In this document: piece after piece, positions 1 through 33,699 of the stretch | Layout of the letters: each line of letters opens with the position of its first letter | Position numbering within the stretch: position 1 is the first letter of the stretch | Virus genome (UHGV): UHGV-0139590 | Strand: one strand, 5' to 3' | Origin: a virus | DNA length: 33,699 nt | The notes under the pieces: generated by a model | What the model saw: only the letters and a program-made list of their open reading frames with translations | What the model was told of the DNA's origin: nothing | The model's database searches: none | Program-made: the position numbers and the translations under genes

Positions 1-3000
1 CGTCGGCGTCTGTCCGGGCGCAATGGCCGCAGTGGGCGCAATGCGCGCAACGGGAAGGACGCCAGCCGCAACCGTGGCGCTGACAAGGGTAAGGGCGGCA
101 CCAGCTCGCGCACCGACGGCGAGAAGGGCAAACGTCCGGGTAAATCCGGCCAGACTGATGGACCACAGACCGACAAGAGCCGCTCAAAATCCAGCCCGGA
201 GAAGGCAGGAAAGCCGGGCAAAACACCGGGCAAGGCACCGACCACTAAAGCACCGGGCGGCAAGCTGAAAGCGATCCTGGGCGGCAAGGCGGTCAAGGTT
301 GCTGGTGGCGTGGCCGCGACCGGCGCACTGACGACCACTGCCGCTGCGCAACTGCCGGAAAAAGCCGCCGCCGTCGCCACTGAGAAAGCCGCAGCACAGG
401 CCGCGAAAACCGCAGCACCTGCCGCCAGGGCCACAGAGAAAGCGATCACCACCGCCGCCAAACCAGCCGCAGAAGCGACCGCAAAAACTGTCGCCACTGT
501 AGCGGGTACAGGCACTGCCGCAGCCGGAACCACCGCCGCCGCGAAAGCGGTCAGCGCATCCGGGGCAAAGGCCGCAGAAACCACCGCCACCAAAACCGCC
601 GAGACGGCAAGCAAAACCGCCGTGAAAACGGCAGAAACAACCACAACCAAAGTCGCAGAAACCACGGCGACCAAAACTGCGGAAACGACGGCCACCAAAA
701 CGGCAGAAACCACCGCCACAAAGACCGCCACAAAAACCGCTGAAACCACCGCGACCAAAACCGCTACCGAGGCCGGGGAAGCCGCAACCAAAAAAGGGGC
801 GCTCAGTGTCGGTTCCAAGCTGGGCGCGAAAACAGCGTTAAAAGCGATCCCGCTTATTGGTACGGCGATCGGCGTCGGTCTGGATGCCTACGAAGGCGCA
901 ACAGACGAAGAGGGCCAGCGCGAGGCATTTAAGGTCGAGGAAGGGAAGCAGGTCAGCACGCAGCAGAAGTCCGCATTTACGATGGCTAACGTCATAAACA
1001 TGGGTGGGCTGGTATCTGGTGCAGCGGGGCTCCTTGCGTCCGGTGCCAGCGCCGTAGGGATGGATAAAGTCGCCGACGCGCTGACGTTCGACACGGCCAG
1101 CATCGCGAAGGGGCTGGATAGCGGCATGACATCCGTGCGTGACGCTGTAACGAAAGTGACTGAATCCTCAGACGGGCAGAGTAAAGCCGTCACCAAAGCG
1201 CTGTCAGATCAAACCCTGGCTATCAACGCCGGCACAGATAAAACAGTGGGCGCAATTAACCGTCTGGGCACCCAGATGCAGGGCGGGGAATGGGGTCAGG
1301 ATAACGTCGGCGTCGAAGGTAAAAAGGTTTCGGATTATGCGGCTGTCGCCGTCGATAACATTTCACCGGATCTGAATATCGGCGGTAAAAACGCGAAGGG
1401 CCGGTCGTTTCGTAATAATAACATTGGGAATCTCAATTACGTCGGCCAGGAAGGGGCGCGACTGGAAGATCCAAACGGCAAGGGTGAGGCGCGTTTCGCT
1501 AAATTCAACACGCCGGAAGAGGGGTTCCGTGGGCTGGCAAACCAGCTGACGCTTTACGCTAACGGCAAATCAAAAGCCACAGGCGGGCGCAAGCTCGAAA
1601 CCGTTGAGGACATTATCGGCGTATACGCGCCGAGTAATGAGAACAACACCCAGCAGTATATTTCCTCGCTTTCCACCAAGCTGGGCGTTAAATCCAATCA
1701 GCAGCTGGATATGACCAACCCGGAAGTGATGACGCAGCTGATGCGCGGCATTGCCACCATCGAGGGCGGTAATCCGCAGGTAACGGATCAGTTTATCCGT
1801 GACTCTATCGGCCAGCATGAAAACGGGAAATGGGTAGGCGGTAAATTCAGTGAACAGTCACTGAAAGTCGTGAACGAAGAGCGCGCAAAAAAAGGGCTGG
1901 CACCGGTTGCGGCCAACTCGCTCTACAGCAGCGGTTCAAAGGTGATCACCACGCAGGGCGGCGCAGAGCCTGTCCGGCCTGCCGTATCTGACAATGCGCC
2001 GGTTGCCACTGCCGCCGTTGTACCACCGCCAGCAGCGCCGGCACAACCCGTTACGCCACCGGCACCACCAGCGCCGGTTGTAGTGCCAGCGCCTGCCGCA
2101 GCTGCCGCACCGGTCAAAACGTCGGTATCGCCGATATCGTCCGCCGCAGCTGCCACGCACCCGCTGACTATAGCCGCACCAGCCGCAACCGCGAACGCTG
2201 CCAGCAGCACTGCCACTCAGACGCTGAGTGCTGCCGTCCCGGTTTCCACTGCCGCTGGTGGAGAAGCCGCACAACCGCTATCCGCAAAACAGCACGAAGC
2301 CCAGAAGGAGAAGCAGGAAAAAGCGAAAGAGGTCAAAGGCGCTGCCGGGGAAGACTCCATAACATCCCGTTTTAAGTCGATGTTTGACAAAGGAATGGCC
2401 GCAGTCTCGGGCGCTGTCGGACAGGGTGATGCCTGGGTGCAGGAAGTGATGCAGGAAAAAGGCATTGAAGGGATGAGCAAGAATCGCCCGGACGCCGGTT
2501 TAACGCTGCCAGCCGGGGTGAAACTGCCTGCCGCGTTAGCCGATGCAGCCCGCACACCGGCAGAGATCGCCAAGCAAACCCGCGCCACCAGCGCACAGCA
2601 GATCTCCGCCTGGGAATCCGCAGCACCGGCCAGCAGCAGTCCGACCAGTACCGCTGCCGGAAAAGTAATGCCAGTCGGTCCCGTCAGCGAGGCCGAAGCT
2701 GCGATTTCGAAAGCCAGTGCAGGCACGACCATTGTTCCCGGGGCAAGCGCCACGCAGCAGGAGCCAGGCATCTTTGACAGGGCAATGAGCGGCGCAGTGG
2801 ACGGGTTAAAAGCCGTCGGCGCGTCAATCATGCCCGCCATTGGCGACACGCTAAACCAGACCGTTAGCGGCTTTAGCGGTACGCAGGTTATCAGCGATCT
2901 GATGGGCCAGGCAGGCATGGCCGATCCGTCAGTGCAACGCGCGATCGCCCCTATTACCGATAAGGCCGGAAACTGGCTGGAAGGGGGCGTGGATACGCTA

Positions 3001-3399
3001 AAGGGAGCCTCCACCACATTATTCTCTGGTCAACTTTCCGAGGGGCGCGAGGGCCGCGAAGGGAAAGAAGGAGTGATGCAGAGTGCGCAGGCAATGACAC
3101 AACCACAAATCAGGGAGCAGCCCTCATCCCTTGCGATCCCCGCCGCCATGCAATCCGTTCAGGACCTGGCTCGAAGTGGTGTCCGTACACCGTTAAGCAG
3201 CGACAACACTGCAAATTACGATGTCGATATGCTCAAGGAACTGAGAGCAATGAGCGGAACGCTGGAGCAACTTCTGGGCGTATCAAAACAGAAAGACGAC
3301 GCACCAGCGAAAGTGGTGAACACCGCACAACCGGCACCGCGCAAAGATGCGGCGCTGTCCATCAAAGACGAAGCGCTTAGCGAGTTACTGAGGGATTAA
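1..3399 (+). CDS. Large virion structural protein, 5'-truncated at window edge (tape-measure / injection-protein-like)
   Basis: Frame 1 is stop-free from nt 1 to the stop at 3397-3399. First start-like codon in the window is GTG 310, but the 103 upstream codons are open and Lys/Gly-rich, so the gene probably starts upstream of the window. Contains 8-aa T/A/K/E tandem repeats, a conserved block RNNNIGNLNYVGQEG...FAKFNTPEEGFRGLANQLTLYANG, and a Pro/Ala-rich linker. Stop lies 2 nt before the next start. Confidence 0.6.
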   Translation, partial: RRRLSGRNGRSGRNARNGKDASRNRGADKGKGGTSSRTDGEKGKRPGKSGQTDGPQTDKSRSKSSPEKAGKPGKTPGKAPTTKAPGGKLKAILGGKAVKVAGGVAATGALTTTAAAQLPEKAAAVATEKAAAQAAKTAAPAARATEKAITTAAKPAAEATAKTVATVAGTGTAAAGTTAAAKAVSASGAKAAETTATKTAETASKTAVKTAETTTTKVAETTATKTAETTATKTAETTATKTATKTAETTATKTATEAGEAATKKGALSVGSKLGAKTALKAIPLIGTAIGVGLDAYEGATDEEGQREAFKVEEGKQVSTQQKSAFTMANVINMGGLVSGAAGLLASGASAVGMDKVADALTFDTASIAKGLDSGMTSVRDAVTKVTESSDGQSKAVTKALSDQTLAINAGTDKTVGAINRLGTQMQGGEWGQDNVGVEGKKVSDYAAVAVDNISPDLNIGGKNAKGRSFRNNNIGNLNYVGQEGARLEDPNGKGEARFAKFNTPEEGFRGLANQLTLYANGKSKATGGRKLETVEDIIGVYAPSNENNTQQYISSLSTKLGVKSNQQLDMTNPEVMTQLMRGIATIEGGNPQVTDQFIRDSIGQHENGKWVGGKFSEQSLKVVNEERAKKGLAPVAANSLYSSGSKVITTQGGAEPVRPAVSDNAPVATAAVVPPPAAPAQPVTPPAPPAPVVVPAPAAAAAPVKTSVSPISSAAAATHPLTIAAPAATANAASSTATQTLSAAVPVSTAAGGEAAQPLSAKQHEAQKEKQEKAKEVKGAAGEDSITSRFKSMFDKGMAAVSGAVGQGDAWVQEVMQEKGIEGMSKNRPDAGLTLPAGVKLPAALADAARTPAEIAKQTRATSAQQISAWESAAPASSSPTSTAAGKVMPVGPVSEAEAAISKASAGTTIVPGASATQQEPGIFDRAMSGAVDGLKAVGASIMPAIGDTLNQTVSGFSGTQVISDLMGQAGMADPSVQRAIAPITDKAGNWLEGGVDTLKGASTTLFSGQLSEGREGREGKEGVMQSAQAMTQPQIREQPSSLAIPAAMQSVQDLARSGVRTPLSSDNTANYDVDMLKELRAMSGTLEQLLGVSKQKDDAPAKVVNTAQPAPRKDAALSIKDEALSELLRD
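571..768 (+). repeat. In-frame tandem repeats (~24 nt / 8 aa, consensus TKTAETTA) inside the large virion protein
   Basis: Protein reads AETTATKTAETASKTAVKTAETTTTKVAETTATKTAETTATKTAETTATKTATKTAETTATKTATEAGE. DNA units use different synonymous codons (acc/acg/aca, gcc/gcg/gca, aaa/aag). Confidence 0.7.
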
Positions 3400-3401
3400 C
3401 C

Positions 3402-3764
3402 ATGTTAAACGAGATTGATGCGCTTTTGCGCGTGGATGCTGGCGGCGTAACCGTTAAAGAGGGGGCCGCAGATACCAGCTTTATGCGCCTCGAAGAGTGG
3501 TTGCGTACTCCGCTGGGCAGCGTTTACGGCCTGCCCAGCTGGGGCAATCCCATGCAGCGTTATAAGCACGAACCTATAGGCACCGAAAGCAGCCACATGG
3601 TCGAGGTCGCCATTGAAAACGATCTGGTGATGAAGTTACGCCAGGACCTGCCCAGCATTCAGCTTCAACAGGTGCGGTGTGAAGCGATATCAGAAGACAC
3701 GCTGAATATTCGTTTTGTGATGCCTGCGGGCGAAATGAACTTCCAAATGCAGATGACCAAATAG
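3402..3764 (+). CDS. Baseplate wedge protein, gp25/W-like (120 aa)
   Basis: ATG 3402 with GAGGGA about 7 nt upstream. Size and the motif LRTPLGSVYGLPSWGNP fit gp25/GPW-type small baseplate proteins. Sits immediately upstream of a J-like gene. Confidence 0.5.
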   Translation: MLNEIDALLRVDAGGVTVKEGAADTSFMRLEEWLRTPLGSVYGLPSWGNPMQRYKHEPIGTESSHMVEVAIENDLVMKLRQDLPSIQLQQVRCEAISEDTLNIRFVMPAGEMNFQMQMTK

Positions 3765-3772
3765 GCGACACC

Positions 3773-5221
3773 ATGAGCATTAACGAGTTACTCGAAAAAT
3801 TTAACGGACTACTGGAAAAAAACACCTGGTGGGCGCGCTATGCCAACAGTCAGTTCATCCAGATGATGAGCATCTTCGGTTCGCAAATTATCTACGCAGC
3901 CCAGTCACACGCGCGCCGCGCGTTGGGGGAAGGCTTTATTTCCACCGCCACGCGACGCTCAAGTATTCTCGCTGCCGCCGAGGATCGGGGCTATGTGGGA
4001 CGACTGATTATCCCGTCGTGGGGTCGCGTCAAAATCCGCAACAAATCCGATCGGGAGATCCAGCTGCCCGCCAATGCGGAGTTATTGTCGTCGCTGGACC
4101 TGCCTTACGTGACCGCTGACGCCGTAACAATCCCTCCCGGCCAGACCGTAATTATTGATAATGTCCGCCAGATGGACAAGGTGCTGATCAGCAGCGTGAT
4201 CGACATTGCACGCCCGTTCTATACGTTGCTCCTGCCGCGTGATATCACCGCTGAAACCGCCTCAATTGACGTGTTTGTGGTGATGGACGGCGAGAAGCGG
4301 GAATGGACCTATAACCCTATGTTTCGTCTGTCACGCGCCACCAGCGAGCATTACGTGCTTGTGTACCGGCCAACTGAACAATTAGGGGTCCGCTTCGGGG
4401 ATAACTCATCCGGGGTAATGCCACCAGCCGGAAGCCGGGTAGATATTGAGGTCTGGTGCAGCAATGGCGACACCACGCTGGCGCAGGGCCAGAAACTAAC
4501 GCCTGCCGGGAATATCGCTGACATGGTGGAAATGCTGGAAGTGATCACGGAAACGCCAATCACCGGGGGAAGTGGTTTTGAAACCACGGAAGAGACACGC
4601 CATCGTGCGCAGTATCACGCCGCATATGACGAGCAGGTTGTCTGGGGCGGCGATTACCGCTATTTCCTTCATCGCCAGGTGCAGGGGATGTCATGGCTGA
4701 ATGTCTGGGGTGAGCAGCAGCAGGAAGCCTTTACCGGCCTGCGCGACCTGCGCAATATCAACACCATTTTCATTTGCGGCCACAAGCCCGGCGTGGCGCA
4801 GGATCAGCTCGAAAGCCAGCTGCGTGCCAGCCTGGCTGCAATCCCTAACGCACTGAATAAGAACTTCCGTTACATGCCGCTGGTGGCGAAACCGTTCACC
4901 ATCGTTGTGACCGGCACGGCCAATAAAAACGTGGTTATCAACGACGCGAAGAAAACCATCACGGAGACGCTGGAAGCACGCTTCGGGTATGACGCTGACA
5001 GCTTCGGGGATGAGCTGGAACGCGGCACGGACGGCGACGGCCAGAACGCTCAGGTGAAGATTAAAGATATCTGGACATGCATTGACGAGCTGGCCCTGCT
5101 GAACCGGTATGAGATTGAGGTTGTCGGCATGCGCAAACCCGAAACGCTGAGCGATTTTATCTATCTCGACACCGTAAATTCTGTGTTTGATATCAAGCAG
5201 GCAGGGGAGACAACGCGGTGA
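3773..5221 (+). CDS. Baseplate protein, J-like (482 aa)
   Basis: Long ORF following the gp25-like gene; stop overlaps the next start (GTGA). Function assigned by gene order only. Confidence 0.5.
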   Translation: MSINELLEKFNGLLEKNTWWARYANSQFIQMMSIFGSQIIYAAQSHARRALGEGFISTATRRSSILAAAEDRGYVGRLIIPSWGRVKIRNKSDREIQLPANAELLSSLDLPYVTADAVTIPPGQTVIIDNVRQMDKVLISSVIDIARPFYTLLLPRDITAETASIDVFVVMDGEKREWTYNPMFRLSRATSEHYVLVYRPTEQLGVRFGDNSSGVMPPAGSRVDIEVWCSNGDTTLAQGQKLTPAGNIADMVEMLEVITETPITGGSGFETTEETRHRAQYHAAYDEQVVWGGDYRYFLHRQVQGMSWLNVWGEQQQEAFTGLRDLRNINTIFICGHKPGVAQDQLESQLRASLAAIPNALNKNFRYMPLVAKPFTIVVTGTANKNVVINDAKKTITETLEARFGYDADSFGDELERGTDGDGQNAQVKIKDIWTCIDELALLNRYEIEVVGMRKPETLSDFIYLDTVNSVFDIKQAGETTR

Positions 5222-7404
5222 TCAAAGACTGGATTAAAAACCACCTGATCCCTGAGAAACGTGACGCCGGGTTATGGCCCGGTTTTACCGACGCACTCCA
5301 GGAAACCTACGAAGATCAGATAGAGCCACTGCTTGAGCGCCTAAGCGCGCGTAAATCGTTCTTCACCATGCACCCGGACGATCTGGATAAGCGCATCAAA
5401 GAGTACGGGCAGTTTTTCGTTATTGGTCAAAACGGCACGGCCAGCAGGCCCATTCTGCTGACCCAGCGCCTTGATGAGGTTCATTTTAAAGGGACGGATC
5501 AGCCCATCATTGCAACTTTCTGGCGCGAATTCGGTAATCTACCGGTTACGTGGGAACCGCTTTATGCGCCGGTTGACCAAGATTTATGCCCCTACGGCAT
5601 GTTTTTCACCACCGCTGCTGGAATGGAGGTAGCCGCCGCCTCATTCGGTGAGTTTTTCCTCACGTCGCGCGGCACCATCAGCGTGGATCTCAACCGGCTT
5701 TATGAGATATACGGCTTTGATGAACAGGACAAGCTGGTTAAGCGCCTTATCAGCGATTTTGACCGTATCGTTGCCCCATTGCTGCCGCTGGAAACCGTCT
5801 TTGACGGGATCTCGCTGCGTCTCGACTTCTGGCTTGAAGAGGCTCGCGACGAGATCGAAATCCTCAGCATCACCACCGGTTCGAAAGAGCCTAATTTTGT
5901 ATTCCGGCCAGCCCGGGAGCTGATGCAGTTAACGCGCACGACTATCAAGCATCCTACCGCCGCATTTGCCCCGGATCGGCGATCGCTGGATACATTTATG
6001 CTGACGCTGGACGGCATGCCGTCCGATGCCTGGCGACTTGATATGCCTGTGATTATCCCGCCTTTGCTTCCGGGAGGCCCTGAAAACGATCCGCGTCTGC
6101 GCTCGGATAATGCGCGCTTGCTACTGGATACCCTCGGCCAGTGGGGCTGCGTGATGGAACTGACTACCGGCGACGTTCGCCGCCTGGCCTTCCCGGGTTG
6201 GGCGCTTGCCGTGGTGCTGCCGGTTGCCGTCAGTGACCGGGCGCTGATCCGCAAAATCACATGGTGTAGTGAACACGACTCACAGCAGGTAATGATGTCC
6301 GCGCAGGATAACGGCCAGCAAATGACTGTTAAGGGGCAAAACGTTACCGCTTCGGCGACATTGCAGATCCCCGCGCCGATTATGGTGCTGGAAGGTGCTG
6401 TTACCCATACGCAAACCATCGTCAGTAGCTTGCTTGCCGATACTGAGAGCCAGCATATCGCCTTTGATGAAACCCCCGCTGATGCCTGGCCGCTGGATAT
6501 GCAGACCATCGCCGCGCCTATTCTTGGATCGCGCCCGGACCCGCGCTTAACCAGCCAGGGCGACACGACTTTGCTGGATACACTCGGGATGTGGGGTTGC
6601 GTCATTGAGCTGGCCGGGGGAGAGGTTCGCCGTTATGCCTTCCCGGGTTGGGCTGACCGGGTGACGTTACCCATGCCGCTGGCCGTGATCGTGAAAATAA
6701 CCTACAGCGCAGAGCATGAGATCGTGAATGCAAGTGCATCCGTTCAGGACCAGGAGCAGGGCGTGAGCCTCAAGCGGAAATCCGTTGTCACCCCGCAAAC
6801 CGTGGCGCAGGAAGAGGACGCGGCCAGTCTGAGTAAGGTCAGTACCGCCACCACGCCGGATGTGCAAGGGCAAACCGCCAGCACTGACTCGCTGCCGGTA
6901 GCCTTTGATGAAACGCCAGCCGATGCGTGGCGGCTTGATGTGCAGACTATCCCTGCGCCGGTAGTGCCGGGATCGCGCCCGGACACCCGCCTGAGCAGTG
7001 ACGGCACAAAGGTCACGCTGGAGACACTCGGCATGTGGGGCTGCGTCATTGAGCTGACCACTGGCGATGTATTCCGCTTCGCCTTCCCTGGATGGGCTGA
7101 CCGCGCCATTCTGCCGTTTGAAATAGCGCAGATCCGCAAAATCACCTACAGCAACGAGCAGGATATCAATTCCCTGAGCGCCAACGTGCAGGAGAAGTCC
7201 GACCAGACCAGCACGGCAACTACCCGCGCCACGTTAAATCAGTCCGTGACGGAAACCACAACGGAAATGACAGGCGGACAGACCACAGACCAATGGAGTG
7301 CCACGGCAGAAGTGAATAAACCGAACGTACAGCCAGACCCGGCAACCATTGACAGTATGCCGCTTGACGCGTGGCCGCTGGACCAGGAGATCCCGCGAGA
7401 GTAA
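5218..7404 (+). CDS. Tail/baseplate protein with three tandem ~145-aa domain repeats (728 aa)
   Basis: GTG start overlapping the upstream stop, GGGGAG 9 nt upstream. Three repeats share DAWxLDxxxIxxPxxxGxRPxxRLxSxxxxxLLDTLGxWGCVxELxxGxVRRxAFPGWA, plus a partial fourth copy at the C-terminus (DSMPLDAWPLDQEIPRE). Confidence 0.65.
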   Translation: MIKDWIKNHLIPEKRDAGLWPGFTDALQETYEDQIEPLLERLSARKSFFTMHPDDLDKRIKEYGQFFVIGQNGTASRPILLTQRLDEVHFKGTDQPIIATFWREFGNLPVTWEPLYAPVDQDLCPYGMFFTTAAGMEVAAASFGEFFLTSRGTISVDLNRLYEIYGFDEQDKLVKRLISDFDRIVAPLLPLETVFDGISLRLDFWLEEARDEIEILSITTGSKEPNFVFRPARELMQLTRTTIKHPTAAFAPDRRSLDTFMLTLDGMPSDAWRLDMPVIIPPLLPGGPENDPRLRSDNARLLLDTLGQWGCVMELTTGDVRRLAFPGWALAVVLPVAVSDRALIRKITWCSEHDSQQVMMSAQDNGQQMTVKGQNVTASATLQIPAPIMVLEGAVTHTQTIVSSLLADTESQHIAFDETPADAWPLDMQTIAAPILGSRPDPRLTSQGDTTLLDTLGMWGCVIELAGGEVRRYAFPGWADRVTLPMPLAVIVKITYSAEHEIVNASASVQDQEQGVSLKRKSVVTPQTVAQEEDAASLSKVSTATTPDVQGQTASTDSLPVAFDETPADAWRLDVQTIPAPVVPGSRPDTRLSSDGTKVTLETLGMWGCVIELTTGDVFRFAFPGWADRAILPFEIAQIRKITYSNEQDINSLSANVQEKSDQTSTATTRATLNQSVTETTTEMTGGQTTDQWSATAEVNKPNVQPDPATIDSMPLDAWPLDQEIPRE
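5990..7404 (+). repeat. Three tandem coding repeats (~440-480 nt period) plus a partial fourth
   Basis: Repeat units begin near 6010, 6456 and 6898; partial copy 7346-7404. Similarity is visible at both protein and DNA level. Confidence 0.7.
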
Positions 7405-7416
7405 TGCAGTTATAGT

Positions 7417-7457
7417 GTGTGACTGTCATATTGTAATACAGTCACACGCACCTTTTT
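7417..7457 (+). terminator. Perfect 10-bp inverted repeat (GTGTGACTGT-N11-ACAGTCACAC) followed 5 nt later by TTTTT; terminator or operator
   Basis: Lies 13 nt after the stop of the 728-aa gene. The T-run is separated from the stem by GCACC, so an operator is equally possible. Confidence 0.4.
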
Positions 7458-7490
7458 CTTGCCTTCCCGGGCAGGAAACCCCTCAACGTC

Positions 7491-7510
7491 CAAAGTACAG
7501 ACTCAATAAC
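7491..7510 (+). promoter_or_regulatory. Conserved promoter-like box, copy 1 (CAAAGTACAGACTCAATAAC)
   Basis: Matches boxes at 12045, 12443, 20413 and partly 25250. Located about 35 nt upstream of the tail-fibre operon start. Confidence 0.4.
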
Positions 7511-7544
7511 ATCCGATCGATGAATCAATCAACAGGAGTTGAAA

Positions 7545-8003
7545 ATGTCGGAAGTTATTTCTTATGCGTCAGCCACTGGCGCGCTCTATAAAGCACAACT
7601 GCTGGATTACTACTACACACGCCGCGCGGATTCAGCCATCGGTCTGGGTAAACGCTTCCAGATGATGAAAGCCTATTGGGGTAAGTCGAATCTGGTTAAG
7701 CAAAATCCGACTGGTGGCTGGACCATTGACGATATCCCTACCAACTTCACAAACGCCAATTTGCTGGGCAAGTTTGCCGAGTGCGATCTGATCTGTACCC
7801 GCCAGGGCGCAACCATCACCGTTAACGTAGTGCTGCCGGAAAGTAAGCTGCCTGCTAACGCCGTGTATGACTTCAATACCCTGACGCTGGTTGATGCTGA
7901 TGGCGTCGCTTTTGCGGTTCTCTGCGCGCAGCAGGACAGCATCTACAAAGGCAAGATTTACAGCATCCTTCTGACCATCGAACAGAAAGGTAGCGGCGCA
8001 TGA
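7545..8003 (+). CDS. Small tail-fibre-operon protein (152 aa), function unknown
   Basis: ATG 7545 with AGGAG 6 nt upstream (an in-frame TTG at 7539 is less likely). Stop overlaps the next start (ATGA). Confidence 0.6.
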   Translation: MSEVISYASATGALYKAQLLDYYYTRRADSAIGLGKRFQMMKAYWGKSNLVKQNPTGGWTIDDIPTNFTNANLLGKFAECDLICTRQGATITVNVVLPESKLPANAVYDFNTLTLVDADGVAFAVLCAQQDSIYKGKIYSILLTIEQKGSGA

Positions 8004-10096
8004 GTGAGACAATTAGCGGGGTATCCATCCTGAGCGCGGAAACCAAGCGCGCGCTGGTGGCCGACGTTCAGTTTTTTGAAACCTATACGTCCGCCGCCTT
8101 TAACCGCAAGATGCGCGGCATTGTTAAACCTGGTTTTTACGCCGGATTTGATGCCGTGCTGGCTGGCGGGCTTAAAATCAACATCACGTCGGCAAACGAA
8201 TCAGGAAAGCGCGGCGTAGCCTCCGTGGACGTGGGCGAATATCAGATTTCCGTCCAGCAGGTTGAAGATGTCGGCTTTACACTGCCAGCGGGCGCAACCA
8301 CGCGCGTGGTGCTGGAAGCCAACTATCAGAATGGCGTGAAAACAAACCAGGTTGATTCGAACTCCGGCATTCAGGCGGCGCGACTCTTCCTGGCAGATGT
8401 AAGCGTGGCGCTGGCCGGTAATCAGCTGGAGCTATGCCGCTTTACCGTGCCTGCCGGTACGGTAAATTTAACCCAGGCTATGCTGAGCAAGCAAAATCGC
8501 CCGGATAAATCCATCGGCATTGAGCTGAGCAACGACGCTGAAGGCAGTACCACCGAGGGCGATGCTTACAAAGCCGCCACCATCGCAGCACTTAAACGCG
8601 CACTGGCTCTTTCGGTACAGGCGCGGGGTGAGTTGCCCGATACTGCCAATCTTAACAAATACGGCCCTACGCCAGATCGTGTCGGTCAGTGGAGCAAGTC
8701 AACGGCAACCGGCGCGACCATCGTCAATGGCTACCCGGAAAATGACGCTATCGGGGTTGTTGAGGTGTCTAAAGCCGGTGCCTCGAATGGGACCCAGCGA
8801 TTCACTCTGGTAAATGGCAATGTTTATACCCGCTCACTGACCGCCGCATGGAATGGCGTGGATGGGCCGTGGGGTGCTTGGAATGCGCCGTATGAAGAAG
8901 CCCCATTCCCTGATGTATGGATTCCATTAAATGACAGCCTGACTATGCTTGCCGGTTTCGGCCCATATGACCGCATTACTTTTGGAGATCAATATGCCGA
9001 GCTGCCAACCCGTAGTGTAAAACTGACCCGCGCAACGACGGCAACGTATATCGACAAATCCGGTGTGCTACAGGTTGCAGACATCAACGAGCCGCGTTTC
9101 GAGAAAGAGGGGTTGCTGATTGAAGGGCAGAGCACCAATTTGCTCAGATGGTCATCACCAGTACAGACTTCAGGCACATTTCGAAATAGTCCAAATGTAG
9201 GAATTTCTTTCTTACCCGCTGGCGGTGTTGAGTTAACAAAAGAGGCGAGCACTGGATTTTGGTTCGAACAAAACACAGGGGCTACAGACTATGATCCTGC
9301 TAATTCTGCGGCATTATCTGTCAACCTGAAATTTAAGGACGGTTTGGACGTAAGGCTGCAACTTCTTCGTTATTCAAGCGAAGGCGATGTCGGCGTTGCG
9401 TCTATCTCCGCAGTCAACGGTCGTAATACATTATCTATACCGGTGGTCGGCGGCACAGTTTTGCAGCGTTTAGGTCTGCGCATCACAGTGGGTGATACTG
9501 TTCCAATTGGGGAGGTGGTGATTGTTGATCGTATGCAAATTGAGCCTCAGGCGATCGCTACTTCGTACATCCCAACAAACGGATCACCAGTAACCCGCGC
9601 GGCTGACAATTGCACCCTACCACGCTCAGGAAATGACAACTATTACGGTGAGTTTTCCTATAGCGTTGAGGTGCATGCTAACGGTTTAACTCAAACAAGT
9701 TCAGACGCAAATGACCGTAGACATATTCTCTCTATATTCCCTTCATCTACTGAATGGGTCATGAGCTACATGGAGCCATCAGCAGGCTCAACGGGTAAAG
9801 TGCGCCAGACCTATGGCCCCGCGACTTATATCCAAAGCTCAAAAGCAATAGATGATGGGAAAACGCATCTTGTGGCGTTCACAACGAACTTGATTAAAAA
9901 TGCCCTTACAGTGGATGGCAGCGAGGTCGCTATTGGGACACAAGTCAGACCGGTTCCAGGCTCAGTTTCTGCTATTAACCAACTTATTGTTTTGGGTGCA
10001 ACTTCCTCACCCACGCGCATGTTAAACGGCCACCTTCGCAATCTTCGCATCTGGCACAAAACGTTAACTCCTAATCAAATCAAAGGGCTCCGCTAA
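8000..10096 (+). CDS. Tail fibre protein with C-terminal LamG-like (concanavalin-type lectin) domain (698 aa)
   Basis: C-terminus LNGHLRNLRIWHKTLTPNQIKGLR fits the Laminin_G_3 pattern common in phage fibres. The central block (PFPDVWIPLNDSL...TATYIDKSGVLQVADINEPRFEKEGLLIEGQSTNLL) is shared with the downstream paralogue. Confidence 0.75.
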   Translation: MSETISGVSILSAETKRALVADVQFFETYTSAAFNRKMRGIVKPGFYAGFDAVLAGGLKINITSANESGKRGVASVDVGEYQISVQQVEDVGFTLPAGATTRVVLEANYQNGVKTNQVDSNSGIQAARLFLADVSVALAGNQLELCRFTVPAGTVNLTQAMLSKQNRPDKSIGIELSNDAEGSTTEGDAYKAATIAALKRALALSVQARGELPDTANLNKYGPTPDRVGQWSKSTATGATIVNGYPENDAIGVVEVSKAGASNGTQRFTLVNGNVYTRSLTAAWNGVDGPWGAWNAPYEEAPFPDVWIPLNDSLTMLAGFGPYDRITFGDQYAELPTRSVKLTRATTATYIDKSGVLQVADINEPRFEKEGLLIEGQSTNLLRWSSPVQTSGTFRNSPNVGISFLPAGGVELTKEASTGFWFEQNTGATDYDPANSAALSVNLKFKDGLDVRLQLLRYSSEGDVGVASISAVNGRNTLSIPVVGGTVLQRLGLRITVGDTVPIGEVVIVDRMQIEPQAIATSYIPTNGSPVTRAADNCTLPRSGNDNYYGEFSYSVEVHANGLTQTSSDANDRRHILSIFPSSTEWVMSYMEPSAGSTGKVRQTYGPATYIQSSKAIDDGKTHLVAFTTNLIKNALTVDGSEVAIGTQVRPVPGSVSAINQLIVLGATSSPTRMLNGHLRNLRIWHKTLTPNQIKGLR

Positions 10097-10380
10097 TGAG
10101 AGATCTGTATTTGCGTTTTGCTGATGCCGAAGAAATGCACCAGCAATTGACCGATTTTGGCTTCCAGGCGGATGAAGATCAGGGCGTTATTTATCACCCT
10201 GAGATCTGCCTTGATGTCGTTGGCGTTATCAGCACGGTGACAGGTGAAGACGAAGCGGCTGTATATGCCACCGAACCCGGTTTTCACGTAAACATTCGTG
10301 TGATTAATGATCAGTTGGATTTGTCGGGCTTAAGTGAATTCGCCGTTTACCCGAAGACCCCAGCTCGCGTGTGGGCGTAA
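10096..10380 (+). CDS. Small fibre-associated protein (94 aa), paralogue of 11703..11990
   Basis: ATG overlaps the fibre stop (TAATG). MRDLYLRFADAEEM...YHPEICLDVVGV...PARVWA closely parallels the second copy. Confidence 0.6.
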   Translation: MRDLYLRFADAEEMHQQLTDFGFQADEDQGVIYHPEICLDVVGVISTVTGEDEAAVYATEPGFHVNIRVINDQLDLSGLSEFAVYPKTPARVWA

Positions 10381-10389
10381 GGAAATATC

Positions 10390-11703
10390 ATGGCATTAAG
10401 AAAAGACTTTATTGAAATGAAAGAAGATGCTCCGTTCCCAGATGTCTGGGTGCCGCTGAGCGACAGTCTACGCTTGCTGGCGGGGTTGGCTCCCTTCGAT
10501 AAACAGATGGCCCACGACCCAGCATTGGAATTGACTTCAAAATCGGTGACGCTTACCCGCGCTTCTACGGCAACTTATATTGATAAAGCTGGTGTACTGA
10601 AAACAGCGGCGATAAACGAGCCTCGCTTTGAAAAAGAGGGTTTATTGATTGAGGGGCAGAGCACTAACCTCTTAATCAATAGCGAAGATCCAACAAAGTG
10701 GGGGACGTTTACTCTTTTAGACATTTCAACCCTTAGGGATGGCACGACACAGGCAGCGACGGTTAAAGGCACGGTAAATGCGACCAATGACACCAATAAT
10801 ATTTGGTTATGTGGTAGCCCCAGCCTTCCTGCCGTGGTGGGTGATGTATGGACCTTATCCGCACGTTTCAAGGCCTCCTCACATAGAGTTCGCCTCCGGT
10901 TTACCATCGACGGCGTGCAATTAGGTGACGTATTTTTCGACGGTGTTACAGGTGAGCAAGTCAGGGGTTTGTCCGGCGGCGTTACATACACTACAAAGCG
11001 GGGAAGCGACGGGTATATTTACGTTAGCGCCACAATCACAACGTCAATAGCGGGGTTGTTAGTCGGACAATTTTGGTTTAATGATGACGCACCAATTCCC
11101 GCTGGTTCGTTTGTCTGCCTGCAAACCATCCAGTTGGAAAAAAACGCAGTAGCAACCAGTTATATTCCAACGGGATCAGCCGCTGTTACGCGAGCTACTG
11201 ATGTCTGCACGCTTCAACGTTACGGTAACGACAACTACTTCGGACCCGTCACTTTTTCCGCAGAGATTCACCTTAACGGGAAAACTAACGCAGACGGTGC
11301 AATGACTTCTCGTCGAGGGATCATATCGGCTAAACCGTCATCAACAGAGTCTTACACGCTGATGTTGGCTACATCCGGCGCAAATGCAGGGAAACCGTGC
11401 TTTGGATACGGCAATAGTGATTTCGTCTACGGCTCTACGGGTCTTGATGATGGGAAAGGTCATGTTGTAGTCGCCAGATTTGACGGCTCTGACAAGTATC
11501 TGTGTTCAGATGGGGTAATGTCAGTAGGTCGCGCAGCAACTAAACCGGCATCAGGAAATGTGGATGCCACGAACCAAAATATCCAGATCGGTTACGGTGC
11601 TGCTTATGTTACGCCGGGGCACTCAGTGCTAAACGGCCACATTAGAAACATTCGTATCTGGCATCGCGCGCTTAATGATCGCCAAGTTAAAGGAATTCGC
11701 TGA
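10390..11703 (+). CDS. Second tail-fibre cassette with LamG-like C-terminus (437 aa), lacks the N-terminal ~290 aa of the first fibre
   Basis: ATG 10390 with AAGGAAAT upstream. Begins at the conserved block shared with the 698-aa fibre. C-terminus LNGHIRNIRIWHRALNDRQVKGIR. Confidence 0.7.
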   Translation: MALRKDFIEMKEDAPFPDVWVPLSDSLRLLAGLAPFDKQMAHDPALELTSKSVTLTRASTATYIDKAGVLKTAAINEPRFEKEGLLIEGQSTNLLINSEDPTKWGTFTLLDISTLRDGTTQAATVKGTVNATNDTNNIWLCGSPSLPAVVGDVWTLSARFKASSHRVRLRFTIDGVQLGDVFFDGVTGEQVRGLSGGVTYTTKRGSDGYIYVSATITTSIAGLLVGQFWFNDDAPIPAGSFVCLQTIQLEKNAVATSYIPTGSAAVTRATDVCTLQRYGNDNYFGPVTFSAEIHLNGKTNADGAMTSRRGIISAKPSSTESYTLMLATSGANAGKPCFGYGNSDFVYGSTGLDDGKGHVVVARFDGSDKYLCSDGVMSVGRAATKPASGNVDATNQNIQIGYGAAYVTPGHSVLNGHIRNIRIWHRALNDRQVKGIR

Positions 11704-11990
11704 TGAGAGATTTATATTTACGCTTCGCAGATGCGGACGAAATGCAGATGGTATTACTGGCCTTGGGTTTTCAGAAAGAAGAAGAGCAAGCCGGTCTTTA
11801 TCACCCTGATATCTGCCTCGATGTGGTGGGCGTTATGACCGAGCCTCAAAACCCGGAAGAAGAGAACCCTGATCTGATTGAGTTACCTGGCTATCATGCT
11901 AATGTGCGTGTCATTGACGATCAGCTGGATATTTCAGCGCTGGATGACTTCACCATCCACCCGGAAACACCGTCGCGCGTCTGGGCGTGA
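11703..11990 (+). CDS. Small fibre-associated protein (95 aa), paralogue of 10096..10380
   Basis: ATG overlaps the upstream stop (TGATG). Same sequence pattern as the first copy. Confidence 0.6.
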   Translation: MRDLYLRFADADEMQMVLLALGFQKEEEQAGLYHPDICLDVVGVMTEPQNPEEENPDLIELPGYHANVRVIDDQLDISALDDFTIHPETPSRVWA

Positions 11991-12015
11991 TGCACAGTTC
12001 TCCCCACATTAACAA

Positions 12016-12037
12016 AGCGCCTCCGGGCGCTTTTTTT
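12016..12037 (+). terminator. Rho-independent terminator (AGCGCC-TCCG-GGCGCT + T7)
   Basis: Perfect 6-bp stem, 4-nt loop, 7 T. An identical copy lies at 12414-12435. Confidence 0.65.
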
Positions 12038-12044
12038 GTACCCA

Positions 12045-12064
12045 CAAAACACAGACGCAATACC
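12045..12064 (+). promoter_or_regulatory. Conserved promoter-like box, copy 2 (CAAAACACAGACGCAATACC)
   Basis: Directly follows the terminator; about 25-40 nt upstream of the small membrane-protein gene. Confidence 0.4.
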
Positions 12065-12087
12065 TTCGGAGCGGGAAATTAAACACA

Positions 12088-12390
12088 ATGATGGGAGTAG
12101 CCATGAAGGATTTAACGCCGATTTATCACGCGATAGTCGCGGTTTTTGTGCAGTGCCTGATCGGTTTTATAACCGGCGCGTGGGGATTTGGTGGGGCGAT
12201 AGGCTGCGTGTGGTTTATTGCCCGCGAACATACCCAGGCGGAGTATCGCTGGATAGCTCGCTTCGGGAACGGTAAGCGCGCCAACATGCCGTGGTGGGGT
12301 GGTTTTGATTACAGGGTATGGAATATCGCCAGTGCCTTTGATTTTCAGGTGCCGGTGCTGGCCTGCATTATCGTTTACACCCTCACCTGA
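12088..12390 (+). CDS. Small membrane protein, possible holin/antiholin (95-100 aa)
   Basis: Three in-frame ATGs (12088, 12091, 12103). GGGAG sits 5 nt before ATG 12103 (MKDLTPIY...). Hydrophobic segments IVAVFVQCLIGFITGAWGFGGAIG and VLACIIVYTL. Bracketed by identical terminators. Confidence 0.5.
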   Translation: MMGVAMKDLTPIYHAIVAVFVQCLIGFITGAWGFGGAIGCVWFIAREHTQAEYRWIARFGNGKRANMPWWGGFDYRVWNIASAFDFQVPVLACIIVYTLT

Positions 12391-12413
12391 TCCCTTTATT
12401 CATATTTTATGTA

Positions 12414-12435
12414 AGCGCCTCCGGGCGCTTTTTTT
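12414..12435 (+). terminator. Rho-independent terminator, identical to 12016-12037
   Basis: AGCGCCTCCGGGCGCT + T7. Confidence 0.65.
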
Positions 12436-12442
12436 ATGCCCT

Positions 12443-12462
12443 CAAAACACAGACTCCATACC
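12443..12462 (+). promoter_or_regulatory. Conserved promoter-like box, copy 3 (CAAAACACAGACTCCATACC)
   Basis: About 38 nt upstream of the GTG start of the holin-like gene. Confidence 0.4.
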
Positions 12463-12499
12463 ATCCAGGCTCGAAGGGAAATTGAGAAAAGGTGGGAAT

Positions 12500-12814
12500 G
12501 TGTTCGAGTTGGAAACAAGTTTGATCCATGTCCTCGCCCTATCCCTTCTCAGTGGCTCCGGCGTGTTCCTGCATGGGGTGCGTGACGGAAGGATTAAGGG
12601 AAATTTCCTGAATTTTATCACTGAGTGGGTCCTGGCAGTGCTGGCTGGGCTGACAGCGTATTACGTCGCCCAGCATAAAGAATGGGAGCAAAGCCTGATG
12701 TATCTGGCGGTGCTGGTGGCGAGTAATAACGGGCGAGAAGTAACAAGTGCGCTTAAGGACCGATTTATTGCTGCAATGCAGTTTATGTTCGGTCCGAAAG
12801 GAGGTGAAAAATGA
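12500..12814 (+). CDS. Holin, lambda S-like class I (104 aa)
   Basis: GTG 12500 with AAGGTG 6 nt upstream. The longer ORF-track version (12299) runs across the terminator and promoter box, so is not used. Three hydrophobic segments and a KDRF...AAMQ C-terminus parallel lambda S. Confidence 0.55.
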   Translation: MFELETSLIHVLALSLLSGSGVFLHGVRDGRIKGNFLNFITEWVLAVLAGLTAYYVAQHKEWEQSLMYLAVLVASNNGREVTSALKDRFIAAMQFMFGPKGGEK

Positions 12815-13266
12815 TGAGTAATTTGCAGGAGTATTGCTTTTACGGAATGGCCGCGCTGGCCGTCTTTGATCGCTTCATCCTGAAACGTAAAAAAATCAGA
12901 CTGGTGGAGTGTGGTGATGCCGTGGTGCGGGGGCAGGCGCTGGCATTCCCGCTGCGGTTTAACGTCTCTTGCTCCCGCCTGACTGGCGCAATGGTCGAGT
13001 ACAGCCTGCGTGACTCCAAAAACCCGACGGCGGTTATCACCGGTAAGACGCGGACGCTGGATTTATCAGTAAAAGGGATGAACGAAGAGTATTTGCTGAT
13101 TGACCAACGCTACCTGGAGGCCGGGACGTGGTTTCTATCGGTCCGTGTCACTCATGGCAACAGCCGCATGAATCCGTTATACCGAATTTTCCCGGTTCAG
13201 GAATCAATTACGCACAATTACAGCGTCACAAAAGATGAGCAGGGGGTTTTCAGTGTCAGCAACTAA
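12811..13266 (+). CDS. Hypothetical protein (151 aa) with N-terminal hydrophobic segment
   Basis: ATG 12811 with strong SD AGGAGGTG; overlaps the holin stop. Confidence 0.55.
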   Translation: MMSNLQEYCFYGMAALAVFDRFILKRKKIRLVECGDAVVRGQALAFPLRFNVSCSRLTGAMVEYSLRDSKNPTAVITGKTRTLDLSVKGMNEEYLLIDQRYLEAGTWFLSVRVTHGNSRMNPLYRIFPVQESITHNYSVTKDEQGVFSVSN

Positions 13267-13879
13267 CGGCTATGTAACCCTTAACTTTGACGAACTCAAT
13301 GTTAAAGGACTGGAAAAGCTTAAAAAAGCAGTCAGTAAGGCCGGTTATGAAGTCGTGAAGGTCACACCAGCAGGCCAGGCACGGCGCAAAGACGGTATTC
13401 CAACAAAAACCTTTGAGCTGAAAGGTATCGACGAGCAGGTAATGGTTGTTCAGGTCAATAACACTGGCGACATTTCCGGCATAAAGCTCAACGGCAAAAA
13501 CTCACCGTACACGCCTGTTAAGACTATGGCCGAGCTGGGAAAAGCACTGGCCGATTTGTTTAAGAAAGGCTCGACGGCGTTCCAAAAGGCCCTGGCGCGA
13601 AAGCTGGCCCGCGCGGCTAAAAAGGACCTCGATAAGGACAAGCCAAACACCAGCAAGGGTGTGAAATCCGGCGTCCAGATGCTCAGTGATGCCCGCGCTC
13701 GCCGTGATGCGCAGAAAGAGGCGATTGAGGCCGTTAATGAAAAACTCACCGCCCTGAAAACAGAGCAGGATATGACGCAGAAGGAGCACGGCAACCTGCA
13801 AAACGAGCTAAATCTGGAAGTGGCGAAAACAACTCAACTCCAGGACCTTATTGCTAAAGCGAAAGGCGGCAACGAATGA
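13235..13879 (+). CDS. Hypothetical coiled-coil protein (214 aa; start may be GTG 13253)
   Basis: Overlaps the upstream gene by 32 nt at ATG 13235. Alternative GTG 13253 has AGGGGG 7 nt upstream. Stop overlaps the next start (ATGA). Size is similar to P1 Hdf as recalled from memory (not verified). Confidence 0.5.
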   Translation: MSRGFSVSATNGYVTLNFDELNVKGLEKLKKAVSKAGYEVVKVTPAGQARRKDGIPTKTFELKGIDEQVMVVQVNNTGDISGIKLNGKNSPYTPVKTMAELGKALADLFKKGSTAFQKALARKLARAAKKDLDKDKPNTSKGVKSGVQMLSDARARRDAQKEAIEAVNEKLTALKTEQDMTQKEHGNLQNELNLEVAKTTQLQDLIAKAKGGNE

Positions 13880-16560
13880 TTGATTTAACGAAAGAGATTG
13901 AGTTAACTGACAAGCCAAACTTTGTGGCTCCGCCTCTTACTGATTCGGTTTACGCGGAGTTAATGACGGGCAGCAGCGCCGATATGATGCTGGAAAGTGT
14001 CACTATTGACGATGTGGATCATGCCTACCTGGGCGATGAAATGCTTTACGTCAGTATCGCCACTGGCAAAGCCATGTTCGAGGCCGTCACCAGTGAGCGC
14101 CTGCGCTTGTCACAGACTATGCGCGCGTTCGCGCGCTCGCTAAACCGTGGCCTGAACGGCACCGGCATCAAAGCGGGAACCGATGACGCCGGTATTGATG
14201 AAGAGGGGCGCAAAACCATTGGCGGCGCGATCATTGGCAAGGTTCGTCGGGTGAACAACATCCCGATCATGACCGCGCTAATTCCGCTCTCTGACGGGCA
14301 GTCTATCTCACTGATTTTCCATTCCCCGACAGCGGATAACGGACGCATCAAAAATAGCGATCTGCTGGTGGCGTTTCGCTTCCTGCTGAATAAGCGCGAC
14401 GTGACGCATATCGTTGCCCCGATTGGTGGTCGTGACGTGTCGTTGCAGCAAGTAAGCCAAGCGCTGGCGAACCTTGCCGAGCGTAACAGCGCGAAATTCA
14501 CCAAACAGCAATCCGCACAGGTGAAGCTGCGCGCTGATATTGAGGGGTTGAACGCGGAAGCGGACCAACTGAGCGAGCAGCAGTCCTCCCTCCTGGAACA
14601 GGTCGAGACACACCAGCAATCCCTGATGAATAGCCAGAGTGACGCGCAACAGCTGCGAGGCAAACTCGCCACACAGCGACAGATTAACGCCGAACTGGAA
14701 GCGCAGCTGGCCGCACTGAAAACGAACGCCGGCAGTGATGTAATTACGCTTCCGGGAGAGACTGGCCGCACCTTCTCTGACACTACGCGTAAGGTGAAAG
14801 AAGGGCTTTCCATGAGCGGCACCACCACGCTCAGCAATGGTGCGGAAGTGGCCTACAAAACAGCTGACGACAACGGCGATCTGGTGGGCTGGGTACAGAT
14901 TACCGATCCTTCCGGGCAGGTTTACAAAATGCCGTCATCGTCACCCCAGGGCGCAAAGATGGGCGAAACGGCAACCAAACTGCTGAAAGCCTACCGCGAG
15001 AACAAAGCGGATAAGTTTGCCGTGGCAGCACCGGTAGAACCGACCCCGGGAAGCGATGACACACAGCAGGGAGCAGGCGCTGATTTGCAGCAGTTGGTGG
15101 CCGTCATCGGTAATGGTCTGACAGACGCGGCAGCGGCTGACTGGGCGGCGAATAAAAAAGCCACGCCTGATTTTATTCGCTTCCTGATCCGCCAGTACGG
15201 CACCGCTGATGATAAAGCCAAACAGCGATTCGTTGAAGGGATCGAGAAGAGCTGGAAAATCAAGTTGCCGGGTACGGGCAGCGACAATCGGCTGGTGGCG
15301 AAACTGGCGCGCGATTACGTTGATAGCATGAAGCGGCCAACCGGCACTGATTTCCTCAACACCTATTTCATGGGCGAAGCGCCGAAAGCCAGCCAGAACC
15401 CGGTTTACGTTCCGCACGTTGAAGGCGGTGATTTCTTTGCAGCACCAATAAATACGGCCATAGATCGCTACCGCGAAGCGCTGCCAAACCCGAAATTGAA
15501 CAGTACCCTGAAAGAGCAGGCTAATTTCCTGATCCGTCTGGTCAAGGCCGAGAAAGATTTCGAAGGCCTGGCAGAGAGCGTGGAAGATGGTTTTGCACGT
15601 CTTGCTGACGGCTCAATATTGACGCTTGAAGACGGCAAGCTGTTATTGTCCACAACCGATGACGAAACGCACAATGCGAAATACTCCGTTGACGTTGGCG
15701 ATCGCGCCCTGGAGGAAGCCATTGAAGATCTGGTGAGTTCGTATCGTCTGGGTAACGTGGAATACATGACGCCGGAAAGCCGCGAGAAAAACAATCCTGA
15801 GCCGCCAAAACCCGTTAGCCAGCCATCACCCGGCAATTACCGCTATGCGCTGGTTAACCGCCCGGCAGGCCCGGCGACTATCCCGGAAGGCAATACGGCC
15901 ATCCTGCCGCCTATATCGCAAAACGAGCCGTATGGCCGCATCGCACGCCACGGTTTCGTAACGTATGACGCGCCGCTGTCAGACGCTGATATGGCCGCGT
16001 TTGAGCTGAAACTTATCCCTACGCATGCTGATCTTGATGCGCTGGCAACGACGATCGCTCAGGGCCGCATGAACAGTTACGCCGCTGAGTATCTGGAAAT
16101 GGCGACGGATGATGCCGATACGTTCCGCTCGCAGGTCAGTATCTTTGCCCGTAAAGACGCGCCTAACGTGGCATTCCCGCAGGGCGATGATCTGGCGTAC
16201 TTCCTCCAGGCGATGAAGGTTGCGCTGGCCGAGGCGGCGAAAACCCCGCCAGCAAAAGATACAGGCCCTGCCGAAGGAGAAGAAATTGTGAAAAAAGAGG
16301 CTTCCGAAGCCGCAGGAAGCGAAGAGCCATCCGAGGCCGATAAGGCAGCGAATGATGCGCTGGCATACCTGCAAAGCATCCTGTCATTGCAGTCAAAAGA
16401 TATGGGCGTTATCCGTGAAGCACGAACCAAAGTCCGTGGCGCGATTGGTACGCTCCAGGCAGCTGGCCGTGACGTGGATAATGAACCTCTGGTAAACGAT
16501 GCTGCGCAGCACCTTTCCGATCTGCTGGTGGCAATTCAGCGTGAAGGAGCAACCGCATGA
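13876..16560 (+). CDS. Large putative virion-internal protein (894 aa), DarA-like by position
   Basis: Long ORF with good codon structure and a central coiled-coil (EQQSSLLEQVETHQQSLMNSQSDAQQLRGKLATQRQINAELEAQLAALK). Function inferred only by analogy to the P1 darA operon, which follows lydA-lydB. Confidence 0.65.
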   Translation: MIDLTKEIELTDKPNFVAPPLTDSVYAELMTGSSADMMLESVTIDDVDHAYLGDEMLYVSIATGKAMFEAVTSERLRLSQTMRAFARSLNRGLNGTGIKAGTDDAGIDEEGRKTIGGAIIGKVRRVNNIPIMTALIPLSDGQSISLIFHSPTADNGRIKNSDLLVAFRFLLNKRDVTHIVAPIGGRDVSLQQVSQALANLAERNSAKFTKQQSAQVKLRADIEGLNAEADQLSEQQSSLLEQVETHQQSLMNSQSDAQQLRGKLATQRQINAELEAQLAALKTNAGSDVITLPGETGRTFSDTTRKVKEGLSMSGTTTLSNGAEVAYKTADDNGDLVGWVQITDPSGQVYKMPSSSPQGAKMGETATKLLKAYRENKADKFAVAAPVEPTPGSDDTQQGAGADLQQLVAVIGNGLTDAAAADWAANKKATPDFIRFLIRQYGTADDKAKQRFVEGIEKSWKIKLPGTGSDNRLVAKLARDYVDSMKRPTGTDFLNTYFMGEAPKASQNPVYVPHVEGGDFFAAPINTAIDRYREALPNPKLNSTLKEQANFLIRLVKAEKDFEGLAESVEDGFARLADGSILTLEDGKLLLSTTDDETHNAKYSVDVGDRALEEAIEDLVSSYRLGNVEYMTPESREKNNPEPPKPVSQPSPGNYRYALVNRPAGPATIPEGNTAILPPISQNEPYGRIARHGFVTYDAPLSDADMAAFELKLIPTHADLDALATTIAQGRMNSYAAEYLEMATDDADTFRSQVSIFARKDAPNVAFPQGDDLAYFLQAMKVALAEAAKTPPAKDTGPAEGEEIVKKEASEAAGSEEPSEADKAANDALAYLQSILSLQSKDMGVIREARTKVRGAIGTLQAAGRDVDNEPLVNDAAQHLSDLLVAIQREGATA

Positions 16561-16895
16561 CGTTAACCGCACTGGAACGGCTGGACCTGAATGACCAGCT
16601 CGATGAGCTGATGATTCAGGCCCAAACGGCCAAGGGGCTGGACCTTCTCGATCTGAATGACCAGATTGAAGAGGTTATGTTAAAGCTGGGGTTCGGCAGC
16701 ACCCGCGCCGCGCCTACGGATACGATCCCGTCCGTTGTCACGGAGTTTTTGGCCGGGAAGTTCGTCAACCAGCCGCAGATGGATTTTGTGGATACTTTGC
16801 GCGAGGTAGGCGCGTATCTGGACCAGTTCTTGTCGCTGGACGATATGCGGCAGCAGGTGCGAACCTGGATCGCCAAAAACAATTACGCCATGTGA
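16557..16895 (+). CDS. Small acidic protein (112 aa)
   Basis: ATG 16557 with GAAGGAG upstream; overlaps the upstream stop. Followed by a strong terminator. Confidence 0.6.
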   Translation: MTLTALERLDLNDQLDELMIQAQTAKGLDLLDLNDQIEEVMLKLGFGSTRAAPTDTIPSVVTEFLAGKFVNQPQMDFVDTLREVGAYLDQFLSLDDMRQQVRTWIAKNNYAM

Positions 16896-16901
16896 AACAA
16901 G

Positions 16902-16924
16902 GCCCCGGAAACGGGGCTTTTTTT
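16902..16924 (+). terminator. Rho-independent terminator (GCCCCG-GAAA-CGGGGC + T7)
   Basis: Seven nt after the stop of the 112-aa gene; perfect stem and T-run. Confidence 0.7.
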
Positions 16925-16925
16925 G

Positions 16926-18135
16926 GTTCGCCGGTCGAAATCACAGCGTTTTATCCGTAATAGATTCAACGTTTATAAGGATGAACGGTTATTGACATCT
17001 TCCCGCCCTAAAGGATGGGGATTCCTACAGCCAGACGGCGATGCCCCGCCGCGAGAATGTTCTTTGCGGCGTTTACGTCGCGGTCGTGAGCGGTTCCGCA
17101 CTCACAACAAGTCCAGTCTCTTATTCGCAAGCCTGCTCTACCTTTCGGACTGTTAGCGGAGATAGCCCCGCAACACGAACAAGCCTGGGTGGAATATTTT
17201 TCGTTAACGACTTCGAACACTACCGACCGCGCAATCGCTTTGTATTTCAGTTGTGTTTTGAGCATGAACCAGCCAGCGTCCAGAACGCTTTTAGCCATTT
17301 TGGTTTTAACCAGTTTCTTACTGCTCACGTCGCCTACGAATATTGCCGCATGGCTGTTTACCAGTGCCGTGCTGTACTTATGCAGTGCATCTTTGCGGCG
17401 GTTCTTAATTTTGGCGTGAATGGCGCGTACGCGGGCTTTTTTGTTCGCCCTCTGCGCCTTGCCTAATGCGGGTTGCAGGTCACGATAAAACCTACCTGCA
17501 ACCAGTGGATCACCCTCTGACGGGGTGGCGTAGTCCTTTAATCCCAGATCTATGCCGATAGCTGTTATTCCCGTTGTCGGGGTGGTTTCGACTTCTACGC
17601 AGACATTGAAATACCAGCGCCCCCGACTATCTTCTGAAAAGCTACCGGCGCGGAATTTATAACCCGCCAGTCCGTAGCTATCCCACACCTTAAAATAGTG
17701 GCCTGCGAACTTGACGCAGCCATTTTGCCATTGCGCCTGCTTCGATTTAAACGGCACCCAGCCCAGAGAACGGCGAGCTCCGCCACTGACACGCCAGCGC
17801 AGACGCGAGCGTTTAAACTGCTTCCGCGCTTTGCCGTGGTCTGCGATCACTTCCTGCACCGTGGCGCTGCCGATGATATAGCCGCGCTCTTTCTGAATAC
17901 CTGCCGTCATCTTCTGAACGTCGAACGCCGACAGCCAGCGGGGAATTTGCGCACCAAAAGCGCCAGCGTTGCTGTATGCCTCGCTGGTTATCTCGTTTGC
18001 CAGATTAAAGACCTGATTGACCTCAAAGGCCATCTGCCGCAAAACGGCGGCGTGGCGGTCTTTAACCCGGACGGATAATGTTTTGATGCGCGTATTCATG
18101 CTCATTACTCCCGCCCGCAGGCGGGAGCCTCCGGG
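16926..18135 (-). mobile_element. IS200/IS605-family insertion element carrying only tnpB (IS1341-like); boundaries approximate
   Basis: Single TnpB ORF, with a perfect 8-bp stem / 4-nt loop hairpin (18108-18127) immediately upstream of its start, as in subterminal left-end hairpins of this family. No tnpA and no terminal inverted repeats, as expected. Confidence 0.6.
17008..18105 (-). CDS. tnpB: TnpB (IS605 OrfB-family RuvC-like, RNA-guided nuclease family), 365 aa
   Basis: RuvC-like motifs GIDLGLKDYATPSEG and HDRDVNAAKNIL; zinc-finger cysteines CSCCG...CCECG near the C-terminus. ATG 18105 with GGGAG upstream. Confidence 0.8.
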   Translation of the reverse strand: MSMNTRIKTLSVRVKDRHAAVLRQMAFEVNQVFNLANEITSEAYSNAGAFGAQIPRWLSAFDVQKMTAGIQKERGYIIGSATVQEVIADHGKARKQFKRSRLRWRVSGGARRSLGWVPFKSKQAQWQNGCVKFAGHYFKVWDSYGLAGYKFRAGSFSEDSRGRWYFNVCVEVETTPTTGITAIGIDLGLKDYATPSEGDPLVAGRFYRDLQPALGKAQRANKKARVRAIHAKIKNRRKDALHKYSTALVNSHAAIFVGDVSSKKLVKTKMAKSVLDAGWFMLKTQLKYKAIARSVVFEVVNEKYSTQACSCCGAISANSPKGRAGLRIRDWTCCECGTAHDRDVNAAKNILAAGHRRLAVGIPIL

Positions 18136-18666
18136 TTAGATCACAAACCAGTCTTCGGCCTGCTCGTCATTCAGCGAAGGGAAAAATTCCACCTCACCTC
18201 CATTAGAATCGAGCAAAAATAAATCATCATTTTCAATGAGAACGTAGCTCGCCGGAACCCAGCTAAGACGCCCTATGAATCGACCAGTACGCGCTGAAAA
18301 ACGCAGTGCTAATTCATACTTCACGTTGCGCCCCCGAAATATTCCAGTAGTTAATCTGAGGGCGATTTGTCGCAGTAAACCGGGCAGAAAAGATACAAGG
18401 TGCGTCGGGTAGTTGAGAACGGGCTTCGGATTCGCTTGCAGCAATAACCGTGTGATAGCGGCGTTTCTGGCAGGAATAGAAGCGCCATATAAATTCAGAG
18501 TGAATCTGGGTAGGGATTGCCAGCATGAGCTGATCTCCGATAACAGTTTAAAACTATCACCACCTGGAGTTTCCACGCTCTGATTGGTGGTGACGCTGAC
18601 GGGGGTGGAAATACCGGCGTTATCGGGAACCGGCCAGCCCGAGAGCTGCCCCGCCAGCGCCACCAT
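18136..18666 (-). CDS. Hypothetical protein (176 aa), weak call
   Basis: Longest ORF in a region with several overlapping ORFs on both strands. No clear SD. Ends exactly at the IS left boundary. No HUH motif, so not TnpA. Confidence 0.3.
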   Translation of the reverse strand: MVALAGQLSGWPVPDNAGISTPVSVTTNQSVETPGGDSFKLLSEISSCWQSLPRFTLNLYGASIPARNAAITRLLLQANPKPVLNYPTHLVSFLPGLLRQIALRLTTGIFRGRNVKYELALRFSARTGRFIGRLSWVPASYVLIENDDLFLLDSNGGEVEFFPSLNDEQAEDWFVI

Positions 18667-18718
18667 AATTTTGTGCGGATCTGTGCCGCTGAATATGGGG
18701 GTACTGACTTACGACAAT

Positions 18719-18741
18719 AAAAAAAGACGCCTGGCGCGTCT
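18719..18741 (-). terminator. Hairpin (AGACGC-CTGGC-GCGTCT) with T7 on the minus strand
   Basis: On the minus strand the stem is followed by TTTTTTT; on the plus strand it is preceded by A7. Confidence 0.4.
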
Positions 18742-18994
18742 GTTGTCGCCGATAACAATTTGCCGGGTTTCCACGCCCGTGCAGACCTTTTTCGTCTGCG
18801 AGAGCAAATGTAACCACCCGGAATGCAGTTTGCAACCACTTTGATTACATATCGGATGACAACAACATTGCCATACTGTCATACAATCGCACTGTAATAC
18901 AATAACAATTAGATTTACTGTTATTTTTCTTCGGTCAGTTGATTGCACATAGTTCATATCATCCCGTTACCGAAAACAGTTAGAGGGCAGGGCA

Positions 18995-20374
18995 TTGAAT
19001 GAATTAACGAATGCCATTGATAACACCGCTGGCGTGGATAGCCTGGTGGCACTGGTAGCATCACTGCATTTCAGCCAGACCGGGTTAGGCCGGACATCTT
19101 TTGTCGTGACCAGCAAAGGAGATGAGGTCAAAACCAGTTTTAAGGTGATCGATGCCCGAAGCCTGGTTATCTCCAACAATCTGGACGGCACCATTAACCC
19201 CAAATTCCCCGCCGAGTTGCAACCGCGCGACCGCACCCGCATGGCGAGCAAAATTCAGGTGAGCAAAATAGCGGGCAACCTGCGACCGGCCCAGCTGAGC
19301 GACTCCGGGCTTAGTAGTCACGGCGCGCCGATTGTCGGCCTGGATAACGTTGTCGAATCCGGTAACGGGCGCTCAATGGGTATTTTGCGCGCCTACGAAC
19401 AGGGGCAGGCGGACAGCTACCGGCTGTACCTGATTGAGCATGCTGTCGACTACGGGCTGAAAGCGTCGGACATTGAGAAGATGGATATGCCGGTGCTAGT
19501 GCGCGAGCGCATAACTGACGTTGACCGCGCGAAGTTTGCCCGCGATTCTAACCAGTCAGATTTACAGGAAATGGCCGCGAGTGAAAAAGCGTTTGTAGAC
19601 GCTGAAATGCTCGACGAGCGGCTCATGGCGATGTTTGCGCCATCAGATGAAGGCAATCTGTTAGCCCGCACCAACGACGCGTTTATTCGGGCATTCATGA
19701 AGGAAATTGGCGACACGGCCTCAGCTGGCCTTGTAACCACTGACGGGCGACCAACCAAGCAGCTGATTGACCGAATCCAGAATGCTATTTTTGCCAAAGC
19801 TTACAAAGATGAGCGTTTAGTAAAGCTGGTGGCAGAGGAGCCGGACCCGGATATGCGTAATATCCTGACCGCACTCAATACCGCAGCGAGCGATTTTGCC
19901 AAGATGCAGATGCTATCCGGCGACGTTCACAAGCAGGCGGTTGACGGGCTGGTGAGCGGCGTGGAGGAGGTGAGCGGGCTGGATAAACAGGCCATCGCCG
20001 CGCTACAGGATGCAATAAACCTCGTCCGCCAGGCGAAGGACAGCGGTCAGGCAATCGAAGAGGCGATCGCCCAGCAGGGATTGTTTGAGGAGACGAGCAA
20101 AGAGGCCGAGGCGCTGGCGCTCTTTATCGTGGCGAACAACCGTAGCGCAAAACGTATCGGCGCAGCATTCAAGAAGCTGGCGCAGAAAATTAACGCAGAG
20201 CTAACCCACCAGCAGCAGGCGTTGGGGGATATGTTTGGCGGGGGTGATTTATTGCTGGTGGACGTGCTTAGTGCGGTTTCACGCGAGATTGAAGAGGAGT
20301 TCGGCGAAGGGAAAGGGCTGAATTTTGCGATGTTTGAATCCGCAGCGGGTGCGGGGGATGTAGCCGTAAACTAA
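18995..20374 (+). CDS. ParB/Srx-like N-terminal domain protein (459 aa), TTG start
   Basis: TTG 18995 is the first start-like codon after an in-frame TAG at 18950, with GAGGG 7 nt upstream. Motif PIVGLDNVVESGNGRSMGILRAYEQG parallels the ParB box (for example P1 ParB ...ILDGSRRRASAIL). No adjacent parA. Confidence 0.6.
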   Translation: MNELTNAIDNTAGVDSLVALVASLHFSQTGLGRTSFVVTSKGDEVKTSFKVIDARSLVISNNLDGTINPKFPAELQPRDRTRMASKIQVSKIAGNLRPAQLSDSGLSSHGAPIVGLDNVVESGNGRSMGILRAYEQGQADSYRLYLIEHAVDYGLKASDIEKMDMPVLVRERITDVDRAKFARDSNQSDLQEMAASEKAFVDAEMLDERLMAMFAPSDEGNLLARTNDAFIRAFMKEIGDTASAGLVTTDGRPTKQLIDRIQNAIFAKAYKDERLVKLVAEEPDPDMRNILTALNTAASDFAKMQMLSGDVHKQAVDGLVSGVEEVSGLDKQAIAALQDAINLVRQAKDSGQAIEEAIAQQGLFEETSKEAEALALFIVANNRSAKRIGAAFKKLAQKINAELTHQQQALGDMFGGGDLLLVDVLSAVSREIEEEFGEGKGLNFAMFESAAGAGDVAVN

Positions 20375-20380
20375 TTGAAA

Positions 20381-20402
20381 GCCCGCTTAATGCGGGCTTT
20401 TT
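20381..20402 (+). terminator. Rho-independent terminator (GCCCGC-TTAAT-GCGGGC + T5)
   Basis: Seven nt after the stop of the ParB-like gene. Confidence 0.65.
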
Positions 20403-20412
20403 CTGGTCTGTG

Positions 20413-20432
20413 CTAAAACACAAACTGATTAC
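20413..20432 (+). promoter_or_regulatory. Conserved promoter-like box, copy 4 (CTAAAACACAAACTGATTAC)
   Basis: Follows a terminator and precedes the hydrolase gene by about 33 nt, the same arrangement as copies 2 and 3. Confidence 0.35.
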
Positions 20433-20464
20433 GGTGAATTCTTCTTTCAACTGAGGAATTCACT

Positions 20465-20956
20465 ATGAGTCAAACCGCAGAACAGCGCTGGGTAACAGAA
20501 GCGCGTAAAAATCTCCACGTCCGCGAAATCAAAGGTCCGCAGCATTGCCCGGAAATTCTGCAATACTGGCGCGACATCAAACGTGGCGGCATCAAAGACG
20601 ATGAAACACCCTGGTGCGCCGCTTTCGTCGGTGCCATGCTGGAGCGCGTCGGTATCCAGTCAACCCGCTTTGAATCGGCCCGTAGCTACCTGAACTGGGG
20701 AACCGAGCTTCGCGAGCCAGTGCCAGGATGTATCGTTGTATTCACCCGCGATGGCGGCGGTCATGTCGGCTTTGTTGTCGGCCAGAACGAGAATCGCGAT
20801 CTGCTGGTGCTGGGCGGCAATCAGTCCGATGCCGTCAATGTCCGCGCCTTCCCACGCGCCCGCGTTACCGGCTATCGCTGGCCTGCCGGTGAAGCACTCC
20901 CGGGTGATGTTCGCCTGCCTGTTACCACTGCGCAGAAGTCCACCAGCGAAGCGTGA
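20465..20956 (+). CDS. CHAP / NlpC-P60-like peptidoglycan hydrolase (163 aa), candidate endolysin
   Basis: ATG 20465 with GAGGAA upstream. Putative catalytic Cys in DDETPWCAAFVGA and His in DGGGHVGFVVG, typical of CHAP-type amidase/peptidases. Confidence 0.7.
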   Translation: MSQTAEQRWVTEARKNLHVREIKGPQHCPEILQYWRDIKRGGIKDDETPWCAAFVGAMLERVGIQSTRFESARSYLNWGTELREPVPGCIVVFTRDGGGHVGFVVGQNENRDLLVLGGNQSDAVNVRAFPRARVTGYRWPAGEALPGDVRLPVTTAQKSTSEA

Positions 20957-20987
20957 TCCACATGCCCTGGCGTCTGCCGGGGCCTTA

Positions 20988-21911
20988 CTACTGATATCCA
21001 CGAAAACCTTTCGGGATCTTGCCGTAATCAACACCTGCGAAGGATTCCCGGAAAACGGTGTCATTCTTGCCATTCCCGGTAGTTTTAAACGCGCTCAGCA
21101 CTTTGAGCATCATGCTCTTGAGCTGGTTAATCTCATTGCCCTGGCGCTGGTTGTAGCGTTCCTCTGCGGCATTGAGCTGGCCCTGAATACGCGTTGCCGT
21201 GATAAGCGCATTCCACTCGGCAAGTGTTTTCCCCTGATAAGCCTGATCCGGTTTATCCACAACCTGCGACGGCTCAGGCGCACTATTTGGATTTTTTTCT
21301 CTTTCAGAAGAAGCAGTAACTATCTCCTTTTGTGCCTCATCTTGCGCCCCGGCTCCCCGCTTCGTTTTGCGCCCCCCTTCTTTAATGACAATCAGAGCTG
21401 ACGCGGCTTTCAGAGCAAACACCATTACTTTTTGTTTCAGGCGGCTGACGGTCTTGCGATAGAGGAAAATGGCGAGGCAAAACAGCATGGCTGGACGGGT
21501 GAGGGTGCGGCGGGCGGTTTCCGTTCCAATTGTGCCTTGGGGAATTTCGGAATTAAAAATCGCGCGTCCGGCATTGCTGGTGGTGAAGCGATCGAGGGTA
21601 GCAATGGACACTTCCGCTTCCTGGGCGATGGTCTTGCGGCTGGCGTAGCAAACGCCGGTATGTGACGGGTTAACTTTGTTGGCAATGCACCCGGCAATAA
21701 TTTTTCCGGTACGGCTGACGAGTGATGCAGGAAGGTAGGCGAGGGCGTTGCTTAATTTGTAGCCTGTAGGGAAAGCGCGTTGCAGTTCGAGCCATAGCGC
21801 GGCGTTGTCCATTTCAAGATAAGCGGAAAACTCAGGCAGGCCGGGGAATAGTGTGGGTTTTATTGCACTATCTGGTAAAGAATTAGGCTGGATTTGGTCA
21901 CAGTTTTGCAT
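20988..21911 (-). CDS. HTH-domain protein (307 aa), possible regulator or replication-associated protein
   Basis: ATG 21911 with AGGAAAT upstream. N-terminal region ...TGVCYASRKTIAQEAEVSIATLDRF... resembles winged-helix HTH modules. Convergent with the hydrolase gene. Confidence 0.5.
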   Translation of the reverse strand: MQNCDQIQPNSLPDSAIKPTLFPGLPEFSAYLEMDNAALWLELQRAFPTGYKLSNALAYLPASLVSRTGKIIAGCIANKVNPSHTGVCYASRKTIAQEAEVSIATLDRFTTSNAGRAIFNSEIPQGTIGTETARRTLTRPAMLFCLAIFLYRKTVSRLKQKVMVFALKAASALIVIKEGGRKTKRGAGAQDEAQKEIVTASSEREKNPNSAPEPSQVVDKPDQAYQGKTLAEWNALITATRIQGQLNAAEERYNQRQGNEINQLKSMMLKVLSAFKTTGNGKNDTVFRESFAGVDYGKIPKGFRGYQ

Positions 21912-22210
21912 TATTATTTCCTAAGTTGTTTGGGGCCTTTATGGATGAGCTGCCCCGCCTGCGCCCGCCAAGGCGCTGGTTGTTGGTTGAGAGTGGTATC
22001 TCGAAGTTCTTTGCCAGGTCGCCAAACCAATGGGCATCGAACAAAATCTTTAGAAAGCTGGTGGATCGCCATCCTCCGGCTTTTTTCTTTTTTATCCTGT
22101 CATAGCGTCATTCCTTGTTGTTTTTCAGGCACGACAAAACCGCACCGATAATTCGGCGCTGAGTGATTTTTACTCAGGGGACTGACACACGAAAACGCGC
22201 ATGAAAAAAC

Positions 22211-22239
22211 TTGAGTGCGGGGAATAGTGCTTGTAAACT
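22211..22239 (+). promoter_or_regulatory. Candidate sigma70 promoter (TTGAGT-17-TAAACT)
   Basis: Good -35 and 17-nt spacer, acceptable -10. No protein-coding ORF with an SD downstream before the terminator at 22333. Confidence 0.3.
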
Positions 22240-22246
22240 GACCTTA

Positions 22247-22356
22247 CAGCACTTTTCCAGTCTATTGCGTGTTGTCAGCATTGAGTGAGTGCGAATCACG
22301 TCAGCGCATAAGGGCTTAAAGGCCCGGCAAAAGCCACCTGCCAGGGTGGTTTTTTG
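22247..22356 (+). ncRNA. Candidate small RNA (~110 nt) between promoter-like hexamers and an intrinsic terminator
   Basis: Promoter-like element at 22211-22239 and terminator at 22333-22356 (CCACC-TGCCA-GGTGG + T6). Intervening sequence has no ATG-initiated ORF. Confidence 0.2.
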
Positions 22357-22408
22357 CTTTCTGGCGTTTAACATACGCCAAAAATTGTTACCCAGGAAGA
22401 TCCAGGCC

Positions 22409-22449
22409 AAAAAAAGGATCACGATCCAAGCTGGTGGCAATCGCGATCC
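22409..22449 (-). terminator. Minus-strand hairpin (GGATCACGA ... TCGCGATCC) followed by T7, downstream of the protease/scaffold gene
   Basis: Imperfect 9-bp stem with a long loop; the A7 on the plus strand becomes a T-run on the minus strand. Lies 60 nt after the gene end at 22509. Confidence 0.35.
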
Positions 22450-22508
22450 TAACCACGTCATGACCCTATAGCAATACTGTTTTTATGAACAGCACCTTAG
22501 AATCACTA

Positions 22509-23534
22509 TCACTTTCGATGTGGCCTGAGCCACAGCGCGGGCGTGTCATCGTCGGCGTGGCGTACTTTCGTGCCTACTGGCGCGGGCTTATGAGCCGATC
22601 TCCCGCCGTCCAGCGGCAGCGTTGCGCCTGCCGAGCCGACAGCAGATTCCAGCATGGCCGCAAGCACCATTGCGTCGTCTTCGGTTTCCATTCGGATCAG
22701 CGCCTGCTTCTGCTCCTTACTCAGGAACACCGGCAGCTCCGACACGGCATTGCGCAGGATTTTTCGACGTTTCGCCGCAGAATCCCCCTGGCTTTCCAGC
22801 ATCATGTTAACGTCGCGCAGGCGCTGCTCCACTTCCATTAAGCGCCCCTGGCTGGCCCATAGCTGGCTTTCCAGCTGGCCGGTACGCTCCACGGACTCCA
22901 GCATTGCCTGGTTGGTTCGCATTTTTTCGAAGTGGTGGCACAGGTCCGTCGCGGCGTTATCGCTGTAACCGGCGTTGCGCAGCGCGTTGTGCATTTGCTC
23001 GCCCCGGGTGTCGGCAGACTCCAGCATCATGCTGCTTTTATCCAGGCTGACATAGTTCGGAATGGTCACGTAGTCCATGCCGTGATAATTGTTCACCAGC
23101 GAGCGGATCGCCCCGTCTTTGCCACCCGTAACCCATGACCAGCCGCCCGCGTTAGAGGCGATCATGCCTTTCACAATCTGGCCCGGGTCGGTATCCAGTA
23201 TTTCCTGGGTGTGAGTGACAATGCCGTTATCGTCCACGTCGATTGCGACGGTGCGGTTAGACGGTACATTGGTCAGCGTTACCGGCTTGCCGTCCACCAG
23301 CACCACACTGACCTCCGGCAGGGTGAGCTTGCCGTCCTTCTCATACTGCAAGGCGCGGCGTCCGTGGCCGTAGTAGCCAAACATTTCACCCAGTTTTATA
23401 TGCTCGCGCACTTCTGGATCGTTGAACGTGGCGCGCACGGTCTGAATGATGTAGTTGCGGTCATTCTGCGGCGTGTGGCGTCGAATTTTGTCGATAAGGG
23501 AAAAGCGATCGGTAACGGTTTGAAGTGTTTTCAT
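22509..23534 (-). CDS. Putative head maturation protease / scaffold (341 aa)
   Basis: ATG 23534 with AAGAGAG upstream. Immediately downstream of the portal gene on the same strand. C-terminal half is coiled-coil-like, as in scaffolds. Protease assignment is by position only. Confidence 0.5.
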   Translation of the reverse strand: MKTLQTVTDRFSLIDKIRRHTPQNDRNYIIQTVRATFNDPEVREHIKLGEMFGYYGHGRRALQYEKDGKLTLPEVSVVLVDGKPVTLTNVPSNRTVAIDVDDNGIVTHTQEILDTDPGQIVKGMIASNAGGWSWVTGGKDGAIRSLVNNYHGMDYVTIPNYVSLDKSSMMLESADTRGEQMHNALRNAGYSDNAATDLCHHFEKMRTNQAMLESVERTGQLESQLWASQGRLMEVEQRLRDVNMMLESQGDSAAKRRKILRNAVSELPVFLSKEQKQALIRMETEDDAMVLAAMLESAVGSAGATLPLDGGRSAHKPAPVGTKVRHADDDTPALWLRPHRK

Positions 23535-23544
23535 GATGACTCTC

Positions 23545-25230
23545 TTAATTTTGGCTCATGACAAATTTGGCGAAGTTGAGTAGCTGGGTACGGCTCCAGT
23601 GCTCAGGGTTTTCATGACGATCTGGCGCGGATTCATGCATCATGTCCTCGTCGTCAAATTCGTGCTCAGCGGATACGGCTTTAAACTCGGTCAGCATCTT
23701 TTCCAGCATCTGCGGGTCCATCTTGAGCTGGTCACAGAACAGGTAGCGCATGAAGGTATCGCTGCCCGCCAGCTTCGGACTCTGCTGTATCTGGTCGAGG
23801 ATCTGGGTGATGATGGAAATGAAGTTGGCGCGGGCGTCCTGATCGCGGGCCTCTTCTGCCATCAGTGCGGTATTCATGGAGTTGAATTGCACGGTGAAAG
23901 GGCGCTGGTTCGGCAGGTAAATCTTGCCGTGCTTATACGCCAGGTGGATATCCACAAAGCGATAGATAGCGTCTGCCACGGCTTGTCGCAGCCACTGCGC
24001 GCGCTGCGCCGCATGAATGGCAGTTTGCGCCCAGCCGCCTTCCCCCAGACCGCCAGACATTTGATCTGCCCACCCCAACATCGTTGAATCAATGCCCAGG
24101 CTTGAGCACAGCTGGCGCAGGTGAAACATCACATCTTCAATGCCGGTGATATCTGCCGGGATGTACTGCGTATCCACGGTGACGCCGTTCTTGCCGTCGC
24201 CCATCAGCGGGATCAGGTGGTTCAGTACGGTCGGCATGGTGCTGGCCTGGACGGACCGGCGCGCCAGCGTCTCTGCGTTGCGTTTCAGTGATTGCGCTAC
24301 GCTGCGCGTGTAGTTGGCGGCGTTAACCGGGTCCAGTGTGCCGGTGGTCAGTGCGATCAGGCGGTCGATTTTGGCGGCGTTATAGCGCGTGGCTTTCAGG
24401 GCATTCAGCGCCCCGCACAGGTTCATAAATGGCTCGTAGGAGTGCTCCAGGAAGCTGGTGCCGTAATTCTGCGTCTCCATCAGATTCTGATCCTGAACGT
24501 CATTCATCAGGGTGTAGCCGCGCGTGCCGGTGGTCATCGGGATCAGGTTACGGCTCGGGGTCCAGTACGGGTTTTTGACCGGCACGATAAACCACGGCTC
24601 CGCCAGGGTCCGTTGCAGGTTGTCCGGGGTCAGCAGGTAATCGCCGGTATAGCCCGCCAGCTGCCCGCCCCGGTGGAATTCCTGGATGAAGTGGGGAAGG
24701 GTGTAATAGCTGGACTCGATGTTAACGATCCCCCGCCCGGGCTCGCCGTATGGCCGGGTAAAGCCCACGCCGAAAATCGACATAAGCAACCCCCATCCGG
24801 GCATCCCGTTATTAATCATTTCCCCCAGGTCTTCCATCAGCTCATTGCAGCGGGTGACGGCCTCTTTGTCTGCCGGGTTCTTTGCCACCAGCGAGAACGC
24901 CAGCCCGCTTCTTTTGCTGGGTGACAGGGCGTGTGCAATGTGGATATTGAGCGCGCTGGATACCGTGGCGCTTTTAGACATTTCCTCCAGGATCGGATAT
25001 TTGGCGAGGCGGTCCAGGGGCAGCGTCAGCCCAATGCCGAGGCTGTCCGCTTCCGTCGTCAGTTCACCCGGCGCATCGCCAGGCTTACCGACCAGCGTAG
25101 CCAGCCCGGACCGTGACACGACGTTATGCCCACTACTCAAAGGCAGATGGGAAACGGGCGTTTTGGGCGCGCTGGTGAACAGCTTTTTCAGGGCCGTGAT
25201 CGCCCCGTTAGTCGAGTTTCTGTTTGCCAT
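23545..25230 (-). CDS. Portal protein (about 561 aa)
   Basis: Large ORF directly upstream of the protease/scaffold gene and divergent from the DarB-like gene, matching P1-like prt-pro gene order. ATG 25230 is preferred over the ORF-track GTG 25263. Identification by size and context, not by a verified motif. Confidence 0.6.
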   Translation of the reverse strand: MANRNSTNGAITALKKLFTSAPKTPVSHLPLSSGHNVVSRSGLATLVGKPGDAPGELTTEADSLGIGLTLPLDRLAKYPILEEMSKSATVSSALNIHIAHALSPSKRSGLAFSLVAKNPADKEAVTRCNELMEDLGEMINNGMPGWGLLMSIFGVGFTRPYGEPGRGIVNIESSYYTLPHFIQEFHRGGQLAGYTGDYLLTPDNLQRTLAEPWFIVPVKNPYWTPSRNLIPMTTGTRGYTLMNDVQDQNLMETQNYGTSFLEHSYEPFMNLCGALNALKATRYNAAKIDRLIALTTGTLDPVNAANYTRSVAQSLKRNAETLARRSVQASTMPTVLNHLIPLMGDGKNGVTVDTQYIPADITGIEDVMFHLRQLCSSLGIDSTMLGWADQMSGGLGEGGWAQTAIHAAQRAQWLRQAVADAIYRFVDIHLAYKHGKIYLPNQRPFTVQFNSMNTALMAEEARDQDARANFISIITQILDQIQQSPKLAGSDTFMRYLFCDQLKMDPQMLEKMLTEFKAVSAEHEFDDEDMMHESAPDRHENPEHWSRTQLLNFAKFVMSQN

Positions 25231-25249
25231 TTTCTGCAAATACCTTTGG

Positions 25250-25269
25250 AAAATACAGACCACTTAGAA
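25250..25269 (+). promoter_or_regulatory. Partial copy of the conserved promoter-like box (AAAATACAGACCACTTAGAA)
   Basis: Core AAAA-N-ACAGAC matches the other four copies; the downstream half is divergent. About 50 nt upstream of the DarB-like start. Confidence 0.25.
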
Positions 25270-25317
25270 TTGCGCTGATTTTATCGGGTCTATGTTTTGC
25301 AGACACAAGGTTAAAAA

Positions 25318-28300
25318 ATGGCAAACACTGTATTGGATCATCTGAACAGTGCCGGATCGCTGGATGAGATTGTTACCCTCATTCTTCGGCTGCGAAAATC
25401 GCGCGCCGTGGCACAGTTCGGCATTGTCAAAGAGGACGGCGTGAGTATTCAGCGCGCGCGGCGAGCTGCAAATAACGCTGCAATGCGCCTGCTGCAAGAG
25501 CTGCCGGAGAACATGGACGGCAATAAGCTGACTGACGAACAGCGGCAGGTGCTGGCCGGTTATACCGGGGAAGGGGGCCTGACAGACGGAGGCAGTCAAT
25601 ACGAGTATTACACTCCACAGTTTATGGCAGAGGGTATCTGGGATCTGATGGCCGATTATGGCGTTACATCAGGCCACGTCCTGGAACCGTCCGCCGCAAC
25701 CGGCATCTTCCAGGAAACCAAGCCGCAGGGGGCGATCATGACCGCCGCCGAAATTTCGCCGGTTTCTGGCCGCATCAACCAGCTGCTGCACCCGGAAGAC
25801 GATGTGCGCATGGGGGCATTTGAGGACCTGGCCGCGAACGTGGGCGATGACACCTACGATCACGCCGTCGGCAATATCCCGTTCGGTGAAAGCCGTACCG
25901 GATATGCTGAGCGCGATCCGGCGTACAAAGGGGAAACGAACGTCGGGCATTACTTTGTCCTGCGTACCATCGACAAGGTGAAGCCGGGCGGGCTGGTGGT
26001 GCTGGTGGTGCCAAACGGCATGACCGACGGCGGCGGAACCAACAAAAAGCTGCGTGATAAAGTGGCGCGCCGCGCGGAGTTTCTGGGGGCGCACCGTATG
26101 CCGTCCGGCACTTTCGCCGAAAGCGGCACCGCGACAGTGGTTGACGTGTGGGTACTGCGTAAACACACCCGCGCGCTGGCAGAGATCGTCAGCAATGCCG
26201 ACGATAAAACCCTGACCGCCGCCCACGTACTCTGGCCGACGTTCCTCAAGGGCAAATGGTTTGCGACTGAGGGCAAGCGGTTTGTCCACGGCGAAACAGA
26301 GCGATCCAGCTTCAACAACATTCTGACGGTCAAAAAAGACGGCCGCGTAACCAATGAAGGCATGAAACAGGCGTTATCGCGCCGGTTTGACAGCCGTATC
26401 GCCTGGGAAATGCTGGACGTGAACCAGGATGCATACAAAGGCGCGAATGAAGGTGATAAGCGGCTGGTGGGCGGTATCTGGCATGTTTATGACGGCGAAA
26501 CGTGGGTCCGTGACAGTACGACCGATCGCAGCGGCATTGACGCGGAACGCTTCGGGGCGCAGACCTTCGGGGATCTCCAGACAAAATGCCGGTCGCTGCA
26601 TGGCCTGCTGTCTCTCAGCGCCAGCCAGCTCGCCGCCATTGCTGATGTCTATCCGGCGCTGCTGACCGATCGCCAGCACAACGTGATGACGTTTGCTCGC
26701 CAGCAAAAGCCATCCCAGCGCGAGCGCGCGCTGCGTGGGGCGCTGATTGGCCTCACCATCAACGATGCGCAGGACCTGATCGCCCAGGGCAATGATGCAG
26801 GCCCGCTGCTGGCCGACGCCGCGCGTATGGTTGAACAGGAAATTGCGGTCTATGGCTCACCAAACGGCCTGCGCCTGGCCGGGCTTTCCGATCCCGCGGC
26901 TAAAGGCTGGCTGACCTTCCAGGGCAACGTTACCCGCGACAGTAAGCTCTCTGATTTGTTGACCGGTCGCCTTAATACCGAGTCTGTTTCTCCGGTCGAT
27001 ACCGGCAACCCTGAGCAGGTTGTGGCACACCTTTTCAGCCAGATTGACCTGGTGCCGGTGTCGCTTGAGCAATTCCGTGACTATTGCACCGCGCAGCTGC
27101 CGTCCTCAGATGACGCGCTTCTGGACTACCTGGCGAACTTCCCGGAAATCGCGCTCGATGGCTACGGCAACATTCTGCCGATGTCGCGCGCCACCAGCGG
27201 CAACGTGCGCGGGAAAATGACCACGCTGGCCGCGCAGATAGCCGGACTCCAGGACGGCCCGCAAAAGCAAAATCTGGTACGCCAGATGATGCTGATTGAC
27301 GAAAAGCGTAACCCGGTCCCGATCGACAAAATCACGGTAAACCTTAACGCCCGCTGGCTTGATCGTCGTTTGATTAAAGAGTTTCTGGCCGAGCAGGGTT
27401 ATGACGCTTTTAAATACACCCAGGACATTCAGGTGGAAGACGGTTTCCTTGTCTCCCCGGATGATTACGCGGGCAAGGACGGCGTTTTCAGTGGCTATAA
27501 GCTGCGCACCGTTACCAGCAAGGGTGTCACTGAATTTAAGCAGGCCAACAACAGCGACGGCTTTTTAAACCAGCTGGAAAACTACCTTAACGGCGTCAAG
27601 CCGCGCGGGGTGAATGCTGCCCAGTACCTGGATCGCATCGGCAAGCTGGAAGCCTCTTTCAACGACTGGCTGAAATCGCACCCGGACGTTACCGGCGTTG
27701 AGAATGATTACAACGACGCGTTTAACAACTACGTCCCGTTCGAGCATTCCAGCGAATCTCTGAGTCTCGAAGGCATTTCCGGCAAACGTATCCCGCTGAG
27801 TTACCAGAACTCCGAGGTTCGCCGTCTTTCAGAGGACGGGCGCGGCATTATGGGATTCGGCACCGGTCTGGGTAAAACCACGACCGCGCTGGCGCTGGAG
27901 GCGTTTAACTTCCAGCATGGCCGCTCAAAACGGACCGCGATTGTCGTACCGAAGGCCGTTTATCAGAACTGGTATCACGAAGCGCGCGACTTCTACGGTG
28001 ACGCGGCATTCAGTCAGATGCTTTTTATCGGACTGGATGAAGTGATGGGCGATAACGGTATTCAGCAATCGCAGGTACGCAACGAGAACAACGAACCGGT
28101 TACGGATAGCGACGGCAACCCGGTAATGCGTAATGTCCTCAAGGATGCCGATACCGCCACCATTCTGGAGCGTCTGAACCGTATCCCTGCGTCGAATTAT
28201 CGCTCAGTCATCATGACAAAAGAGCAATTCGGCATGATCCCGATGCGCCCGGAAACGATTGAAGAGAACTCCGCGCAGGCGCTGTATAACGCCGTCGATA

Positions 28301-31300
28301 TGGGCCGCACTGACCTGATGAAATCGACGCACCGCGCAGAGCTGGCGAAGAACAAACTCAAAGACAAGGCCGCAGACACCGGCACCGAGAAGAAACAGCA
28401 GGTTCCGTACTTTGAGGACATGAACTTTGACAACGTGATCGCAGATGAAGGCCACAACTACAGGAACTCGCTTTCTGCTGGCCGTGAAACCGCGCAGCTG
28501 GCGTACCTGCCTAACCCGGCTGTATCGCAGATCGCGCGTGATATGTCGGTCAAGTCAGCCTGGTTGATGAAGAAATACAACGGGCGCGGCGTCACGCTGC
28601 TGACGGCCACACCGCTCGTTAACTCGCCGCTCGATGCCTTCAACATGTTGAGCCACGTCGTGCCGGTTGAAGACTGGAAGGCAATGGGCATCCTGACACC
28701 GGACGACTTTGTGCGCGTGTTCGGCGAAACCGCAAACGTGGTGGTGCAGAAGATATCCGGCGAACTGATGGATAAGCAGGGGCTGGTGGGCTTTAAAAAC
28801 CTGGACGGGTTGCGCGGTATCTTCCATCGCTGGACCACGTTAAAGACCGCTGCTGACGTGAAAGAAAGCGTCAAAATCCCGGACCTGAACGAGAAAAACG
28901 TAGAGGTTCCGCTGACCGATGAGCAGAAAGAGCTGTACGAAGCGTTGCGTAAGCGCGCCAGCCTGATCGGGCAGAAAGAGATCATCACCAAAAATGAAGA
29001 CGGCACGGTAACAGTCGAGCAAAACAAAGACGATGATTTTATCTTTTCCGTTATCCGCGACATGGACAAGATGGTTATCGACCCGGACTTATACCGATCG
29101 TCGCTGACCTTCCGTTTCCTGCCTGCCGATCTGGAAAAGGTCAAAGTTATTGCGGCCAGTCTGCCAGCCCATGCGGGTGGCAAAGAGGCCGATGATGATG
29201 ACGAGGTGGAAGAAAACGAGGCCGGGCTGGTGGACACTCGCACCAGTAAGGTTGTGGCAACGACCGTGACCGAAAAGGCCGACGCTACAGAGCTGATGGT
29301 CAGCGTGGATCTGGAAGCTGAGGTGATGAAAGCGATCGCCGCTGCCGGTATCAGTATGAAAACCGTCACGCACCCTATCCCGCCAAAATATGCGGCCATG
29401 ATTGAGAACCTGAAAGCCGGGATGCAGAACGGCAAGCAGATCATCTTTATGGACGAAAAGACGCAGCACAACAAACTACGCCGCATCATCGCCAGCGCGC
29501 TGGGGCTGGATGAAGGCCAGATAGGGATCATTAACGCCACGACTGTCAGCAAGGCAACCGGGCCGAAACTCAAGAAGGTTAAAAAGCCGGTTGAGCCTGC
29601 CGAGCGCGCCGACGGCAATTACAAAGAGGGTGCGTGGGAAAAATATTACGCCGACCTGGCACGATATGAAGATTACCAGTCTGCGCTCAATGACGTGTCG
29701 CTCTCCGGCATGGAGGGGATCGCCGCCGACTACAACGAAGGCCGGACCCCGATTGTTATCTGCAACAAAAAGGCAGAGGTCGGCATTAATTTGCACAAAG
29801 GCACTACGGATATTCACCATTTAACCTTCCCCTGGACGCCAGCGAGTATTTCGCAGCGTAACGGGCGCGGGGCGCGTGTTGGTTCCAGCCAGGACTCGGT
29901 GAATGTGCATTACTACTGCGGCCAGGGATCGTTTGATGAATTCCGTCTCCAGACGCTACAGCGCAAAAAGGACTGGATTAATCAGATCATGACATCCGAC
30001 ATGTCCACCTACAAAAACGGTGACGTGGATGAGAAAGATGAAATTAATCTGATGCTGGCCGCGAACCCGGAAGAGCGACAGGCGCGCATTAATGCCCAGC
30101 TGGCCGCACGTCGTGAAGTTGAACGACTCCGTGCTGAGAAGGAAGCCGAAACCGCGCTCGATGTGTACCTGCGCGCGTCCGTGGCAGCGAAAGAAGATCC
30201 GGTGGTGCTCGCCAGCCGCCTGGAGAGTGCCGAGCAAAAACTCACAGCGCACGAAGCGAAGGTGGAAGAATACCGCGCTTGGGTGAACAAAGAGGAAAGC
30301 GACTACAACAGCTGGATGGAAAGTCACGGCAAGCGCAGCGCAGATATTTACCACGCTGAACCGCGCCGCCGTGCTCGCTCAACCCTGAAAACAGCAGTTG
30401 AAACTCTGGTGGAGCTGAAAACGGATGTGAAGAAAGCACGTAACGTGCTCAGTCGGTCGAAAAGCGCCTCAACGATGGTGAAGCGGGCGCGCGGCGATCT
30501 GGAGCGTAGCATTAAAGCAGGCATCATTGACGTTGATCCCGATGTGCTGCTTAACCCGTCGCAGTACGTGAAAACGGCAACTGGCACCCTGCTGAAAGCT
30601 GGGGCGTATTACTGGATCGTTGGTGATTATCGCTACGTTGGTCGAATCACCCGCCTGATGCCTGATCAGGGTGCGGTGGAAGTGGATGTGATGTATGCCC
30701 CCATTAACGCGAATAGCTACAGGACACCGGGCGGAGGCGTGAGAGAAGTGCTGATGTCGAAGGTACGCGATCAGGTTGACGTAACCGAAAGCCAGGCCGT
30801 CGCCCGTCGCCGCGCTAACGCTGGTTTGTGGCCTTCCGAAGTCGCATCCACGCTCAGCCGTGCGGAGTTTATCGACGCCGTAGCGGGTAATTACCTGCGC
30901 GTGAAAGGCGATACATGGATGCAATATTCCGACGCCGGCACACTGGAAATGTTTTACGTTGCGGGTGGACTCAGCAGCGATAACCCGGAGCGCCTGGTTT
31001 ACCCGGACAGCAACGACGAAGGTTTAAAGCGCGCTATGTATCAATTCTCCGTGAACAACGGCATCTATTCCGTGCGCACCATGTATTCGGCGGTATTCGG
31101 TGAGAACTACAGCGAAGTGCTGGAAGGGTACGGCGAACAGGCAACGATGGCCGATGCGCTGGACATCTTCGAAACCGCTCGCCGGGAAGCCGAGAAGGAC
31201 AGTGGTGCGATCCTTGCCGGTGCATCAGAAGAAGAGGTGAATTCTGCCTTCTTCAATGGCGTGGATAGTGCCGTGCGCTTCTGGCAAGGCAGTCTGTCAG

Positions 31301-32160
31301 TGCGCAAGGTGATGACACACAGCAAGCGGTTCAGCAACCAGACGGAGATCCGCCAGTTTATCAGCACCATTCTGGACGATCGCATTGCCGTCAAGATTGA
31401 TGAGATTAACGAGGCCGTAGGGCGCGCCGCGAAAGAGCTGTACGCACAGTGCGAACGCCTGGAAGGGCGAACGGCGCTGGAGGAAGTGCGCCAGCTGGAT
31501 GACATGGACATTTCCGGCTTTATGAATCGCGCGCAGCAGTCGCGTAACCTGATGGCGCTCAACCTGCCCGAGCTGGTGATGGCCGGTGTGCTGGTGGGCG
31601 CATATTCACGTCAGATGGTCAATGCTGGTGTGTTCACGTCAGGAAGCCGGGTGCGTCAGCTGCTGGACTCTGGCCGCTACAAGTTGAAAGAGGTTAAAAA
31701 CGGGGGCTACAAGCCGCTTGCAGCCTCTTTTGATGAGTGGCTTGGCCTGATGGCCGGTGATCTCTCCGATACCGAGCTGGCCGCGCTGCGCGAGGCAGAA
31801 GAGGCCCGCAAGGCCAGCGAGGCAGAAGTCTTTGCCGGTCAGCAGGCGGCGGCAGGCGAATACGGTTATGTTGCCAGCACCAACCAGCAGGAGCTGGCAG
31901 GCCAGCGCAAATGGAAAAACCGCACGTTCAGAATGAGTTTCCCGGCTGGTGGTGCGCATGTGCTGAGTGACAGCAACGGTCGCGCCACGCTCAAAGCGAA
32001 GGCTGTACGTACCATGCTGAAAGAGAAGTACGGCGCGCAATTCTGGAACTTTGAAGACGATCCGGTGGCGGGTAATGAGTTTACCCAGCCAGCATGGATT
32101 GTGCCGTCACGATTCCCTATTGAACAAATTCACAGTGATATTCAGGCACTGGTCAGCTAA
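25318..32160 (+). CDS. darB: Giant N6-adenine methyltransferase / SF2 helicase fusion (2280 aa), DarB-like anti-restriction virion protein
   Basis: MTase motif I VLEPSAATGIF (about 25678-25710) and motif IV GNIPFGE (about 25866-25889). Helicase motifs GFGTGLGKTT, DEGH, LLTATP and QRNGRGARVG between about 27850 and 29880. Size and architecture match P1 DarB (about 2255 aa), next to portal/protease as in P1. Confidence 0.75.
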   Translation: MANTVLDHLNSAGSLDEIVTLILRLRKSRAVAQFGIVKEDGVSIQRARRAANNAAMRLLQELPENMDGNKLTDEQRQVLAGYTGEGGLTDGGSQYEYYTPQFMAEGIWDLMADYGVTSGHVLEPSAATGIFQETKPQGAIMTAAEISPVSGRINQLLHPEDDVRMGAFEDLAANVGDDTYDHAVGNIPFGESRTGYAERDPAYKGETNVGHYFVLRTIDKVKPGGLVVLVVPNGMTDGGGTNKKLRDKVARRAEFLGAHRMPSGTFAESGTATVVDVWVLRKHTRALAEIVSNADDKTLTAAHVLWPTFLKGKWFATEGKRFVHGETERSSFNNILTVKKDGRVTNEGMKQALSRRFDSRIAWEMLDVNQDAYKGANEGDKRLVGGIWHVYDGETWVRDSTTDRSGIDAERFGAQTFGDLQTKCRSLHGLLSLSASQLAAIADVYPALLTDRQHNVMTFARQQKPSQRERALRGALIGLTINDAQDLIAQGNDAGPLLADAARMVEQEIAVYGSPNGLRLAGLSDPAAKGWLTFQGNVTRDSKLSDLLTGRLNTESVSPVDTGNPEQVVAHLFSQIDLVPVSLEQFRDYCTAQLPSSDDALLDYLANFPEIALDGYGNILPMSRATSGNVRGKMTTLAAQIAGLQDGPQKQNLVRQMMLIDEKRNPVPIDKITVNLNARWLDRRLIKEFLAEQGYDAFKYTQDIQVEDGFLVSPDDYAGKDGVFSGYKLRTVTSKGVTEFKQANNSDGFLNQLENYLNGVKPRGVNAAQYLDRIGKLEASFNDWLKSHPDVTGVENDYNDAFNNYVPFEHSSESLSLEGISGKRIPLSYQNSEVRRLSEDGRGIMGFGTGLGKTTTALALEAFNFQHGRSKRTAIVVPKAVYQNWYHEARDFYGDAAFSQMLFIGLDEVMGDNGIQQSQVRNENNEPVTDSDGNPVMRNVLKDADTATILERLNRIPASNYRSVIMTKEQFGMIPMRPETIEENSAQALYNAVDMGRTDLMKSTHRAELAKNKLKDKAADTGTEKKQQVPYFEDMNFDNVIADEGHNYRNSLSAGRETAQLAYLPNPAVSQIARDMSVKSAWLMKKYNGRGVTLLTATPLVNSPLDAFNMLSHVVPVEDWKAMGILTPDDFVRVFGETANVVVQKISGELMDKQGLVGFKNLDGLRGIFHRWTTLKTAADVKESVKIPDLNEKNVEVPLTDEQKELYEALRKRASLIGQKEIITKNEDGTVTVEQNKDDDFIFSVIRDMDKMVIDPDLYRSSLTFRFLPADLEKVKVIAASLPAHAGGKEADDDDEVEENEAGLVDTRTSKVVATTVTEKADATELMVSVDLEAEVMKAIAAAGISMKTVTHPIPPKYAAMIENLKAGMQNGKQIIFMDEKTQHNKLRRIIASALGLDEGQIGIINATTVSKATGPKLKKVKKPVEPAERADGNYKEGAWEKYYADLARYEDYQSALNDVSLSGMEGIAADYNEGRTPIVICNKKAEVGINLHKGTTDIHHLTFPWTPASISQRNGRGARVGSSQDSVNVHYYCGQGSFDEFRLQTLQRKKDWINQIMTSDMSTYKNGDVDEKDEINLMLAANPEERQARINAQLAARREVERLRAEKEAETALDVYLRASVAAKEDPVVLASRLESAEQKLTAHEAKVEEYRAWVNKEESDYNSWMESHGKRSADIYHAEPRRRARSTLKTAVETLVELKTDVKKARNVLSRSKSASTMVKRARGDLERSIKAGIIDVDPDVLLNPSQYVKTATGTLLKAGAYYWIVGDYRYVGRITRLMPDQGAVEVDVMYAPINANSYRTPGGGVREVLMSKVRDQVDVTESQAVARRRANAGLWPSEVASTLSRAEFIDAVAGNYLRVKGDTWMQYSDAGTLEMFYVAGGLSSDNPERLVYPDSNDEGLKRAMYQFSVNNGIYSVRTMYSAVFGENYSEVLEGYGEQATMADALDIFETARREAEKDSGAILAGASEEEVNSAFFNGVDSAVRFWQGSLSVRKVMTHSKRFSNQTEIRQFISTILDDRIAVKIDEINEAVGRAAKELYAQCERLEGRTALEEVRQLDDMDISGFMNRAQQSRNLMALNLPELVMAGVLVGAYSRQMVNAGVFTSGSRVRQLLDSGRYKLKEVKNGGYKPLAASFDEWLGLMAGDLSDTELAALREAEEARKASEAEVFAGQQAAAGEYGYVASTNQQELAGQRKWKNRTFRMSFPAGGAHVLSDSNGRATLKAKAVRTMLKEKYGAQFWNFEDDPVAGNEFTQPAWIVPSRFPIEQIHSDIQALVS

Positions 32161-32194
32161 CACAGGAGCGCCCGGGAAACCGGGCGAAAGACTT

Positions 32195-32629
32195 ATGACA
32201 ACGTTAATCGACACCGTTTTACCGACCGAAGAGCATCTGGAAGGGATTTTAATCGCGCATGCGCTGGAGGGGCGGGAAGAGGGCGAGTTTGTGGAGGCTT
32301 ACCTGCGCGGGCTGGAGCAACGGCTTGCGGCCAACTCTCTTTCGTACCGGGCATTTGGTCCGTGGTGGCCTGCACTGAAAACCATGCTCCTGGAGCGCGG
32401 CATCACAACCTGGGGGCAGATCGTTGATAGTGACGTGGCCGAGATTTACAGCATGCGCAGACCTGCATTGACGCTGGTAGCAGCACATCTTTATGCTGAT
32501 GAAGTCGCGGATACTGGTAATATGTTCAGTGCTGATCATCTGCTCAGCGTTATGCCGTCCGCTGACGACACGGAGCCGTATCATTATGTGAGCTACGATG
32601 AGTCTGTGGAGAAGTACAAACTGAAATAA
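32195..32629 (+). CDS. Hypothetical protein (144 aa)
   Basis: ATG 32195 chosen; the ORF-track start at 32051 would overlap the 3' end of the DarB-like gene. Weak SD. Confidence 0.45.
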   Translation: MTTLIDTVLPTEEHLEGILIAHALEGREEGEFVEAYLRGLEQRLAANSLSYRAFGPWWPALKTMLLERGITTWGQIVDSDVAEIYSMRRPALTLVAAHLYADEVADTGNMFSADHLLSVMPSADDTEPYHYVSYDESVEKYKLK

Positions 32630-32639
32630 GAGGCCGACA

Positions 32640-32894
32640 ATGACAAACCGCCCCAGGAAATTTTATACCATCAGTGAGCTGACCGAACTGGCCCGCGCCC
32701 ACGGCTGCGAGCTGCGCTACAAACGCACTCAGGCGGTGTTTTCGCTGCATCTGGCAGGCAAGCCGGAACAGTGGAGCTGGATTATAAACCCGGCGAGCGG
32801 TGAGCGGGTGAGGCTGGTGCGCGAGTTAGACAGGCACGAATGGGGCGTGTTGCTGGCGCGATCGCGCGATGAACTGGCCCGCAGGCATGGATAA
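32640..32894 (+). CDS. Hypothetical protein (84 aa)
   Basis: ATG 32640 with AAGAGG upstream. Confidence 0.5.
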   Translation: MTNRPRKFYTISELTELARAHGCELRYKRTQAVFSLHLAGKPEQWSWIINPASGERVRLVRELDRHEWGVLLARSRDELARRHG

Positions 32895-32973
32895 AGAACA
32901 AACATAGCAACAAATGAAAATTAAACTTGCTCAAAATACATAAAAGCCTTAGATTCAATATGCATTAAGAAAA

Positions 32974-32993
32974 AGCCCGGCATAAGCCGGGCT
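32974..32993. terminator. Hairpin AGCCCGGC-ATAA-GCCGGGCT, flanked by an A-run 5' and TCCCATT 3'
   Basis: Perfect 8-bp stem. The T-run is better on the minus strand, so direction is ambiguous. Confidence 0.4.
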
Positions 32994-33055
32994 TCCCATT
33001 CAAAGCGGGTCAGAGTTTGGCGACCTAAACCCGCCTGAACAAAAGGAACTATACC

Positions 33056-33232
33056 ATGAAAGCATTCGCTCAGCGTGATTTTGTGCAACCCGTCAAACAC
33101 ACCCAGCAGCCTTCTGATGCCCGCGCATTCCAGGTTTTCGAAAACATCCTGCGCGTCTGGGTCCCTCTCTGCCTGTCCATCTTTGGTAGCGTCTGGCTCC
33201 TGAGCCTCGTCTACAAGCTCGCCACACTTTAA
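33056..33232 (+). CDS. Small membrane protein (58 aa), not in the supplied ORF track
   Basis: ATG 33056 with AAAAGGAAC upstream. Translation MKAFAQRDFVQPVKHTQQPSDARAFQVFENILRVWVPLCLSIFGSVWLLSLVYKLATL has a hydrophilic N-terminus and a C-terminal transmembrane helix. Confidence 0.4.
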   Translation: MKAFAQRDFVQPVKHTQQPSDARAFQVFENILRVWVPLCLSIFGSVWLLSLVYKLATL

Positions 33233-33273
33233 AAATAACCCTAAAAAACAAACCGGAATCTGCCGATTTGGTT

Positions 33274-33390
33274 GTGACTTTTAATGCGATTTTGGTTACG
33301 GGAAGTTGATTTGCGCCAATCAAAATTGCATTAAAGCGCAGTAACTAAGTCGATTGATTTTAATCGGTGTTAATGTGAGGCGCTCTCACA
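33274..33390. promoter_or_regulatory. Operator-like cluster of inverted repeats upstream of the 79-aa gene
   Basis: TTAATGCGATTTTGGTT (33281-33297) against AATCAAAATTGCATTAA (33318-33334), 15/17 inverted; CGATT-N6-AATCG (33351-33366); perfect TGTGAG-N5-CTCACA (33374-33390). TTAATG occurs three times. Confidence 0.35.
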
Positions 33391-33437
33391 CACAGCGAGC
33401 TCCTCTGGGTATTTCTTATTCCAATAAAGGCTAAAAA

Positions 33438-33677
33438 ATGACGTGTCCAAAGTATGTGATTTCTCCCGCTGGTGAAAAATGGATTGCAGCAAAAATTAAA
33501 GCATTTCGTGCGGAGCACATGCGTGAACCCAATCGTGACGAGGCTTTCAGCATCAAGCAGGCGTGGCGAGCGTTACAGATTGACGTTCAACTGAGAAAGC
33601 AAACCCGCCGCCTGCACAAAAAAATCTGCGATTCCGAAAATTTCCAGTGGCAACCCTCCGTCGCCCCCCGACGTTAG
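33438..33677 (+). CDS. Hypothetical basic protein (79 aa)
   Basis: ATG 33438 with AAAGG upstream. Preceded by the operator-like repeat cluster. Confidence 0.45.
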   Translation: MTCPKYVISPAGEKWIAAKIKAFRAEHMREPNRDEAFSIKQAWRALQIDVQLRKQTRRLHKKICDSENFQWQPSVAPRR

Positions 33678-33699
33678 CCCTGTATGACCCCCATTACTT

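Follow-up and report, generated by a model that had tools for sequence, protein, structure and literature searches.

The gene that follows bplA in this P1-like locus raises two questions: which component of the virion its unusually long product represents, and why the C-terminal part of that product carries the same unit several times over. By window we mean the whole 33,699-nt stretch of DNA analysed, in which a reading from the letters alone had described this product as a baseplate or tail protein built of three tandem repeats of about 145 residues plus a partial fourth. We propose that it is an orthologue of phage P1 gp16 with an expanded tail, whose units most likely serve to bind, where the fibres attach, a conserved protein of the phage itself, and to this statement as a whole we give a probability of about 0.4. 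The gp16 identity and the module architecture, taken jointly, are close to certain; the partner-docking function of the units, taken alone, is a tentative proposal that stays clearly short of an even chance.

The protein matches phrog_2015 over aa 1-276 (E 9e-91) and, in a phmmer search, the "Gp16" chain of the PDB (9ay5_a; E 1.9e-51; aa 3-239 on 3-240), shares 41% tblastn identity with its P1 and 46.5% with its D6 counterpart, and is 100% identical to a Leclercia adecarboxylata database protein that bears PF26903 (Phage_P1_Gp16). The gene order in the window (Table 1) matches the sit, pmgA, bplA, 16, R, S order of both D6 and P1, and the gene, from its GTG start, overlaps the stop-codon end of the upstream bplA-like gene by 4 nt. 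Because of these PDB, phrog and Pfam matches and the synteny with both phages, the protein is, on sequence grounds, the gp16 orthologue (BW2) of a Leclercia P1/D6-like phage-plasmid, and the earlier assignment to the baseplate holds, now as a homologue of P1 gp16 (9ay5/9vzk). Among the neighbours, the Pfam Gp6-like_1st match of the BplA-like protein is weak and under the curated cut-off, and the gpR-like protein belongs to PF26881 (Phage_P1_tail_fiber_R), its name being taken from the orthologue.

Table 1. The gp16-like gene, the parts of its product with the unit limits as set here, and the neighbouring genes of the window.
Feature	Residues (aa)	Position (nt)	Strand	Remarks
sit		310-3399		
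pmgA-like gene		3402-3764		
BplA-like wedge protein, upstream		3773-5221	+	T4 gp6 / P2 gpJ-like; phrog_1369, E 8e-161
gp16-like gene, whole	728 in total	5218-7404	+	P1 gp16-type wedge protein, BW2, T4 gp7-like
N-terminal wedge domain	1-257	5218-5988	+	homologue of the region modelled in P1 gp16
Unit 1	258-409	5989-6444	+	motif LDGMPSDAWRLD, DAWRLD at nt 6025-6042; Pro-rich stretch; beta core about aa 290-352 (nt 6085-6273); linker aa 365-409 (nt 6310-6444)
Unit 2	410-556	6445-6885	+	motif FDETPADAWPLD, DAWPLD at nt 6481-6498; beta core about aa 440-500; linker aa 512-556
Unit 3	557-704	6886-7329	+	motif FDETPADAWRLD, DAWRLD at nt 6922-6939; beta core about aa 590-650; T/S/Q-rich linker aa 660-704
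C-terminal tail	705-728 + stop	7330-7404	+	QPDPATIDSMPLDAWPLDQEIPRE
gpR-like protein, downstream		7545-8003	+	phrog_2032, E 4e-56; 42% identity to P1 R; probable ATG at 7545, mechanical ORF from TTG 7539
S-like tail fibre		8000-10096	+	P1-S-type N-terminus, then Laminin_G_3 tip
Second LamG tip protein	437 in total	10390-11703		without N-terminus

The cryo-EM work that places gp16 in the P1 baseplate, dated 2025-2026, provides the structural frame for what follows. There gp16 is the BW2 subunit of a PmgA-gp16-(BplA)2 wedge (structures 9ay5 and 9vzk), its N-terminal part forms the triplex bundle together with two BplA copies, and the tail fibres are anchored to it; residues 240-278 are flexible and unmodelled, and it is here that fibre density attaches and that contact with gpR or the long tail fibre has been proposed. 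The P1 preprint further describes gp16 as structurally like T4 gp7 and gpR as indirectly similar to T4 gp8, and gives gp16 a mechanical trigger role. In the window protein, the homology to P1 gp16 and D6 orf37, both likewise encoded between bplA and R, covers the N-terminal 240-257 residues or so (41% identity to P1, 46-49% to D6), and the alignment takes in the P1 gp16 residues whose helices bundle with the BplA pair at the core of the triplex. This wedge domain has a dN/dS of 0.03 against a two-module relative and is modelled by AlphaFold2 (AF2) in the full-length monomer with pLDDT 63-81 over aa 1-180, including helices at aa 20-46, 53-63 and 77-104. T4 gp7, with which gp8 is associated and to which the gp9 trimer bearing the long tail fibre attaches, occupies the equivalent wedge-triplex position and is likewise enlarged at its distal end. 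It nevertheless has no detectable sequence similarity to the window protein, and its domains differ from one another and are rigidly packed, whereas the window protein adds one small domain in tandem on linkers predicted to be disordered.

The array itself is as first described: three units of 147-152 aa with pairwise identities of 46-61%, similar far beyond chance in blastp (units 1 and 2, 46% over 121 aa, E 9e-34; units 1 and 3, 46% over 113 aa, E 1e-34; units 2 and 3, 61% over 109 aa, E about 1e-46). The consensus originally read from them, DAWxLD...RPxxRL...LLDTLGxWGCVxELxxGxVRRxAFPGWA, is correct, with DAWxLD at aa 270, 422, 569 and 717 (nt 6025, 6481, 6922 and 7366). At the DNA level the repeat families recur start-to-start every 441-456 nt, one of 87 nt at 6123/6573/7017 with 70-80% identity and one of 18 nt in four copies at 6024/6480/6921/7365; the array is missed by Tandem Repeats Finder because the DNA copies have diverged too far. 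Conservation is confined to about 105 residues of each unit of about 148, the other 45 or so forming a divergent linker, with only 8-25% identity between units.

Each unit is predicted to consist of a peptide motif, a Pro-rich stretch, a six-stranded beta domain of about 65 aa and a disordered S/T/Q-rich linker of about 45 aa. The 145-residue repeat is therefore a domain in part only: its beta core is predicted to fold alone (pLDDT 64-85 overall, reaching 78-85 in AF2 runs on a single module and 64-77 for the three cores of the full-length model), whereas motif and linker lie outside it, both with pLDDT 23-46 in the full-length model, the linker being predicted to be disordered and made up to 60-69% of S/T/Q/N/A/G/P. 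Substitution rates follow the same division: the beta cores (dN/dS 0.10-0.12) and the C-terminal tail (0.11) are under purifying selection, while the linkers are relaxed (0.38-0.50). The top-conserved positions over 23 modules are D13, W15, D34 and R36, so conservation is highest in the peptide and at the domain entry. As to the source of the module, derivation from gpR or from the fibre N-terminus by fusion was tested and rejected, with hhalign probabilities of 0.2% and 0.8%.

The supposed partial fourth copy calls for a different interpretation. Residues 705-728 hold the leading peptide motif only, and rather than a truncated repeat they represent the family's ancestral C-terminal peptide, since the proteins of module-free relatives, that of D6 among them, close with the DAWPLD peptide (the C-terminus of D6 orf37 reads ...LDVTPLDAWPLDYHLQPV). 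D6 and about 30 other module-free relatives carry PxDAWxLD at aa ~267-271, near the C-terminus, and their chains stop some 10 residues past the hD-x-h-P-x-D-A-W-x-L-D element at aa ~270, the position occupied in the window protein by the DAWRLD of unit 1. The P1 and D6 proteins, of 278-281 aa, end just past this peptide, whereas the window protein is about 450 aa longer and includes the three units; the P1 C-terminus (…RADDLLLDSDA, tail peptide ADDLLLD) resembles the motif only loosely. Several relatives (P0014, P0016, P0018-20) end directly after the beta domain, and the terminal copy is thus dispensable.

That copy number might vary between relatives had also been anticipated, and a comparison across phage-plasmids yields a series of 0, 1, 2 or 3 units. 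Unit 1 has an orthologue in all 1-, 2- and 3-module relatives (77-86% identity), unit 3 is orthologous to module 2 of the two-module proteins (75%), and unit 2 is the additional one relative to them. One whole unit separates the 2-copy from the 3-copy genes, its junction lying near the motif-coding DNA, which is consistent with a unit having been gained or lost through unequal recombination. Relative to the three-module window, identities in 2- and 1-module phages are 97% and 88% for R, 80% and 67% for the S N-terminus, and 89% and 96% for BplA, and no changes tied to module number were found in BplA, R or the fibre N-termini among the phage-plasmids compared. Other extensions also occur in the family: the 349-aa P0064 has a different or diverged C-terminal extension at the module site, and P0018 and P0062 have extra Y-D-G-rich C-terminal tails.

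The module is, by sequence comparison, restricted to gp16-family proteins. Among 1.84 billion representatives searched with a profile, 9 were true matches, all of them gp16-family; P0022 and P0023 (profile E 1e-4 to 4e-4) were set aside as unrelated repetitive proteins outside it. A word-indexed homology search with the broadened module alignment returned one 129-aa fragment only, tblastn with the repeat region as query gave no match in 50,697 phage records, and six-frame translation of the window revealed no module copies outside the gp16-like gene. Relatives of the repeat region are found among plasmids and metagenomic proteins only, with the module conserved across Leclercia, Enterobacter, Xenorhabdus, Serratia and Pantoea hosts.

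In this phage, then, the short fibre-anchoring C-terminal arm of the family has been lengthened and triplicated, such that three units follow the ancestral peptide, each further unit opens with a fresh peptide copy, and the last copy ends the protein. With six protein copies per baseplate, the rim would carry 24 peptide motifs and 18 beta domains, all flexibly tethered. We propose that the units bind a partner there, with the gpR dimer, the fibre N-terminus or both as candidates, and that the peripheral baseplate would thereby gain more, or farther-reaching, anchoring points. We infer a conserved phage partner because peptide and domain are confined to one family and conserved across host genera while the receptor-binding fibre tips are variable, and we take the role to be accessory because relatives without modules assemble with partners unchanged by copy number. 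Several observations weigh against docking: module number does not follow fibre-gene number, with no convincing correlation among relatives and with an Enterobacter hormaechei plasmid combining two modules with a single, IS3-interrupted S-type fibre gene; the P1 C-terminus fits the motif only loosely, and the terminal copy is missing from some relatives; a long floppy tether would be odd for passing on a mechanical trigger; and such weak fold similarity as the module shows points to FN3/Ig-like sandwiches, which in other phage proteins are thought to be adhesion decorations. A more specific version, in which each unit (DAWxLD plus beta domain) is a docking station for an extra gpR dimer, fibre or second LamG tip protein, we regard as unlikely. 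If it were true, unit number would set the receptor-binding appendages per wedge (six wedges, up to four each), and baseplate valency could be dialled up or down in evolution by unequal recombination within a single gene. The BW2-type subunit gp23 of the minimal myophage Pam3, in which two separate platforms dock two fibres per wedge, offers a precedent for several fibre sites on such a subunit; its platforms, however, are cysteine-rich and form disulfides with the fibres, in contrast to the tandem beta modules of the window protein, and homology between them is not expected.

The alternative that ranks next, if distinctly less likely than not, is that the units are accessory adhesion beads, Ig/FN3-like domains on tethers that touch the host envelope (LPS, capsule) weakly and reversibly, extra copies of which would, by analogy with Hoc and the Big_2 domain of lambda gpV, increase the reach and avidity of the baseplate. 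C-terminal, optional, copy-variable additions on virion surface proteins are reportedly typical of such decorations (Fraser et al. 2006), and the array shows just this pattern; its linkers are long, predicted to be disordered and S/T/Q-rich, R and S are unaltered by module number, and P1 reportedly keeps its baseplate ~530 Å off the cell surface, a distance that long tethers could plausibly span. The fold similarity that this reading needs is nevertheless not significant, the module giving only weak, generic beta-sandwich matches of FN3/Ig-like type (Z <=4.3; Foldseek E >0.2), and Pfam finds no Ig, FN3, Big or CBM family in the protein, so that the Ig-like label of the sequence-only reading stays a conjecture. 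Its carbohydrate-binding suggestion finds no support: the module has no match in Pfam, in NCBIfam or, under E 0.3, in a profile search of PDB sequences. Its confinement to one family and its conservation across host genera are also unlike the promiscuous spread of Ig-like or CBM decorations. (A Pfam NifT/FixU hit at aa 457-486, E 0.001, scored 19.2 bits against a gathering cut-off of 22.6 and was treated as chance.) Ig-like, FN3 and Big_2 decorations such as Hoc and the lambda gpV C-terminus, to which the module has no significant sequence or fold match, are shuffled widely among phage proteins, whereas the module stays within one family and always follows the same conserved leader peptide, itself also found domain-free. 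Finally, cores with dN/dS of ~0.1 conserved over five host genera with differing surfaces argue against a role in host contact.

Less probable still is that the array is a ligand-free spacer, which would hold the terminal peptide, as the true docking element, on a longer flexible link to the wedge and so alter fibre reach or geometry, or else a near-neutral product of unequal recombination at a permissive C-terminus. Copy number does shift between close relatives with unchanged partners, the junction does lie near repeated motif DNA, and other lineages (P0064, P0018/P0062) do carry different extensions at the site. Yet selection maintains each beta core while the linkers, the true spacers, drift; the units, at 46-61% identity and with dS near saturation, are too old to be recent neutral duplicates; and the relatives that stop after the last module misfit the idea of a sole functional peptide. 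The least probable reading, an inter-wedge belt in which the beta domain would bind the DAWxLD of its own or a neighbouring chain by strand complementation and form a peripheral garland stabilising the extended baseplate, accords with the constant pairing of peptide and domain in the repeats, with peptides numbering domains plus one in tail-bearing proteins and with a short strand bridge at W15-R16 predicted by AF2 for the module alone (10-residue block mean pLDDT 68), but module-free relatives keep the peptide without any domain to bind, and in the full-length model the motifs are undocked with pLDDT <50.

What is new here, from sequence comparison, is the expansion of the known P1 gp16 tail into units of motif, beta domain and linker in 0-3 copies. 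If the modules are only decorations, the finding adds modestly to the known set of phage accessory domains. The natural 0/1/2/3-module series, set on otherwise closely similar baseplates, pinpoints the hDxxPxDAWxLD element at aa ~270 and its associated domain as kept by selection at the attachment site, and thereby offers a genetic handle on the docking of fibres or gpR to the wedge. Should the number or reach of the appendages prove tunable in this way, that would bear on engineering the host range of P1-type transducing phages and phage-plasmids.

The window belongs to a P1/D6-like phage-plasmid: the gene order around its gp16-like gene matches that of P1 and D6, holin/lysis, Hdf-like and DarB-like antirestriction, and portal genes follow farther along, and an identical 728-residue protein is on record from an 85-kb contig of Leclercia adecarboxylata. 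The assignment of this protein to the baseplate, made in a sequence-only reading, holds on several grounds: the solved chain 'Gp16' (PDB 9ay5/9vzk) aligns with residues 3-239 at E 1.9e-51, the N-terminal 276 residues match phrog_2015 (E 9e-91), database relatives bear PF26903 (Phage_P1_Gp16), and the gene sits in P1/D6 order. The old 'tail tube protein' label of the family is outdated. Two cryo-EM studies of P1 identify gp16 as wedge protein BW2 of the peripheral baseplate, structurally resembling T4 gp7 and forming a conserved triplex with two BplA conformers, and in both, weak fibre density is joined to gp16. The P1 preprint leaves gp16 residues 240-278 unmodelled and suggests a gpR dimer and/or these very residues as the place where the long tail fibres are fastened; both gp16 and R are present in the P1 virion proteome. 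By homology, the window protein is the wedge subunit that in P1 bears the fibres.

Features of the window in and around the gp16-like gene
Feature	Position	Strand	Remarks
sit-like transglycosylase/tape measure	310-3399		
pmgA-like	3402-3764		
bplA-like gp6/J-type wedge protein	3773-5221		
gp16-like gene	5218-7404	+	GTG start, 728 aa; 4-nt overlap with stop of upstream gene
antisense ORF	5700-6605	-	301 aa
DNA repeat family, 18 nt	6024/6480/6921/7365		four copies
DNA repeat family, 87 nt	6123/6573/7017		70-80% identical
DNA repeat pair, 59 nt	6460/6901		83% identical
intergenic, gp16-like gene to R	7405-7544		
9-bp inverted repeat	about 7417-7448		GTGTGACTG...CAGTCACAC
R-like	7545-8003		
duplicated fibre-tip cassette	8000-11990		tandem, same strand
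S-like fibre	8000-10096		698 aa
small ORF after S-like fibre	10096-10380		94 aa
second tip ORF	10390-11703		437 aa; without baseplate-proximal N-terminus
paralogue of the 94-aa ORF	11703-11990		95 aa
Hdf-like protein	13235-13879		
large protein annotated 'released from the phage upon host infection'	13876-16560		phrog_1926
transposase ORF	17008-18105	-	365 aa; phrog_506, E 1e-66
DarB-like methyltransferase/helicase protein	25318-32160		2280 aa; phrog_1685, DarB-like antirestriction phrog_10089

The intergenic inverted repeat occupies the place of the P1 late promoter LPs (-22 box AAGTTACTT, -10 TACAAT). Farther downstream, the 437-residue tip ORF aligns to residues 299-698 of S only, with 66% identity over its first 96 residues and 41% over its last 202; this same-strand tandem arrangement is unlike that of P1 and D6, where Sv and Sv' are inverted and Cin does the switching. 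The transposase ORF separates the antirestriction block from the morphogenesis block, and an IS element therefore appears to have inserted in the phage-plasmid; the DarB-like, Hdf-like and phrog_1926 proteins together make a P1-type defence-against-restriction set appear present.

Beyond its N-terminal domain, the wedge protein's flexible C-terminal arm has grown into three modules that are under selection and are joined by linkers predicted to be disordered. With unit borders set at residues 258-409, 410-556 and 557-704, unit-versus-unit blastp over 109-121 aligned residues gave 46% (E 9e-34), 46% (E 1e-34) and 61% (E 1e-46) identity in the three pairs; the tandem repeat claimed for positions 5990-7404 is therefore real, its proposed coordinates and consensus accurate, and the underlying DNA repeat families are spaced 441-456 nt start to start. 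Conservation within each unit is limited to the first ~105 residues, the final ~45 being 8-25% identical from unit to unit and 60-69% S, T, Q, N, A, G or P. No homology backs the antisense ORF inside the repeat region, whose presence is most probably an artefact caused by the G+C richness of the stretch (61%).

The sequence-only reading had further taken each ~145-residue repeat as an independently folding unit, which structure prediction bears out for a domain of ~65 residues but not for the whole repeat. AlphaFold2 prediction of one unit (11-sequence alignment; mean pLDDT 70, pTM 0.63) places six strands and a short helix at unit residues 33-95 with pLDDT 78-85, both unit ends being disordered. 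In the full-length model (39-sequence alignment), the N-terminal domain (pLDDT 63-81) is followed by three separate beta cores at about residues 290-352, 440-500 and 590-650 (pLDDT 64-77), with the regions between them, motifs included, at pLDDT 23-46; its pTM of 0.25 supports no claim of inter-domain packing, and the predicted arm may be pictured as beads on a string.

What had been read as a partial fourth repeat is instead the ancestral tail of the family. The DAWxLD hexapeptide occurs four times, at residues 270, 422, 569 and 717, and module-free D6 orf37 (281 aa) terminates in ...LHLDVTPLDAWPLDYHLQPV; in about 30 other ~280-residue relatives, whose sources include Citrobacter, Escherichia, Rosenbergiella and Tatumella, the same motif lies at residues 267-271 and the chain stops 6-15 residues on. 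The P1 gp16 C-terminus (...RADDLLLDSDA) differs in bearing only a loose likeness to it. Since the first motif of the window protein lies exactly at the ancestral position, the protein reads as the ancestral one plus three added units, each opening with a new peptide copy, the last copy and a short tail closing the chain. The repeated peptide is older than the modules.

Module number varies between relatives, as the sequence-only reading had anticipated: homology searches, translated plasmid loci and scanning of every retrieved protein with an HMM recovered zero (P1, D6 and many others; ~280 aa), one, two and three modules. Single modules occur with linker and tail (relatives P0011-13; 429-433 aa) or with the chain ending at the domain (P0014, P0018-20 and P0062; 351-380 aa), and a 363-residue Pantoea/Enterobacter class missed by the HMM, alike in layout (PADAWWND ... 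D-x-R ... FP ... LP ... Y), aligns as a single diverged module. Two are found in Leclercia P0008-10 (579-581 aa), strongly diverged in an Enterobacter hormaechei protein (600 aa), and in P0015, an N-terminally incomplete 545-residue fragment resembling a Xenorhabdus bovienii protein; three are shared by the window protein and six clusters at 94-96% identity (728 aa). Module 1 is orthologous across all module-bearing relatives compared (77-86% identity) and window module 3 is the counterpart of module 2 in two-copy proteins (75%), leaving window module 2 as the extra one. At the nucleotide level, the second unit of the two-copy gene tracks window linker 1 in its left part and window unit 3 in its right, and the switch near motif-coding DNA is compatible with unequal recombination that added or removed one entire unit. 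Single-module P0018 and P0062 carry an additional short Y-D-G-S/T-rich tail (…YDGTSLYDGSTLYSGS and …KYDGSLRYDGTVSYSG), so the wedge protein C-terminus seems to accept other extension types as well. On the Xenorhabdus bovienii CS03 megaplasmid (locus L003, 5381-7077), the gp16-like gene of a P1-like region is broken by many stop codons after about residue 212, is annotated as two separate ORFs, continues module-like sequence in another frame and has IS630 and ISAs1 transposases nearby, suggesting a decaying prophage-plasmid.

We favour a role at the fibre-attachment site, where the array would bind a conserved partner from the phage (gpR, the fibre N-terminus or both), because peptide and domain are exclusive to the gp16 family, are kept across host genera and are placed exactly at the fibre contact of the P1 structures. 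The array would thereby lengthen or multiply anchoring points; in Pam3, a BW2-type protein is able to dock two fibres per wedge. The main rival is decoration for adhesion, with which the optional, tandem and tethered modules and weak FN3-like fold hints agree, but the restriction of the module to the gp16 family and strong purifying selection weaken it. As to the former, when 1.84 billion representative proteins were searched with the module profile, 11 matched, 9 of them gp16-family (the other two, at E ~1e-4, were discarded as unrelated repeat proteins). Pfam returned only sub-threshold NifT and NCBIfam no match, PDB sequences nothing at E < 0.3 and Foldseek against PDB and BFVD no match at E < 0.2; the window holds no second module locus, and comparison with gpR and the fibre N-terminus found no relation. 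As to selection, dN/dS against the two-module Leclercia plasmid is 0.03 in the N-terminal domain, 0.10-0.12 in module cores, 0.11 in the terminal tail and 0.38-0.50 in linkers, values that are rough since dS of 0.7-1.3 is close to saturation. Across 23 modules, the most diverged included, two peptide residues (D13 and W15) are invariant, as are D34 and R36, which lead into the first strand, and F68, P69 and Y92 are nearly so. The constraint on the peptide thus equals or exceeds that on the fold, and the peptide is retained in every copy, even the terminal one with no domain behind it. Less likely readings are an array that is purely a spacer or a neutral expansion, and a belt between wedges formed by peptide-domain contacts.

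The candidate partners show no change tied to module number: relative to the three-module window, identities in the two- and one-module phages are 97% and 88% for gpR, 80% and 67% for the S N-terminus, and 89% and 96% for BplA, and those in a module-free Citrobacter phage (52-69%) are in line with general divergence. Among the small number of loci compared, fibre-gene number likewise does not correspond to module number.

The protein family and its virion position are already known; in the literature we found no account of the C-terminal module, of how it is coupled to the terminal peptide of the family, or of the series from 0 to 3 copies, and none of Pfam, NCBIfam and the PDB contains the module. 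The module series is useful for work on P1-type baseplates and on phage-plasmid host range, and is no surprise of general biological importance.

Follow-up and report, generated by a model that had tools for sequence, protein, structure and literature searches.

What is the function of a conserved box of about 20 bp that recurs in front of several transcription units of a phage genome? This question was raised by UHGV-0139590, a virus genome from which a stretch of 33,699 nucleotides (referred to as the window) was analyzed. A preceding sequence-only reading had quoted five box strings, and all of them (5/5) are present where it had located them. Its proposal of a phage-specific late promoter, operating with a phage activator as in P1-like phages, is supported by gene order, promoter geometry, map positions and an Lpa-family gene, timing and activator dependence being deduced. 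With a probability of roughly 85%, we consider the repeated copies to be P1-type activator-dependent late promoters with a variant, non-palindromic box, belonging to a distant P1/D6-like phage-plasmid.

The motif AAA[A/G]YAYARAC-N4-TANNNT occurs at six sites of the window, compared with 0.001 expected from 1000 dinucleotide shuffles, and the probability of finding TANNNT at the fixed offset from the box is P = 0.0069 per site. The 11-mer AAAAYACAGAC is found seven times with at most one mismatch (0.77 expected), and a 20-mer consensus allowing up to three mismatches matches the copies at 7491, 12045 and 12443 (0 expected). In 6/6 sites the spacer between box and -10 hexamer amounts to 4 bp. 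The conservation over about 20 bp noted previously is real; toward its 3' end, that segment comprises the spacer of 4 bp and runs into the first bases of a -10-like hexamer. As a consequence, the earlier description as unlike a sigma70 -35/-10 pair holds only for the -35: neither a -35 nor a TG extension is present at the box sites, and none of the five sigma70 -35/-10 pairs returned by a consensus scan of 7000-26000 falls on them, whereas a TAnnnT -10 accompanies 6/6 copies. The quality of these hexamers varies; TAGAAT and TAAAAT are good, but most of the set are poor, TACCTT and TACGGT being weak. All six sites (6/6) are intergenic and oriented toward the next gene, whose start codon follows the end of the -10 hexamer by 29-47 nt.

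The five copies recognized before are all real, but the window holds six, as one copy on the minus strand (25298-25278, CAAAACATAGAC CCGA TAAAAT) facing prt/pro had been missed. Accordingly, the supposedly partial copy at 25250-25269 does exist, yet the prt/darB gap contains two divergent copies instead of a single partial one. Intrinsic terminators, each a hairpin with a U-tract, lie upstream of 4/6 copies, at 7415-7449, 12014-12033, 12413-12430 and 20377-20401; three had been counted. The sites and their terminators, the latter with wider limits, are as follows.

7415-7460, plus strand: intrinsic terminator, 12-bp stem and U-tract (-18.9 kcal/mol, z = -5.2)
7492-7512, plus strand: predicted late promoter of the R-like tail-fibre operon; box AAAGTACAGAC (7492-7502), TCAA, -10 TAACAT (7507-7512); ATG at 7545
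12014-12040, plus strand: intrinsic terminator 3' of the tail-fibre operon, left part of a 53-nt terminator and promoter cassette
12046-12066, plus strand: predicted late promoter of a 95-aa membrane protein gene; AAAACACAGAC GCAA TACCTT; ATG at 12103
12413-12437, plus strand: intrinsic terminator 3' of the 95-aa gene, second cassette copy
12444-12464, plus strand: predicted late promoter of the lydA-lydB-hdf-darA-ddrA operon; AAAACACAGAC TCCA TACCAT; GTG at 12500
20377-20406, plus strand: intrinsic terminator 3' of a ddrB-like gene, hairpin usable on both strands (-17.4 kcal/mol, z = -5.3)
20415-20435, plus strand: predicted late promoter of the lysozyme gene; AAAACACAAAC TGAT TACGGT; ATG at 20465
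25250-25270, plus strand: predicted late promoter of darB; AAAATACAGAC CACT TAGAAT; ATG at 25318
25278-25298, minus strand: predicted late promoter of prt-pro; AAAACATAGAC CCGA TAAAAT; ATG at 25230 (minus strand)

The gene order around these sites (sit...R-S...lydAB-darA...lyz, pro, prt, darB) is that of P1, and the protein families are likewise those of P1; the window is a distant P1 relative. The P1 annotation places LPs before R, LPdar before lydA and LPpro between prt and darB, and also includes LPlyz. All four positions are filled in the window, by the sites at 7492-7512 (LPs), 12444-12464 (LPdar), 20415-20435 (LPlyz) and, on the minus strand, 25278-25298 (LPpro); in relatives LPpac and LPmat are occupied as well. 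The terminator at 7415-7460 closes the baseplate/gp16 operon 32 nt 5' of the first box, and the gene behind this promoter belongs to phrog_2032 / PF26881 Phage_P1_tail_fiber_R. This site is kept in a complete Leclercia plasmid and in the relatives L003 and L004; at 12046-12066 the same three retain box and -10 with variable spacer and flanks. The 95-aa membrane protein encoded there falls into phrog_1443; it was considered as LydC and is not a homologue. The operon starting at 12500 encodes a holin (phrog_1527), LydB (phrog_1898) and DarA (phrog_1926). In the 87-bp prt/darB gap, the -10 hexamers of the two divergent promoters are 7 bp apart and dyad symmetry extends throughout, centered at 25274; for the portal start at 25230 we followed the gene called in L018/L019. 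The copies at 12045 and 12443 are non-independent, since both lie inside one duplicated cassette of terminator and box, a 53-nt direct repeat (12015-12067 / 12413-12465, 89% identical). The four copies outside this cassette share only box and -10, their flanks being unlike.

Extension of the analysis to the complete Leclercia plasmid, a genome-wide motif search as suggested by the sequence-only reading, confirmed the association with late-type genes. The 12 best PWM matches (11 distinct sites, at least 13.4 bits, 0.5 expected) are all in intergenic DNA (12/12), which makes up 14% of the total, and share the orientation of the gene that follows. They precede late-type genes, with nine of the 12 ending 29-48 nt 5' of the gene start. 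At mat, the ends of two overlapping matches are 127 and 134 nt away from the gene, and a single weak match lacking a -10 ends 6 nt before sit. The matches at mat, bplB, pmgB and pacA were outside the PWM training set. More sites, before bplB-, pmgB-, 21-like and pacA genes, were found on the contig ERZ28623851 scaffold_136 (87,280 bp, of which about 51 kb were covered), which is 100% identical to the window across 22640-33699. A footprint over seven genomes including D6, which covers the lysozyme promoter, showed the A residues of the box and the T/A/T of the -10 to be invariant, spacer and flanks being variable. The 4-bp spacing recurs in every site examined in Leclercia, D6, Pantoea and Serratia, the Leclercia sit match being without a -10. 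When the phage collection was searched with 7000-13000, megablast gave no match and the distant mode only tail-fibre fragments; a scan of genome contigs with LydB found no relative.

Two further sites in the window resemble the promoters to a lesser degree.

16934-16954, plus strand: degenerate box copy, AAATCACAGCG TTTT ATCCGT, directly 3' of the ddrA terminator 16899-16920
18942-18962, plus strand: possible weak late promoter of the ddrB-like gene (18995), ATTGCACATAG TTCA TATCAT, box A-tract replaced

The former has its orthologue in the left half of the ddrB promoter of Leclercia, an insertion of ~2 kb cutting it off from ddrB. The latter is tentative because it scores below the PWM threshold; its TTCA-TATCAT-CCC is identical to the site 829-849 of L022. 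A weak PWM match at 32935-32955 was dropped, as it is better described by a sigma70 promoter TTGCTC-17-TAGATT (pair at 32926-32954), and a box-like string at 9269 inside the tail-fibre gene was rejected, having neither GAC nor a -10. In two relatives, a C4/Ash/TnpB module is inserted exactly at late-promoter gaps. At the left end of the window, ORF 23-268 is not among the called genes of the public collection.

The genome itself carries a gene for the candidate activator. On ERZ28623851 scaffold_136, 6.4 kb past the right end of the window, we found a gene for a 133-aa protein of the Lpa family (PF25716 BPP1_LPA; phrog_1704, 3.3e-29), aligning with P1 Lpa at 22-25% identity. Its Leclercia orthologue, identified by tblastn, is 35% identical to D6 Lpa (6e-20) and 27.6% to P1 Lpa. 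No box is found upstream of lpa on this contig, in line with lpa being expected to be an early gene. Lpa binds DNA in a sequence-specific manner and is believed to work via SspA (PMC1891329). One segment of the protein tracks the box type: it reads (I/V)Y(I/L)RLK in the genomes with an ...ACTT box (P1, Serratia) and VTN(V/I)(V/I)R in those with a ...CAnAC box, and, in a low-confidence AlphaFold model (mean pLDDT 57.5), falls in predicted helix 3, part of a three-helix unit at the N-terminus. Foldseek with this model gave no significant PDB match; some winged-helix proteins, aligned over ~45-50 residues, are in the top list, a resemblance that is suggestive only. NCBIfam has no Lpa model, and querying PDB sequences with the Lpa profile returned only noise.

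In the mechanism that we propose, host sigma70 RNA polymerase would read a weak -10 (TAnnnT) without a -35. The 11-nt box (AAA-A/G-Y-A-Y-A-R-A-C) would replace the -35, ending exactly 4 bp before the -10 with its last 9 nt in the place of the P1 "-22 region", and would be bound by the phage's own Lpa-family protein. In P1, recruitment of RNA polymerase by Lpa involves SspA as host co-activator. The upstream terminators would insulate each transcription unit, so that the tail-fibre, lysis/Dar, lysozyme, portal/protease and DarB genes would await Lpa for their expression. Lpa binding to the box, late timing, the involvement of SspA and transcription starts ~7 nt after the -10 are inferred from homology.

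Against the late-promoter reading stand the weak -10 hexamers, the slight likeness of the box to that of P1, the low identity of Lpa to its P1 counterpart, the low confidence of the Lpa model and the fact that two of the six copies are one cassette. A rival explanation is ordinary, activator-independent sigma70 promoters relying on the -10 alone or on weak upstream contacts, the box being incidental, e.g., an A-rich DNA-shape element. This fits the TAnnnT at every site, the two good hexamers and the sigma70-like pair elsewhere at 32926-32954. We nevertheless regard it as very unlikely: the sites have no -35, no TG extension and no sigma70 pair, most hexamers are poor, the box is conserved as strongly as the -10 across genomes with diverged flanks, and it varies together with the Lpa type. 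A second alternative is a repressor operator over constitutive promoters, serving an immunity repressor of the C1 type or some other negative regulator; in its favor, P1 has C1 operators at many promoters and mat carries both an operator and a late promoter. However, the P1 C1 operators are at early and immunity genes including lpa, whereas in the window's clade the box marks operons for structure, lysis and packaging, and none precedes lpa. The strict 4-bp phasing to the -10 is the geometry of P1 late promoters. The P1 C1 operator consensus, the 17-bp asymmetric ATTGCTCTAATAAATTT, has no match in the window with up to three mismatches, though the repressor of this clade may use another operator. 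An operator function thus appears highly improbable.

The duplicated 53-nt cassette and the C4/Ash/TnpB insertions at the gaps of two relatives speak for a terminator-promoter cassette or module boundary spread by duplication and recombination, which would act as a recombination hotspot between mosaic modules and have little regulatory meaning of its own. This would leave unaccounted for that the other four copies share box and -10 and not their flanks, that orthologous sites retain both elements despite drift of adjacent bases, and that the orientation is always toward the next gene. As a full explanation it is likewise highly improbable, while as a secondary role it is compatible with the late-promoter explanation. 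Finally, the location of copies between terminator and start codon would also suit a signal that acts in the RNA of read-through transcripts, such as a site of processing or antitermination or a leader element, instead of a DNA promoter element, and P1 is suspected of using antitermination (PMC10695390). The distance to the start codon varies, however (29-47 nt in the window and up to 127-134 nt in Leclercia), with the distance to TAnnnT fixed at 4. Moreover, the box lacks conserved pairing, Rfam gave no match at the sites, and divergent copies reside within one 87-bp gap, rendering this explanation extremely improbable.

The late-promoter model, box-4 bp-TAnnnT, is precise and testable and allows late units to be annotated from sequence alone. 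It applies to P1-like phage-plasmids of a branch that has received little study, with members in Leclercia, Citrobacter, Atlantibacter, Pantoea and Enterobacter. The paired divergence of box and Lpa helix 3 suggests natural orthogonal activator/promoter pairs, which would bear on cross-talk between phage-plasmids sharing a host and could be used as genetic parts. Furthermore, the need for dyad symmetry in the P1 box is questioned. The mechanism as such is already known; it is the box sequence that is different, and no new kind of regulation is involved.

Eleven late promoters, with an Lpa site of 9 bp, are described for P1 (PMC10695390). Its GenBank late promoters, of which LPmat, LPpro, LPlyz, LPdar, LPs, LPsit and LPpac were compared, consist of a 9-bp "-22 region", 4 bp and a -10 hexamer without a -35. 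This is the architecture of the window, namely a 9-bp upstream element, a 4-bp spacer and a sigma70-type -10. The two have in common the location of late promoters at equal positions on a collinear map, often directly 3' of a terminator, and an Lpa-family gene adjoining the pacA region. They differ in the box, a palindrome AAGTNACTT in P1 compared with an asymmetric AACACAGAC-like sequence that is no inverted repeat and is conserved 2 nt further upstream as an A-tract. With so little likeness to P1's box and no dyad symmetry, the binding mode may differ. A search of the window for the P1-type AAGTNACTT-N4-TANNNT with up to two mismatches gave two matches (4.1 expected), none of them at promoters. 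Lpa of the window's clade is only 22-28% identical to P1 Lpa, and darB, for which P1 annotates a predicted sigma70 PdarB, has a box-type promoter in the window, back to back with that of prt.

Phage D6 is closer in this respect. Sites of the form AAATCACAnAC-N4-(T/C)AnnnT precede its R, lydA, hydrolase gene, prt, pmgB, ddrB and darB, and similar sites occur in the D6-like Enterobacter plasmid pJBIWA008_2, so that box class and geometry are as in the window. Among phage proteins, Lpa of D6 gives the best match to that of the window's clade (35% identity, 6e-20); identities are 35-37%. Compared with the window, the D6 box prefers T at position 4 and shows more variation at position 9, and lpa lies directly 5' of pacA in D6, whereas a ParM cassette is in between in the window's clade. 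The D6 GenBank record annotates no promoters, and outside the D6 genome paper our literature search gave no usable published late-promoter consensus for D6-type phages or phage-plasmids. The P1-like plasmid pJSRIV002_3 of Serratia sp. JSRIV002 has the geometry, map positions and ParM-adjacent lpa of the window's clade. Its box AAAACTCACTT is intermediate, with a window-like A-tract and a P1-like ...ACTT end, and its Lpa carries the P1-like segment IYIRLK.

A joint reading of these systems, which we advance tentatively and at somewhat less than even odds, is that Lpa activators and -22 boxes form at least three specificity classes in the P1 supercluster, with the switch in the predicted Lpa helix 3 (VTNVVR-type versus YLRLK-type) and the prt/darB gap acting as a symmetric, mutually exclusive promoter pair. 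If true, late transcription would be orthogonal between co-resident P1-like phage-plasmids, and the P1 "inverted repeat" would be incidental and not required, pointing to oriented, probably monomeric binding. The classes may comprise a palindromic one in P1 (AAGTNACTT), an intermediate one in the Serratia plasmid (AAAACTCACTT) and an asymmetric one in D6, Pantoea and the window's clade (AAA-N-CACA-N-AC).

Six copies of a composite element were found in the window. Each consists of an 11-nt box, AAA[A/G]YAYARAC, followed after exactly 4 nt by a -10-like hexamer, TAnnnT, and the copies align in register:

Sites matching the composite pattern in the window
7492-7512, plus strand: box and -10 site
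12046-12066, plus strand: box and -10 site
12444-12464, plus strand: box and -10 site
20415-20435, plus strand: box and -10 site
25250-25270, plus strand: box and -10 site
25298-25278, minus strand: box and -10 site, newly recognized

The sequence-only reading had quoted five copies, all of which are present at the coordinates it gave, while the sixth, on the minus strand, had escaped it. A 20-mer consensus with up to 3 mismatches matches the three best copies (0 expected), and the core AAAAYACAGAC with up to 1 mismatch occurs 7 times (0.77 expected). From 1000 dinucleotide shuffles, the expected counts were 0.22 for the box by itself and 0.001 for the whole pattern (6 observed), with P = 0.0069 per site for TANNNT at the fixed offset; as the pattern was defined post hoc from the sites, these shuffle figures overstate the significance, a flaw from which the genome-wide and other independent tests are free. 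Terminators (hairpin plus U-tract) stand ahead of four of the six sites, having been proposed for three copies, with a fifth ahead of a degenerate copy. The copies at 12046 and 12444 both lie inside a 53-nt direct repeat comprising terminator and box (89% identical) and thus represent one event.

The window has the gene order and gene families of phage P1, running opposite to the P1 record, and next to no nucleotide similarity to it.

P1-like gene order of the window
sit, pmgA, bplA, gp16: first block
R and tail fibres: second block, after gp16
lydA, lydB, hdf, darA, ddrA: third block
ddrB-like gene, then lyz: fourth block
pro, prt: opposite strand, after lyz
darB: 2280 aa, last of the listed genes

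Its nearest neighbors on record are a pair of Leclercia adecarboxylata plasmids (~90 kb, 80-83% identity), with Citrobacter, Pantoea, Enterobacter, and Serratia plasmids farther away at ~68%. Over window 22640-33699 there is 100% identity to an ENA metagenome scaffold of 87,280 bp, which probably represents the source genome. The sit gene (tape-measure/transglycosylase) is split here into two ORFs, 509 and 1029 aa long (window 1-3399, one ORF ending at 268 and the other starting at 310; 5338-6867 and 6909-9998 in the compared record L022), whereas relatives carry a single ORF of 1507-1564 aa; a mutation (nonsense or frameshift), recoding, or an assembly error could each account for the split. 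Within the tail-fibre region (8000-11990), two tandem gene pairs (698 plus 94 aa, then 437 plus 95 aa) have repeats of 154, 116, and 37 nt in common at 73-81% identity (repeat families D1, D2, and D10), pointing to duplication of a fibre-plus-chaperone cassette. An invertible segment of the Cin type, present in P1, D6, and the relatives from Citrobacter and Enterobacter, was not seen in this region. Two minus-strand ORFs lie between lyz and pro, one of 307 aa (20988-21911, no PHROG match) and one of 95 aa (22174-22461), and no box-type promoter was found for either.

A position weight matrix trained on the six window sites was applied to the complete 93,544-bp Leclercia plasmid, of which 85.9% is coding by annotation. 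Its 12 best matches, which correspond to 11 distinct sites and score 13.4 bits or more (shuffles predict 0.5), are all intergenic and all oriented toward the next gene. Nine end 29-48 nt upstream of the annotated start, two overlapping ones at mat end 127 and 134 nt upstream, and one, lacking a -10, lies 6 nt upstream of sit. The other genes served are bplB-like, pmgB-like, R, a small membrane protein, lydA, lyz, prt, darB, and pacA, and a weaker site lies upstream of ddrB. The mat, bplB, pmgB, and pacA sites lie beyond the stretch that is orthologous to the training sites and therefore provide independent confirmation. Motif frequency and its relation to operon starts, on which the sequence-only reading had staked its case, hence came out in its favor. 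Further sites in the source contig precede bplB-, pmgB-, and 21-like genes left of the window and pacA right of it.

On the same contig, ~2.4-3.7 kb right of the window end (12478-13799 in its record L019; 67900-69221 in the Leclercia record), a gene encodes a 431-aa protein with a faint match to the RNA polymerase alpha C-terminal domain (PF03118). Directly after it stands a box-like site of 23 bits, AAAATAAAAAC-TCCT-TAGAAT, followed by ~1.2 kb with no called gene and, further on, by tRNA-Val and tRNA-Met (15582-15747). A sigma70-like promoter (TTGCTC-17 nt-TAGATT) and then a GC-rich hairpin, AAAAAGCCCGGCATAAGCCGGGCTT, which on the minus strand reads as a terminator, occupy window 32926-32995 upstream of a 58-aa ORF at 33056; both are kept in relatives (records L013, L018, and L019).

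Alignment of the lyz upstream region from seven genomes (window, Leclercia, two IMG/VR contigs, Citrobacter, Pantoea, and D6) showed the A's and C of the box, the A and T of the -10, and the ribosome-binding region to be invariant, with spacer, terminator sequence, and flanks being variable. Both divergent copies in the 87-bp prt/darB gap are kept in Leclercia and Citrobacter. These promoters are symmetric about 25274 and complementary at 29 of 49 positions, and since their -10 hexamers are 7 bp apart, they likely compete for polymerase. In P1, by contrast, LPpro is the only late promoter there, darB having a predicted sigma70 promoter. A further late-promoter region is split by an insertion:

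Degenerate copies and inserted module
16934-16954: degenerate copy after the ddrA terminator, corresponding by orthology to the left half of the ddrB promoter in Leclercia
16957-18940: ~2-kb insertion between ddrA and the ddrB-like gene
17008-18105, minus strand: transposase/TnpB-like gene, in the insertion
18136-18666, minus strand: 176-aa Ash-family-like ORF, in the insertion
18583-18670, minus strand: C4 antisense RNA (Rfam RF01695, 80.7 bits), in the insertion
18942-18962: copy with poor box but good -10, just upstream of the ddrB-like gene

Part of the insertion (18082-18926, 845 bp) matches a module of GenBank OP031081.1 (record L024, 1845-2689) at 95% identity. That module has a different TnpB (PF01385/PF07282) and another location, between bplB and pmgC, where it too immediately precedes a late-promoter copy.

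The gene for the candidate activator, lpa, lies in the identical contig 6.4 kb past the right end of the window, followed by a ParM cassette and then the box-preceded pacA. Its 133-aa product belongs to Pfam PF25716 (BPP1_LPA) and matches PHROG 1704, "Lpa-like transcriptional activator" (3.3e-29); over 93% of its length, the Leclercia orthologue is 35% identical to D6 Lpa (6e-20) and 27.6% to P1 Lpa (2e-4). No box was found upstream of lpa itself in this contig, as expected for an early gene. We read the boxes in five corresponding upstream regions of the relatives:

Boxes by genome
P1: ACAAGTGACTT
Serratia: AAAACTCACTT
D6: AAATCACAnAC
Enterobacter and Pantoea: AAAT(T/C)ACA(G/A)AC
Citrobacter, Leclercia, and window: AAA(A/G)YAYARAC

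In every genome the box is followed after 4 nt by TAnnnT, or by CAnnnT at a few D6 and Enterobacter sites. The Lpa alignment shows (I/V)Y(I/L)RLK in P1 and Serratia and, at the matching position, VTN(V/I)(V/I)R in all genomes with a CAnAC box. An AlphaFold model of Lpa, for which the alignment was shallow, is of poor overall quality (mean pLDDT 57.5); residues 1-50 form three helices at moderate confidence (72-84), with the variable segment in the third. Foldseek against the PDB gave no significant match, the top, non-significant entries including some winged-helix proteins aligned over ~45-50 residues only. Given the poor model and this search result, the idea that the third helix may be the recognition helix is no more than a hypothesis.

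P1-type geometry, map positions, late-operon placement, and the Lpa-family gene support the phage-specific, activator-read late promoter that had been suggested from sequence. The terminators would close the preceding transcription unit, and the weak, -35-less promoters would not be usable by sigma70 holoenzyme alone. Lpa, expressed from an early promoter, would bind the box around position -22 and, on the P1 model, recruit RNA polymerase together with SspA, transcription starting ~7 nt past the hexamer to give leaders of ~22-40 nt.

We also considered the box as a repressor operator, a repeated boundary cassette, or an RNA-level signal; activator-independent sigma70 promoters are disfavored. 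Against these explanations as a group, the 4-bp phasing is strict while start-codon distance varies, the box is conserved although its flanks have diverged, sites are limited to late-type operons and absent before lpa, and the box co-varies with Lpa.

This kind of element is already well known from P1, where 11 late promoters and a 9-bp inverted repeat as Lpa-binding site have been described (PMC10695390), Lpa being a sequence-specific DNA-binding activator thought to act via the RNA-polymerase-associated host protein SspA (PMC1891329). In the P1 RefSeq record, the late promoters LPmat, LPpro, LPlyz, LPdar, LPs, LPsit, and LPpac have one annotated layout, in which 4 bp separate a 9-bp "-22 region" from the -10 hexamer downstream; they align as AAGT(G/T)ACTT-N4-TAnnAT. 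The window sites have the same geometry, and LPs, LPdar, and LPlyz correspond in map position to those before R, lydA, and lyz, LPpro to the one between darB and prt that faces prt. The box sequence differs: the window has AACACAGAC at the 9-nt P1 "-22" position, with no dyad symmetry, the P1 box was not found in the window, and the window box is not enriched in P1. One window/D6-type site in P1 (L002, 31571-31591, minus strand), AAATCACAAAG-TACA-TACCGT, precedes lydC by 38 nt. The left end of this site, GAAATCACA, is complementary to TGTGATTTC, whose first base is the second of the lydC start codon; with 2 such matches against 0.55 expected in 50 kb, the site may be due to chance. The gene at the corresponding window position is not a LydC homologue.

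The Lpa family is already covered by Pfam and PHROG models, and the box class of the window also occurs in the published phage D6, whose record holds no promoter features. The non-palindromic variant box and its correlation with Lpa sequence appear to be unannotated so far; no description was found in the searchable literature, which did not include the D6 genome paper, so an earlier description is possible. As a probable P1-type late promoter with a variant box, the element would belong to a known kind.

Follow-up and report, generated by a model that had tools for sequence, protein, structure and literature searches.

A candidate add-on receptor-binding protein encoded behind the anchored tail fibre of a P1-like phage-plasmid

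The tail-fibre locus of the window, by which we mean the whole stretch of 33,699 nucleotides analysed here (UHGV-0139590), raises the question of what a phage might gain from a second fibre gene that directly follows a complete, anchored one and lacks its anchor. A sequence-only reading of this DNA had described two tandem fibre cassettes in direct orientation and had left it between a separately expressed receptor-binding protein and a spare module as the role of the second. The arrangement itself was borne out by the open reading frames, with R, S1 (698 aa), U1 (94 aa), S2 (437 aa), U2 (95 aa) and a terminator following one another on the + strand. The relevant features are:

5218..7404, +, Gp16 baseplate protein (PHROG 2015 over aa 1-276; Pfam Phage_P1_Gp16 in identical loci)
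7545..8003, +, R, P1 tail-fibre R / baseplate wedge protein (PHROG 2032; Pfam Phage_P1_tail_fiber_R in identical loci)
8000..10096, +, S1, 698-aa anchored tail fibre (open reading frame; PHROG tail-fibre families 454/2631/5454 at aa 11-204 and 1419/5939 at aa 299-696)
8000..8893, +, S1 constant part, aa 1-298, a P1-S-type anchor and a knob/collar-like segment (PHROG matches)
8894..9181, +, S1 neck or shared block, aa 299-394, starting EEAPFPDVWIPLNDSL (homology to the S2 neck)
9116..9604, +, S1 GTA-head-spike-fibre-type beta-sandwich, aa 373-535, hypervariable (NCBIfam NF048003)
9644..10084, +, S1 LamG-like C-terminal domain, aa 549-695 (Pfam PF13385, E 1.6e-9)
10096..10380, +, U1, 94-aa accessory protein (PHROG 1361/18574, function unknown)
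10378..10383, +, Shine-Dalgarno-like TAAGGA, read from the sequence, 6 nt upstream of the S2 ATG and overlapping the U1 stop codon
10390..11703, +, S2, 437-aa anchorless receptor-binding cassette (open reading frame; PHROG 1419 over aa 14-434)
10390..10431, +, S2 N-terminal peptide MALRKDFIEMKEDA, a candidate docking peptide
10423..10710, +, S2 neck or shared block, aa 12-107 (homology to the S1 neck)
10645..11196, +, S2 GTA-head-spike-fibre-type domain, aa 86-269 (NCBIfam NF048003, E 2.6e-26; phmmer match to RcGTA Rcc01080)
11242..11688, +, S2 LamG-like C-terminal domain, aa 285-433 (Pfam PF13385, E 3.1e-7)
11703..11990, +, U2, 95-aa paralogue of U1 (family alignment with 67% mean identity)
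12014..12040, +, intrinsic terminator ending the R-S1-U1-S2-U2 operon
12103..12390, +, M, small protein (PHROG 1443; 60% identity to the product encoded behind stf-u in phage 21)

Matches to LydB, DarA, Gp16, R and ddrB place this locus in a P1-like context, and the P1 gene order (sit, bplA, 16, R, S, lydB, darA, ddrA, ddrB, darB-like) is kept in the window. The presence of structural, lysis and anti-restriction genes specific to P1, arranged as they are in that phage, assigns it to the P1 supercluster of phage-plasmids; the same ordered gene set is borne on contigs of ~85-89 kb, and plasmid relatives exist. Judged by this gene content, the window belongs to a P1-like phage-plasmid of Leclercia. 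Its Gp16 combines a P1 Gp16 core (aa 1-262) with three tandem repeats of ~150 aa and a terminal P.DAW.LD motif; the copy number of these repeats was also compared in the relatives. R, for which the literature gives a baseplate wedge role (PMC9024508), is the first gene of the fibre operon, and its stop overlaps the start of S1. At the other end of the locus, M is bordered on both sides by a duplicated terminator box (repeat D3, 12015-12067 and 12413-12465), and its phage 21 homologue, also 3' of a fibre cassette, is annotated as a membrane protein with 2 TMDs.

The first 298 residues of S1 have a dN/dS of 0.05-0.06, and the fibre of the complete related plasmid pE1_003 is 74% identical to S1 over aa 1-381. 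S2 lacks this entire stretch of ~298 aa, including the P1-S-type anchor recognised by the PHROG tail-fibre matches at S1 aa 11-204, as had been noted previously. Beyond it, a multiple alignment revealed homology along the full length of S1 aa 299-698 and S2 aa 12-437, around a hypervariable middle, with 66% identity between S1 aa 299-394 and S2 aa 12-107 (E 2e-36) and 41% between S1 aa 501-698 and S2 aa 236-437 (E 2e-44). The shared central block reported near 8890-9140 and 10420-10680 is therefore correctly placed, but it is not isolated, given that homology runs across the whole cassette. The LamG-like nature proposed for both C-termini is supported by Pfam Laminin_G_3 matches above the gathering score (38.6 and 31.1 bits for S1 and S2; cut-off 27.6), and the middle of each protein matches the NCBIfam model NF048003 GTA_spike_fiber (51.2 and 93.3 bits; cut-off 36). 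Both proteins are accordingly cassettes of the GTA-spike-fibre plus LamG type (PHROG 1419/5939), which consist of a conserved PFPDVW neck, a beta-sandwich of the RcGTA head-spike-fibre type and a LamG-type beta-sandwich. The AF2 model of S2 contains two beta-sandwich domains, and a phmmer search matched RcGTA Rcc01080 (PDB 6TB9) to S2 aa 49-280. Each cassette is followed by its U gene, the start of which shares one base with the preceding stop (TAATG at S1/U1 and TGATG at S2/U2); U1 and U2 are 56% identical (E 2e-40), confirming the paralogy and overlapping starts described earlier. A comparison of U1 and U2 with known Tfa proteins (Caudo_TAP, Tfa, P1 U) detected no similarity in sequence or fold.

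The neck motif is near-invariant in 49 homologues, with P15, P17, D18, V19, P22, D25 and G32 invariant. It had been suggested that the shared block could serve as a docking domain between S1 and S2. This was not supported, as the same neck and first strands are found in every member of the cassette family, and since phages with a single fibre (phage 21, T5-like) possess the neck too, it is not a special docking domain. It also acts as a recombination junction between genomes, and the 3' end of the S1 neck is a mosaic breakpoint. The family comprises 5589 cluster representatives at E<=1e-3. Phage 21 Stf, T5-like LtfA and Dhillonvirus fibres end in the cassette, which makes up their last ~430 aa, and other phages join it to about ten distinct anchors. 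In the phage 21 and mEp460 Stf and the Dhillonvirus lateral fibres it is 33% identical over 97% of S2 and is followed by the same ~92-aa gene, and phage 21 additionally has M; these phages differ from the window in having a single cassette that is always fused to an anchor. Anchorless cassettes with N-termini of 12-26 aa nevertheless recur in multi-fibre loci of unrelated phages. In one such locus (L026) an anchored fibre precedes two cassettes without anchors, both of which have a Shine-Dalgarno site of their own, and there is a single U gene, while another (L028) has an anchorless cassette with a U gene and no anchored cassette ahead. On this comparative evidence, the cassette is a mobile module with a predicted receptor-binding role.

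S2 has an independent translation start, with its own ATG and Shine-Dalgarno site. We found no terminator or promoter-like site between the two cassettes, the first terminator lying 3' of U2. Given the TAAGGA element 6 nt before the ATG and the lack of such internal sites, S2 can be expressed by itself.

This organization invites comparison with the invertible fibre segments of P1, Mu and D6. P1 alternates between two tip specificities; in P1 and D6-like relatives, an inverted, start-less alternative tip, Sv'-U', lies together with the Cin invertase in the interval from U to the lydA holin. In a D6-like E. coli plasmid, an inverted U'-Sv' and a recombinase fill precisely the slot that separates U from the holin. 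The S2-U2 pair sits in the identical slot, between U and the lysis/dar operon, and it resembles these systems in having a second tip devoid of the constant N-terminal part and a small downstream gene for each tip. However, the second cassette is direct here and inverted there, S2 comes with a start codon and Shine-Dalgarno site of its own whereas the silent P1-type tip has no start, and the tip is of the GTA-spike-fibre plus LamG type with an accessory protein of PHROG 1361 rather than Caudo_TAP. As stated in the sequence-only reading, no cin/gin-like serine invertase occurs among the large window ORFs scanned, the sole recombinase-like gene among them being an IS605-family TnpB. Nor do cix-like repeats surround the cassettes: positions 7400-12600 contain a single inverted repeat, a 15-nt pair with 87% complementarity located within S2 and U2. 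A P1/Mu-type (Cin/Gin) invertible segment was rejected, as inversion, invertase, crossover sites and a start-less cassette were all absent.

The S1-U1-S2-U2-M layout is present in eleven related loci (L004-L009, L015, L016, L017, L018 and L022). The S2 alleles of relatives are 94, 78, 43 and 40% identical to that of the window, and at least six relatives combine divergent S2 alleles with an unchanged layout. pE1_003 has the same arrangement with an S2 of 980 aa and no recombinase beside its fibre genes, the recombinases of the plasmid being limited to a Tn3-family resolvase and a tyrosine recombinase. Alleles are swapped at both cassette positions; in phages otherwise 97-99% identical, and with identical S2, sub-domains of S1 have been exchanged, namely the beta-sandwich domain in L005 and the LamG-like domain in L006. 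Purifying selection on S2 is strong, with a dN/dS of 0.16 for the whole gene that falls to 0.025 for aa 1-107 (dS 0.32 there); the corresponding dN/dS of U2 is 0.14. All short S2 alleles, a handful of related ones, begin with MA(L/I)RKDxI, which shares only ~4 identities in 8 residues with the MSVRVDTI of the 980-aa pE1_003 S2. No recognisable docking domain was detected in S2, which has only 14 residues before the neck, and the monomer model is of low confidence over aa 1-80 (pLDDT <50 for most of this region).

Given its own start and Shine-Dalgarno site, the absence of an inter-cassette terminator, the purifying selection, the conserved layout and the recurrence of anchorless cassettes, separate expression is the better supported half of the earlier alternative, and the spare module finds no support. 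We accordingly favour, with moderate confidence and by analogy to the branched LtfA/LtfB fibres, the reading of S2 as an add-on receptor-binding protein that is expressed separately. R-S1-U1-S2-U2 would be transcribed as one late operon, S2 would be made from its own ribosome-binding site and fold with the help of U2 as a putative chaperone, and its incorporation into the virion would be non-covalent, by way of the short conserved N-terminal peptide, the neck or both. Candidate docking partners are the shaft or knob of S1, Gp16 or R.

LtfA and LtfB make branched fibres in DT57C (PMC4728585, PMC10713586). Their genes (DT57C, DT571/2; gp14/gp15 in phiEco32) are likewise tandem and co-oriented, the second lacking a virion anchor, and LtfB is thought to ride on LtfA, with receptor-binding tips on both providing simultaneous dual specificity. 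Bas32 LtfA even has this LamG cassette as its tip, with a U-like gene behind it. LtfB, however, has an N-terminal docking region of ~45 aa in common with phiEco32 gp15 and a long shaft, as against the 14 pre-module residues of S2; the phage here is a P1-like myovirus and not a siphovirus, and its second protein is a paralogue of the tip of the first fibre. No BLASTP similarity was found between S2 and LtfB of the T5-like Bas32. A precedent for attachment through a short peptide is Rcc01080, which has a homologous beta-sandwich and a lectin-like domain behind a short N-terminus; its attachment to the RcGTA particle is by residues 2-10 only, a ~10-residue N-terminal peptide, and it binds capsule polysaccharide (PMC7296036). 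It differs in residing on the head rather than the tail, with one subunit per pentameric base, and in lacking both a second, LamG domain and the PFPDVW neck, the alignment beginning only at S2 aa 49.

Among the alternatives, we regard as unlikely a mixed assembly, in which the homologous neck and C-terminal domains would let S1 and S2 fold together into hetero-oligomeric tips, with S2 carried by the S1 anchor within one fibre and not docked as a unit of its own. Such an assembly would suit the neck, which is 66% identical between the two proteins, is the most conserved and constrained part, and has the low confidence as a monomer expected of an oligomer interface. The C-terminal domain type also agrees between S1 and S2 in 8 of 8 phages examined (six long LNGHIRN, two short YHVRN), but these are not all independent, representing ~5 lineages with an estimated chance concordance of ~0.04, and common descent or a common need for a U-chaperone explains the agreement equally well. 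Furthermore, the hypervariable middles are unalignable, and the anchorless cassette of L028 has no anchored partner before it. We consider it quite unlikely that S2 stays off the virion as a soluble lectin, a late product freed when the cell lyses, which might for instance coat receptors of nearby cells or debris. Its want of a recognisable anchor, its two lectin-like domains and the functioning of the RcGTA homologue as a single subunit would fit such a role; however, S2 lies within the fibre operon among translationally coupled neighbours, it diversifies modularly like S1, all characterised homologues are virion fibres, and the strongest constraint falls on its N-terminal peptide and neck, neither of which would be required in a free lectin.

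The proposal that the second cassette is a spare, mobilised by a deletion between the shared blocks that would drop the S1 tip and U1 and fuse the S1 anchor to S2 in an irreversible host-range switch, has a precedent in T5-like DT530, where in-frame ltfA-ltfB fusions arose via identical sequences in ltfA and ltfB (PMC4728585). Direct repeats of 116 nt and 154 nt do border the S1 tip-U1 interval, but they are only 73-75% identical (the shared DNA ~70-75%), with exact runs of ~11 nt and saturated synonymous sites. No fusion of the S1 anchor to S2 was found either: among the 15 S1-anchored database proteins, identity of the cassette to the S2 alleles never exceeds 49%. The start, Shine-Dalgarno site and N-terminal peptide of S2 are, moreover, kept under selection, making this scenario very improbable. 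Equally doubtful is the notion that S2-U2 is a functionless relic of a former Sv'-U' fixed in the direct orientation after loss of cin. Although it occupies the slot of Sv'-U'-cin in D6-like relatives and, like Sv', lacks the constant part, S2 is under purifying selection and has its own start, divergent alleles have been exchanged into its slot, and its cassette type is unlike the Sv type of P1/D6, which uses Caudo_TAP-type chaperones. Its own Shine-Dalgarno site and start, the dN/dS of 0.16 and the divergent alleles in a conserved layout together indicate that S2 is not a silent spare.

Lateral fibres may be built from one polypeptide or several and bind O-antigen, according to the BASEL paper (PMC8594841). 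The cassette is a lectin-like module, and in T5-like and other coliphages the homologous lateral fibres are believed to use it for binding glycans of the O-antigen or capsule. If S2 is indeed an add-on receptor-binding protein, two glycan specificities would be present on each particle simultaneously, as opposed to the alternation seen in P1, and by analogy the phage probably shows two host-recognition heads simultaneously, as a variation on a known strategy.

The fibre genes of the window are listed here together with the gene for the Gp16 baseplate protein and the small gene M.

5218-7404, + strand: Gp16 baseplate protein, 728 aa
~7545-8003, + strand: R
8000-10096, + strand: S1, the anchored tail fibre, 698 aa
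10096-10380, + strand: U1, the small gene downstream of S1, 94 aa
10390-11703, + strand: S2, the anchorless second cassette, 437 aa
11703-11990, + strand: U2, the paralogue of U1 downstream of S2, 95 aa
12014-12040: first intrinsic terminator, 3' of U2
12103-12390, + strand: M, between the fibre operon and the holin; 60% identical to a phage 21 protein and 72% to the copy in pE1_003, a complete plasmid relative

Each U gene starts within the stop codon of the gene before it, with one base in common (TAATG for U1, TGATG for U2), and a TAAGGA lies 6 nt ahead of the ATG of S2. A terminator and promoter scan found neither a terminator nor a sigma-70-like promoter between the cassettes, including the region just ahead of S2. 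Thus, the ORFs and the alignments of S1 with S2 and of U1 with U2 agree with the sequence-only reading in describing tandem, directly oriented cassettes, each followed by a U gene with an overlapping start. A U1-S2 fusion through stop-codon readthrough was considered and rejected, as U1 and S2 lie in one frame in the window and in the related loci L015 and L016, but not in L017 or pE1_003. The G+C content is 48–49% over the cassettes (9000-12000) versus 53–63% in the flanking structural genes, and the low value would fit horizontal acquisition of fibre tips.

The two cassettes are most similar in a conserved block bearing the PFPDVW motif, hereafter the neck, where S1 aa 299-394 align with S2 aa 12-107 at 66% identity (E 2e-36). 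They also align between S1 aa 501-698 and S2 aa 236-437 (41% identity, E 2e-44), and U1 with U2 at 56% identity (E 2e-40). The shared central block noticed from the sequence alone is hence real, but it is not isolated, because the homology spans the whole cassette with a hypervariable middle. Both proteins contain the GTA_spike_fiber domain (NCBIfam; S1 aa 373-535, S2 aa 86-269) and a C-terminal Laminin_G_3 domain (Pfam), and the only solved structure related by sequence is Rcc01080, the head spike fibre of RcGTA. The AF2 model of S2 (mean pLDDT 77) predicts two confident β-sandwich domains from about aa 84 on. The model is closest in fold to laminin LG pairs and lectin domains, including those of sialidases; the same fold search also gave ~500-aa chains from baseplate/tail-fibre reconstructions of the Pseudomonas phages Pa193 and E217 (TM ~0.36). 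PADLOC returned no defence-system match for S2, U1, U2 or M.

S2 aligns over 96–97% of its length with the last ~430 aa of fibres of three kinds, at 33–35% identity: the lateral fibres of T5-like phages (for example Bas32 IrisVonRoten), Dhillonvirus fibres and the side fibre of the lambdoid phage 21. Among the database homologues the cassette is joined to about 10 unrelated N-terminal anchors of 90–560 aa, always starts at the P.PDVW motif, and is represented by 5589 clusters at E<=1e-3. Judged from these sequences, the cassette is a widely exchanged receptor-binding module. The BASEL study ascribes O-antigen binding to the lateral fibres homologous to S2 and reports that K-12 is infected by Bas32 when its O16 antigen is restored (PMC8594841).

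Complete anchorless cassettes, with N-termini of 12–26 residues, also occur beyond this clade, at least 9 being present among the best 150 cluster representatives. Two such cases come from metagenomic phages unrelated to the lineage of the window. The first (L026, 2-5246) has one anchored fibre with two anchorless cassettes downstream, which each begin 9 nt beyond the stop of the gene before and have a TAAGG of their own; one U gene stands at the end of the array. In the second (L028, 4672-9042) an anchorless cassette with its U gene lies in a multi-fibre locus, next to further fibre fragments without an anchor and to Tfa-like chaperones. U accompanies the cassette in phage 21, in T5-like phages and in metagenomic loci, the homologue that follows it in phage 21 and Bas32 being ~92 aa long. 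A natural guess is that U is a cassette-specific assembly factor, and the L026 array suggests that one U could serve three cassettes.

Pfam and PHROG searches detected LydB, DarA_N/DarA_C, a ddrB-ParB domain, a T4-type portal, the P1 Gp16 core and the P1 R protein, a gene content that places the window in a P1-like phage-plasmid. Identical S2 proteins occur on 82–87 kb contigs, of which two are from NCBI genome assemblies, and the S1 variants on these two are named Leclercia adecarboxylata proteins. Among complete records, two Leclercia plasmids come nearest (R 95%, DNA ~80% identity). Megablast with 7500-12500 gave no match in GenBank phages and, among plasmids, no more than two records, both of Leclercia, with matches in R and the S1 anchor; scans with the S1 anchor found no relative in genome contigs and one locus in viral contigs. 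The sole recombinase-like ORF among those scanned in the window is an IS605-family TnpB (OrfB_IS605 with a Cas12f1-like TNB domain; 17008-18105, − strand) between ddrA and a ddrB-like gene, which upholds the earlier observation that no cin/gin-like recombinase is present. This TnpB is missing from that position in the related loci L005, L006 and L007. The recombinases of pE1_003 are a Tn3-family resolvase and a tyrosine recombinase only, both far from the fibre genes. The slot of the fibre genes holds R, S, U, inverted U', inverted Sv', a recombinase and a holin, the classical order, in a D6-like E. coli plasmid, and a single cassette in Pantoea and 'Acinetobacter' relatives. From these layouts, S2-U2 and M occupy the place of the invertible half-segment. 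Elsewhere in the window, the DarA-like head protein (13876-16560, + strand) varies among near-identical phages (894, 900, 1021, 775 and 418 aa in a comparison of the window, L005-L007, L015, L017 and L021), suggesting a second hot spot of modular change.

Several results indicate that S2 is a live gene rather than a spare. Between the window and L017, dN/dS is 0.16 for S2, 0.14 for U2 and only 0.025 for the first 107 aa of S2 (dS 0.32). The S1-U1-S2-U2-M layout is kept in every recovered relative of the sub-clade, in which S2 alleles are 94, 78, 43 and 40% identical to that of the window. All short alleles start with MA(L/I)RKDxI, followed by the neck; the S2 of pE1_003 is 980 aa long and starts with MSVRVDTI, likewise without a P1-S anchor, and the N-terminal half of this type resembles internal parts of other fibres. 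Phages with identical S2 differ in the middle domain (L005) or the LamG domain (L006) of S1, with breakpoints at the ends of conserved framework segments. Given this allelic divergence of S2 and domain swapping in S1, both positions behave as actively diversifying receptor-binding genes. As for their origin, over 116 nt the DNA of the two necks is only ~70–75% identical, exact matches run to ~11 nt and synonymous sites are saturated, and the closest full-length relative of S2 is not S1 but a 572-aa fibre of other Leclercia contigs (69% identity). By this divergence the necks are either ancient paralogues or were acquired independently, and do not stem from a recent duplication.

The best-supported reading is that S2 is a separately expressed receptor-binding protein, as one half of the initial proposal held, and its own start with TAAGGA, the selection on it and the kept layout lead us to regard this as probable. 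The other half, a spare module fixed by deletion, gained no support from the divergence and saturation of the necks, and in 15 S1-anchored proteins the cassette never exceeds 49% identity to an S2 allele. The precedent for a deletion that would here fuse the S1 anchor to the S2 cassette, that of T5-like DT530, needed identical sequences in ltfA and ltfB (PMC4728585), which the necks here are not. Natural fusions of this kind, sought among the database homologues, were not found, and such an event seems very improbable. Equally improbable is that S2-U2 is a functionless relic of the inverted segment, a view contradicted by the signs of selection on S2. A soluble, non-virion lectin is somewhat easier to entertain but still quite unlikely, given the position of S2 within the fibre operon, its constrained N-terminus and the virion role of all characterised homologues. 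Mixed S1/S2 oligomers, slightly less unlikely, would explain why the C-terminal type of S1 equals that of S2 in all eight phages compared (window, L005, L006, L015, L016, L017, L022 and L001; long LNGHIRN(L/I)RIWH in six, short YHVRNFRIWH in two), unlike the middle domains, which are freely mixed between phages. However, only ~5 independent lineages lie behind this match, and a shared chaperone need or shared descent accounts for it equally well.

If S2 is indeed a separate receptor-binding protein, its attachment must be considered. Residues 1-80 mostly have pLDDT <50 in the model, and yet include family-invariant positions (P15, P17, D18, V19, P22, D25, G32 and others). Together with the lowest dN/dS, this pattern fits an interface that would fold only in assembly, although the more specific suggestion that the shared block is a docking domain found no support. 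Rcc01080, of the same protein family, is tied to its particle through no more than residues 2-10, the remainder being a flexible capsule-binding unit (PMC7296036), and in the branched LtfA/LtfB fibres of T5-like phages a second, anchorless protein can ride on the first and add a host specificity (PMC4728585). By analogy with this short tether and this branching, and with the other anchorless cassettes, a separately docked S2 is plausible. S2 shows no similarity to LtfB and, unlike it, is reduced to 14 residues and the neck ahead of the binding domains.

In Gp16 the P1 Gp16 core is followed by tandem repeats of ~150 aa, three in number (aa 263-414, 415-561 and 562-715), and by a terminal P.DAW.LD motif; the protein of the D6-like relative has 281 aa in all. 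The repeats number none in the D6-like plasmid, one in a Cronobacter contig, two in pE1_003 and three in the window type, so that the two-fibre phages have 2–3. The likeness of P.DAW.LD to the neck (PFPDVW.PL.D) gave no significant BLASTP match and was taken as chance. As a more speculative and rather unlikely generalization, anchorless PFPDVW-neck lectin cassettes might form a class of plug-in receptor-binding proteins, mounted on fibre or baseplate by a short lineage-specific N-terminal peptide and the neck, which here would replace Cin phase variation by constitutive dual display, with the Gp16 repeats maybe an extra dock. M lies between two copies, 89% identical, of the terminator with a CACAAAACACAGAC box (12015-12067 and 12413-12465), an arrangement that looks like a moron insertion. 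Its phage 21 homologue, annotated as a membrane protein with 2 TMDs, also follows the homologous fibre cassette, and M may travel with the cassette as a factor for exclusion or for masking of the receptor.

Multiple receptor-binding proteins, branched fibres and the exchange of fibre modules are already known. Two points are new here: a cassette that is directly oriented and translated on its own has taken the place of the P1-type invertible half-segment, and S2 is truncated to an extreme degree, to 14 residues and the neck. If it is true that so short a peptide and the neck mount a lectin module, a very small element would suffice to engineer the host range of transducing phages of the P1 type. 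The practical benefit would be modest, since phages with several fibres and the exchange of fibre modules are well documented. Host-range switching by DNA inversion has its textbook example in P1. That close relatives fill this slot with a second receptor-binding gene, which would be expressed constitutively, suggests that bet-hedging by inversion and simultaneous dual display may be interchangeable evolutionary solutions.

Follow-up and report, generated by a model that had tools for sequence, protein, structure and literature searches.

A duplicated terminator and late-promoter-like cassette flanks a single small membrane-protein gene at the fibre/lysis junction of a P1-like phage-plasmid

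The boundary between the tail-fibre genes and the lysis genes of UHGV-0139590 carries two copies of a short cassette, a terminator hairpin followed by a late-promoter-like box, and between the two copies lies one small membrane-protein gene. As a whole this arrangement is very probably explained by duplication of the cassette around a gene inserted at the fibre/lysis junction, with three late transcription units as the predicted outcome. The explanation is built on what was observed: the anatomy of the locus, the genome-wide distribution of its motif, relatives with an empty site, an old duplication and a small gene under purifying selection.

The stretch of DNA that was analysed (33,699 nt, hereafter the window) is, on the evidence of its sequence, part of a divergent P1-like phage-plasmid, distant from P1 itself. 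Homologues of LydA, LydB, DarA_N/DarA_C, Hdf, DdrA, Ulx, the portal protein, P1 gp16 and R are found in P1 order, and the overall arrangement is sit…R-fibres, small gene, lydA-lydB-hdf-darA-ddrA … lyz, portal, darB. The left part runs from gp16-like and R-like genes through a fibre gene, a 94-aa gene, a second fibre gene and a 95-aa gene to the small ORF. The right part runs from lydA to ddrA and continues with a lysozyme-like gene, head-processing and portal genes, a darB-like gene and ulx. Two Leclercia adecarboxylata plasmids were 83% identical to the window over part of the region; a megablast search of the region against the phage collection gave no match. In P1, cin and the holin-like gene lydC fill the slot that separates the fibre region from lydA, and P1 has no duplicated cassette there. 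The genes around the junction are as follows.

8000-10096: first tail fibre gene, followed by a 94-aa gene at 10096-10380
10390-11703: second fibre gene, followed by the 95-aa gene
11703..11990, plus strand: gene for a fibre-associated protein of 95 aa (phrog_1361), at the end of the tail-fibre operon and paralogous to the gene at 10096-10380
12103..12390, plus strand: small membrane-protein gene, 95 aa from the third ATG (ORF open from 12088), phrog_1443, function not assigned
12500..12814, plus strand: lydA-type holin gene with a GTG start, first gene of the lysis/dar operon
12811..13266, plus strand: lydB, encoding the LydA antagonist (PF16084, E 6e-28)

The 95-aa fibre-associated gene (11703..11990) is homologous to a 92-aa gene located 3′ of the side tail fibre gene in phages 21 and ev243.

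A repeat search delimited the cassette as a 53-nt direct repeat at 12015-12067 and 12413-12465, with 89% identity between the copies and 398 nt from start to start. The opening 23 nt of the copies are identical, and the hairpin with its T-tract agrees at 22/22 positions. In the ORF list the repeat pair brackets one ORF alone, 12088-12390 (100 aa), which is the small membrane-protein gene. A preliminary description of this DNA had placed identical modules of terminator and promoter box on both sides of a single ORF of ∼100 aa, and both its coordinates and its description were right. Even with up to three mismatches allowed, a search of the 33.7-kb window for the 22-mer AGCGCCTCCGGGCGCTTTTTTT gave exactly two occurrences (0 expected; 0/100 shuffles).

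Each of the two hairpins, T1 and T2, has a GC-rich stem of 6-8 bp and a 4-nt loop followed by T7. No shuffled sequence folds as well, and a terminator scan also reported both hairpins. A GC-rich hairpin with a directly adjoining U-tract, the hallmark of an intrinsic terminator, is thus present in both copies.

12016..12037, plus strand: T1, intrinsic-terminator hairpin AGCGCC-TCCG-GGCGCT with T7 (−14.0 kcal/mol, z −5.0), predicted end of the fibre operon
12414..12435, plus strand: T2, identical hairpin with T7 (−12.8 kcal/mol, z −3.2), predicted end of the small-gene unit

An Rfam search of the hairpins returned sub-threshold matches only. Past the 53 nt, similarity of the two copies into the 5′UTR (GGGAAATT...TGGGA) is marginal (equalled in 99/2000 shuffles, p ∼0.05), and we do not claim it. 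In an IMG/VR pattern scan the hairpin was also found without the box in five unrelated phage contigs (L041, L046, L048, L059 and L064); hence only hairpin and box together are diagnostic.

The box downstream of each hairpin conforms, in the clade to which the window belongs, to AAAnYACAGAY-N4-TANNNT. The motif AAANYACAGAYNNNNTANNNT has eight matches with at most two mismatches in the window, where 1.2 are expected and 0/100 shuffles reach eight. The six best matches (at most one mismatch) are all intergenic, and each points at a downstream gene.

7492..7512, plus strand: same motif, before the R-like gene and the fibre operon, in the position of P1 LPs
12046..12066, plus strand: LP1, late-promoter-like, AAAACACAGAC with spacer GCAA and −10 TACCTT (12061-12066), derived (paralogous) copy and predicted driver of the small gene
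12444..12464, plus strand: LP2, late-promoter-like, AAAACACAGAC with spacer TCCA and −10 TACCAT (12459-12464), ortholog of the single module of empty-site relatives, in the position of P1 LPdar
20415..20435, plus strand: same motif with one mismatch, before the lysozyme-like gene and with a different terminator hairpin directly 5′, in the position of P1 LPlyz
25250..25270, plus strand: same motif, before the darB-like gene
25278..25298, minus strand: same motif with one mismatch, before the portal gene, in the position of P1 LPpro

LP1 is conserved in L010, L001, L011, L045 and L055. In the complete relative pE1_003 there are 11 matches with at most one mismatch against 0.4 expected, all intergenic and correctly oriented. 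The motif stands before late operons: those of the R-like gene and fibres, lydA, lyz and portal in the window, and in pE1_003 also mat and a gene in the annotated-terminase region. The latter genome encodes a homologue of Lpa (28% identity over 74 residues, E 1.6e-7) that is not within the window.

In the annotation of P1 (NC_005856), late promoters consist of a 9-bp ‘−22’ element, 4 nt and a TANNNT −10 box, with no −35 box; LPdar reads AAGTTACTT-TGCA-TACCAT and LPs reads AAGTTACTT-ATCT-TACAAT. The geometry is shared, with a 4-nt gap before TANNNT in both window boxes as in P1, and the −10 of LP2 (TACCAT) is the −10 of LPdar. The −10 boxes of the window have the TANNNT form, and TA...T is kept in all 12 modules that we aligned. 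The upstream element is another matter: the −22 box of the clade is non-palindromic and unrelated in sequence to the palindromic AAGTTACTT of P1. A search of the window for the P1 box gave six matches against 11.5 expected, which is below chance, so the window does not follow the P1 consensus. No sigma-70 −35/−10 pair was found in 12000-12500.

By analogy, we conclude that the box is a clade-specific version of the activator-dependent late promoter of P1. Its activity and its dependence on an activator, as well as the action of the terminators, we infer from motif logic and from the P1 parallel. Transcription from P1-type late promoters depends on Lpa together with the host protein SspA. The preliminary description had spoken of a promoter-like box; this holds, except that the box is not a generic promoter, as its distribution and geometry make it the likely equivalent, in this clade, of the P1 late promoter. 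Since the box is of the late-promoter type, the small gene is predicted to be a late gene and not a moron expressed from the prophage.

The small gene is real, as evidenced by purifying selection (dN/dS 0.11-0.26 at dS 0.7-1.5 between carrier lineages) and by about 400 family clusters. Its GC content is 0.54 against 0.49-0.52 in the neighbouring genes, and its base composition is not unusual. The start region encodes MMGVAMK, and GGGAG lies 6 nt before the third ATG (12103); the triple ATG and the Shine-Dalgarno sequence before its third member had been noted earlier and were seen as described. Homologues align from the third ATG (MKDLTP…, 12103), in agreement with the family consensus start M-x-D-[LFI]-[ST]-P. 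The upstream ATGs are not conserved: L001 has TTG, L011 has a single ATG and the upstream ATG of L055 is out of frame.

In an AF2 model (pLDDT 93) the product has three helices at residues 5-24, 27-54 and 75-94, and the hydropathy profile agrees; the earlier designation as a small membrane protein is thus supported by the predicted structure. Between helices 2 and 3 lies a highly conserved polar segment. For the family, phrog_1443, clustering at 90% leaves 387 close homologues, and at 50% identity there are about 400 clusters; every member is a stand-alone protein of roughly 60-140 aa (mostly 90-120). Residues H9, R41, E42, Q45, A46, E47, W73 and P84 are conserved throughout the family, whose conserved core is WFIAREHTQAEYRWI…GKR.NMPWWGGFD.R.W. 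Pfam, NCBIfam and PADLOC were searched with the small protein and with 55 diverse members of its family, and none gave a match. For the small protein itself we obtained no match among PDB sequences and no informative match in a fold search, and a full-text literature search for the conserved peptide and for the late promoters of the clade returned no paper.

Comparison with relatives revealed both occupied and empty sites. A single-sequence search of genome contigs for relatives of LydB gave nothing, and an alignment-based search found them. At least 25 P1-like loci have one hairpin-plus-box module between a fibre-assembly gene and lydA and no small gene, versus eight loci with the gene. The presence/absence comparison proposed in the preliminary description thus turned up both states, the empty sites with a single module being numerous. 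Four of these loci (L007 and L024-L026; LydB 57-60% identical), from Pantoea agglomerans pFC61912-B_D, Enterobacter sp. BRE11, ‘Ca. Pantoea borealis’ and Pantoea sp. GD03673, have the order tfa, one module, lydA. Their single module, …CAGCGCC-NNNN-GGCGCTG TTTTT … AAATTACAGACT.. TAC.CT … lydA, has the same hairpin and box in the same place. The IMG/VR pattern scan contributed 21 further P1-like contigs in which the module is single and the small gene is missing. The gene was found there in only two contigs (2/23 P1-like matches), both with two modules.

All eight gene-bearing relatives (L001, L004-6, L010, L011, L045 and L055) have two modules. The gene thus lies between duplicated modules in all of these carriers; carriers without them, which had been named in advance as counter-evidence, did not appear at this site. 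The gene is also missing from the more distant P1-like elements examined: P1 itself and loci L023, L008, L009 and L027-29, which include Citrobacter NCU1, an E. coli plasmid of D6-like type and an Enterobacter plasmid that has a cin-like recombinase.

Four blocks do not vary across the alignment of 12 modules, namely hairpin stem, T-tract, AAA..ACA.A and TA...T. Modules next to lydA cluster with those of the single-module relatives (spacer CTCC, −10 TACCAT or TACCCT), and the upstream modules cluster apart from these (spacer GCAA or AAAA, −10 TACCTT or TATCTT). This grouping points to one duplication in the common ancestor of the gene-bearing clade. Given a dS of 0.7-1.5 for the small gene between carriers, the duplication is old, and the identity of the hairpins reflects selection on a working stem and not recency. 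In L001, L010 and L011 the hairpin loops differ and the stems are unchanged, which fits selection on the stem. Gene conversion between the copies, considered as a source of hairpin identity, is not needed to account for these data.

The flanks of the cassette differ strongly in diversity. When 22 single-module loci were compared, all right-hand flanks (300 nt from the hairpin) fell into one cluster with a median identity of 0.91, and the left-hand flanks of the same length split into six clusters with a median identity of 0.65. Upstream of the first module L011 and L055 have different sequence again. A diverse left flank and a uniform right flank place the cassette on a mosaic boundary; thus, fibre cassettes appear to be exchanged up to the hairpin, with the lysis/dar operon conserved beyond it.

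Homologues of the small gene were located in a variety of phages. In the λ-like phages 21 and ev243 the side tail fibre gene, the 92-aa gene and the small-gene homologue are contiguous, with no terminator between them. In the P22-like phage JEP4 a tailspike gene is overlapped by the small gene, and int follows. In E. coli prophages (L012-15) the small gene overlaps a gene for a 626-aa protein and is followed by a holin/endolysin/spanin cassette. Enterobacter prophages have the order GpJ, pectate-lyase-type tailspike, small gene, and in a 160-kb Salmonella contig the small gene lies between two tailspike genes. Two exceptions are a gene in the early region of one phage and a gene downstream of a KpsF-like SIS+CBS gene.

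Receptor-binding genes are linked to the family in 6/8 contexts, and lysis genes are adjacent in only 2/8. The receptor-binding proteins encoded 5′ of family members have unrelated folds, so that the stable feature is the position just 3′ of a receptor-binding gene. By position, the family members belong mostly to late transcripts, with no stable linkage to lysis genes. Such a position weakly fits a late-made envelope factor. We tentatively suggest, with low confidence, that the small protein is a late-made envelope or inner-membrane factor tied to the receptor-binding module and acting in adsorption or exclusion, e.g. by modifying or masking the receptor.

The proposed origin of the locus can be outlined as follows. 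In this clade the boundary between the fibre operon and the lysis/anti-restriction operon lydA-lydB-hdf-darA consists of a terminator hairpin with its T-tract and, after ∼9 nt, a predicted P1-type late promoter. In an ancestor of the Leclercia-type lineage a segment of ∼345 nt with one small membrane-protein gene would have been inserted at this junction, leaving the cassette duplicated on both sides of the inserted segment. A single crossover between the resident cassette and a cassette-bearing circle could have left such flanking direct repeats; alternatively, an unequal crossover between two genomes may have done so, as proposed for cassettes of T4-type phages. Of the three resulting units, one would be driven by the promoter in the LPs position, include the R-fibre genes and stop at T1. 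A second would be driven by LP1, consist of the small gene and stop at T2, and a third would run from LP2, the LPdar equivalent, into lydA and the genes after it. The small gene would then be expressed late and insulated from both neighbours, probably at a level below that of lydA (−10 TACCTT versus TACCAT). By prediction from these elements, it is best described as a separately transcribed late accessory gene.

On outgroup parsimony, gain of the gene is more probable than loss. Loss would mean that two modules and the gene were ancestral and that single-module relatives arose by deletion through recombination between the repeats. A crossover between 53-nt repeats sharing 23 identical bases would leave one hybrid module with a left flank like copy 1 and a promoter like copy 2, and this is how the single modules look. 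Against this, all the more distant P1-like relatives examined are without the gene, the gene-bearing clade is narrow among P1-like IMG/VR matches, and the gene with both repeats has been stably retained over the whole range of divergence given above; we consider deletion quite unlikely. Acquisition of the whole fibre cassette (fibre gene, 95-aa gene and small gene) from a λ-like phage, with later insertion of the upstream module, we regard as unlikely. In phages 21 and ev243 a fibre with 28-33% identity to the window fibres over ∼430 aa is encoded next to homologues of the 95-aa gene and the small gene, and because the small gene directly follows a fibre and a 92-aa gene of the same types with no terminator, it may indeed have come with the fibre cassette, the upstream module being added later. 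However, in L011 and L055 the small gene and its two modules persist next to unrelated upstream sequence, and the 95-aa gene is missing from L011. Moreover, the family also follows unrelated tailspikes, and two events would be needed where one suffices. It is extremely improbable that the modules are independent instances of a common terminator type next to the standard promoter of the clade. The occurrence of the hairpin alone in unrelated phages would agree with this, as would further terminator-promoter junctions in the window (16900-16947 and 20380-20435), yet these and the other late-operon junctions use different hairpins, not of the AGCGCC...GGCGCT type. Only the pair flanking the small gene shares hairpin, T-tract, box spacing and flanking bases over its 53 nt, consistently in eight genomes, and the single-copy relatives have the same hairpin at the same site.

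The remaining question concerns function. The preliminary description had likened the triple start to dual-start holin/antiholin pairs, a comparison that lost its basis once the homologues proved to start at the third ATG, with the upstream ATGs absent or out of frame in L001, L011 and L055. For the small protein we consider a role as dual-start holin/antiholin, or as some other regulator of lysis alongside LydA/LydB, very unlikely, even though its gene lies immediately 5′ of lydA here and immediately 5′ of the holin-endolysin-spanin cassette in the E. coli prophages L012-15, its product has three hydrophobic helices and the same slot of P1 holds holin-like lydC. P1 LydC was tried as a relative of the small protein on account of the shared slot and was rejected, there being no similarity between the two. 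No holin family was matched, with only 1/55 family members giving a sub-threshold match to Phage_holin_8. The extension MMGVA has no positive charge, and the C-terminus is a hydrophobic helix with no charged tail. The λ-like, P22-like and Enterobacter prophage genes follow a receptor-binding gene and have no adjoining lysis genes; the position of the family 3′ of receptor-binding genes, and not of lysis genes, argues against a holin or antiholin. Judged by the λ S105/S107 type, the small gene thus has neither two conserved starts with the accompanying charge nor the holin family membership, charged tail and endolysin linkage.

Insertion of the gene with duplication of the cassette has precedents. 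The closest analogue of the locus is the PeSL (promoter-early stem-loop) cassette of T4-type phages (Arbiol et al. 2010, PMC2839356; Comeau et al. 2014, PMC4122927). In the PeSL model, which has experimental support, terminator/promoter cassettes recombine with each other, circular intermediates included (PMC2839356, PMC4122927). In both cases small composite intergenic terminator/promoter motifs flank single accessory ORFs and mark insertions or deletions between close relatives, with homologous recombination between cassettes proposed (here from sequence comparison). The differences are several. The promoter is predicted to be of the activator-dependent late type here and is a strong sigma-70 early promoter in PeSLs; the hairpin is upstream of the promoter here and inside it in PeSLs. 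Here only one pair of copies shares sequence, whereas there are ∼50 PeSLs per genome, concentrated in hyperplastic regions. Finally, the host element here is a temperate phage-plasmid, for which small circles are a conjecture.

With the late promoters of P1 (LPs, LPdar, LPlyz, LPpro and LPpac) the boxes share the TANNNT −10, an element 4 nt upstream of it, the lack of a −35 box and the same late operons. P1 differs in its palindromic box AAGTTACTT, as compared with AAAnYACAGAY here, and in having cin and lydC, not the small gene, between the fibre region and LPdar; the putative activator of the clade is 28% identical to Lpa.

Lambdoid morons are reportedly single extra genes with their own promoter upstream and their own terminator downstream. 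Classical morons are expressed from the repressed prophage. The locus is moron-like in that the gene is present or absent at the same site between otherwise collinear relatives (8 versus 25 loci) and in that it appears to have its own promoter (LP1) and its own terminator (T2). Unlike classical morons, it has a late-type promoter with no sigma-70 match, and its base composition is not distinct. Of the earlier proposal of module duplication with insertion of a moron-like gene, the true duplicates and the accessory gene therefore stand, with the refinement that the gene is predicted to be a late one. A direct relative of the small gene is CPT_21_24 of phage 21, annotated as ‘putative membrane protein’ (phrog_1443), whose product is 59-62% identical to the window protein, of similar length and with the same core. 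In phages 21 and ev243 the homologue is co-transcribed with the side tail fibre genes and is without a terminator or promoter of its own, whereas here the gene is predicted to form its own unit.

The locus varies on themes that are known already (morons, PeSL-like cassettes and P1 late promoters); it does not represent a system of a new kind, and it leaves present ideas on phage mosaicism unchanged. It is an unusually clean record of a temperate phage-plasmid gaining a gene with its neighbours undisturbed, and it offers occupied and empty sites, both repeat copies and many relatives as comparison material. A by-product of the analysis is the late-promoter consensus AAAnYACAGAY-N4-TANNNT for the P1-like clade in Leclercia, Pantoea, Enterobacter and Citrobacter, which can be used in annotating late operons and in pairing promoters with the divergent Lpa homologue of the clade. 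Another is a widespread, strongly conserved and uncharacterised small membrane protein.

Speculatively, and as a combined reading that we put forward as a conjecture more apt to fail than to hold in all its parts, the cassettes of the clade may serve as portable substrates for recombination and so be what T4 PeSLs are in T4-type phages, but in a temperate element and with a late promoter. Crossover from one cassette to another, possibly via small circles, might then add single genes at operon boundaries or remove them. The gene captured here would come from a large family whose products are made late, reside in the inner membrane and are encoded alongside receptor-binding genes in phages of λ-like, P22-like, P1-like and large virulent types, and the family could act on the host envelope or receptor, e.g. 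by blocking adsorption of progeny or of superinfecting phage. Because the small gene adjoins receptor-binding genes, it is a concrete candidate for exclusion and receptor-masking experiments.

In the relatives that carry a single module and lack the small membrane-protein gene (L007 and L024-26 from Pantoea, Enterobacter and 'Ca. Pantoea', and L042-L066 from IMG/VR), the mosaic has a sharp edge at the terminator hairpin. Towards lydA, the adjoining 300 nt form one cluster with a median identity of 0.91; towards the fibre genes, the adjoining 300 nt split into six clusters that are unrelated to each other, with a median identity of 0.65. Most of the loops belong to the UNCG type (UCCG, UUCG, UACG) and the stems are invariant in the window (12022-12025 and 12420-12423), in the two-module relatives L001, L010 and L011, and in L024-26; in L011 a G·U pair occurs within the stem of the first copy, and the loop of the second is UGGU.

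The fibre side of the window holds a tandem pair of fibre genes, each followed by a phrog_1361 gene:

8000-10096, first fibre gene, same strand as the second
10096-10380, phrog_1361 gene (94-95 aa)
10390-11703, second fibre gene (437 aa), same strand as the first
11703-11990, phrog_1361 gene (94-95 aa)

No Cin-type invertase accompanies these genes. The second fibre lacks the N-terminal part; between its residues 12-107 and residues 299-394 of the first fibre the identity is 66%. It resembles a P1 'Sv' segment that has its own start codon. The second fibre may reach the virion either as part of a branched fibre or through recombination between the repeated segments.

Elsewhere, in λ-like, P22-like and other prophages and on a Salmonella contig of 160 kb, genes of phrog_1443, the family of the small membrane protein, lie immediately 3' of genes for receptor-binding proteins whose folds are unrelated; nowhere does the family have an annotated function. 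Loci examined were:

L003, 2629-3210
L016, 3713-4297
L017, 3986-4285
L012, 5001-5300
L036, 4001-4294
L039, 4001-4297

The core of the family is close to invariant (AREHTQAEYRWI…GKR.NMPWWGGFD.R.W). On a short metagenomic contig (L032, 630-1950) a member with 47% identity lies just 3' of a SIS+CBS gene, a KpsF/GutQ-like arabinose-5-phosphate isomerase; this neighbourhood hints at a possible tie of phrog_1443 to LPS or capsule precursors.

A further terminator hairpin and the start of a late-promoter box were found 3' of ddrA:

~16900-18960, region with the hairpin and box start AAATCACAG (16939-16947), followed downstream by a ~2-kb insert
17008-18105, minus strand, transposase in the insert
18136-18666, minus strand, regulator-like ORF in the insert

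Past the insert, a −10-like TATCAT picks up again near 18957. Judged against the sequence of the complete related plasmid pE1_003 (AAATCACAGAGCTTTTACCAT), the ddrB late promoter of the window seems to be split by an IS-like element.

At 25250-25298 two late-promoter boxes stand back to back inside 49 bp, one pointing to the portal gene and the other to the darB-like gene. At the equivalent position in P1 a sigma-70 promoter is annotated for darB; darB may therefore be under late control in this clade. Only one homologue of Lpa, the activator of the P1 late promoters, could be detected, and it lies outside the window:

pE1_003 (L021+L022), 74365-74775, 136-aa 'hypothetical protein' (28% identity, E 1.6e-7)

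The partner of this homologue would be AAAnYACAGAY, the box specific to the clade.

Follow-up and report, generated by a model that had tools for sequence, protein, structure and literature searches.

The window analysed here, a stretch of 33,699 nucleotides from a virus genome (UHGV-0139590), contains a run of overlapping genes that raises the question of whether holin-type lysis genes and capsid-internal antirestriction proteins of the DarA type are encoded together, as in phage P1, and in what respects the locus departs from P1. We consider it very likely that positions 12444-16920 hold the late lydA-lydB-hdf-darA-ddrA operon of a P1-like myovirus kept as a plasmid, with the following features:

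12444-12464, plus strand: late-promoter-like site of the operon (box AAAACACAGAC, spacer TCCA, -10 hexamer TACCAT)
12500-12814, plus strand: lydA, holin (104 aa, GTG start)
12811-13266, plus strand: lydB, LydA antagonist or antiholin (151 aa)
13253-13879, plus strand: hdf, DarA paralogue and capsid-internal DarA partner (208 aa from GTG; 214 aa from ATG 13235)
13876-16560, plus strand: darA, antirestriction head-internal protein (894 aa)
16557-16895, plus strand: ddrA, small Dar protein (112 aa)
16899-16920, plus strand: intrinsic terminator closing the operon (9-bp stem with six GC pairs, GAAA loop, T7; minimum free energy -17 kcal/mol)

Gene order and identity of the operon

The open reading frames of the original prediction were all recovered (12088-12390, 100 aa; the lydA frame ending at 12814; 12811-13266, 151 aa; 13235-13879, 214 aa; 13876-16560, 894 aa; 16557-16895, 112 aa), as was the strong terminator after the 112-aa gene. 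By homology and gene order, the five operon proteins are orthologues of P1 LydA, LydB, Hdf, DarA and DdrA (pairwise identities of 37-45%, E-values from 1e-24 to 1e-85), and at this level of identity we infer their functions by transfer from P1. The genes (12500-16895) follow the order of the P1 darA operon (NC_005856, 27.5-31.2 kb), annotated as lydA-lydB-hdf-darA-ddrA-ddrB, with LPdar ahead of lydA and with lyz at another place, which bears out the P1-like arrangement that had been proposed, with lydA and lydB ahead of darA and the endolysin gene outside the operon. Shared with P1 are also the promoter directly upstream of lydA and the overlapping gene boundaries, here of 4 nt and ATGA type between lydA and lydB, hdf and darA, and darA and ddrA, and of 32 nt between lydB and hdf (14 nt with the likelier hdf start).

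LydA shares 45% identity with P1 LydA (E=2e-24), is 100% identical to the holin of a Leclercia plasmid and matches PHROG 1527 (holin, 1e-34), its score for the Pfam family Phage_holin_3_3 being 16.4 bits, under the gathering cut-off of 28.4; hydrophobic segments span residues 6-24 and 36-57. The start of the long open reading frame at 12299 was rejected in favour of GTG 12500, which matches the identical 104-aa Leclercia holin. LydB was recognised by Pfam LydB (97.9 bits versus a cut-off of 28), PHROG 1898 (2e-50) and 42% identity to P1 LydB. Profile searches against P1 Hdf, DarA and DdrA were clearly positive for the 214-, 894- and 112-aa proteins. The start of hdf is most likely GTG 13253 (208 aa), since an AGGGGG ribosome-binding site accompanies it and the relatives' proteins are called at 208 aa. 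Hdf matches Pfam DarA_N (60.4 bits), PHROG 1620 (Hdf-like, 1e-53) and the PDB chain 9ukm_H, named 'Hdf' (1.6e-24), and is 37% identical to P1 Hdf; DdrA matches PHROG 1855 (DdrA-like, 6e-39) and is 39% identical to P1 DdrA (E=2e-30).

The 894-aa protein had been put forward as a divergent DarA-type protein with a long coiled-coil. Its assignment to DarA holds, through Pfam DarA_N (129.3 bits) and DarA_C (47.6 bits), the NCBIfam equivalog NF052326 (anti_RE_DarA, 691.7 bits versus a cut-off of 350), PHROG 1926 (4e-239), 41% identity to P1 DarA in two blocks, and the match to 9ukm_I, P1 DarA in the cryo-EM head (1e-134 by sequence, 1.7e-20 by Foldseek); for DarA as for Hdf, no PDB entry other than the solved P1 head structure matched significantly. 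It is not especially divergent, since NCBI's standard annotation model would name it DarA. A long helix was indeed found: the AF2 model, confident at residues 70-385 and 653-893, contains a 79-residue helix (residues 206-284), and residues 190-290 give weak SMC-type matches. Weak coiled-coil matches to SMC, ADIP and LmuB over residues 166-290 (E-values 1e-3 to 0.1) would also fit a generic coiled-coil structural protein, such as a tape-measure or SMC-like protein, that is not a Dar protein; however, family, structure and gene-order evidence all point to DarA, and we rejected the generic reading, which the scores for the DarA family and the match to the solved chain of P1 DarA practically exclude.

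The nearest relatives are complete P1-like elements of 85-94 kb, namely the Leclercia adecarboxylata plasmid pE1_003 (NZ_CP042508, 93.5 kb, a P1-like phage-plasmid) and two uncultured relatives, L003 and L008 (IMGVR_UViG_3300013999_000001 and a Logan ERR12815701 contig). These three share 83-95% nucleotide identity with the window across the operon and have its genes, the terminator that follows ddrA and the gene for a CHAP hydrolase in common with it. The operon is a known system, ordinary except for an extra module in DarA, and nothing speaks against the gene identities.

The roles of the P1 operon proteins have been described (PMC12810830; PMC9024508): Hdf and DarA coat the inside of the capsid where pentons and hexons meet, in 55 pairs, help to set head size and recruit DdrA, DdrB, DarB and Ulx. 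By analogy with P1, LydA would open membrane holes late in infection, releasing the endolysin, and LydB would delay LydA; Hdf and DarA, made in bulk from the same transcript, would co-assemble with the major capsid protein, and the head-internal Dar proteins would exit with the DNA and, once in the next host, shield it from type I restriction. Polyvalent proteins and injected early effectors, among which the DarA-N, DarA-C and DdrB-ParB domains were defined (Iyer et al., 2017; PMC5512222), are likewise packaged in the head, co-injected with DNA and built of shuffled modules, but DarA here has one extra module only, in which no effector domain is recognisable. The T4 internal proteins (e.g. IPI*) also travel inside the capsid, leave it together with the DNA and counteract restriction by the host (PMC12810830), a similar working without homology to the Dar proteins. 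The enzyme directly inhibited by T4 IPI is of type IV. DarA and Hdf also have a part in shaping the head, whereas no role in determining head size is described for the T4 internal proteins.

Operon borders and the candidate endolysin

Immediately upstream of the operon we identified a separate gene with its own signals:

12014-12033, plus strand: intrinsic terminator at the end of the tail-fibre genes (8-bp stem followed by T7; -13.8 kcal/mol)
12046-12066, plus strand: late-promoter-like site before the membrane-protein gene (box AAAACACAGAC, 4-nt spacer, TACCTT)
12103-12390, plus strand: small membrane protein (95 aa; 100 aa from ATG 12088)
12413-12430, plus strand: intrinsic terminator between the membrane-protein gene and lydA (-12.8 kcal/mol)

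The operon had been thought to open with two holin-like membrane proteins, a view that stands for LydA only: the first protein is not a holin homologue, and its gene lies outside the operon because the terminator at 12413-12430 and the promoter-like site at 12444-12464 intervene before lydA. It belongs to PHROG 1443 (function unknown, 2e-39) and has hydrophobic segments at residues 11-36 and 75-93; searches of Pfam and NCBIfam gave no match, no holin family was matched, and BLAST detected no similarity to P1 LydC. A role as LydC or operon member was rejected on the lack of LydC similarity and the gene's own promoter-like site and terminators. Its homologues, about 60% identical, directly follow tail-fibre genes in lambdoid phages, and the gene is the last of a tail-fibre cassette common to these phages. 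Unlike P1, the window has a lambdoid-type tail-fibre cassette upstream of the operon and neither lydC nor cin or an invertible C segment.

The terminator at 12014-12033 (none of 200 shuffled sequences was equally stable) is the first copy of a repeated terminator-plus-promoter cassette. Annotated P1 late promoters consist of a 9-bp '-22' box, a 4-nt spacer and a TANNNT hexamer, and the site at 12046-12066 has the same geometry, as does the site that, together with the closing terminator, flanks the operon. The latter site (12444-12464) is the positional analogue of P1 LPdar, with an identical -10 hexamer, and is kept at the orthologous position in L003 and L008. Four matches to a loose pattern of the motif were found versus 0.1 expected, all upstream of late-type genes, and the motif is conserved in relatives, with a box that differs from that of P1 (ACACAGAC here, AAGTTACTT in P1). 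A general late promoter role is only a candidate one, since no copy of the loose pattern occurs in the initial 46 kb of the closest complete plasmid.

The lysis enzyme would be encoded further downstream:

20465-20956, plus strand: CHAP/TIGR02594 peptidoglycan hydrolase, candidate endolysin (163 aa, stand-alone gene)

The CHAP hydrolase that had been placed at 20465 is well supported (Pfam CHAP, 3e-8; TIGR02594, 137 bits versus a cut-off of 70.6). The endolysin is probably this protein, in place of the lysozyme Lyz of P1, and it is the only candidate because P1 Lyz is absent from both the window and the closest complete plasmid. Homologues of P1 Lyz, LydD and LydE were found neither in the window nor in the whole Leclercia plasmid, which has no other annotated lysozyme either. 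We find it improbable that the protein is instead a virion-associated or injected peptidoglycan hydrolase, with the true endolysin encoded outside the window: its best PHROG match (5e-45) is a 'baseplate hub subunit and tail lysozyme' family, of which it covers the C-terminal domain, endolysin PHROGs reach only 1e-5, and the window shows just 34 kb of a ~90-kb element, but the gene stands alone at the position and in the orientation of P1 lyz, with its own upstream terminator (20378-20400) and late-promoter-like site (20416-20435), and TIGR02594 proteins of other phages are annotated as putative endolysins beside holin and spanin.

The orphan module in DarA

DarA has 894 aa here and 639 aa in P1, the difference being due to an in-frame module:

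15049-15831, plus strand: orphan module inside darA (261 aa, DarA residues 392-652)

The module follows the capsid-bound N-terminal part and precedes the DarA_C domain with the flexible C-terminal part, at a point that corresponds to P1 residue ~388; in the cryo-EM structure, P1 DarA is modelled up to residue 382. Given this location at the end of the capsid-anchored part, the module would project into the capsid interior. It is missing from P1 DarA and from the Leclercia protein (646 aa), and occurs only in the window and in L003 and L008, three genomes in all. No match was found in Pfam, PHROG or PADLOC, by tblastn against phages or plasmids, or, outside its own DarA lineage, among 1.84 billion protein representatives or GTDB genomes. 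Length varies at two sites of the DarA family (6-269 aa and 14-511 aa), insertion hot spots where homologues carry unrelated modules with Pro/Glu-rich linkers; the variable modules of 10 long DarA homologues match no Pfam family.

We infer that the module is passenger or cargo sequence and occupies a hot spot where DarA proteins recurrently take up insertions. It is under purifying selection: three pairwise comparisons gave omega values of 0.13-0.17, which are as low as those of the conserved flanks. Its nucleotide identity between the window and L003 is higher than that of the flanks (98.3% versus 92.6-94.5%), which suggests a recent exchange of the module as a unit. That the insert is functionally neutral filler, a flexible linker that has expanded at a site permitting this, seems rather unlikely to us. 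The absence of a homologue or domain in the databases searched, the length variation and Pro/Glu-rich linkers of the site, the disorder of the P1 DarA C-terminal part in the virion and the pLDDT of 23-60 in both structure predictions, neither of which gives a confident fold, would agree with filler. Nevertheless, the omega values and the raised identity to L003 argue against it, as do a sequence that is not of low complexity and the same regular secondary structure in both predictions (a series of about 10 helices, followed by a beta-hairpin, one strand and one helix).

ddrB, the 2-kb insertion and the remaining Dar genes

Counting genes outside the operon, all six Dar proteins of P1, as well as LydA and LydB, have homologues in the window (37-61% identity):

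16953-18945, minus strand: 2-kb insertion, missing from all three relatives (breakpoints by comparison)
18995-20374, plus strand: truncated ddrB (459 aa, DdrB-ParB domain retained)
25318-32160, plus strand: darB homologue (2280 aa, 43% identity to P1 DarB over 2007 aa)
32195-32629, plus strand: ulx homologue (47% identity to P1 Ulx, E=2e-37)

In P1 a gap of 12 nt separates ddrA from ddrB, whereas here a terminator follows ddrA, and ddrB of the relatives has its own promoter-like site. The insertion, which splits this site and parts ddrB from the operon, contains tnpB (17008-18105, TnpB domains), a 62-aa open reading frame, an icd-like gene (18314-18526, product 68% identical to P1 Icd) and a C4 antisense RNA (18583-18670, Rfam C4, 80.7 bits versus a cut-off of 45). 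DdrB (Pfam ddrB-ParB, 131 bits) is 61% identical to residues 3-445 of the 995 of P1 DdrB, its C-terminal half and the adjoining hxr being lost by a ~1.95-kb deletion relative to L002 and L008. All three relatives keep hxr and an intact ddrB (958-1016 aa).

Since P1 DdrB aids the addition of DarB to the capsid (PMC12810830; PMC9024508), the DarB branch may be impaired here, ddrB being truncated and off its promoter-like site. It is conceivable, though we hold it only tentatively, that the Dar system is partly decayed, with an intact operon, DarB poorly or not packaged and only DarA/Hdf/DdrA-dependent protection left, which in P1 is of the EcoA/StySA type. The insertion and the deletion, which removes the residues past ~455 and thereby a predicted processing metallopeptidase region, point in this direction, as does the intact ddrB of the relatives. 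However, the deletion is in frame and ends at the natural hxr stop codon, the retained 459 aa hold the whole DdrB-ParB domain, and a sigma-70-like site lies closely upstream of ddrB (18876-18903). Moreover, darB and ulx are intact, and darB diverges from prt in the same gene arrangement as in P1.

A P1-type lysis and Dar operon

The stretch at 12088-16895 had been proposed to hold lysis genes and, possibly, a divergent DarA-type head-internal protein, and this reading is supported, since profile searches, BLASTP against phage P1 (NC_005856), gene order, PDB matches and the remaining Dar genes agree. All ORFs of the original prediction are present, but the first one, described as holin-like, is neither a holin nor a gene of the operon. 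Overlapping stops and starts join the genes from lydA to ddrA on the plus strand, and the strong terminator expected at their end was found.

Genes and terminator of the lydA-lydB-hdf-darA-ddrA operon
12500-12814 (+): lydA, GTG start
12811-13266 (+): lydB, 151 aa
13253 or 13235-13879 (+): hdf, 208/214 aa
13876-16560 (+): darA, 894 aa
16557-16895 (+): ddrA, 112 aa
16899-16920 (+): terminator, nine-bp hairpin followed by seven T, -17 kcal/mol

The comparison with P1 holds according to the P1 record, in which lydA and lydB precede darA and lyz lies elsewhere. The P1 order is lydA-lydB-hdf-darA-ddrA-ddrB, as in the window, with the late promoter LPdar just upstream of lydA. Three P1-like elements share 83-95% identity with the region: plasmid pE1_003 of Leclercia adecarboxylata (L002; NZ_CP042508, 93.5 kb), a Logan metagenome contig (L003; ERR12815701) and an IMG/VR contig of 85.8 kb (L008; IMGVR_UViG_3300013999_000001). 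Megablast against 50,697 phage records gave no nucleotide-level match. Because this lineage is too distant from P1 in DNA, homology had to be established at the protein level.

Profile searches with the 214-, 894- and 112-aa proteins gave unambiguous matches to Hdf, DarA and DdrA, respectively, and identities to the P1 proteins in BLASTP were 45% (LydA), 42% (LydB), 37% (Hdf), 41% (DarA) and 39% (DdrA). The 894-aa protein is indeed of the DarA type: it contains DarA_N (PF18788, 129.3 bits, cut-off 27, aa 66-205) and DarA_C (PF18789, 47.6 bits, cut-off 27, aa 654-714), and matches PHROG 1926 (4e-239) and the NCBIfam equivalog NF052326, "antirestriction phage head protein DarA" (691.7 bits vs 350), the latter in two stretches split by an insert. 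Its gene has lydA-lydB-hdf upstream and ddrA downstream. A sequence search of the PDB returned solely two chains of the P1 head (cryo-EM, 2025), namely DarA (9ukm_I) and Hdf (9ukm_H). The window DarA aligned with 9ukm_I in phmmer (1e-134, its aa 11-387 against chain residues 11-384) and resembles the solved, capsid-bound part of P1 DarA (residues 70-382), which comprises the hexon-binding, alpha-helix and penton-binding domains. The AlphaFold model, built with 46 homologues, is confident over aa 70-385 and 653-893, contains as a 79-residue helix the long coiled-coil noticed earlier, and has P1 DarA as its sole Foldseek match (1.7e-20, 42% identity).

Hdf has a single DarA_N-type domain (PF18788, 60.4 bits) and a C-terminal helical domain, and is homologous to P1 Hdf (PHROG 1620 "Hdf-like antirestriction", 1e-53; 9ukm_H, 1.6e-24). 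DdrA, encoded directly after darA with a 4-nt stop/start overlap, matches PHROG 1855 (6e-39) and P1 DdrA (E=2e-30). LydA, a small protein encoded directly upstream of lydB, has two hydrophobic stretches (aa 6-24 and 36-57) and matches P1 LydA (E=2e-24) and the holin family PHROG 1527 (1e-34); it remained below the Pfam gathering score of PF16083, holin superfamily III (16.4 vs 28.4 bits). LydB, the LydA antagonist, matches PF16084 with 97.9 bits (cut-off 28). The window also holds the remaining Dar genes, namely the N-terminal half of ddrB (18995-20374) and homologues of DarB (25318-32160, 43% identity to P1) and of Ulx (32195-32629, 47%). Homologues of prt and pro are present at 22509-25263, and darB and prt/pro point away from each other in the same arrangement as in P1.

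The operon represents an already described system, found here in a new member of an established group, and NCBI standard models already name DarA. The main worth of this result is correct annotation; solely the orphan module of DarA and the modular variability of its family go beyond routine annotation. Phage-plasmids of Leclercia-type Enterobacteriaceae, P1-like but distant (~40% protein identity), have kept the complete Dar system of P1 type and its connection with the lysis genes.

By analogy with P1, a single transcript would, late in infection, yield the holin LydA and its antagonist LydB, timing lysis, together with abundant Hdf, DarA and DdrA. In P1, 55 DarA-Hdf pairs lie on the inner capsid surface at penton-hexon junctions, touching the DNA, and the Pro protease removes the N-terminal ~70 residues of DarA (PMC12810830, PMC9024508). 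Loss of DarA or Hdf leads in P1 to more small heads and to heads lacking DdrA, DdrB, DarB and Ulx, and the Dar proteins exit with the DNA and shield it from type I restriction (PMC12810830, PMC9024508).

Borders and neighbours of the operon

The first ORF (12088 or 12103-12390) codes for a small membrane protein. An identity with LydC was rejected, as no blastp or tblastn match to P1 LydC or LydA was obtained at E<=0.01, and no holin family of Pfam, PHROG or NCBIfam matched. In lambdoid coliphages, homologues with ~60% identity are encoded immediately behind the tail-fibre genes. Phage ev207 has the tail-fibre gene followed by one for a 92-aa protein, 33% identical to the product of window ORF 11703-11990, and then the homologue of the first ORF. 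Two near-identical terminator hairpins (12014-12033 and 12413-12430) flank the first ORF, each followed by AAAACACAGAC-N4-TACC(T/A)T. Since LydC or holin likeness is absent, the context is that of lambdoid tail fibres, and terminators and motifs flank the gene, the first ORF forms a moron-like unit of its own within the tail-fibre cassette, and the operon itself begins at the second promoter-like site (12444-12464). A role of the membrane protein in superinfection exclusion is only a guess. The cassette itself (10390-12390; three genes coding for a tail-fibre protein of 437 aa and two proteins of 95 aa each, the second a membrane protein) also occurs in lambdoid coliphages, e.g., ev207 gp22-24. 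In P1 the place after the tail-fibre genes and before lydC/lydA is taken by the cin invertase and the invertible C segment, which this cassette replaces in the window.

The promoter-like motif is A(A/T)ACA(C/T)AGAC-N4-TANNNT, with the box written ACACAGAC.

Promoter-like sites
12046-12066 (+): before the first ORF
12444-12464 (+): before lydA
20416-20435 (+): before the CHAP gene, variant copy
25253-25270 (+): near darB/prt
25295-25278 (-): near darB/prt
16938-16948: remnant box

The loose pattern has four copies, against 0.1 expected by chance, and the variant before the CHAP gene is the fifth. All five sites are 35-45 nt upstream of late-type genes (those of the membrane protein, LydA, the CHAP protein, DarB and Prt) and are kept at orthologous positions in the relatives. 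The geometry is that of the Lpa-dependent late promoters of P1 (a 9-bp box near -22, a 4-nt spacer, a TANNNT -10 and no -35), and the -10 of the operon motif is identical to that of LPdar. The P1-like box (AAGTTACTT, AAGTGATTT, AAATGACTA) was not found at these sites, and a gene for a late-promoter activator is absent from the window. Since a search of the Leclercia plasmid over its first 46 kb yielded no copy of the loose pattern, we keep to the term promoter-like and only infer a late promoter. Three copies of the motif follow an intrinsic terminator directly, forming repeated terminator-plus-promoter cassettes.

The window differs from all three relatives by two changes beside the operon. 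The first is a 2-kb insertion, absent from the three relatives, which splits the promoter-like site that these have before ddrB.

Features between the ddrA terminator and the end of ddrB
16953-18945 (-): 2-kb insertion, between the ddrA terminator and ddrB
17008-18105 (-): tnpB, IS605-type
about 18136-18324 (-): 62-aa ORF, sub-threshold Tad2-like/DUF2829 match (E=0.056)
18314-18526 (-): icd-like gene, 68% identical to P1 Icd
18583-18670 (-): C4 antisense RNA (Rfam, 80.7 bits)
18995-20374 (+): N-terminal half of ddrB, 459 aa

The insertion looks like a P1 immI-type c4-icd module in which ant was replaced, beside tnpB. The second change is an in-frame deletion of ~1.95 kb (relative to L002 and L008), through which DdrB codon ~455 now runs into the terminal codons of hxr, and the C-terminal half of DdrB and hxr are lost; the breakpoints show, in the Leclercia sequence, the imperfect microhomology GATATC...CGTA. 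[quoted passage not shown] The C-terminal region of P1 DdrB is a predicted metallopeptidase (PMC5512222). Because P1 DdrB is listed as helping DarB incorporation (PMC9024508), the DarB branch of the window Dar system may, by analogy, be weakened. This natural variant, with ddrB truncated and cut from its promoter-like site, and its intact relatives offer a ready-made comparison on the role of DdrB in DarB packaging, which could also help those working on Dar proteins.

The CHAP hydrolase previously noticed at 20465 was recovered with TIGR02594 (136.7 bits vs 70.55) and Pfam CHAP (34.4 bits vs 26), and other phages have TIGR02594 proteins for which the annotation reads putative endolysin. Its gene (20465-20956) has the place and orientation of P1 lyz, with its own terminator and promoter-like site, and on these sequence features its product is probably the endolysin. 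No homologues of P1 Lyz, LydD, LydE or LydC were found in the window or in the complete Leclercia plasmid, the latter having no other muralytic gene of the Lyz type. Since the CHAP gene occupies the lyz position and P1-type Lyz, LydD, LydE and LydC are absent, this lineage has probably swapped its endolysin type, keeping LydA and LydB. Between the CHAP gene and pro there are also, on the minus strand, a conserved 307-aa ORF (20988-21911), of which the Leclercia plasmid has a 93% identical counterpart, and a conserved 95-aa ORF (22174-22461), both with no significant match in Pfam, PHROGs, NCBIfam or PADLOC.

A 261-aa insert in DarA

With its 894 aa, the window DarA exceeds that of P1 (639 aa) and that of the Leclercia plasmid (646 aa), the difference being one in-frame block of 261 aa (aa 392-652, nt 15049-15831). 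This insert starts at the equivalent of P1 DarA residue ~388, and P1 DarA was modelled by cryo-EM up to residue 382, the chain being flexible beyond (PMC12810830). The insert lies exactly where that model turns disordered, which could be useful to those working on Dar proteins. Among the relatives, the insert is present solely in L003 and L008, and its occurrence in three independent assemblies led us to reject mis-assembly. An intein was also rejected, as the insert lacks intein-like ends. It is real coding sequence: omega is 0.13-0.17, like that of the flanks, and each of the three pairwise comparisons shows more synonymous than non-synonymous changes. Base composition is unremarkable. Between the window and L003, the insert is 98.3% identical at the nucleotide level and its flanks 92.6-94.5%, and this lower divergence suggests a recent exchange of the block.

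No homologues of the insert were found in Pfam, PHROGs or PADLOC, by tblastn in phages (50,697 records) and plasmids (72,556 records), by HMMER against 1.84 billion representatives, or in a scan of 185,579 GTDB species genomes. A lone match (P0121, E=2.7e-4) to an unrelated repeat protein was rejected, because its five repeats inflate the score. Neither the AF2 single-sequence model of the insert (pLDDT 39.7, unusable) nor the full-length model with 46 sequences (insert pLDDT 23-60, no confident fold) made a fold search meaningful, given these low values. An internal duplication as the origin of the block was rejected, as BLASTP against DarA's own N-terminal part gave no match. The profile of the penton-binding domain scores only 4.0 bits with insert aa 195-238 (the last ~45 residues), a value reached by none of 200 shuffles, and the predicted strand-strand-strand-helix order is similar in the two; these predictions give only a hint that the end of the insert resembles the DarA penton-binding domain.

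Length variation in the DarA family

The DarA homologues considered, the best 120 of 180 with E<=1e-5, have about 500-1100 aa. All three conserved blocks were located in 89 of these 120, and among these 89 length varies at two fixed sites: one between the capsid-bound part and DarA_C (6-269 aa, median 25) and another between DarA_C and the conserved C-terminal tail (14-511 aa). The modules at these hot spots fall into at least nine unrelated groups among the listed homologues, and that of the window groups solely with P0001, the L003 protein, which is the one listed homologue with the same insert. No Pfam domain was identified in the variable regions of ten long homologues.

This variability agrees with the concept of the "polyvalent protein" put forward by Iyer et al. 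(2017; PMC5512222), who defined DarA_N and DarA_C. DarA could be envisaged as a modular delivery chassis, in which the capsid-anchored N-terminal part and the conserved C-terminal tail would carry exchangeable passengers at the two hot spots; the insert would then be a new anti-defence effector, packaged in the capsid and co-injected, which P1-like elements would have recently exchanged as a unit, a proposal that we put forward tentatively and consider rather improbable. If the DarA modules are injected effectors, they would constitute an untapped source of anti-defence functions.

We also observed that Pro/Glu-rich linkers join the DarA modules, and that certain modules are met again at other positions and in other combinations.

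Follow-up and report, generated by a model that had tools for sequence, protein, structure and literature searches.

An intact tnpB without its transposon in a P1-like phage-plasmid, with a guide segment that matches ddrB of sibling phage-plasmids

A P1-like phage-plasmid carries, in an accessory cassette between ddrA and ddrB, an intact tnpB gene and its omega-RNA as a solo module that has lost both tnpA and the left end of the transposon. The 18 nt in guide position copy a site in ddrB, the neighbouring gene, as it reads in sibling phage-plasmids that have no cassette. Because the guide matches a neighbouring gene of siblings that have no TnpB, the nuclease may now serve as a homing endonuclease that is programmable, and not as part of a working transposon. 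We favour, tentatively and at somewhat under an even chance, a role for the intact TnpB in RNA-guided "intronless homing" or in the exclusion of sibling phages; this reading, which comes from genome comparison, is unproven. The DNA analysed is a metagenome scaffold of 33,699 nucleotides (the window, whose numbering is used throughout). There is a small residual chance that the assembly is chimeric, against which three other samples repeat the right-hand junction of the cassette at 99.8-100% identity.

Cas12 descends from TnpB, whose only established natural role, to our knowledge, is retention of its own transposon, by cutting the site that the transposon has vacated. Here, the nuclease has outlived its transposon, and in sibling phages its guide finds a match in a conserved neighbouring gene. 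If the reading is true, RNA-guided "intronless homing" would have its first natural case here, and the locus would be a concrete example of a fixed transposon guide re-aimed at other DNA: a step that must have occurred en route to CRISPR-type, target-switching systems. Failing confirmation, what we describe is an ordinary remnant of an immobilised insertion sequence (IS). The features on which the argument draws are collected in Table 1.

Table 1. Features of the cassette and the surrounding dar region, in window positions
Feature	Positions	Strand	Remarks
Patch differing from cassette-free L062	16260..21219	.	4.96 kb; only differing stretch; centred on the ddrB target
Site A in darA, match of the ET210 guide	15934..15962	-	In the window: GTTAC plus 24 nt with 2 mismatches
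Accessory cassette, ~2.0 kb	about 16954..18980	-	Right boundary fuzzy, 18947-18980; absent from closest relatives
Filler AACGTTGAATCTATTAC, 17 nt	16957..16973	-	Between the guide segment and ddrA-ddrB intergenic DNA
Guide segment TAACCGTTCATCCTTATA	16974..16991	-	18 nt directly after the IS right end (RE); exact copy of the ddrB site in cassette-free siblings
Predicted omega-RNA scaffold	about 16992..17161	-	Overlaps the tnpB 3' end and the RE; covariation
RE hairpin	17000-17021		Degenerate in the window copy
Predicted omega-RNA helix 3	17035-17052		
tnpB CDS	17008..18099	-	363 aa; start ATG 18099 (MNTRIKT), as in homologues
Perfect hairpin	18108..18127	.	Immediately upstream of tnpB; 3' arm holds the tnpB Shine-Dalgarno
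62-aa ORF (orf62), GTG start	18136..18324	-	Weak DUF2829/Tad2-like match; overlaps the icd end by 11 nt
Icd-like ORF, 70 aa	18314..18526	-	NF033153, 48.6 bits
C4 antisense RNA gene	18583..18670	-	Rfam, 80.7 bits
IsrK-like sRNA	18720..18799	-	Intrinsic terminator; 46.3 bits, just below the gathering score of 50
-35/-10	18807-18835		By eye; for the IsrK-like region
The window's own ddrB target	19802..19824	-	TAM TTTAC, then TAAACGCTCATCTTTGTA

The tnpB product carries the domains of a guided nuclease. Pfam places an OrfB_IS605 RuvC-like domain (49 bits, 8.7e-13) and a C-terminal zinc ribbon (Cas12f1-like_TNB, 74 bits, 1.1e-20) in it, both above the cut-off; the NCBIfam model guided_TnpB gives 226 bits (cut-off, 100); and ISDra2 TnpB structures in the PDB match it with an E value of 7e-22. 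The first-pass annotation had recognised a minus-strand TnpB ORF of 365 aa, and such an ORF is present in the window (17008-18105): its identity as TnpB stands, and its start is corrected to the ATG that homologues use. The RuvC-like motifs and the cysteine zinc finger that it pointed out are likewise all there and invariant in the family, namely RuvC-I with D184 (GIDLG), RuvC-III with D341 (HDRD), and C307/C310/C331/C334 (CxxC...CxxC). The canonical position of the RuvC-II glutamate holds an invariant glycine, Gly256, and an alternative invariant glutamate, Glu300, lies about 44 residues downstream. A "rearranged RuvC-II" type with these two traits, glycine for glutamate and an alternative glutamate, is known and predicted to be active (RIIr groups, Altae-Tran et al. 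2023, PMC10691335). Judged by these residues, the window TnpB fits the published type; RIIr-5 as its specific clade is a guess.

The gene is intact in every fully read cassette copy (the window, L079, and the sister plasmid ET210), with the catalytic D/E/D and the zinc-finger cysteines kept. The copy in L076, whose 5' part at the contig end is IS-like, is also intact and retains both sets of residues. All cassette copies retain D184, E300, and D341; the loss of RuvC catalytic residues seen in TldR proteins is not found. Across the cassettes, dN/dS of tnpB is 0.10-0.13 at 4-10% nucleotide divergence, an argument that gene conversion from other IS copies weakens. On its upstream side the start codon adjoins new DNA in an exact fusion, and a Shine-Dalgarno sequence, GGGAG, stands at good spacing, 8 nt before ATG 18099; the tnpB start therefore looks maintained.

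Downstream of the gene, the right end of the IS survives. The right ends of all copies finish in GATGTCAA, and their flanks diverge exactly after GTCAA; in the window this terminus ends at 16992 on the minus strand (TTGACAT on the plus strand). Homology to all other copies breaks off there, and 16926-16991 is therefore flank and not IS, which displaces the right end from the neighbourhood of 16926, its earlier placement. Four full-length copies in different contexts have TCAC, TCAC, TTAC, and TTAC at their left-end flanks: the family is an IS608-like branch of IS200/IS605, which inserts 3' of TTAC/TCAC and has an RE that ends in TCAA.

An omega-RNA had been expected at the 3' end of the element, around 16926-17060. 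The expectation of such an RNA holds, and its position does not: the predicted scaffold occupies about 16992-17161 on the minus strand and is followed by the guide at 16974-16991. Covariation strongly supports this scaffold. Compensatory changes occur in 14 of the 25 predicted pairs (28 sequences), and the paired share of cells is 96.7% (slid controls, 42-51%), a value that none of 500 shuffles reached. The evidence for the structure is comparative only, because the single-sequence fold of the region is no better than that of shuffles (z = -0.46); an Rfam search found no matching omega-RNA family in the window. The RE hairpin has two mismatches in the window and is predicted not to fold (-2.3 kcal/mol as ssDNA); the corresponding values are -9 to -13 kcal/mol in full IS copies and ET210. 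Its decay is partly common to a second cassette lineage (L077-L079).

On the left side, the ATG of tnpB is the last point of homology to the IS. The hairpin noticed upstream of the gene is real, with a stem of 8-9 bp, an ssDNA fold of -12.8 kcal/mol, and a z of -3.8 (0 of 200 shuffles fold as well), and the stem resembles that of the RE (CCCGCC/GGCGGG). As a left end of the IS it was rejected: the region has no homology to the left ends of full-length or solo family copies, and the hairpin-to-ATG junction occurs only in this cassette lineage and was not found in the viral and genome collections. In solo copies the left end reads GTAAAAC, a hairpin, and GATATAAGG, 100-170 nt upstream of the ATG. 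In addition, no TTAC or TCAC lies at a suitable distance from the window hairpin. The Y1 transposase gene tnpA has no match in the window by tblastn, in keeping with the first description of the locus as TnpB-only; full copies (L003, L004, L008, and L009) carry tnpA, and host genomes hold such copies. In viral contigs tnpB generally stands alone: 43 of 46 loci are without tnpA. A delimited IS200/IS605 element spanning 16926-18135, as originally drawn, is not what the window contains: of the element's ends only the RE survives, with neither a recognisable left end nor tnpA.

What is present or absent among relatives is the cassette of about 2.0 kb, not the 1.1-kb tnpB segment. Related phage-plasmids are without it, and it is therefore an acquired insertion, as the first-pass annotation had supposed for the smaller segment. 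Its order is IsrK-like RNA, C4 antisense RNA, icd-like gene, orf62, and tnpB as the last gene; the stretch 18136-18990, passed over as weakly coding, holds the IsrK-like/C4/icd module. A 176-aa ORF that had been read as stopping at the IS boundary is composite. Its 5' third overlies the C4 RNA gene, the Icd-like ORF overlaps its middle in another frame, and only its last 62 codons (GTG 18324 to 18136), which are called as a gene in other contigs, are gene-like.

The terminator of the last gene of the Dar-like operon, noted at 16902-16924, was found again as the ddrA terminator at 16899-16920 plus a T-run. On the other side, ddrB starts intact at 18995 and encodes a DdrB of 459 aa, identical to the protein of cassette-free L070; the idea that the insertion displaced or truncated a gene is not borne out. 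DdrB forms of 458-474 aa are common, and this, together with the identical protein in L070, also speaks against a 3' truncation of DdrB by a 1.95-kb deletion that would balance the 2.0-kb insertion, an idea that arose by comparison with Leclercia pE1_003 and P1 and was rejected.

The guide segment finds its match in this neighbouring gene. It agrees at 18 of 18 positions with ddrB of four cassette-free contigs, each a separate record (L062, L063, L064, and L005), where it follows a TAM, TTTAC, that matches the TTAC/TCAC target motif of the family. It is the only such match in these loci and lies about 0.85 kb from the insertion point of the cassette. The window's own ddrB differs from the guide by four mismatches, all synonymous, two of them in the first 12 nt, and there is no second guide site within the window. 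The target surfaced once close relatives were compared: viral and genome contigs of the public collections gave no matches to the guide, and one metagenome match, in an unrelated gene, was set aside as chance. Among the guides of 40 RE-like sites, no further convincing matches were found in the fetched loci, which extend to flanks of 3 kb only. A search for the source of the 17-nt filler beyond the guide found none, a P1 match with three mismatches being at chance level.

Comparison with L062 reveals a near-isogenic pair. The two genomes have only three differences across 12,400-16,259 and 21,220-25,200; inside 16,260-21,219 they are about 8% divergent, and the window has the cassette in addition. 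From the ddrB target to the edges of this patch there are 1,523 nt of homologous DNA on the left and 1,409 nt on the right, and the cassette sits off-centre. The argument from a conversion patch concerns this one genome pair, as ET210 has no comparable partner, and mosaicism is general in the dar region, which counts against the argument.

ET210 has the same left-side junction as the window and a different RE flank. The first 24 nt of that flank copy a darA site that is preceded by TTAC or TCAC in relatives. The plasmid's own darA site has one seed mismatch and a changed TAM, TCAC to TCAA, which is a difference of one nucleotide from the L070 allele (GTG to TTG); an excision footprint, a microhomology deletion leaving CAA, had been considered for this site and was superseded by that finding. 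The ET210 guide has no perfect TAM-flanked target in the sequences read, the best being L070, with one mismatch and TCAC. The pieces of the target genes that adjoin the RE are of guide length only (18 and 24 nt), and beyond them lies unrelated filler. The lineage L077-L079 has the RE flank of the window with one substitution in the guide; at this rate, at least that of the background, the guide itself bears no mark of selection.

The mechanism that we propose would run as follows. TnpB with an omega-RNA that includes the 18-nt post-RE guide would recognise TTAC plus TAACCGTTCATCCTTATA, the sequence that exists in ddrB of cassette-free sibling phage-plasmids, and the carrier's own ddrB would escape through its four synonymous mismatches. 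When both genomes are in one cell, the sibling would be cut and then either lost or repaired from the carrier, a repair that would transfer the cassette together with the resistant allele of ddrB; transposition would no longer be involved. A more ambitious version, which we regard as doubtful, holds that a P1-like phage-plasmid lineage kept TnpB as a free-standing RNA-guided nuclease for homing or exclusion, with an exchangeable RE-adjacent patch as its guide. These patches would copy TTAC/TCAC-flanked sites in ddrB or darA of rivals, the carrier's own alleles being mismatched or motif-less; the C4 module may gate expression, as it does for the P1 antirepressor; and the system would be intermediate between a fixed and a re-targetable guide.

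The same locus may possibly be an inert relic, a reading to which we give a substantial minority of the probability. An IS would once have inserted at TTAC in ddrB (in darA for the ET210 lineage), deletions and recombination would later have stripped it of tnpA and its left end, along with most of the flanking DNA, and the guide matches would be fossils beside a TnpB that is idle today. The missing tnpA and left end, the decayed RE hairpin, the drift of the guide at background rate in the second lineage, and the frequency of solo tnpB in viral contigs all speak for such a history; moreover, an ordinary IS605-type insertion alone puts TTAC-adjacent sequence beside the RE. Against a relic stand an intact tnpB in all lineages, at a dN/dS near 0.1 (a point weakened by IS gene conversion), and the presence of the target genes at the RE as 18- and 24-nt pieces only, followed by unrelated filler. 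One left-side junction with two different flanks, a point mutation that destroys the TAM in ET210's own target, and the centring of the window/L062 patch on the target also argue against it.

Two further explanations seem to us very improbable. One is a mobile TnpB-only IS, with the hairpin at 18108-18127 for its left end, a right end close to 16926, and TnpA acting in trans, that would have entered the end of the dar operon in one piece. In its favour, the hairpin is real and has a stem like that of the RE, the RE is genuine, and host genomes hold full copies with tnpA. However, the hairpin region is unlike the left ends of the family and is without a TTAC/TCAC flank, its distance to the start codon is 8 nt and the Shine-Dalgarno sequence falls within it, its junction with the ATG is restricted to this cassette lineage, and the polymorphic unit is the 2-kb cassette, with a right end at 16992. 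Just as remote is a domesticated RNA-guided binder or regulator of TldR type, or a toxin-like module under C4 control, acting on the plasmid's own dar genes or on the host. Although tnpB ends a C4/icd-type operon, in the place where P1 has its antirepressor, and the guides aim at dar-operon genes, the catalytic residues are conserved, unlike those of TldRs, the mismatched or TAM-less alleles are the carrier's own, and the targets lie within coding regions and not in promoters.

Several known systems share parts of this arrangement. TldR proteins are nuclease-dead TnpB repressors in prophages; the window similarly has an immobilised phage tnpB with a guide aimed at a specific gene, but its TnpB keeps the catalytic residues, and its target is in sibling genomes and not a promoter. 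Like the immI operon of P1 and P7 (c4, icd, ant), the cassette has a C4 RNA and, after it in the same orientation, an icd-like ORF. Unlike immI, it has orf62 and tnpB in the place of ant, an IsrK-like RNA before C4, and a location in the dar region. The RIIr TnpB clades have the same glycine for the RuvC-II glutamate (here G256) and an invariant glutamate downstream (here E300; PMC10691335).

For TnpB-omegaRNA nucleases of transposons, "restorative" and "non-restorative" homing models have been described (PMC10055086, PMC13565253). The TnpB-omegaRNA systems of ISDra2, IS608, and G. stearothermophilus belong to the same protein family as the window TnpB and derive their omega-RNA from the 3' end of tnpB together with the RE. 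In these IS200/IS605 systems, as here, the guide is the RE-adjacent DNA and the TAM is the target motif (TTAC/TCAC, with an RE ending in TCAA, as in IS608). The window differs from them in three respects: it is without tnpA and left end; the target of its guide is a site in a neighbouring gene about 0.85 kb away, not the empty insertion site; and self would be told from non-self by base substitutions or, in ET210, by loss of the TAM, and not by whether the element is there.

The other close parallel is with T-even phages, whose free-standing homing endonucleases (SegF, SegG, and Mob) perform "intronless homing," or localized marker exclusion (PMC13565253). In both cases the nuclease gene sits in the spacer between conserved genes (here ddrA and ddrB), its target belongs to a conserved gene close by, in relatives without the nuclease (here ddrB of L062-L064 and L005), and the allele of the carrier has protective substitutions, in our case judged so from sequence. 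A tract of co-conversion surrounds the cut in the T-even systems; its possible counterpart here is one 4.96-kb patch, in a single pair, around a predicted cut. In contrast to the T-even phages, the host of the window TnpB is a temperate P1-like phage-plasmid, and recognition would be putatively by a guide RNA plus TAM where SegF, SegG, and Mob recognise their sites by protein.

The locus, taken from a metagenome scaffold, is that of a P1-like phage-plasmid whose gene order in this region starts with a holin gene and LydB; an 87-kb metagenome scaffold in ENA is identical to the window. As the first-pass annotation proposed, the minus-strand ORF at 17008-18105 encodes a TnpB: it matches Pfam Cas12f1-like_TNB (1.1e-20) and OrfB_IS605 (8.7e-13), NCBIfam guided_TnpB (226 bits), and the structures of ISDra2 TnpB (E 7e-22). 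Homologues place its start at the second ATG, 18099 (MNTRIKT, 363 aa), with a Shine-Dalgarno sequence, GGGAG, 8 nt 5' of it.

Features of the dar region and divergence from the near-isogenic cassette-free contig L062
Feature	Window position	Strand	Remark
DarA	13876-16560		
ddrA	16557-16895		
62-aa ORF	18324-18136	-	
Icd-like ORF	18526-18314	-	
C4 antisense RNA	18670-18583	-	80.7 bits
IsrK-like sRNA and terminator	18799-18720	-	46.3 bits, just below gathering score
DdrB-ParB protein	18995-20374		
CHAP/TIGR02594 lysin, then head-processing and portal genes, then 2280-aa DarB-like ORF			after ddrB
Left segment	12,400-16,259		2 positions differ from L062
Divergent patch	16,260-21,219		~8% divergence from L062, plus cassette
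Right segment	21,220-25,200		1 position differs from L062

What was inserted, as comparison with relatives shows, is a cassette of 2 kb, whose other parts lie upstream of tnpB on the minus strand (Table). Relatives without it lack window ~16954-18980, and the ddrA terminator runs directly into ddrB both in close relatives (Leclercia pE1_003 and the contigs L062-L064, L070, and L081) and, further off, in genomes of Citrobacter, Pantoea, and P1; the cassette is also present in the E. coli plasmid ET210 and in contigs from several other samples. What had been read as a single 176-aa ORF is instead a composite of the C4, Icd-like, and 62-aa features of the cassette. The suggestion that the insertion truncated a gene also fails: ddrB is intact, its truncation being excluded by the identical 459-aa protein of cassette-free L070, and forms of 458-474 aa are common. 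In this clade DdrB (~460 aa) is confined to its ParB-like N-terminal half, and the lysin gene comes directly after it; in P1 and pE1_003 the protein measures 960-995 aa, and hxr is present in addition. The junction carries a GATATC..TCGTA microhomology.

Together, the C4 RNA, IsrK-like sRNA, and Icd-like ORF make up a module resembling immI, sited in the dar region and not where P1 carries immI. Here, tnpB occupies the position of ant in the P1 module and may therefore be under C4 control. The Pfam Phage_ASH match of the 176-aa ORF falls on the C4 RNA gene (window 18575-18667; ET210 locus L001, 7747-7839), as does an ET210 pseudogene that PGAP names "ash family protein"; where loci of this kind are annotated as "Ash family", it may be the RNA gene that has been translated. 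The 62-aa ORF, which overlaps the icd stop and ends in ...EDWFVI, has a weak Tad2-like/DUF2829 match (E 0.021); the Leclercia plasmid carries elsewhere an 83-aa gene 37% identical to it, and Tad2-like ORFs are called in the loci L065-L067 as well.

The closest proteins to this TnpB (90% identity) belong, with several Klebsiella plasmid copies, to 1.64-kb elements carrying a divergent Y1 tnpA. We defined the IS ends from four such copies in unrelated contexts, whose left flanks are TCAC, TCAC, TTAC, and TTAC and whose left terminus is CA(A/T/G)GG..TTTCGCGG; the right end (RE), closing in ...GGAATCCCCnnCC-TTTA-GGnnGGGGAGGATGTCAA, is common to all copies, the window included. These ends follow the pattern of IS608, with a TTAC target and a TCAA right end. 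In the window the RE terminus lies at 16992, so 16926-16991 is flank, and the element does not end near 16926 as first annotated. Homology to the IS ends at the tnpB start codon, and the window holds no tnpA, in agreement with the TnpB-only reading. The hairpin at 18108-18127, perfectly paired, is genuine (z = -3.8), but its features speak against a left end of the element. It has no kinship to the left ends of full-length copies or to those of solo copies (GTAAAAC-hairpin-GATATAAGG, 100-170 nt upstream of the ATG), is without a TTAC/TCAC flank, and holds the tnpB Shine-Dalgarno sequence; besides the window, the hairpin-ATG junction is restricted to ET210 and two short ENA contigs of the same lineage. 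Anatomically the case is secure: the tnpB/omega-RNA is solo, has a right end only, and is carried in a C4/icd-type cassette.

Solo copies occur more widely: tnpA lies within 3 kb in only 3 of 46 viral contigs encoding relatives of this TnpB (L010-L055), and an E. coli prophage type (L010-L016; ~100 E. coli genomes) has a solo copy adjoining int/xis, in which IS homology likewise ends at the start codon. One contig from another sample (L076, 7530-7649) is 99.95% identical to the window until 18085 and then switches, at its extreme end, to a canonical-IS-like tnpB 5' end (MSIQTKT); the contig may have been joined there to an IS copy from the chromosome during assembly.

An omega-RNA from the element's 3' end had been predicted, and comparative structure bears out a scaffold there. 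For an alignment of 28 diverse copies, 22 from viral contigs, over the 170 nt that end at the RE terminus, RNAalifold predicted 25 pairs, 14 with compensatory changes. Pairing holds in 96.7% of cells, versus 42-51% with partners slid; none of 500 shuffles attained the observed values, and helix 3 (window 17035-17052) has compensatory changes in 6 of 7 pairs despite its location in the coding region. Rfam held no family matching the region. Among copies, flanking DNA differs directly after GTCAA, which looks like a scaffold-to-guide boundary. The terminal hairpin of the window RE carries two mismatches and is not predicted to fold as ssDNA (-2.3 kcal/mol; ET210 and the full-length copies give -9 to -13).

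Past the RE, the 18 nt TAACCGTTCATCCTTATA (minus strand, 16991 to 16974) reproduce exactly a ddrB site of the cassette-free relatives L062, L063, L064, and L005, where the family target motif, TTTAC, precedes it on the same strand, ~0.85 kb from the cassette position. A motif-flanked, correctly oriented 18-mer match in a neighboring gene is far beyond chance, its estimated probability being ~1e-8 for a 90-kb genome. The match is limited to these 18 nt; a further 17 nt, for which a search found no origin, separate it from normal intergenic DNA. The window's own ddrB site (19802-19824) keeps TTTAC and has four mismatches, all synonymous.

In ET210 the left-side junction is shared, as is 90-99% of tnpB, but the RE flank is different (L001 6095-6164): 24 nt (GAAGCCGTGGCGCGCGATGCGGCC) copied from darA "site A" (window 15934-15957), then 49 nt from a second darA site (16421-16469). 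The pieces meet at the microhomologies CACGAA and GGCCG and take the place of the ddrA terminator, which is deleted; this patchwork looks like template-switch repair. Site A is preceded by GTTAC in the window and L062 (2 mismatches) and by GTCAC in L070 (1 mismatch). At the motif, a single nucleotide separates ET210's own darA from that of L070: GTG (Val) is TTG (Leu) in ET210, so that TCAC becomes TCAA and the motif beside the site of ET210's own guide is lost; at this codon (L001 5138-5140, window 15958-15960), four relatives have GTA/GTT/GTG (Val). Two sister phages therefore carry two different guide-length patches, each copying a motif-flanked site in a gene less than about 1 kb from the cassette, with the carrier's own site spoiled.

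L062, an 82-kb contig carrying the perfect target, is nearly isogenic with the window outside one divergent patch (Table). The target lies within it, flanked up to the patch edges by 1,523 nt of homologous DNA on the left and 1,409 nt on the right; the cassette is off-centre. Between 19,098 and 20,970 the patch and L070 are identical; for the DNA closest to the cassette, none of the relatives compared gave an exact match. In this one pair, and in a dar region that is mosaic in general, the patch is the pattern expected if an L062-type genome had suffered a break at the target and a donor bearing the cassette had served for its repair. The length of DarA varies from 894 aa (window) through 900 aa (L070, L077, and ET210) to 1021 aa (L062); the indel (window 16260, L062 3885-4335) coincides with the left edge of the patch.

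Nuclease activity is plausible. In alignment, D184 (GIDLG) and D341 (HDRD) fall on the catalytic Asp residues of ISDra2, D191 and D361 in its numbering. The canonical RuvC-II Glu position is Gly, invariant in the family (FVGDVS), the adjacent D257 is D or N across the family, and 44 residues C-terminal to the Gly stands E300 (VNExYSTQ), a Glu that is invariant. Activity is plausible because this layout is that of the "rearranged RuvC-II" TnpBs of Altae-Tran et al. 2023, whose largest group has Gly for Glu and an alternative Glu predicted to complete the site (PMC10691335). In the window, L076, L079, and ET210 alike, tnpB is intact and keeps every catalytic and zinc-finger residue; its dN/dS is 0.10-0.13. 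Identity between the window and ET210 falls to 73% in 17488-17687, which suggests that part of the divergence stems from gene conversion with other IS copies; more broadly, it is 73-84% in 17488-17887 versus 95-99% in 17088-17487.

We favour a function in which TnpB with its guide would cut a sibling genome at the motif-flanked site, the cut sibling then being lost or gene-converted. Under the main rival, the nuclease is idle and the guide matches are relics of earlier insertions in ddrB and darA. In a second cassette lineage (L077-L079), filler and guide recur, each with one substitution, and the RE decay is partly shared; the flank is therefore old, and conservation of the guide does not visibly exceed background. 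Guide-length copies could have reached the RE when TnpA joined it to a TTAC site, by recombination with IS copies inserted in ddrB/darA, or by templated patch repair. The patch lengths of 18 and 24 nt are near the distance of 15-25 nt from the TAM at which, as Karvelis reportedly found in 2021, TnpB cuts.

The homing modes in a 2026 review are intron, intronless (by protein endonucleases), transposon restorative, and transposon non-restorative, and RNA-guided intronless homing is absent from them (PMC13565253). The proposed cutting of siblings would parallel the free-standing homing endonucleases of T-even phages.

What the first reader, a model, noticed from the sequence alone, without database searches (positions are those of the whole stretch)
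18136..18990. Low-confidence coding stretch between the IS and the ParB-like gene, with a minus-strand terminator
Several short overlapping ORFs occur on both strands and none has a clear SD. A clean hairpin plus T7 on the minus strand lies at 18719-18741, and an AT-rich tract at 18840-18990. The region may be a decayed gene remnant left by IS-associated rearrangement, or may carry a minus-strand non-coding RNA that ends at that terminator.
Basis: inference. Interest (0 to 1): 0.4.

Follow-up and report, generated by a model that had tools for sequence, protein, structure and literature searches.

The report
Antisense-RNA switch cassette riding a TnpB element
The "messy" stretch is an intact phage P1-type antisense-RNA (c4) control cassette that governs a cell-division inhibitor gene and a tiny candidate anti-defence gene, and it appears to travel between P1-like phage-plasmids joined to a TnpB insertion element.

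Summary
The hairpin+T7 (18741-18719, minus), the AT-rich tract and the overlapping ORFs are real. The region is not a decayed gene. On the minus strand it reads:
- a weak promoter, then an IsrK-like leader RNA that ends at that terminator;
- a C4 antisense RNA (Rfam 80.7 bits, cut-off 45);
- an intact icd gene;
- an overlapping 62-codon ORF (18324-18136) of the Tad2-like/DUF2829 family.

Two C4 segments are exactly complementary to two site pairs, one in the leader and one over the icd ribosome-binding site. These "addresses" co-vary with their targets across ten cassettes.

The 176-aa ORF is an artefact. It starts inside the c4 gene, crosses icd out of frame, and only its last 62 codons are coding. 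A relative has a stop codon in that frame.

The classical antirepressor gene is absent. The cassette is followed instead by a GC hairpin and tnpB.

The same cassette+hairpin+tnpB block recurs at other sites in P1-like phage-plasmids, three times in E. coli ET210. The cassettes there are near-identical, but the tnpB genes are unrelated and the C4 addresses differ.

It is a known kind of switch with new cargo and a new vehicle. The Tad2-like function and the way the block moves are inferred.

The parts
18807..18835 (-). Candidate sigma-70 promoter of the cassette: TTGCAA (18835-18830), 17-nt spacer, TACATT (18812-18807). The predicted start is about 7 nt downstream, at the first base of the leader.
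   Evidence: Read from the sequence. It matches 8 of 12, below the scanner's 9-of-12 threshold. The same position and spacing are seen in P1 (P51b), RCS47 and Leclercia. It is conserved in ET210, L013 and L017. Inferred.
18720..18799 (-). IsrK-like leader RNA. It has two 5' hairpins, the second displaying site a1 in its loop, then site b1, then the intrinsic terminator.
   Evidence: Rfam isrK RF01394: 46.3 bits, E 3.9e-8, full model 1-77, just below the gathering score of 50. The homologous leaders in RCS47 and an E. coli plasmid pass it at 60.2 and 62.7 bits. Fold.
18719..18741 (-). Intrinsic terminator (stem AGACGC-GCCAG-GCGTCT plus T7).
18768..18774 (-). Target site a1 (GTGGAAA), complementary to C4 positions 60-66.
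18749..18756 (-). Target site b1 (GTTATCGG), complementary to C4 positions 45-52.
18583..18670 (-). C4 antisense RNA gene.
   Evidence: Rfam RF01695: 80.7 bits against a gathering score of 45, E 1.5e-15, full model 1-87.
18570..18576 (-). Target site a2 (GTGGAAA).
18537..18544 (-). Target site b2 (GTTATCGG). It overlaps the first two bases of the icd Shine-Dalgarno GGAG (18538-18535).
18314..18526 (-). icd, an intact 70-aa Icd-like cell-division inhibitor gene.
   Evidence: NCBIfam phage_ICD_like 48.6 bits against a cut-off of 25. phrog_1426 E 2e-33, full length. About 75% DNA identity to P1, P7 and D6 icd. Aligns over its length with P1 Icd. 8 synonymous versus 4 non-synonymous codon changes against L006.
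18136..18324 (-). orfX, a 62-aa Tad2-like (DUF2829) ORF. Its GTG start overlaps the icd stop codon by 11 nt (translational coupling).
   Evidence: Pfam PF11195 18.4 bits, E 0.0033, full-length match, below the cut-off of 25. It is 43% identical over its full length to P0004, which passes the cut-off at 33.5 bits. A 62-aa homologue is called in metagenomes and in ET210. 10 synonymous versus 5 non-synonymous codon changes, with 11 of 16 differences at third codon positions.
18136..18666 (-). The 176-aa ORF. It is an artefact that fuses the c4 gene, an out-of-frame crossing of icd, and orfX.
   Evidence: Residues 1-55 hit Pfam Phage_ASH and lie over c4 and its target sites. Across icd in this frame, 12 of 13 changed codons are non-synonymous and L006 has a stop codon. 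No homologue of the same length was found.
18108..18127 (-). GC hairpin CTCCCGCC-TGC-GGGCGGGAG between the orfX stop and the tnpB start. Probable left-end (LE) hairpin of the tnpA-less IS.
   Evidence: Identical in L006 over 30 of 30 nt. Present wherever a tnpB follows the cassette and absent from the IS-free Leclercia copy. Resembles the LE and RE hairpins of the complete Klebsiella IS. Inferred.
17008..18105 (-). tnpB (365 aa), IS200/IS605 family, with no tnpA.
   Evidence: Pfam OrfB_IS605 and Cas12f1-like TNB domains. 87.9% amino-acid identity to the TnpB of a complete Klebsiella IS that carries tnpA.
16992..17030 (-). IS right end: imperfect hairpin, last bases ...GATGTCAA.
   Evidence: Homology to independent Klebsiella and Salmonella copies stops exactly at 16992.
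16974..16991 (+). 18-nt fragment TATAAGGATGAACGGTTA copied from inside a ddrB gene, abutting the IS right end.
   Evidence: Exact match to Leclercia ddrB codons YKDERL (L001 6837-6854). The window's own ddrB copy (19802-19819) differs at 4 of 18 positions.
18840..18990 (.). AT-rich divergent control region between the cassette (minus) and ddrB (plus). It carries the direct repeat ACTGTCATACAAT / ACTGTAATACAAT (18875-18887, 18891-18903), each copy with a TACAAT -10-like box facing ddrB.

Best explanation
The interval is an intact phage-P1 immI-type antisense-RNA control cassette on the minus strand.

Layout:
- A weak constitutive promoter starts transcription at about 18799.
- Most transcripts stop at the leader terminator (18741-18719). 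This yields a short IsrK-like RNA that carries sites a1 and b1.
- Read-through transcripts carry C4, which is presumably cut out as in P1, then icd and the overlapping 62-codon Tad2-like ORF.

Control:
- C4 pairs through two exposed segments, CCGAUAAC and UUUCCAC, with sites a2 and b2. b2 overlaps the icd Shine-Dalgarno sequence.
- Pairing would block icd translation.
- It would also block the coupled downstream ORF, because the ORFs overlap.
- By polarity it would block transcription into tnpB.
- The leader copies a1/b1 can pair with C4 in cis or in trans and so tune the switch.
- The expected outcome is a burst of Icd and the small protein when the element enters a C4-free cell, then silence once C4 accumulates.

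Shown: the RNA and protein family matches, the exact and co-varying complementarity, the intactness and selection on both ORFs, and the artefactual nature of the 176-aa ORF.

Inferred: the promoter, processing, coupling, timing, and that the small protein acts as a Tad2-like anti-defence sponge.
For: - RNA families: Rfam C4 at 80.7 bits and isrK at 46.3 bits, adjacent on the minus strand.
- Terminator.
- Complementarity: exact 7-nt and 8-nt matches of C4 to a1/b1 and a2/b2. The paired motif occurs only at these sites in 33.7 kb, against 0 expected.
- Co-variation of C4 addresses with targets: P1, RCS47, an E. coli plasmid, L013/L014/L017 and four ET210 cassettes.
- P1 annotation of the same a1/b1/c4/a2/b2/icd layout, with 'repression of icd ant translation'.
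- icd family hits.
- Purifying selection in the icd and orfX frames, and a stop codon in the 176-aa frame in L006.
- orfX homologues of the same length.
- Tad2-like hits for orfX, P0001, P0004 and the Leclercia 83-aa protein. Tad2 chains are six of the nine PDB profile hits.
- The read-through RNA folds with leader:C4 long-range pairing, z = -5.35.
- The IsrK system is documented to work through terminator read-through, a short upstream ORF and translational coupling (PMC4825925).
Against: - No expression data exist.
- The promoter matches only 8 of 12 and was not called by the scanner.
- The isrK score is below Rfam's cut-off.
- No antirepressor gene follows icd, so the classical output of immI is missing.
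- No P1-type C1 operator was found in the window.
- orfX itself is below the Pfam cut-off.
- Both AlphaFold models have low confidence (pLDDT 69 and 67) and the fold searches found no Tad2.
- orfX lacks the N-terminal helix that SPO1 Tad2 uses to form tetramers, and has Val where SPO1 Tad2 has the ligand-contacting Asn26.
Confidence: 0.85

Rival explanations
1. Decayed gene remnant. The ORFs would be fragments of a gene broken by the IS, with no current function.
For: - The 176-aa ORF has no homologue of the same length.
- The IS lies immediately next to the interval, and a ddrB fragment sits at its right end.
- The classical ant gene is missing.
Against: - Both RNA genes match Rfam over their full length.
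- icd is full length.
- orfX ends at the same ...DW..I stop as its distant homologues that lack an IS.
- Changes are mostly synonymous.
- All four target sites are perfect.
- The same arrangement is kept in several diverged copies.
Confidence: 0.03
2. The selected product is the C4 RNA alone. It would act in trans as a superimmunity determinant, on an icd-ant operon elsewhere or on incoming related phages. icd, orfX and tnpB would be passengers of no consequence.
For: - C4-type RNAs act in trans in P1 and P7 (P1 annotation; otherwise my own knowledge).
- The closest complete relative carries four C4 genes.
- Addresses are shuffled between cassettes, as expected for immunity specificities.
Against: - Each C4 address matches its own cis targets.
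- No second a/b target pair exists in the 33.7-kb window.
- icd and orfX show purifying selection, and their overlap is preserved.
- Where icd has shrunk to a 36-codon upstream ORF, the coupling to the Tad2-like gene is still kept.
- No ant gene was seen next to any of the cassettes examined.
Confidence: 0.15
3. The cassette works as described, but the 62-aa protein is not a Thoeris-type signal sponge. It could be a small antirepressor or another early effector that replaces Ant.
For: - It occupies the position of ant, downstream of icd.
- It is below the Pfam cut-off.
- It is 27 residues shorter than SPO1 Tad2 and lacks helix alpha-1.
- One DUF2829 protein was also described as an anti-CRISPR.
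- In Leclercia and ET210 the only resident C4 is followed by this family and not by ant.
Against: - Homology to a protein that passes the Tad2-like cut-off.
- The C-terminal motif (W/F)xPSxxDxxAxDW contains the equivalents of SPO1 Tad2 W73 (Phe here), S76 and D79.
- The neighbourhood is the Dar anti-restriction operon.
Confidence: 0.3

Closest known systems
Phage P1/P7 immI operon (P51 promoters - a1 b1 - c4 - a2 b2 - icd - ant1/ant2)
   Same: - Same order and strand logic.
- C4 RNA of the same Rfam family.
- Two address segments, each with an upstream and a downstream target.
- b2 lies over the icd ribosome-binding site.
- icd overlaps the next ORF.
   Different: - There is no antirepressor. 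icd is followed by a 62-aa Tad2-like ORF and then tnpB.
- The addresses differ (GTGGAAA / GTTATCGG against P1's TTGACAG / GTTAGTG).
- No P1-type C1 operator was found.
- The cassette sits inside the darA-ddrA-ddrB operon and not at the immI position.
- The cassette is multi-copy in the closest relative.
Salmonella Gifsy-1 isrK - orf45 (STnc1160) - anrP locus (PMC4825925)
   Same: - A leader sRNA ends at an intrinsic terminator.
- Read-through gives a polycistronic RNA that contains a processed C4/CI-like RNA.
- Expression of the downstream gene depends on translation of a short upstream ORF.
   Different: - The window's leader scores just below the isrK cut-off (46.3 against 50).
- The output gene is not an antirepressor.
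- Activation by the short RNA in trans was shown for IsrK and is only inferred here.
Tad2 / DUF2829 (Pfam PF11195), e.g. SPO1 Gp34.65, HgmTad2 (AcrIIA7)
   Same: - Full-length, weak match to the domain.
- Conserved Trp in the N-terminal part, and the C-terminal motif xPSxxDxxAxDW.
- Small size and a phage anti-defence neighbourhood.
   Different: - 62 aa against about 89 aa, with no N-terminal helix.
- Phe replaces W73 and Val replaces N26.
- Below the family cut-off, and the fold is not confirmed.
- It is controlled by an antisense RNA, which I did not find reported for Tad2.
IS200/IS605-family tnpB-only elements (IS608-like ends)
   Same: - TnpB domains.
- Right end finishing in TCAA or TCAC after an imperfect hairpin.
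- An LE-like hairpin upstream of tnpB.
- Complete relatives carry tnpA.
   Different: - The unit that is inserted is 2.0-2.2 kb and includes the whole cassette upstream of the LE-like hairpin.
- The right-end boundary is constant but the promoter-side ends are not homologous.
- Three unrelated tnpB lineages share the same cassette junction.

Membership tests
Rfam C4 antisense RNA (RF01695) | Covariance-model score at or above the gathering score, over the full model | tested here: met
   80.7 bits against 45, model positions 1-87 of 87.
Rfam C4 antisense RNA (RF01695) | Two exposed segments complementary to target pairs upstream (a1 b1) and downstream (a2 b2), with b2 at the icd ribosome-binding site | tested here: met
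   Exact 7-nt and 8-nt matches at 18774-18768, 18756-18749, 18576-18570 and 18544-18537. They co-vary across ten cassettes.
Rfam C4 antisense RNA (RF01695) | Processing from a longer transcript to a stable ~77-nt RNA (by RNase P in P1) | not testable with these tools
   Needs RNA mapping. The 3' ...CACCA is present in the sequence.
Rfam isrK (RF01394) | Score at or above the gathering score | tested here: not met
   46.3 bits against 50, although E is 3.9e-8 and the full model is matched. Positional homologues pass at 60.2 and 62.7 bits.
Rfam isrK (RF01394) | 5' hairpins plus an intrinsic terminator, located directly upstream of a C4/CI-like RNA | tested here: met
Icd-like cell-division inhibitor (NCBIfam NF033153) | Score above the curated cut-off, intact ORF | tested here: met
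   48.6 bits against 25. phrog_1426 E 2e-33. 70 aa, against 73 aa in P1.
P1 immI operon | An antirepressor gene (ant1/ant2) coupled downstream of icd | tested here: not met
   After icd come a 62-aa ORF and then tnpB. There is no Ant-like ORF.
P1 immI operon | A C1 repressor operator at the c4 promoter | tested here: inconclusive
   The P1 consensus ATTGCTCTAATAAATTT gave 0 matches at up to 3 mismatches. This element's repressor specificity is unknown.
Tad2-like / DUF2829 (PF11195) | Score above the Pfam gathering score | tested here: not met
   orfX scores 18.4 bits against 25, E 0.0033, full length. P0001 scores 21.7. Homologue P0004, 43% identical, passes at 33.5.
Tad2-like / DUF2829 (PF11195) | Ligand-contacting residues of SPO1 Tad2 (W25, N26, W73, S76, D79) | tested here: inconclusive
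   The Ser and Asp equivalents are kept, and Phe replaces W73. The W25 and N26 equivalents (Trp kept, Val in place of Asn) rest on motif position and not on a printed alignment. The alignment was assembled by hand and residue numbers.
Tad2-like / DUF2829 (PF11195) | Tad2 fold (alpha-1 plus a five-stranded antiparallel sheet) and a tetramer | tested here: inconclusive
Tad2-like / DUF2829 (PF11195) | Binding of gcADPR or other immune nucleotides, and anti-Thoeris activity | not testable with these tools
   Needs biochemistry and infection assays.
IS200/IS605 family element | TnpB with OrfB_IS605 and zinc-ribbon (TNB) domains | tested here: met
   49 and 74 bits.
IS200/IS605 family element | Y1 transposase gene tnpA | tested here: not met
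   Absent here. Present in the Klebsiella relative.
IS200/IS605 family element | Defined right end with a subterminal hairpin | tested here: met
   Homology to independent copies ends at 16992...GATGTCAA.
IS200/IS605 family element | Defined left end and target motif | tested here: inconclusive
   There is an LE-like hairpin at 18108-18127. However, the inserted unit extends about 830 nt further, and the promoter-side ends differ between copies.

The most novel reading that the evidence does not exclude
The cassette (leader, C4, icd, Tad2-like gene) and the tnpB element behind it may form one ~2-kb mobile unit. This unit would multiply within P1-like phage-plasmids and move between them.

- Each copy carries its own orthogonal antisense-RNA address. 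The result would be several independently switched copies of an early-expressed anti-defence gene in one genome.
- Three unrelated TnpB lineages have been recruited at the same junction.
- Movement would use the IS right end plus a variable upstream cut, carrying along the 5' flank.
- TnpB would help retain the unit.
Probability: 0.3. Interest if true: 0.75.

Novelty: new variant of a known kind. Interest (0 to 1): 0.55.

Why it matters
Annotation:
- Gene callers mis-read this module. The c4 RNA gene is called an "ash family protein" and the 62-aa gene is skipped or fused.
- About 2,200 plasmid records hold this kind of c4-icd module.

Biology:
- It extends the P1 c4 antisense switch from antirepressor control to control of a candidate anti-defence gene. 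That gives an RNA-based counterpart to the protein repressors that shut off anti-CRISPR genes after an early burst.
- It provides a natural set of orthogonal RNA addresses: four a-variants and four b-variants on an almost identical scaffold.
- If the cassette+tnpB block is one mobile unit, it would be a cargo-carrying IS200/IS605/TnpB element. It would also offer a tractable case for asking what TnpB does for its host element.

Tried and rejected
Searches that found nothing:
- Megablast of the region against phages and plasmids found only tnpB and ddrB.
- tblastn of orfX against phages found nothing.
- Scans of genome contigs, viral contigs and metagenome contigs, using the orfX alignment, the orfX/tnpB junction, the hairpin/tnpB junction and the C4 address, all found nothing. 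The family is rare in those collections. Relatives came from protein look-ups and from the E. coli genome set instead.

Tests that were uninformative:
- A profile search of 1.84 billion representatives found only five hits.

Ideas tested and dropped:
- A P1 C1 operator at the promoter: no match.
- A LexA box in the AT-rich tract: rejected on reading, because the ACTGT repeats are direct and not inverted.
- That the IS truncated orfX: rejected. orfX ends at the same residue as IS-free homologues.
- That the hairpin at 18108-18127 is an operon terminator belonging to the cassette: disfavoured. It has no T run and is absent from the IS-free Leclercia copy.
- Conserved, type-specific left ends for the blocks: not found.

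Literature: searches for Tad2 with TnpB, Icd or antisense RNA, and for IS605 passenger genes, found nothing relevant.
Full report
**1. Observation**

- ORFs of 30-176 codons overlap on both strands across 18136-18990. They include the 176-aa ORF at 18136-18666, minus strand.
- On the minus strand there is a 6-bp G+C-rich stem at 18741-18725. Seven T's at 18725-18719 complete the site, the first of them closing the stem.
- GC drops to 0.34-0.41 between 18800 and 18999.
- One statement is wrong: "none has a clear SD". The ATG at 18526 is preceded by GGAG at 18538-18535.

**2. What the interval contains**

An Rfam scan places two RNA families head to tail on the minus strand.
- C4 antisense RNA lies at 18670-18583: 80.7 bits, gathering score 45, E 1.5e-15, full model.
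- An isrK-like RNA lies at 18799-18720: 46.3 bits, gathering score 50, E 3.9e-8, full model.

Sensitive blastn aligns 18374-18517 to the icd genes of P1, P7 and D6 at about 75% identity. It aligns 18377-18771 to an unannotated second c4-icd module of phage RCS47.

The 70-codon ORF 18526-18314 is icd.
- It matches NCBIfam phage_ICD_like at 48.6 bits against a cut-off of 25.
- It matches phrog_1426 over its full length at E 2e-33.
- It aligns along its length with P1 Icd.

**3. The antisense logic is intact**

- C4 positions 45-52 (CCGATAAC) are exactly complementary to GTTATCGG at 18756-18749 (b1) and 18544-18537 (b2).
- C4 positions 60-66 (TTTCCAC) are exactly complementary to GTGGAAA at 18774-18768 (a1) and 18576-18570 (a2).
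- The combined a..b motif occurs only at these places in the 33.7-kb window, plus its own complement inside c4. None is expected by chance.
- b2 overlaps the icd Shine-Dalgarno sequence.

The addresses differ between systems and the targets change with them:

| System | a | b |
|---|---|---|
| P1 | TTGACAG | GTTAGTG |
| RCS47 | TTGAGAC | GTCAAAGG |
| E. coli plasmid | TTGGAAC | GTCAAAGG |
| L013/L014/L017 | GTAGGAA | GTTATCGG |
| ET210 block A | GTGAGAA | GTACAAGG |
| ET210 block B | GTGGAAA | GTACAAGG |
| ET210 block C | GTAGCAA | GTTATCGG |

This co-variation is the strongest evidence that the switch is functional.

Other features:
- The leader alone folds into two 5' hairpins, with a1 in the second loop, a weak third hairpin over b1, and the terminator.
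- The 281-nt read-through RNA folds with long-range leader:C4 pairing, z = -5.35.
- A candidate promoter, TTGCAA-17-TACATT (18835-18807), sits where the P1, RCS47 and Leclercia promoters sit. It matches only 8 of 12 positions, so it is inferred.

**4. The 176-aa ORF is an artefact; its last 62 codons are a gene**

- Its first 55 residues hit Pfam Phage_ASH. They are simply the translation of the c4 gene and its targets.
- It then crosses icd in another frame.
- Against the 89-96%-identical metagenome contig L006, that frame shows 12 non-synonymous changes out of 13 changed codons, plus a stop codon.
- The icd frame shows 8 synonymous and 4 non-synonymous changes.

From the GTG at 18324 the frame becomes a real ORF, here called orfX (62 aa, ending at 18136).
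- It shows 10 synonymous versus 5 non-synonymous codon changes, with 11 of 16 differences at third positions.
- A 62-aa homologue is called independently in metagenomes and twice in an E. coli plasmid.
- Its start overlaps the icd stop by 11 nt, as ant1 overlaps icd in P1.

**5. What orfX is**

- orfX gives a full-length but sub-threshold match to Pfam Tad2-like/DUF2829: 18.4 bits, cut-off 25, E 0.0033.
- Its close homologue P0001 scores 21.7 bits.
- P0004, 43% identical over the whole length, passes at 33.5 bits.
- A profile of the family retrieves Tad2 structures as six of nine PDB hits, through the C-terminal motif xPSxxDxxAxDW: 8v3e, 9eib, 8wjd, 8sme, 8wje and 8kbi.
- In SPO1 Tad2 the ligand contacts are W25, N26, W73, S76 and D79. 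By my hand alignment, orfX keeps Ser and Asp and has Phe for W73. It also appears to keep the first Trp and to have Val for N26, but no printed alignment covers that N-terminal part.
- orfX is 27 residues shorter and lacks the N-terminal helix.
- AlphaFold models have low confidence, and fold searches do not find Tad2.

I therefore call it Tad2-like by homology and treat the sponge function as inference.

**6. What is missing, and what follows**

P1 and RCS47 have an antirepressor after icd. Here there is none. After the orfX stop come a 20-nt GC hairpin (18127-18108) and tnpB (18105-17008).

The TnpB is 88% identical to that of a complete Klebsiella IS200/IS605 element, which also has tnpA. 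The right end is fixed at 16992 (...GATGTCAA) by comparison with independent copies.

**7. Context and rearrangement**

- In the closest IS-free relatives, ddrA is followed directly by ddrB. These are P1-like phage-plasmids of Leclercia and Citrobacter.
- About 2.0 kb of the window, roughly 16959-18960, is an insertion relative to them. It is flanked by the imperfect repeat ATCCGTAA / ATCCCGTTA.
- The 18 nt next to the IS right end (16974-16991) are an exact copy of an internal ddrB sequence of the Leclercia allele. The window's own ddrB differs there at 4 positions.
- An IS-linked rearrangement therefore happened, but it delivered an intact cassette.

**8. The block recurs**

E. coli ET210 plasmid NZ_CP100991.1 (91 kb) has the same ddrA | tnpB-orfX-icd-c4 | ddrB layout at 95.5% identity. 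It carries four Rfam C4 genes.
- One "resident" C4 is followed by an 83-aa-type Tad2-like ORF, as in Leclercia. There it is the only C4 in the plasmid.
- Three C4 genes head blocks of c4-icd-62aa-hairpin-tnpB.
- Among the three blocks, Icd is 96-97% and, for the two annotated copies, orfX 93.5% identical. The tnpB genes are only 28-41% identical.
- The same three tnpB lineages appear elsewhere:
  - A is 82% identical to the tnpB of L013.
  - B is 79% identical to that of L017.
  - C is 92% identical to that of the window.
- In L013-L018 the cassette is a diverged variant. icd is reduced to a 36-codon upstream ORF that still overlaps the Tad2-like start. Those blocks sit at other genome positions: lydA|cin-like, and pro|portal.
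- Relative to Leclercia, blocks A and B are clean insertions. Their tnpB-side boundary falls at the IS right end: exactly for A (TCAC|), and by reading the junction for B (TCAA|; the aligner stops about 7 nt short). Their promoter-side ends are not homologous to one another.
- In L017 the right end also abuts host sequence directly.
- The hairpin is present wherever a tnpB follows, and is absent from the IS-free Leclercia copy.

How the block moves, and why three TnpB lineages share one junction, is unresolved. My working idea is 5'-flank co-mobilisation from a shared LE-like hairpin.

**9. Mechanism proposed**

This section draws on P1 knowledge and the IsrK study (PMC4825925).
- The promoter is constitutive.
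- Most transcripts stop at the leader terminator.
- Read-through supplies C4.
- C4 then masks the icd ribosome-binding site and silences icd, the coupled orfX and, by polarity, downstream transcription.
- The short leader RNA, which carries a1/b1, can compete for C4.
- On entry into a naive cell, Icd and the small protein would be made briefly before C4 accumulates. That timing suits an anti-defence factor, and the cassette lies inside the Dar anti-restriction operon.

**10. Verdict**

The finding is explained by known families: C4, IsrK-like, Icd, Tad2-like and TnpB. The combination is a new variant in four respects:
- an immI-type switch without an antirepressor;
- a Tad2-like gene as its cargo;
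- orthogonal addresses in multiple copies;
- physical linkage to TnpB elements as a ~2-kb inserted unit.

Confidence is high for the architecture, moderate for the coupling and timing model, and low to moderate for the anti-defence function and the mode of mobility.

Noticed in passing
window 18502-18666 (-); L010 2172-2295; ET210 37197-37286, 45061-45180, 49163-49447, 73279-73371: The Pfam Phage_ASH match and PGAP's 'ash family protein' CDSs lie on the same strand over the Rfam C4 RNA gene. At least these 'Ash proteins' appear to be translations of an RNA gene. About 2,200 plasmid records match this module.
   Followed up: partly
window 18557-18564 (-): A third conserved complementarity. GGTGGTGA, 19 nt downstream of C4, pairs with the 3' strand of the C4 basal stem (positions 78-85). 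The equivalent element co-varies in RCS47 and an E. coli plasmid (GCGGTAGC) and is present in Leclercia and ET210. It may form an alternative helix that affects C4 processing or folding.
   Followed up: partly
window 18875-18903 (+) and 7420-7448: The motif ACTGTNATACAAT occurs twice in tandem upstream of ddrB and once more in the window, inside the perfect palindrome TGTGACTGT-N11-ACAGTCACA in another intergenic region. That is 3 matches against 0.04 expected. It could be a shared promoter or regulator site, possibly of late-promoter type.
   Followed up: partly
window 16974-16991 versus 19802-19819; L001 6837-6854: An 18-nt ddrB-internal fragment sits next to the IS right end. It is closer to the Leclercia ddrB allele than to the window's own ddrB. 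In its original setting the site would read ...CAGTTTTAC|TAACCG..., that is, an IS608-like TTAC target.
   Followed up: partly
window 18995-20374 (+): The ddrB-ParB gene is 459 aa here and in ET210, but 958 and 1012 aa in the Leclercia and Citrobacter relatives. The small gene that follows ddrB in those relatives is missing.
   Followed up: no
L006 positions 18-24: The metagenome relative has GTGAGAA at site a2 where the window has GTGGAAA. Its c4 is cut off by the contig end, so the compensating change could not be checked. ET210 block A has that address with a matching C4.
   Followed up: partly
window 16899-16930 (+): A strong plus-strand intrinsic terminator lies directly after ddrA. It is shared with Leclercia but replaced by unrelated sequence in ET210, so the ddrA-to-IS spacer differs even between close relatives.
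   Followed up: no
L021 (ET210) 32256-38780: In the closest relative the portal gene appears to be split by a Tn3 carrying a frameshifted blaTEM. That phage-plasmid may therefore be defective.
   Followed up: no
L011 15449-15844 and ET210 about 36900-37290: The only C4 of the Leclercia plasmid, and the 'resident' C4 of ET210, are followed directly by an 83-aa Tad2-like ORF, then a ParA-like AAA ATPase. There is no icd and no ant. The a2/b2 matches there are imperfect.
   Followed up: partly
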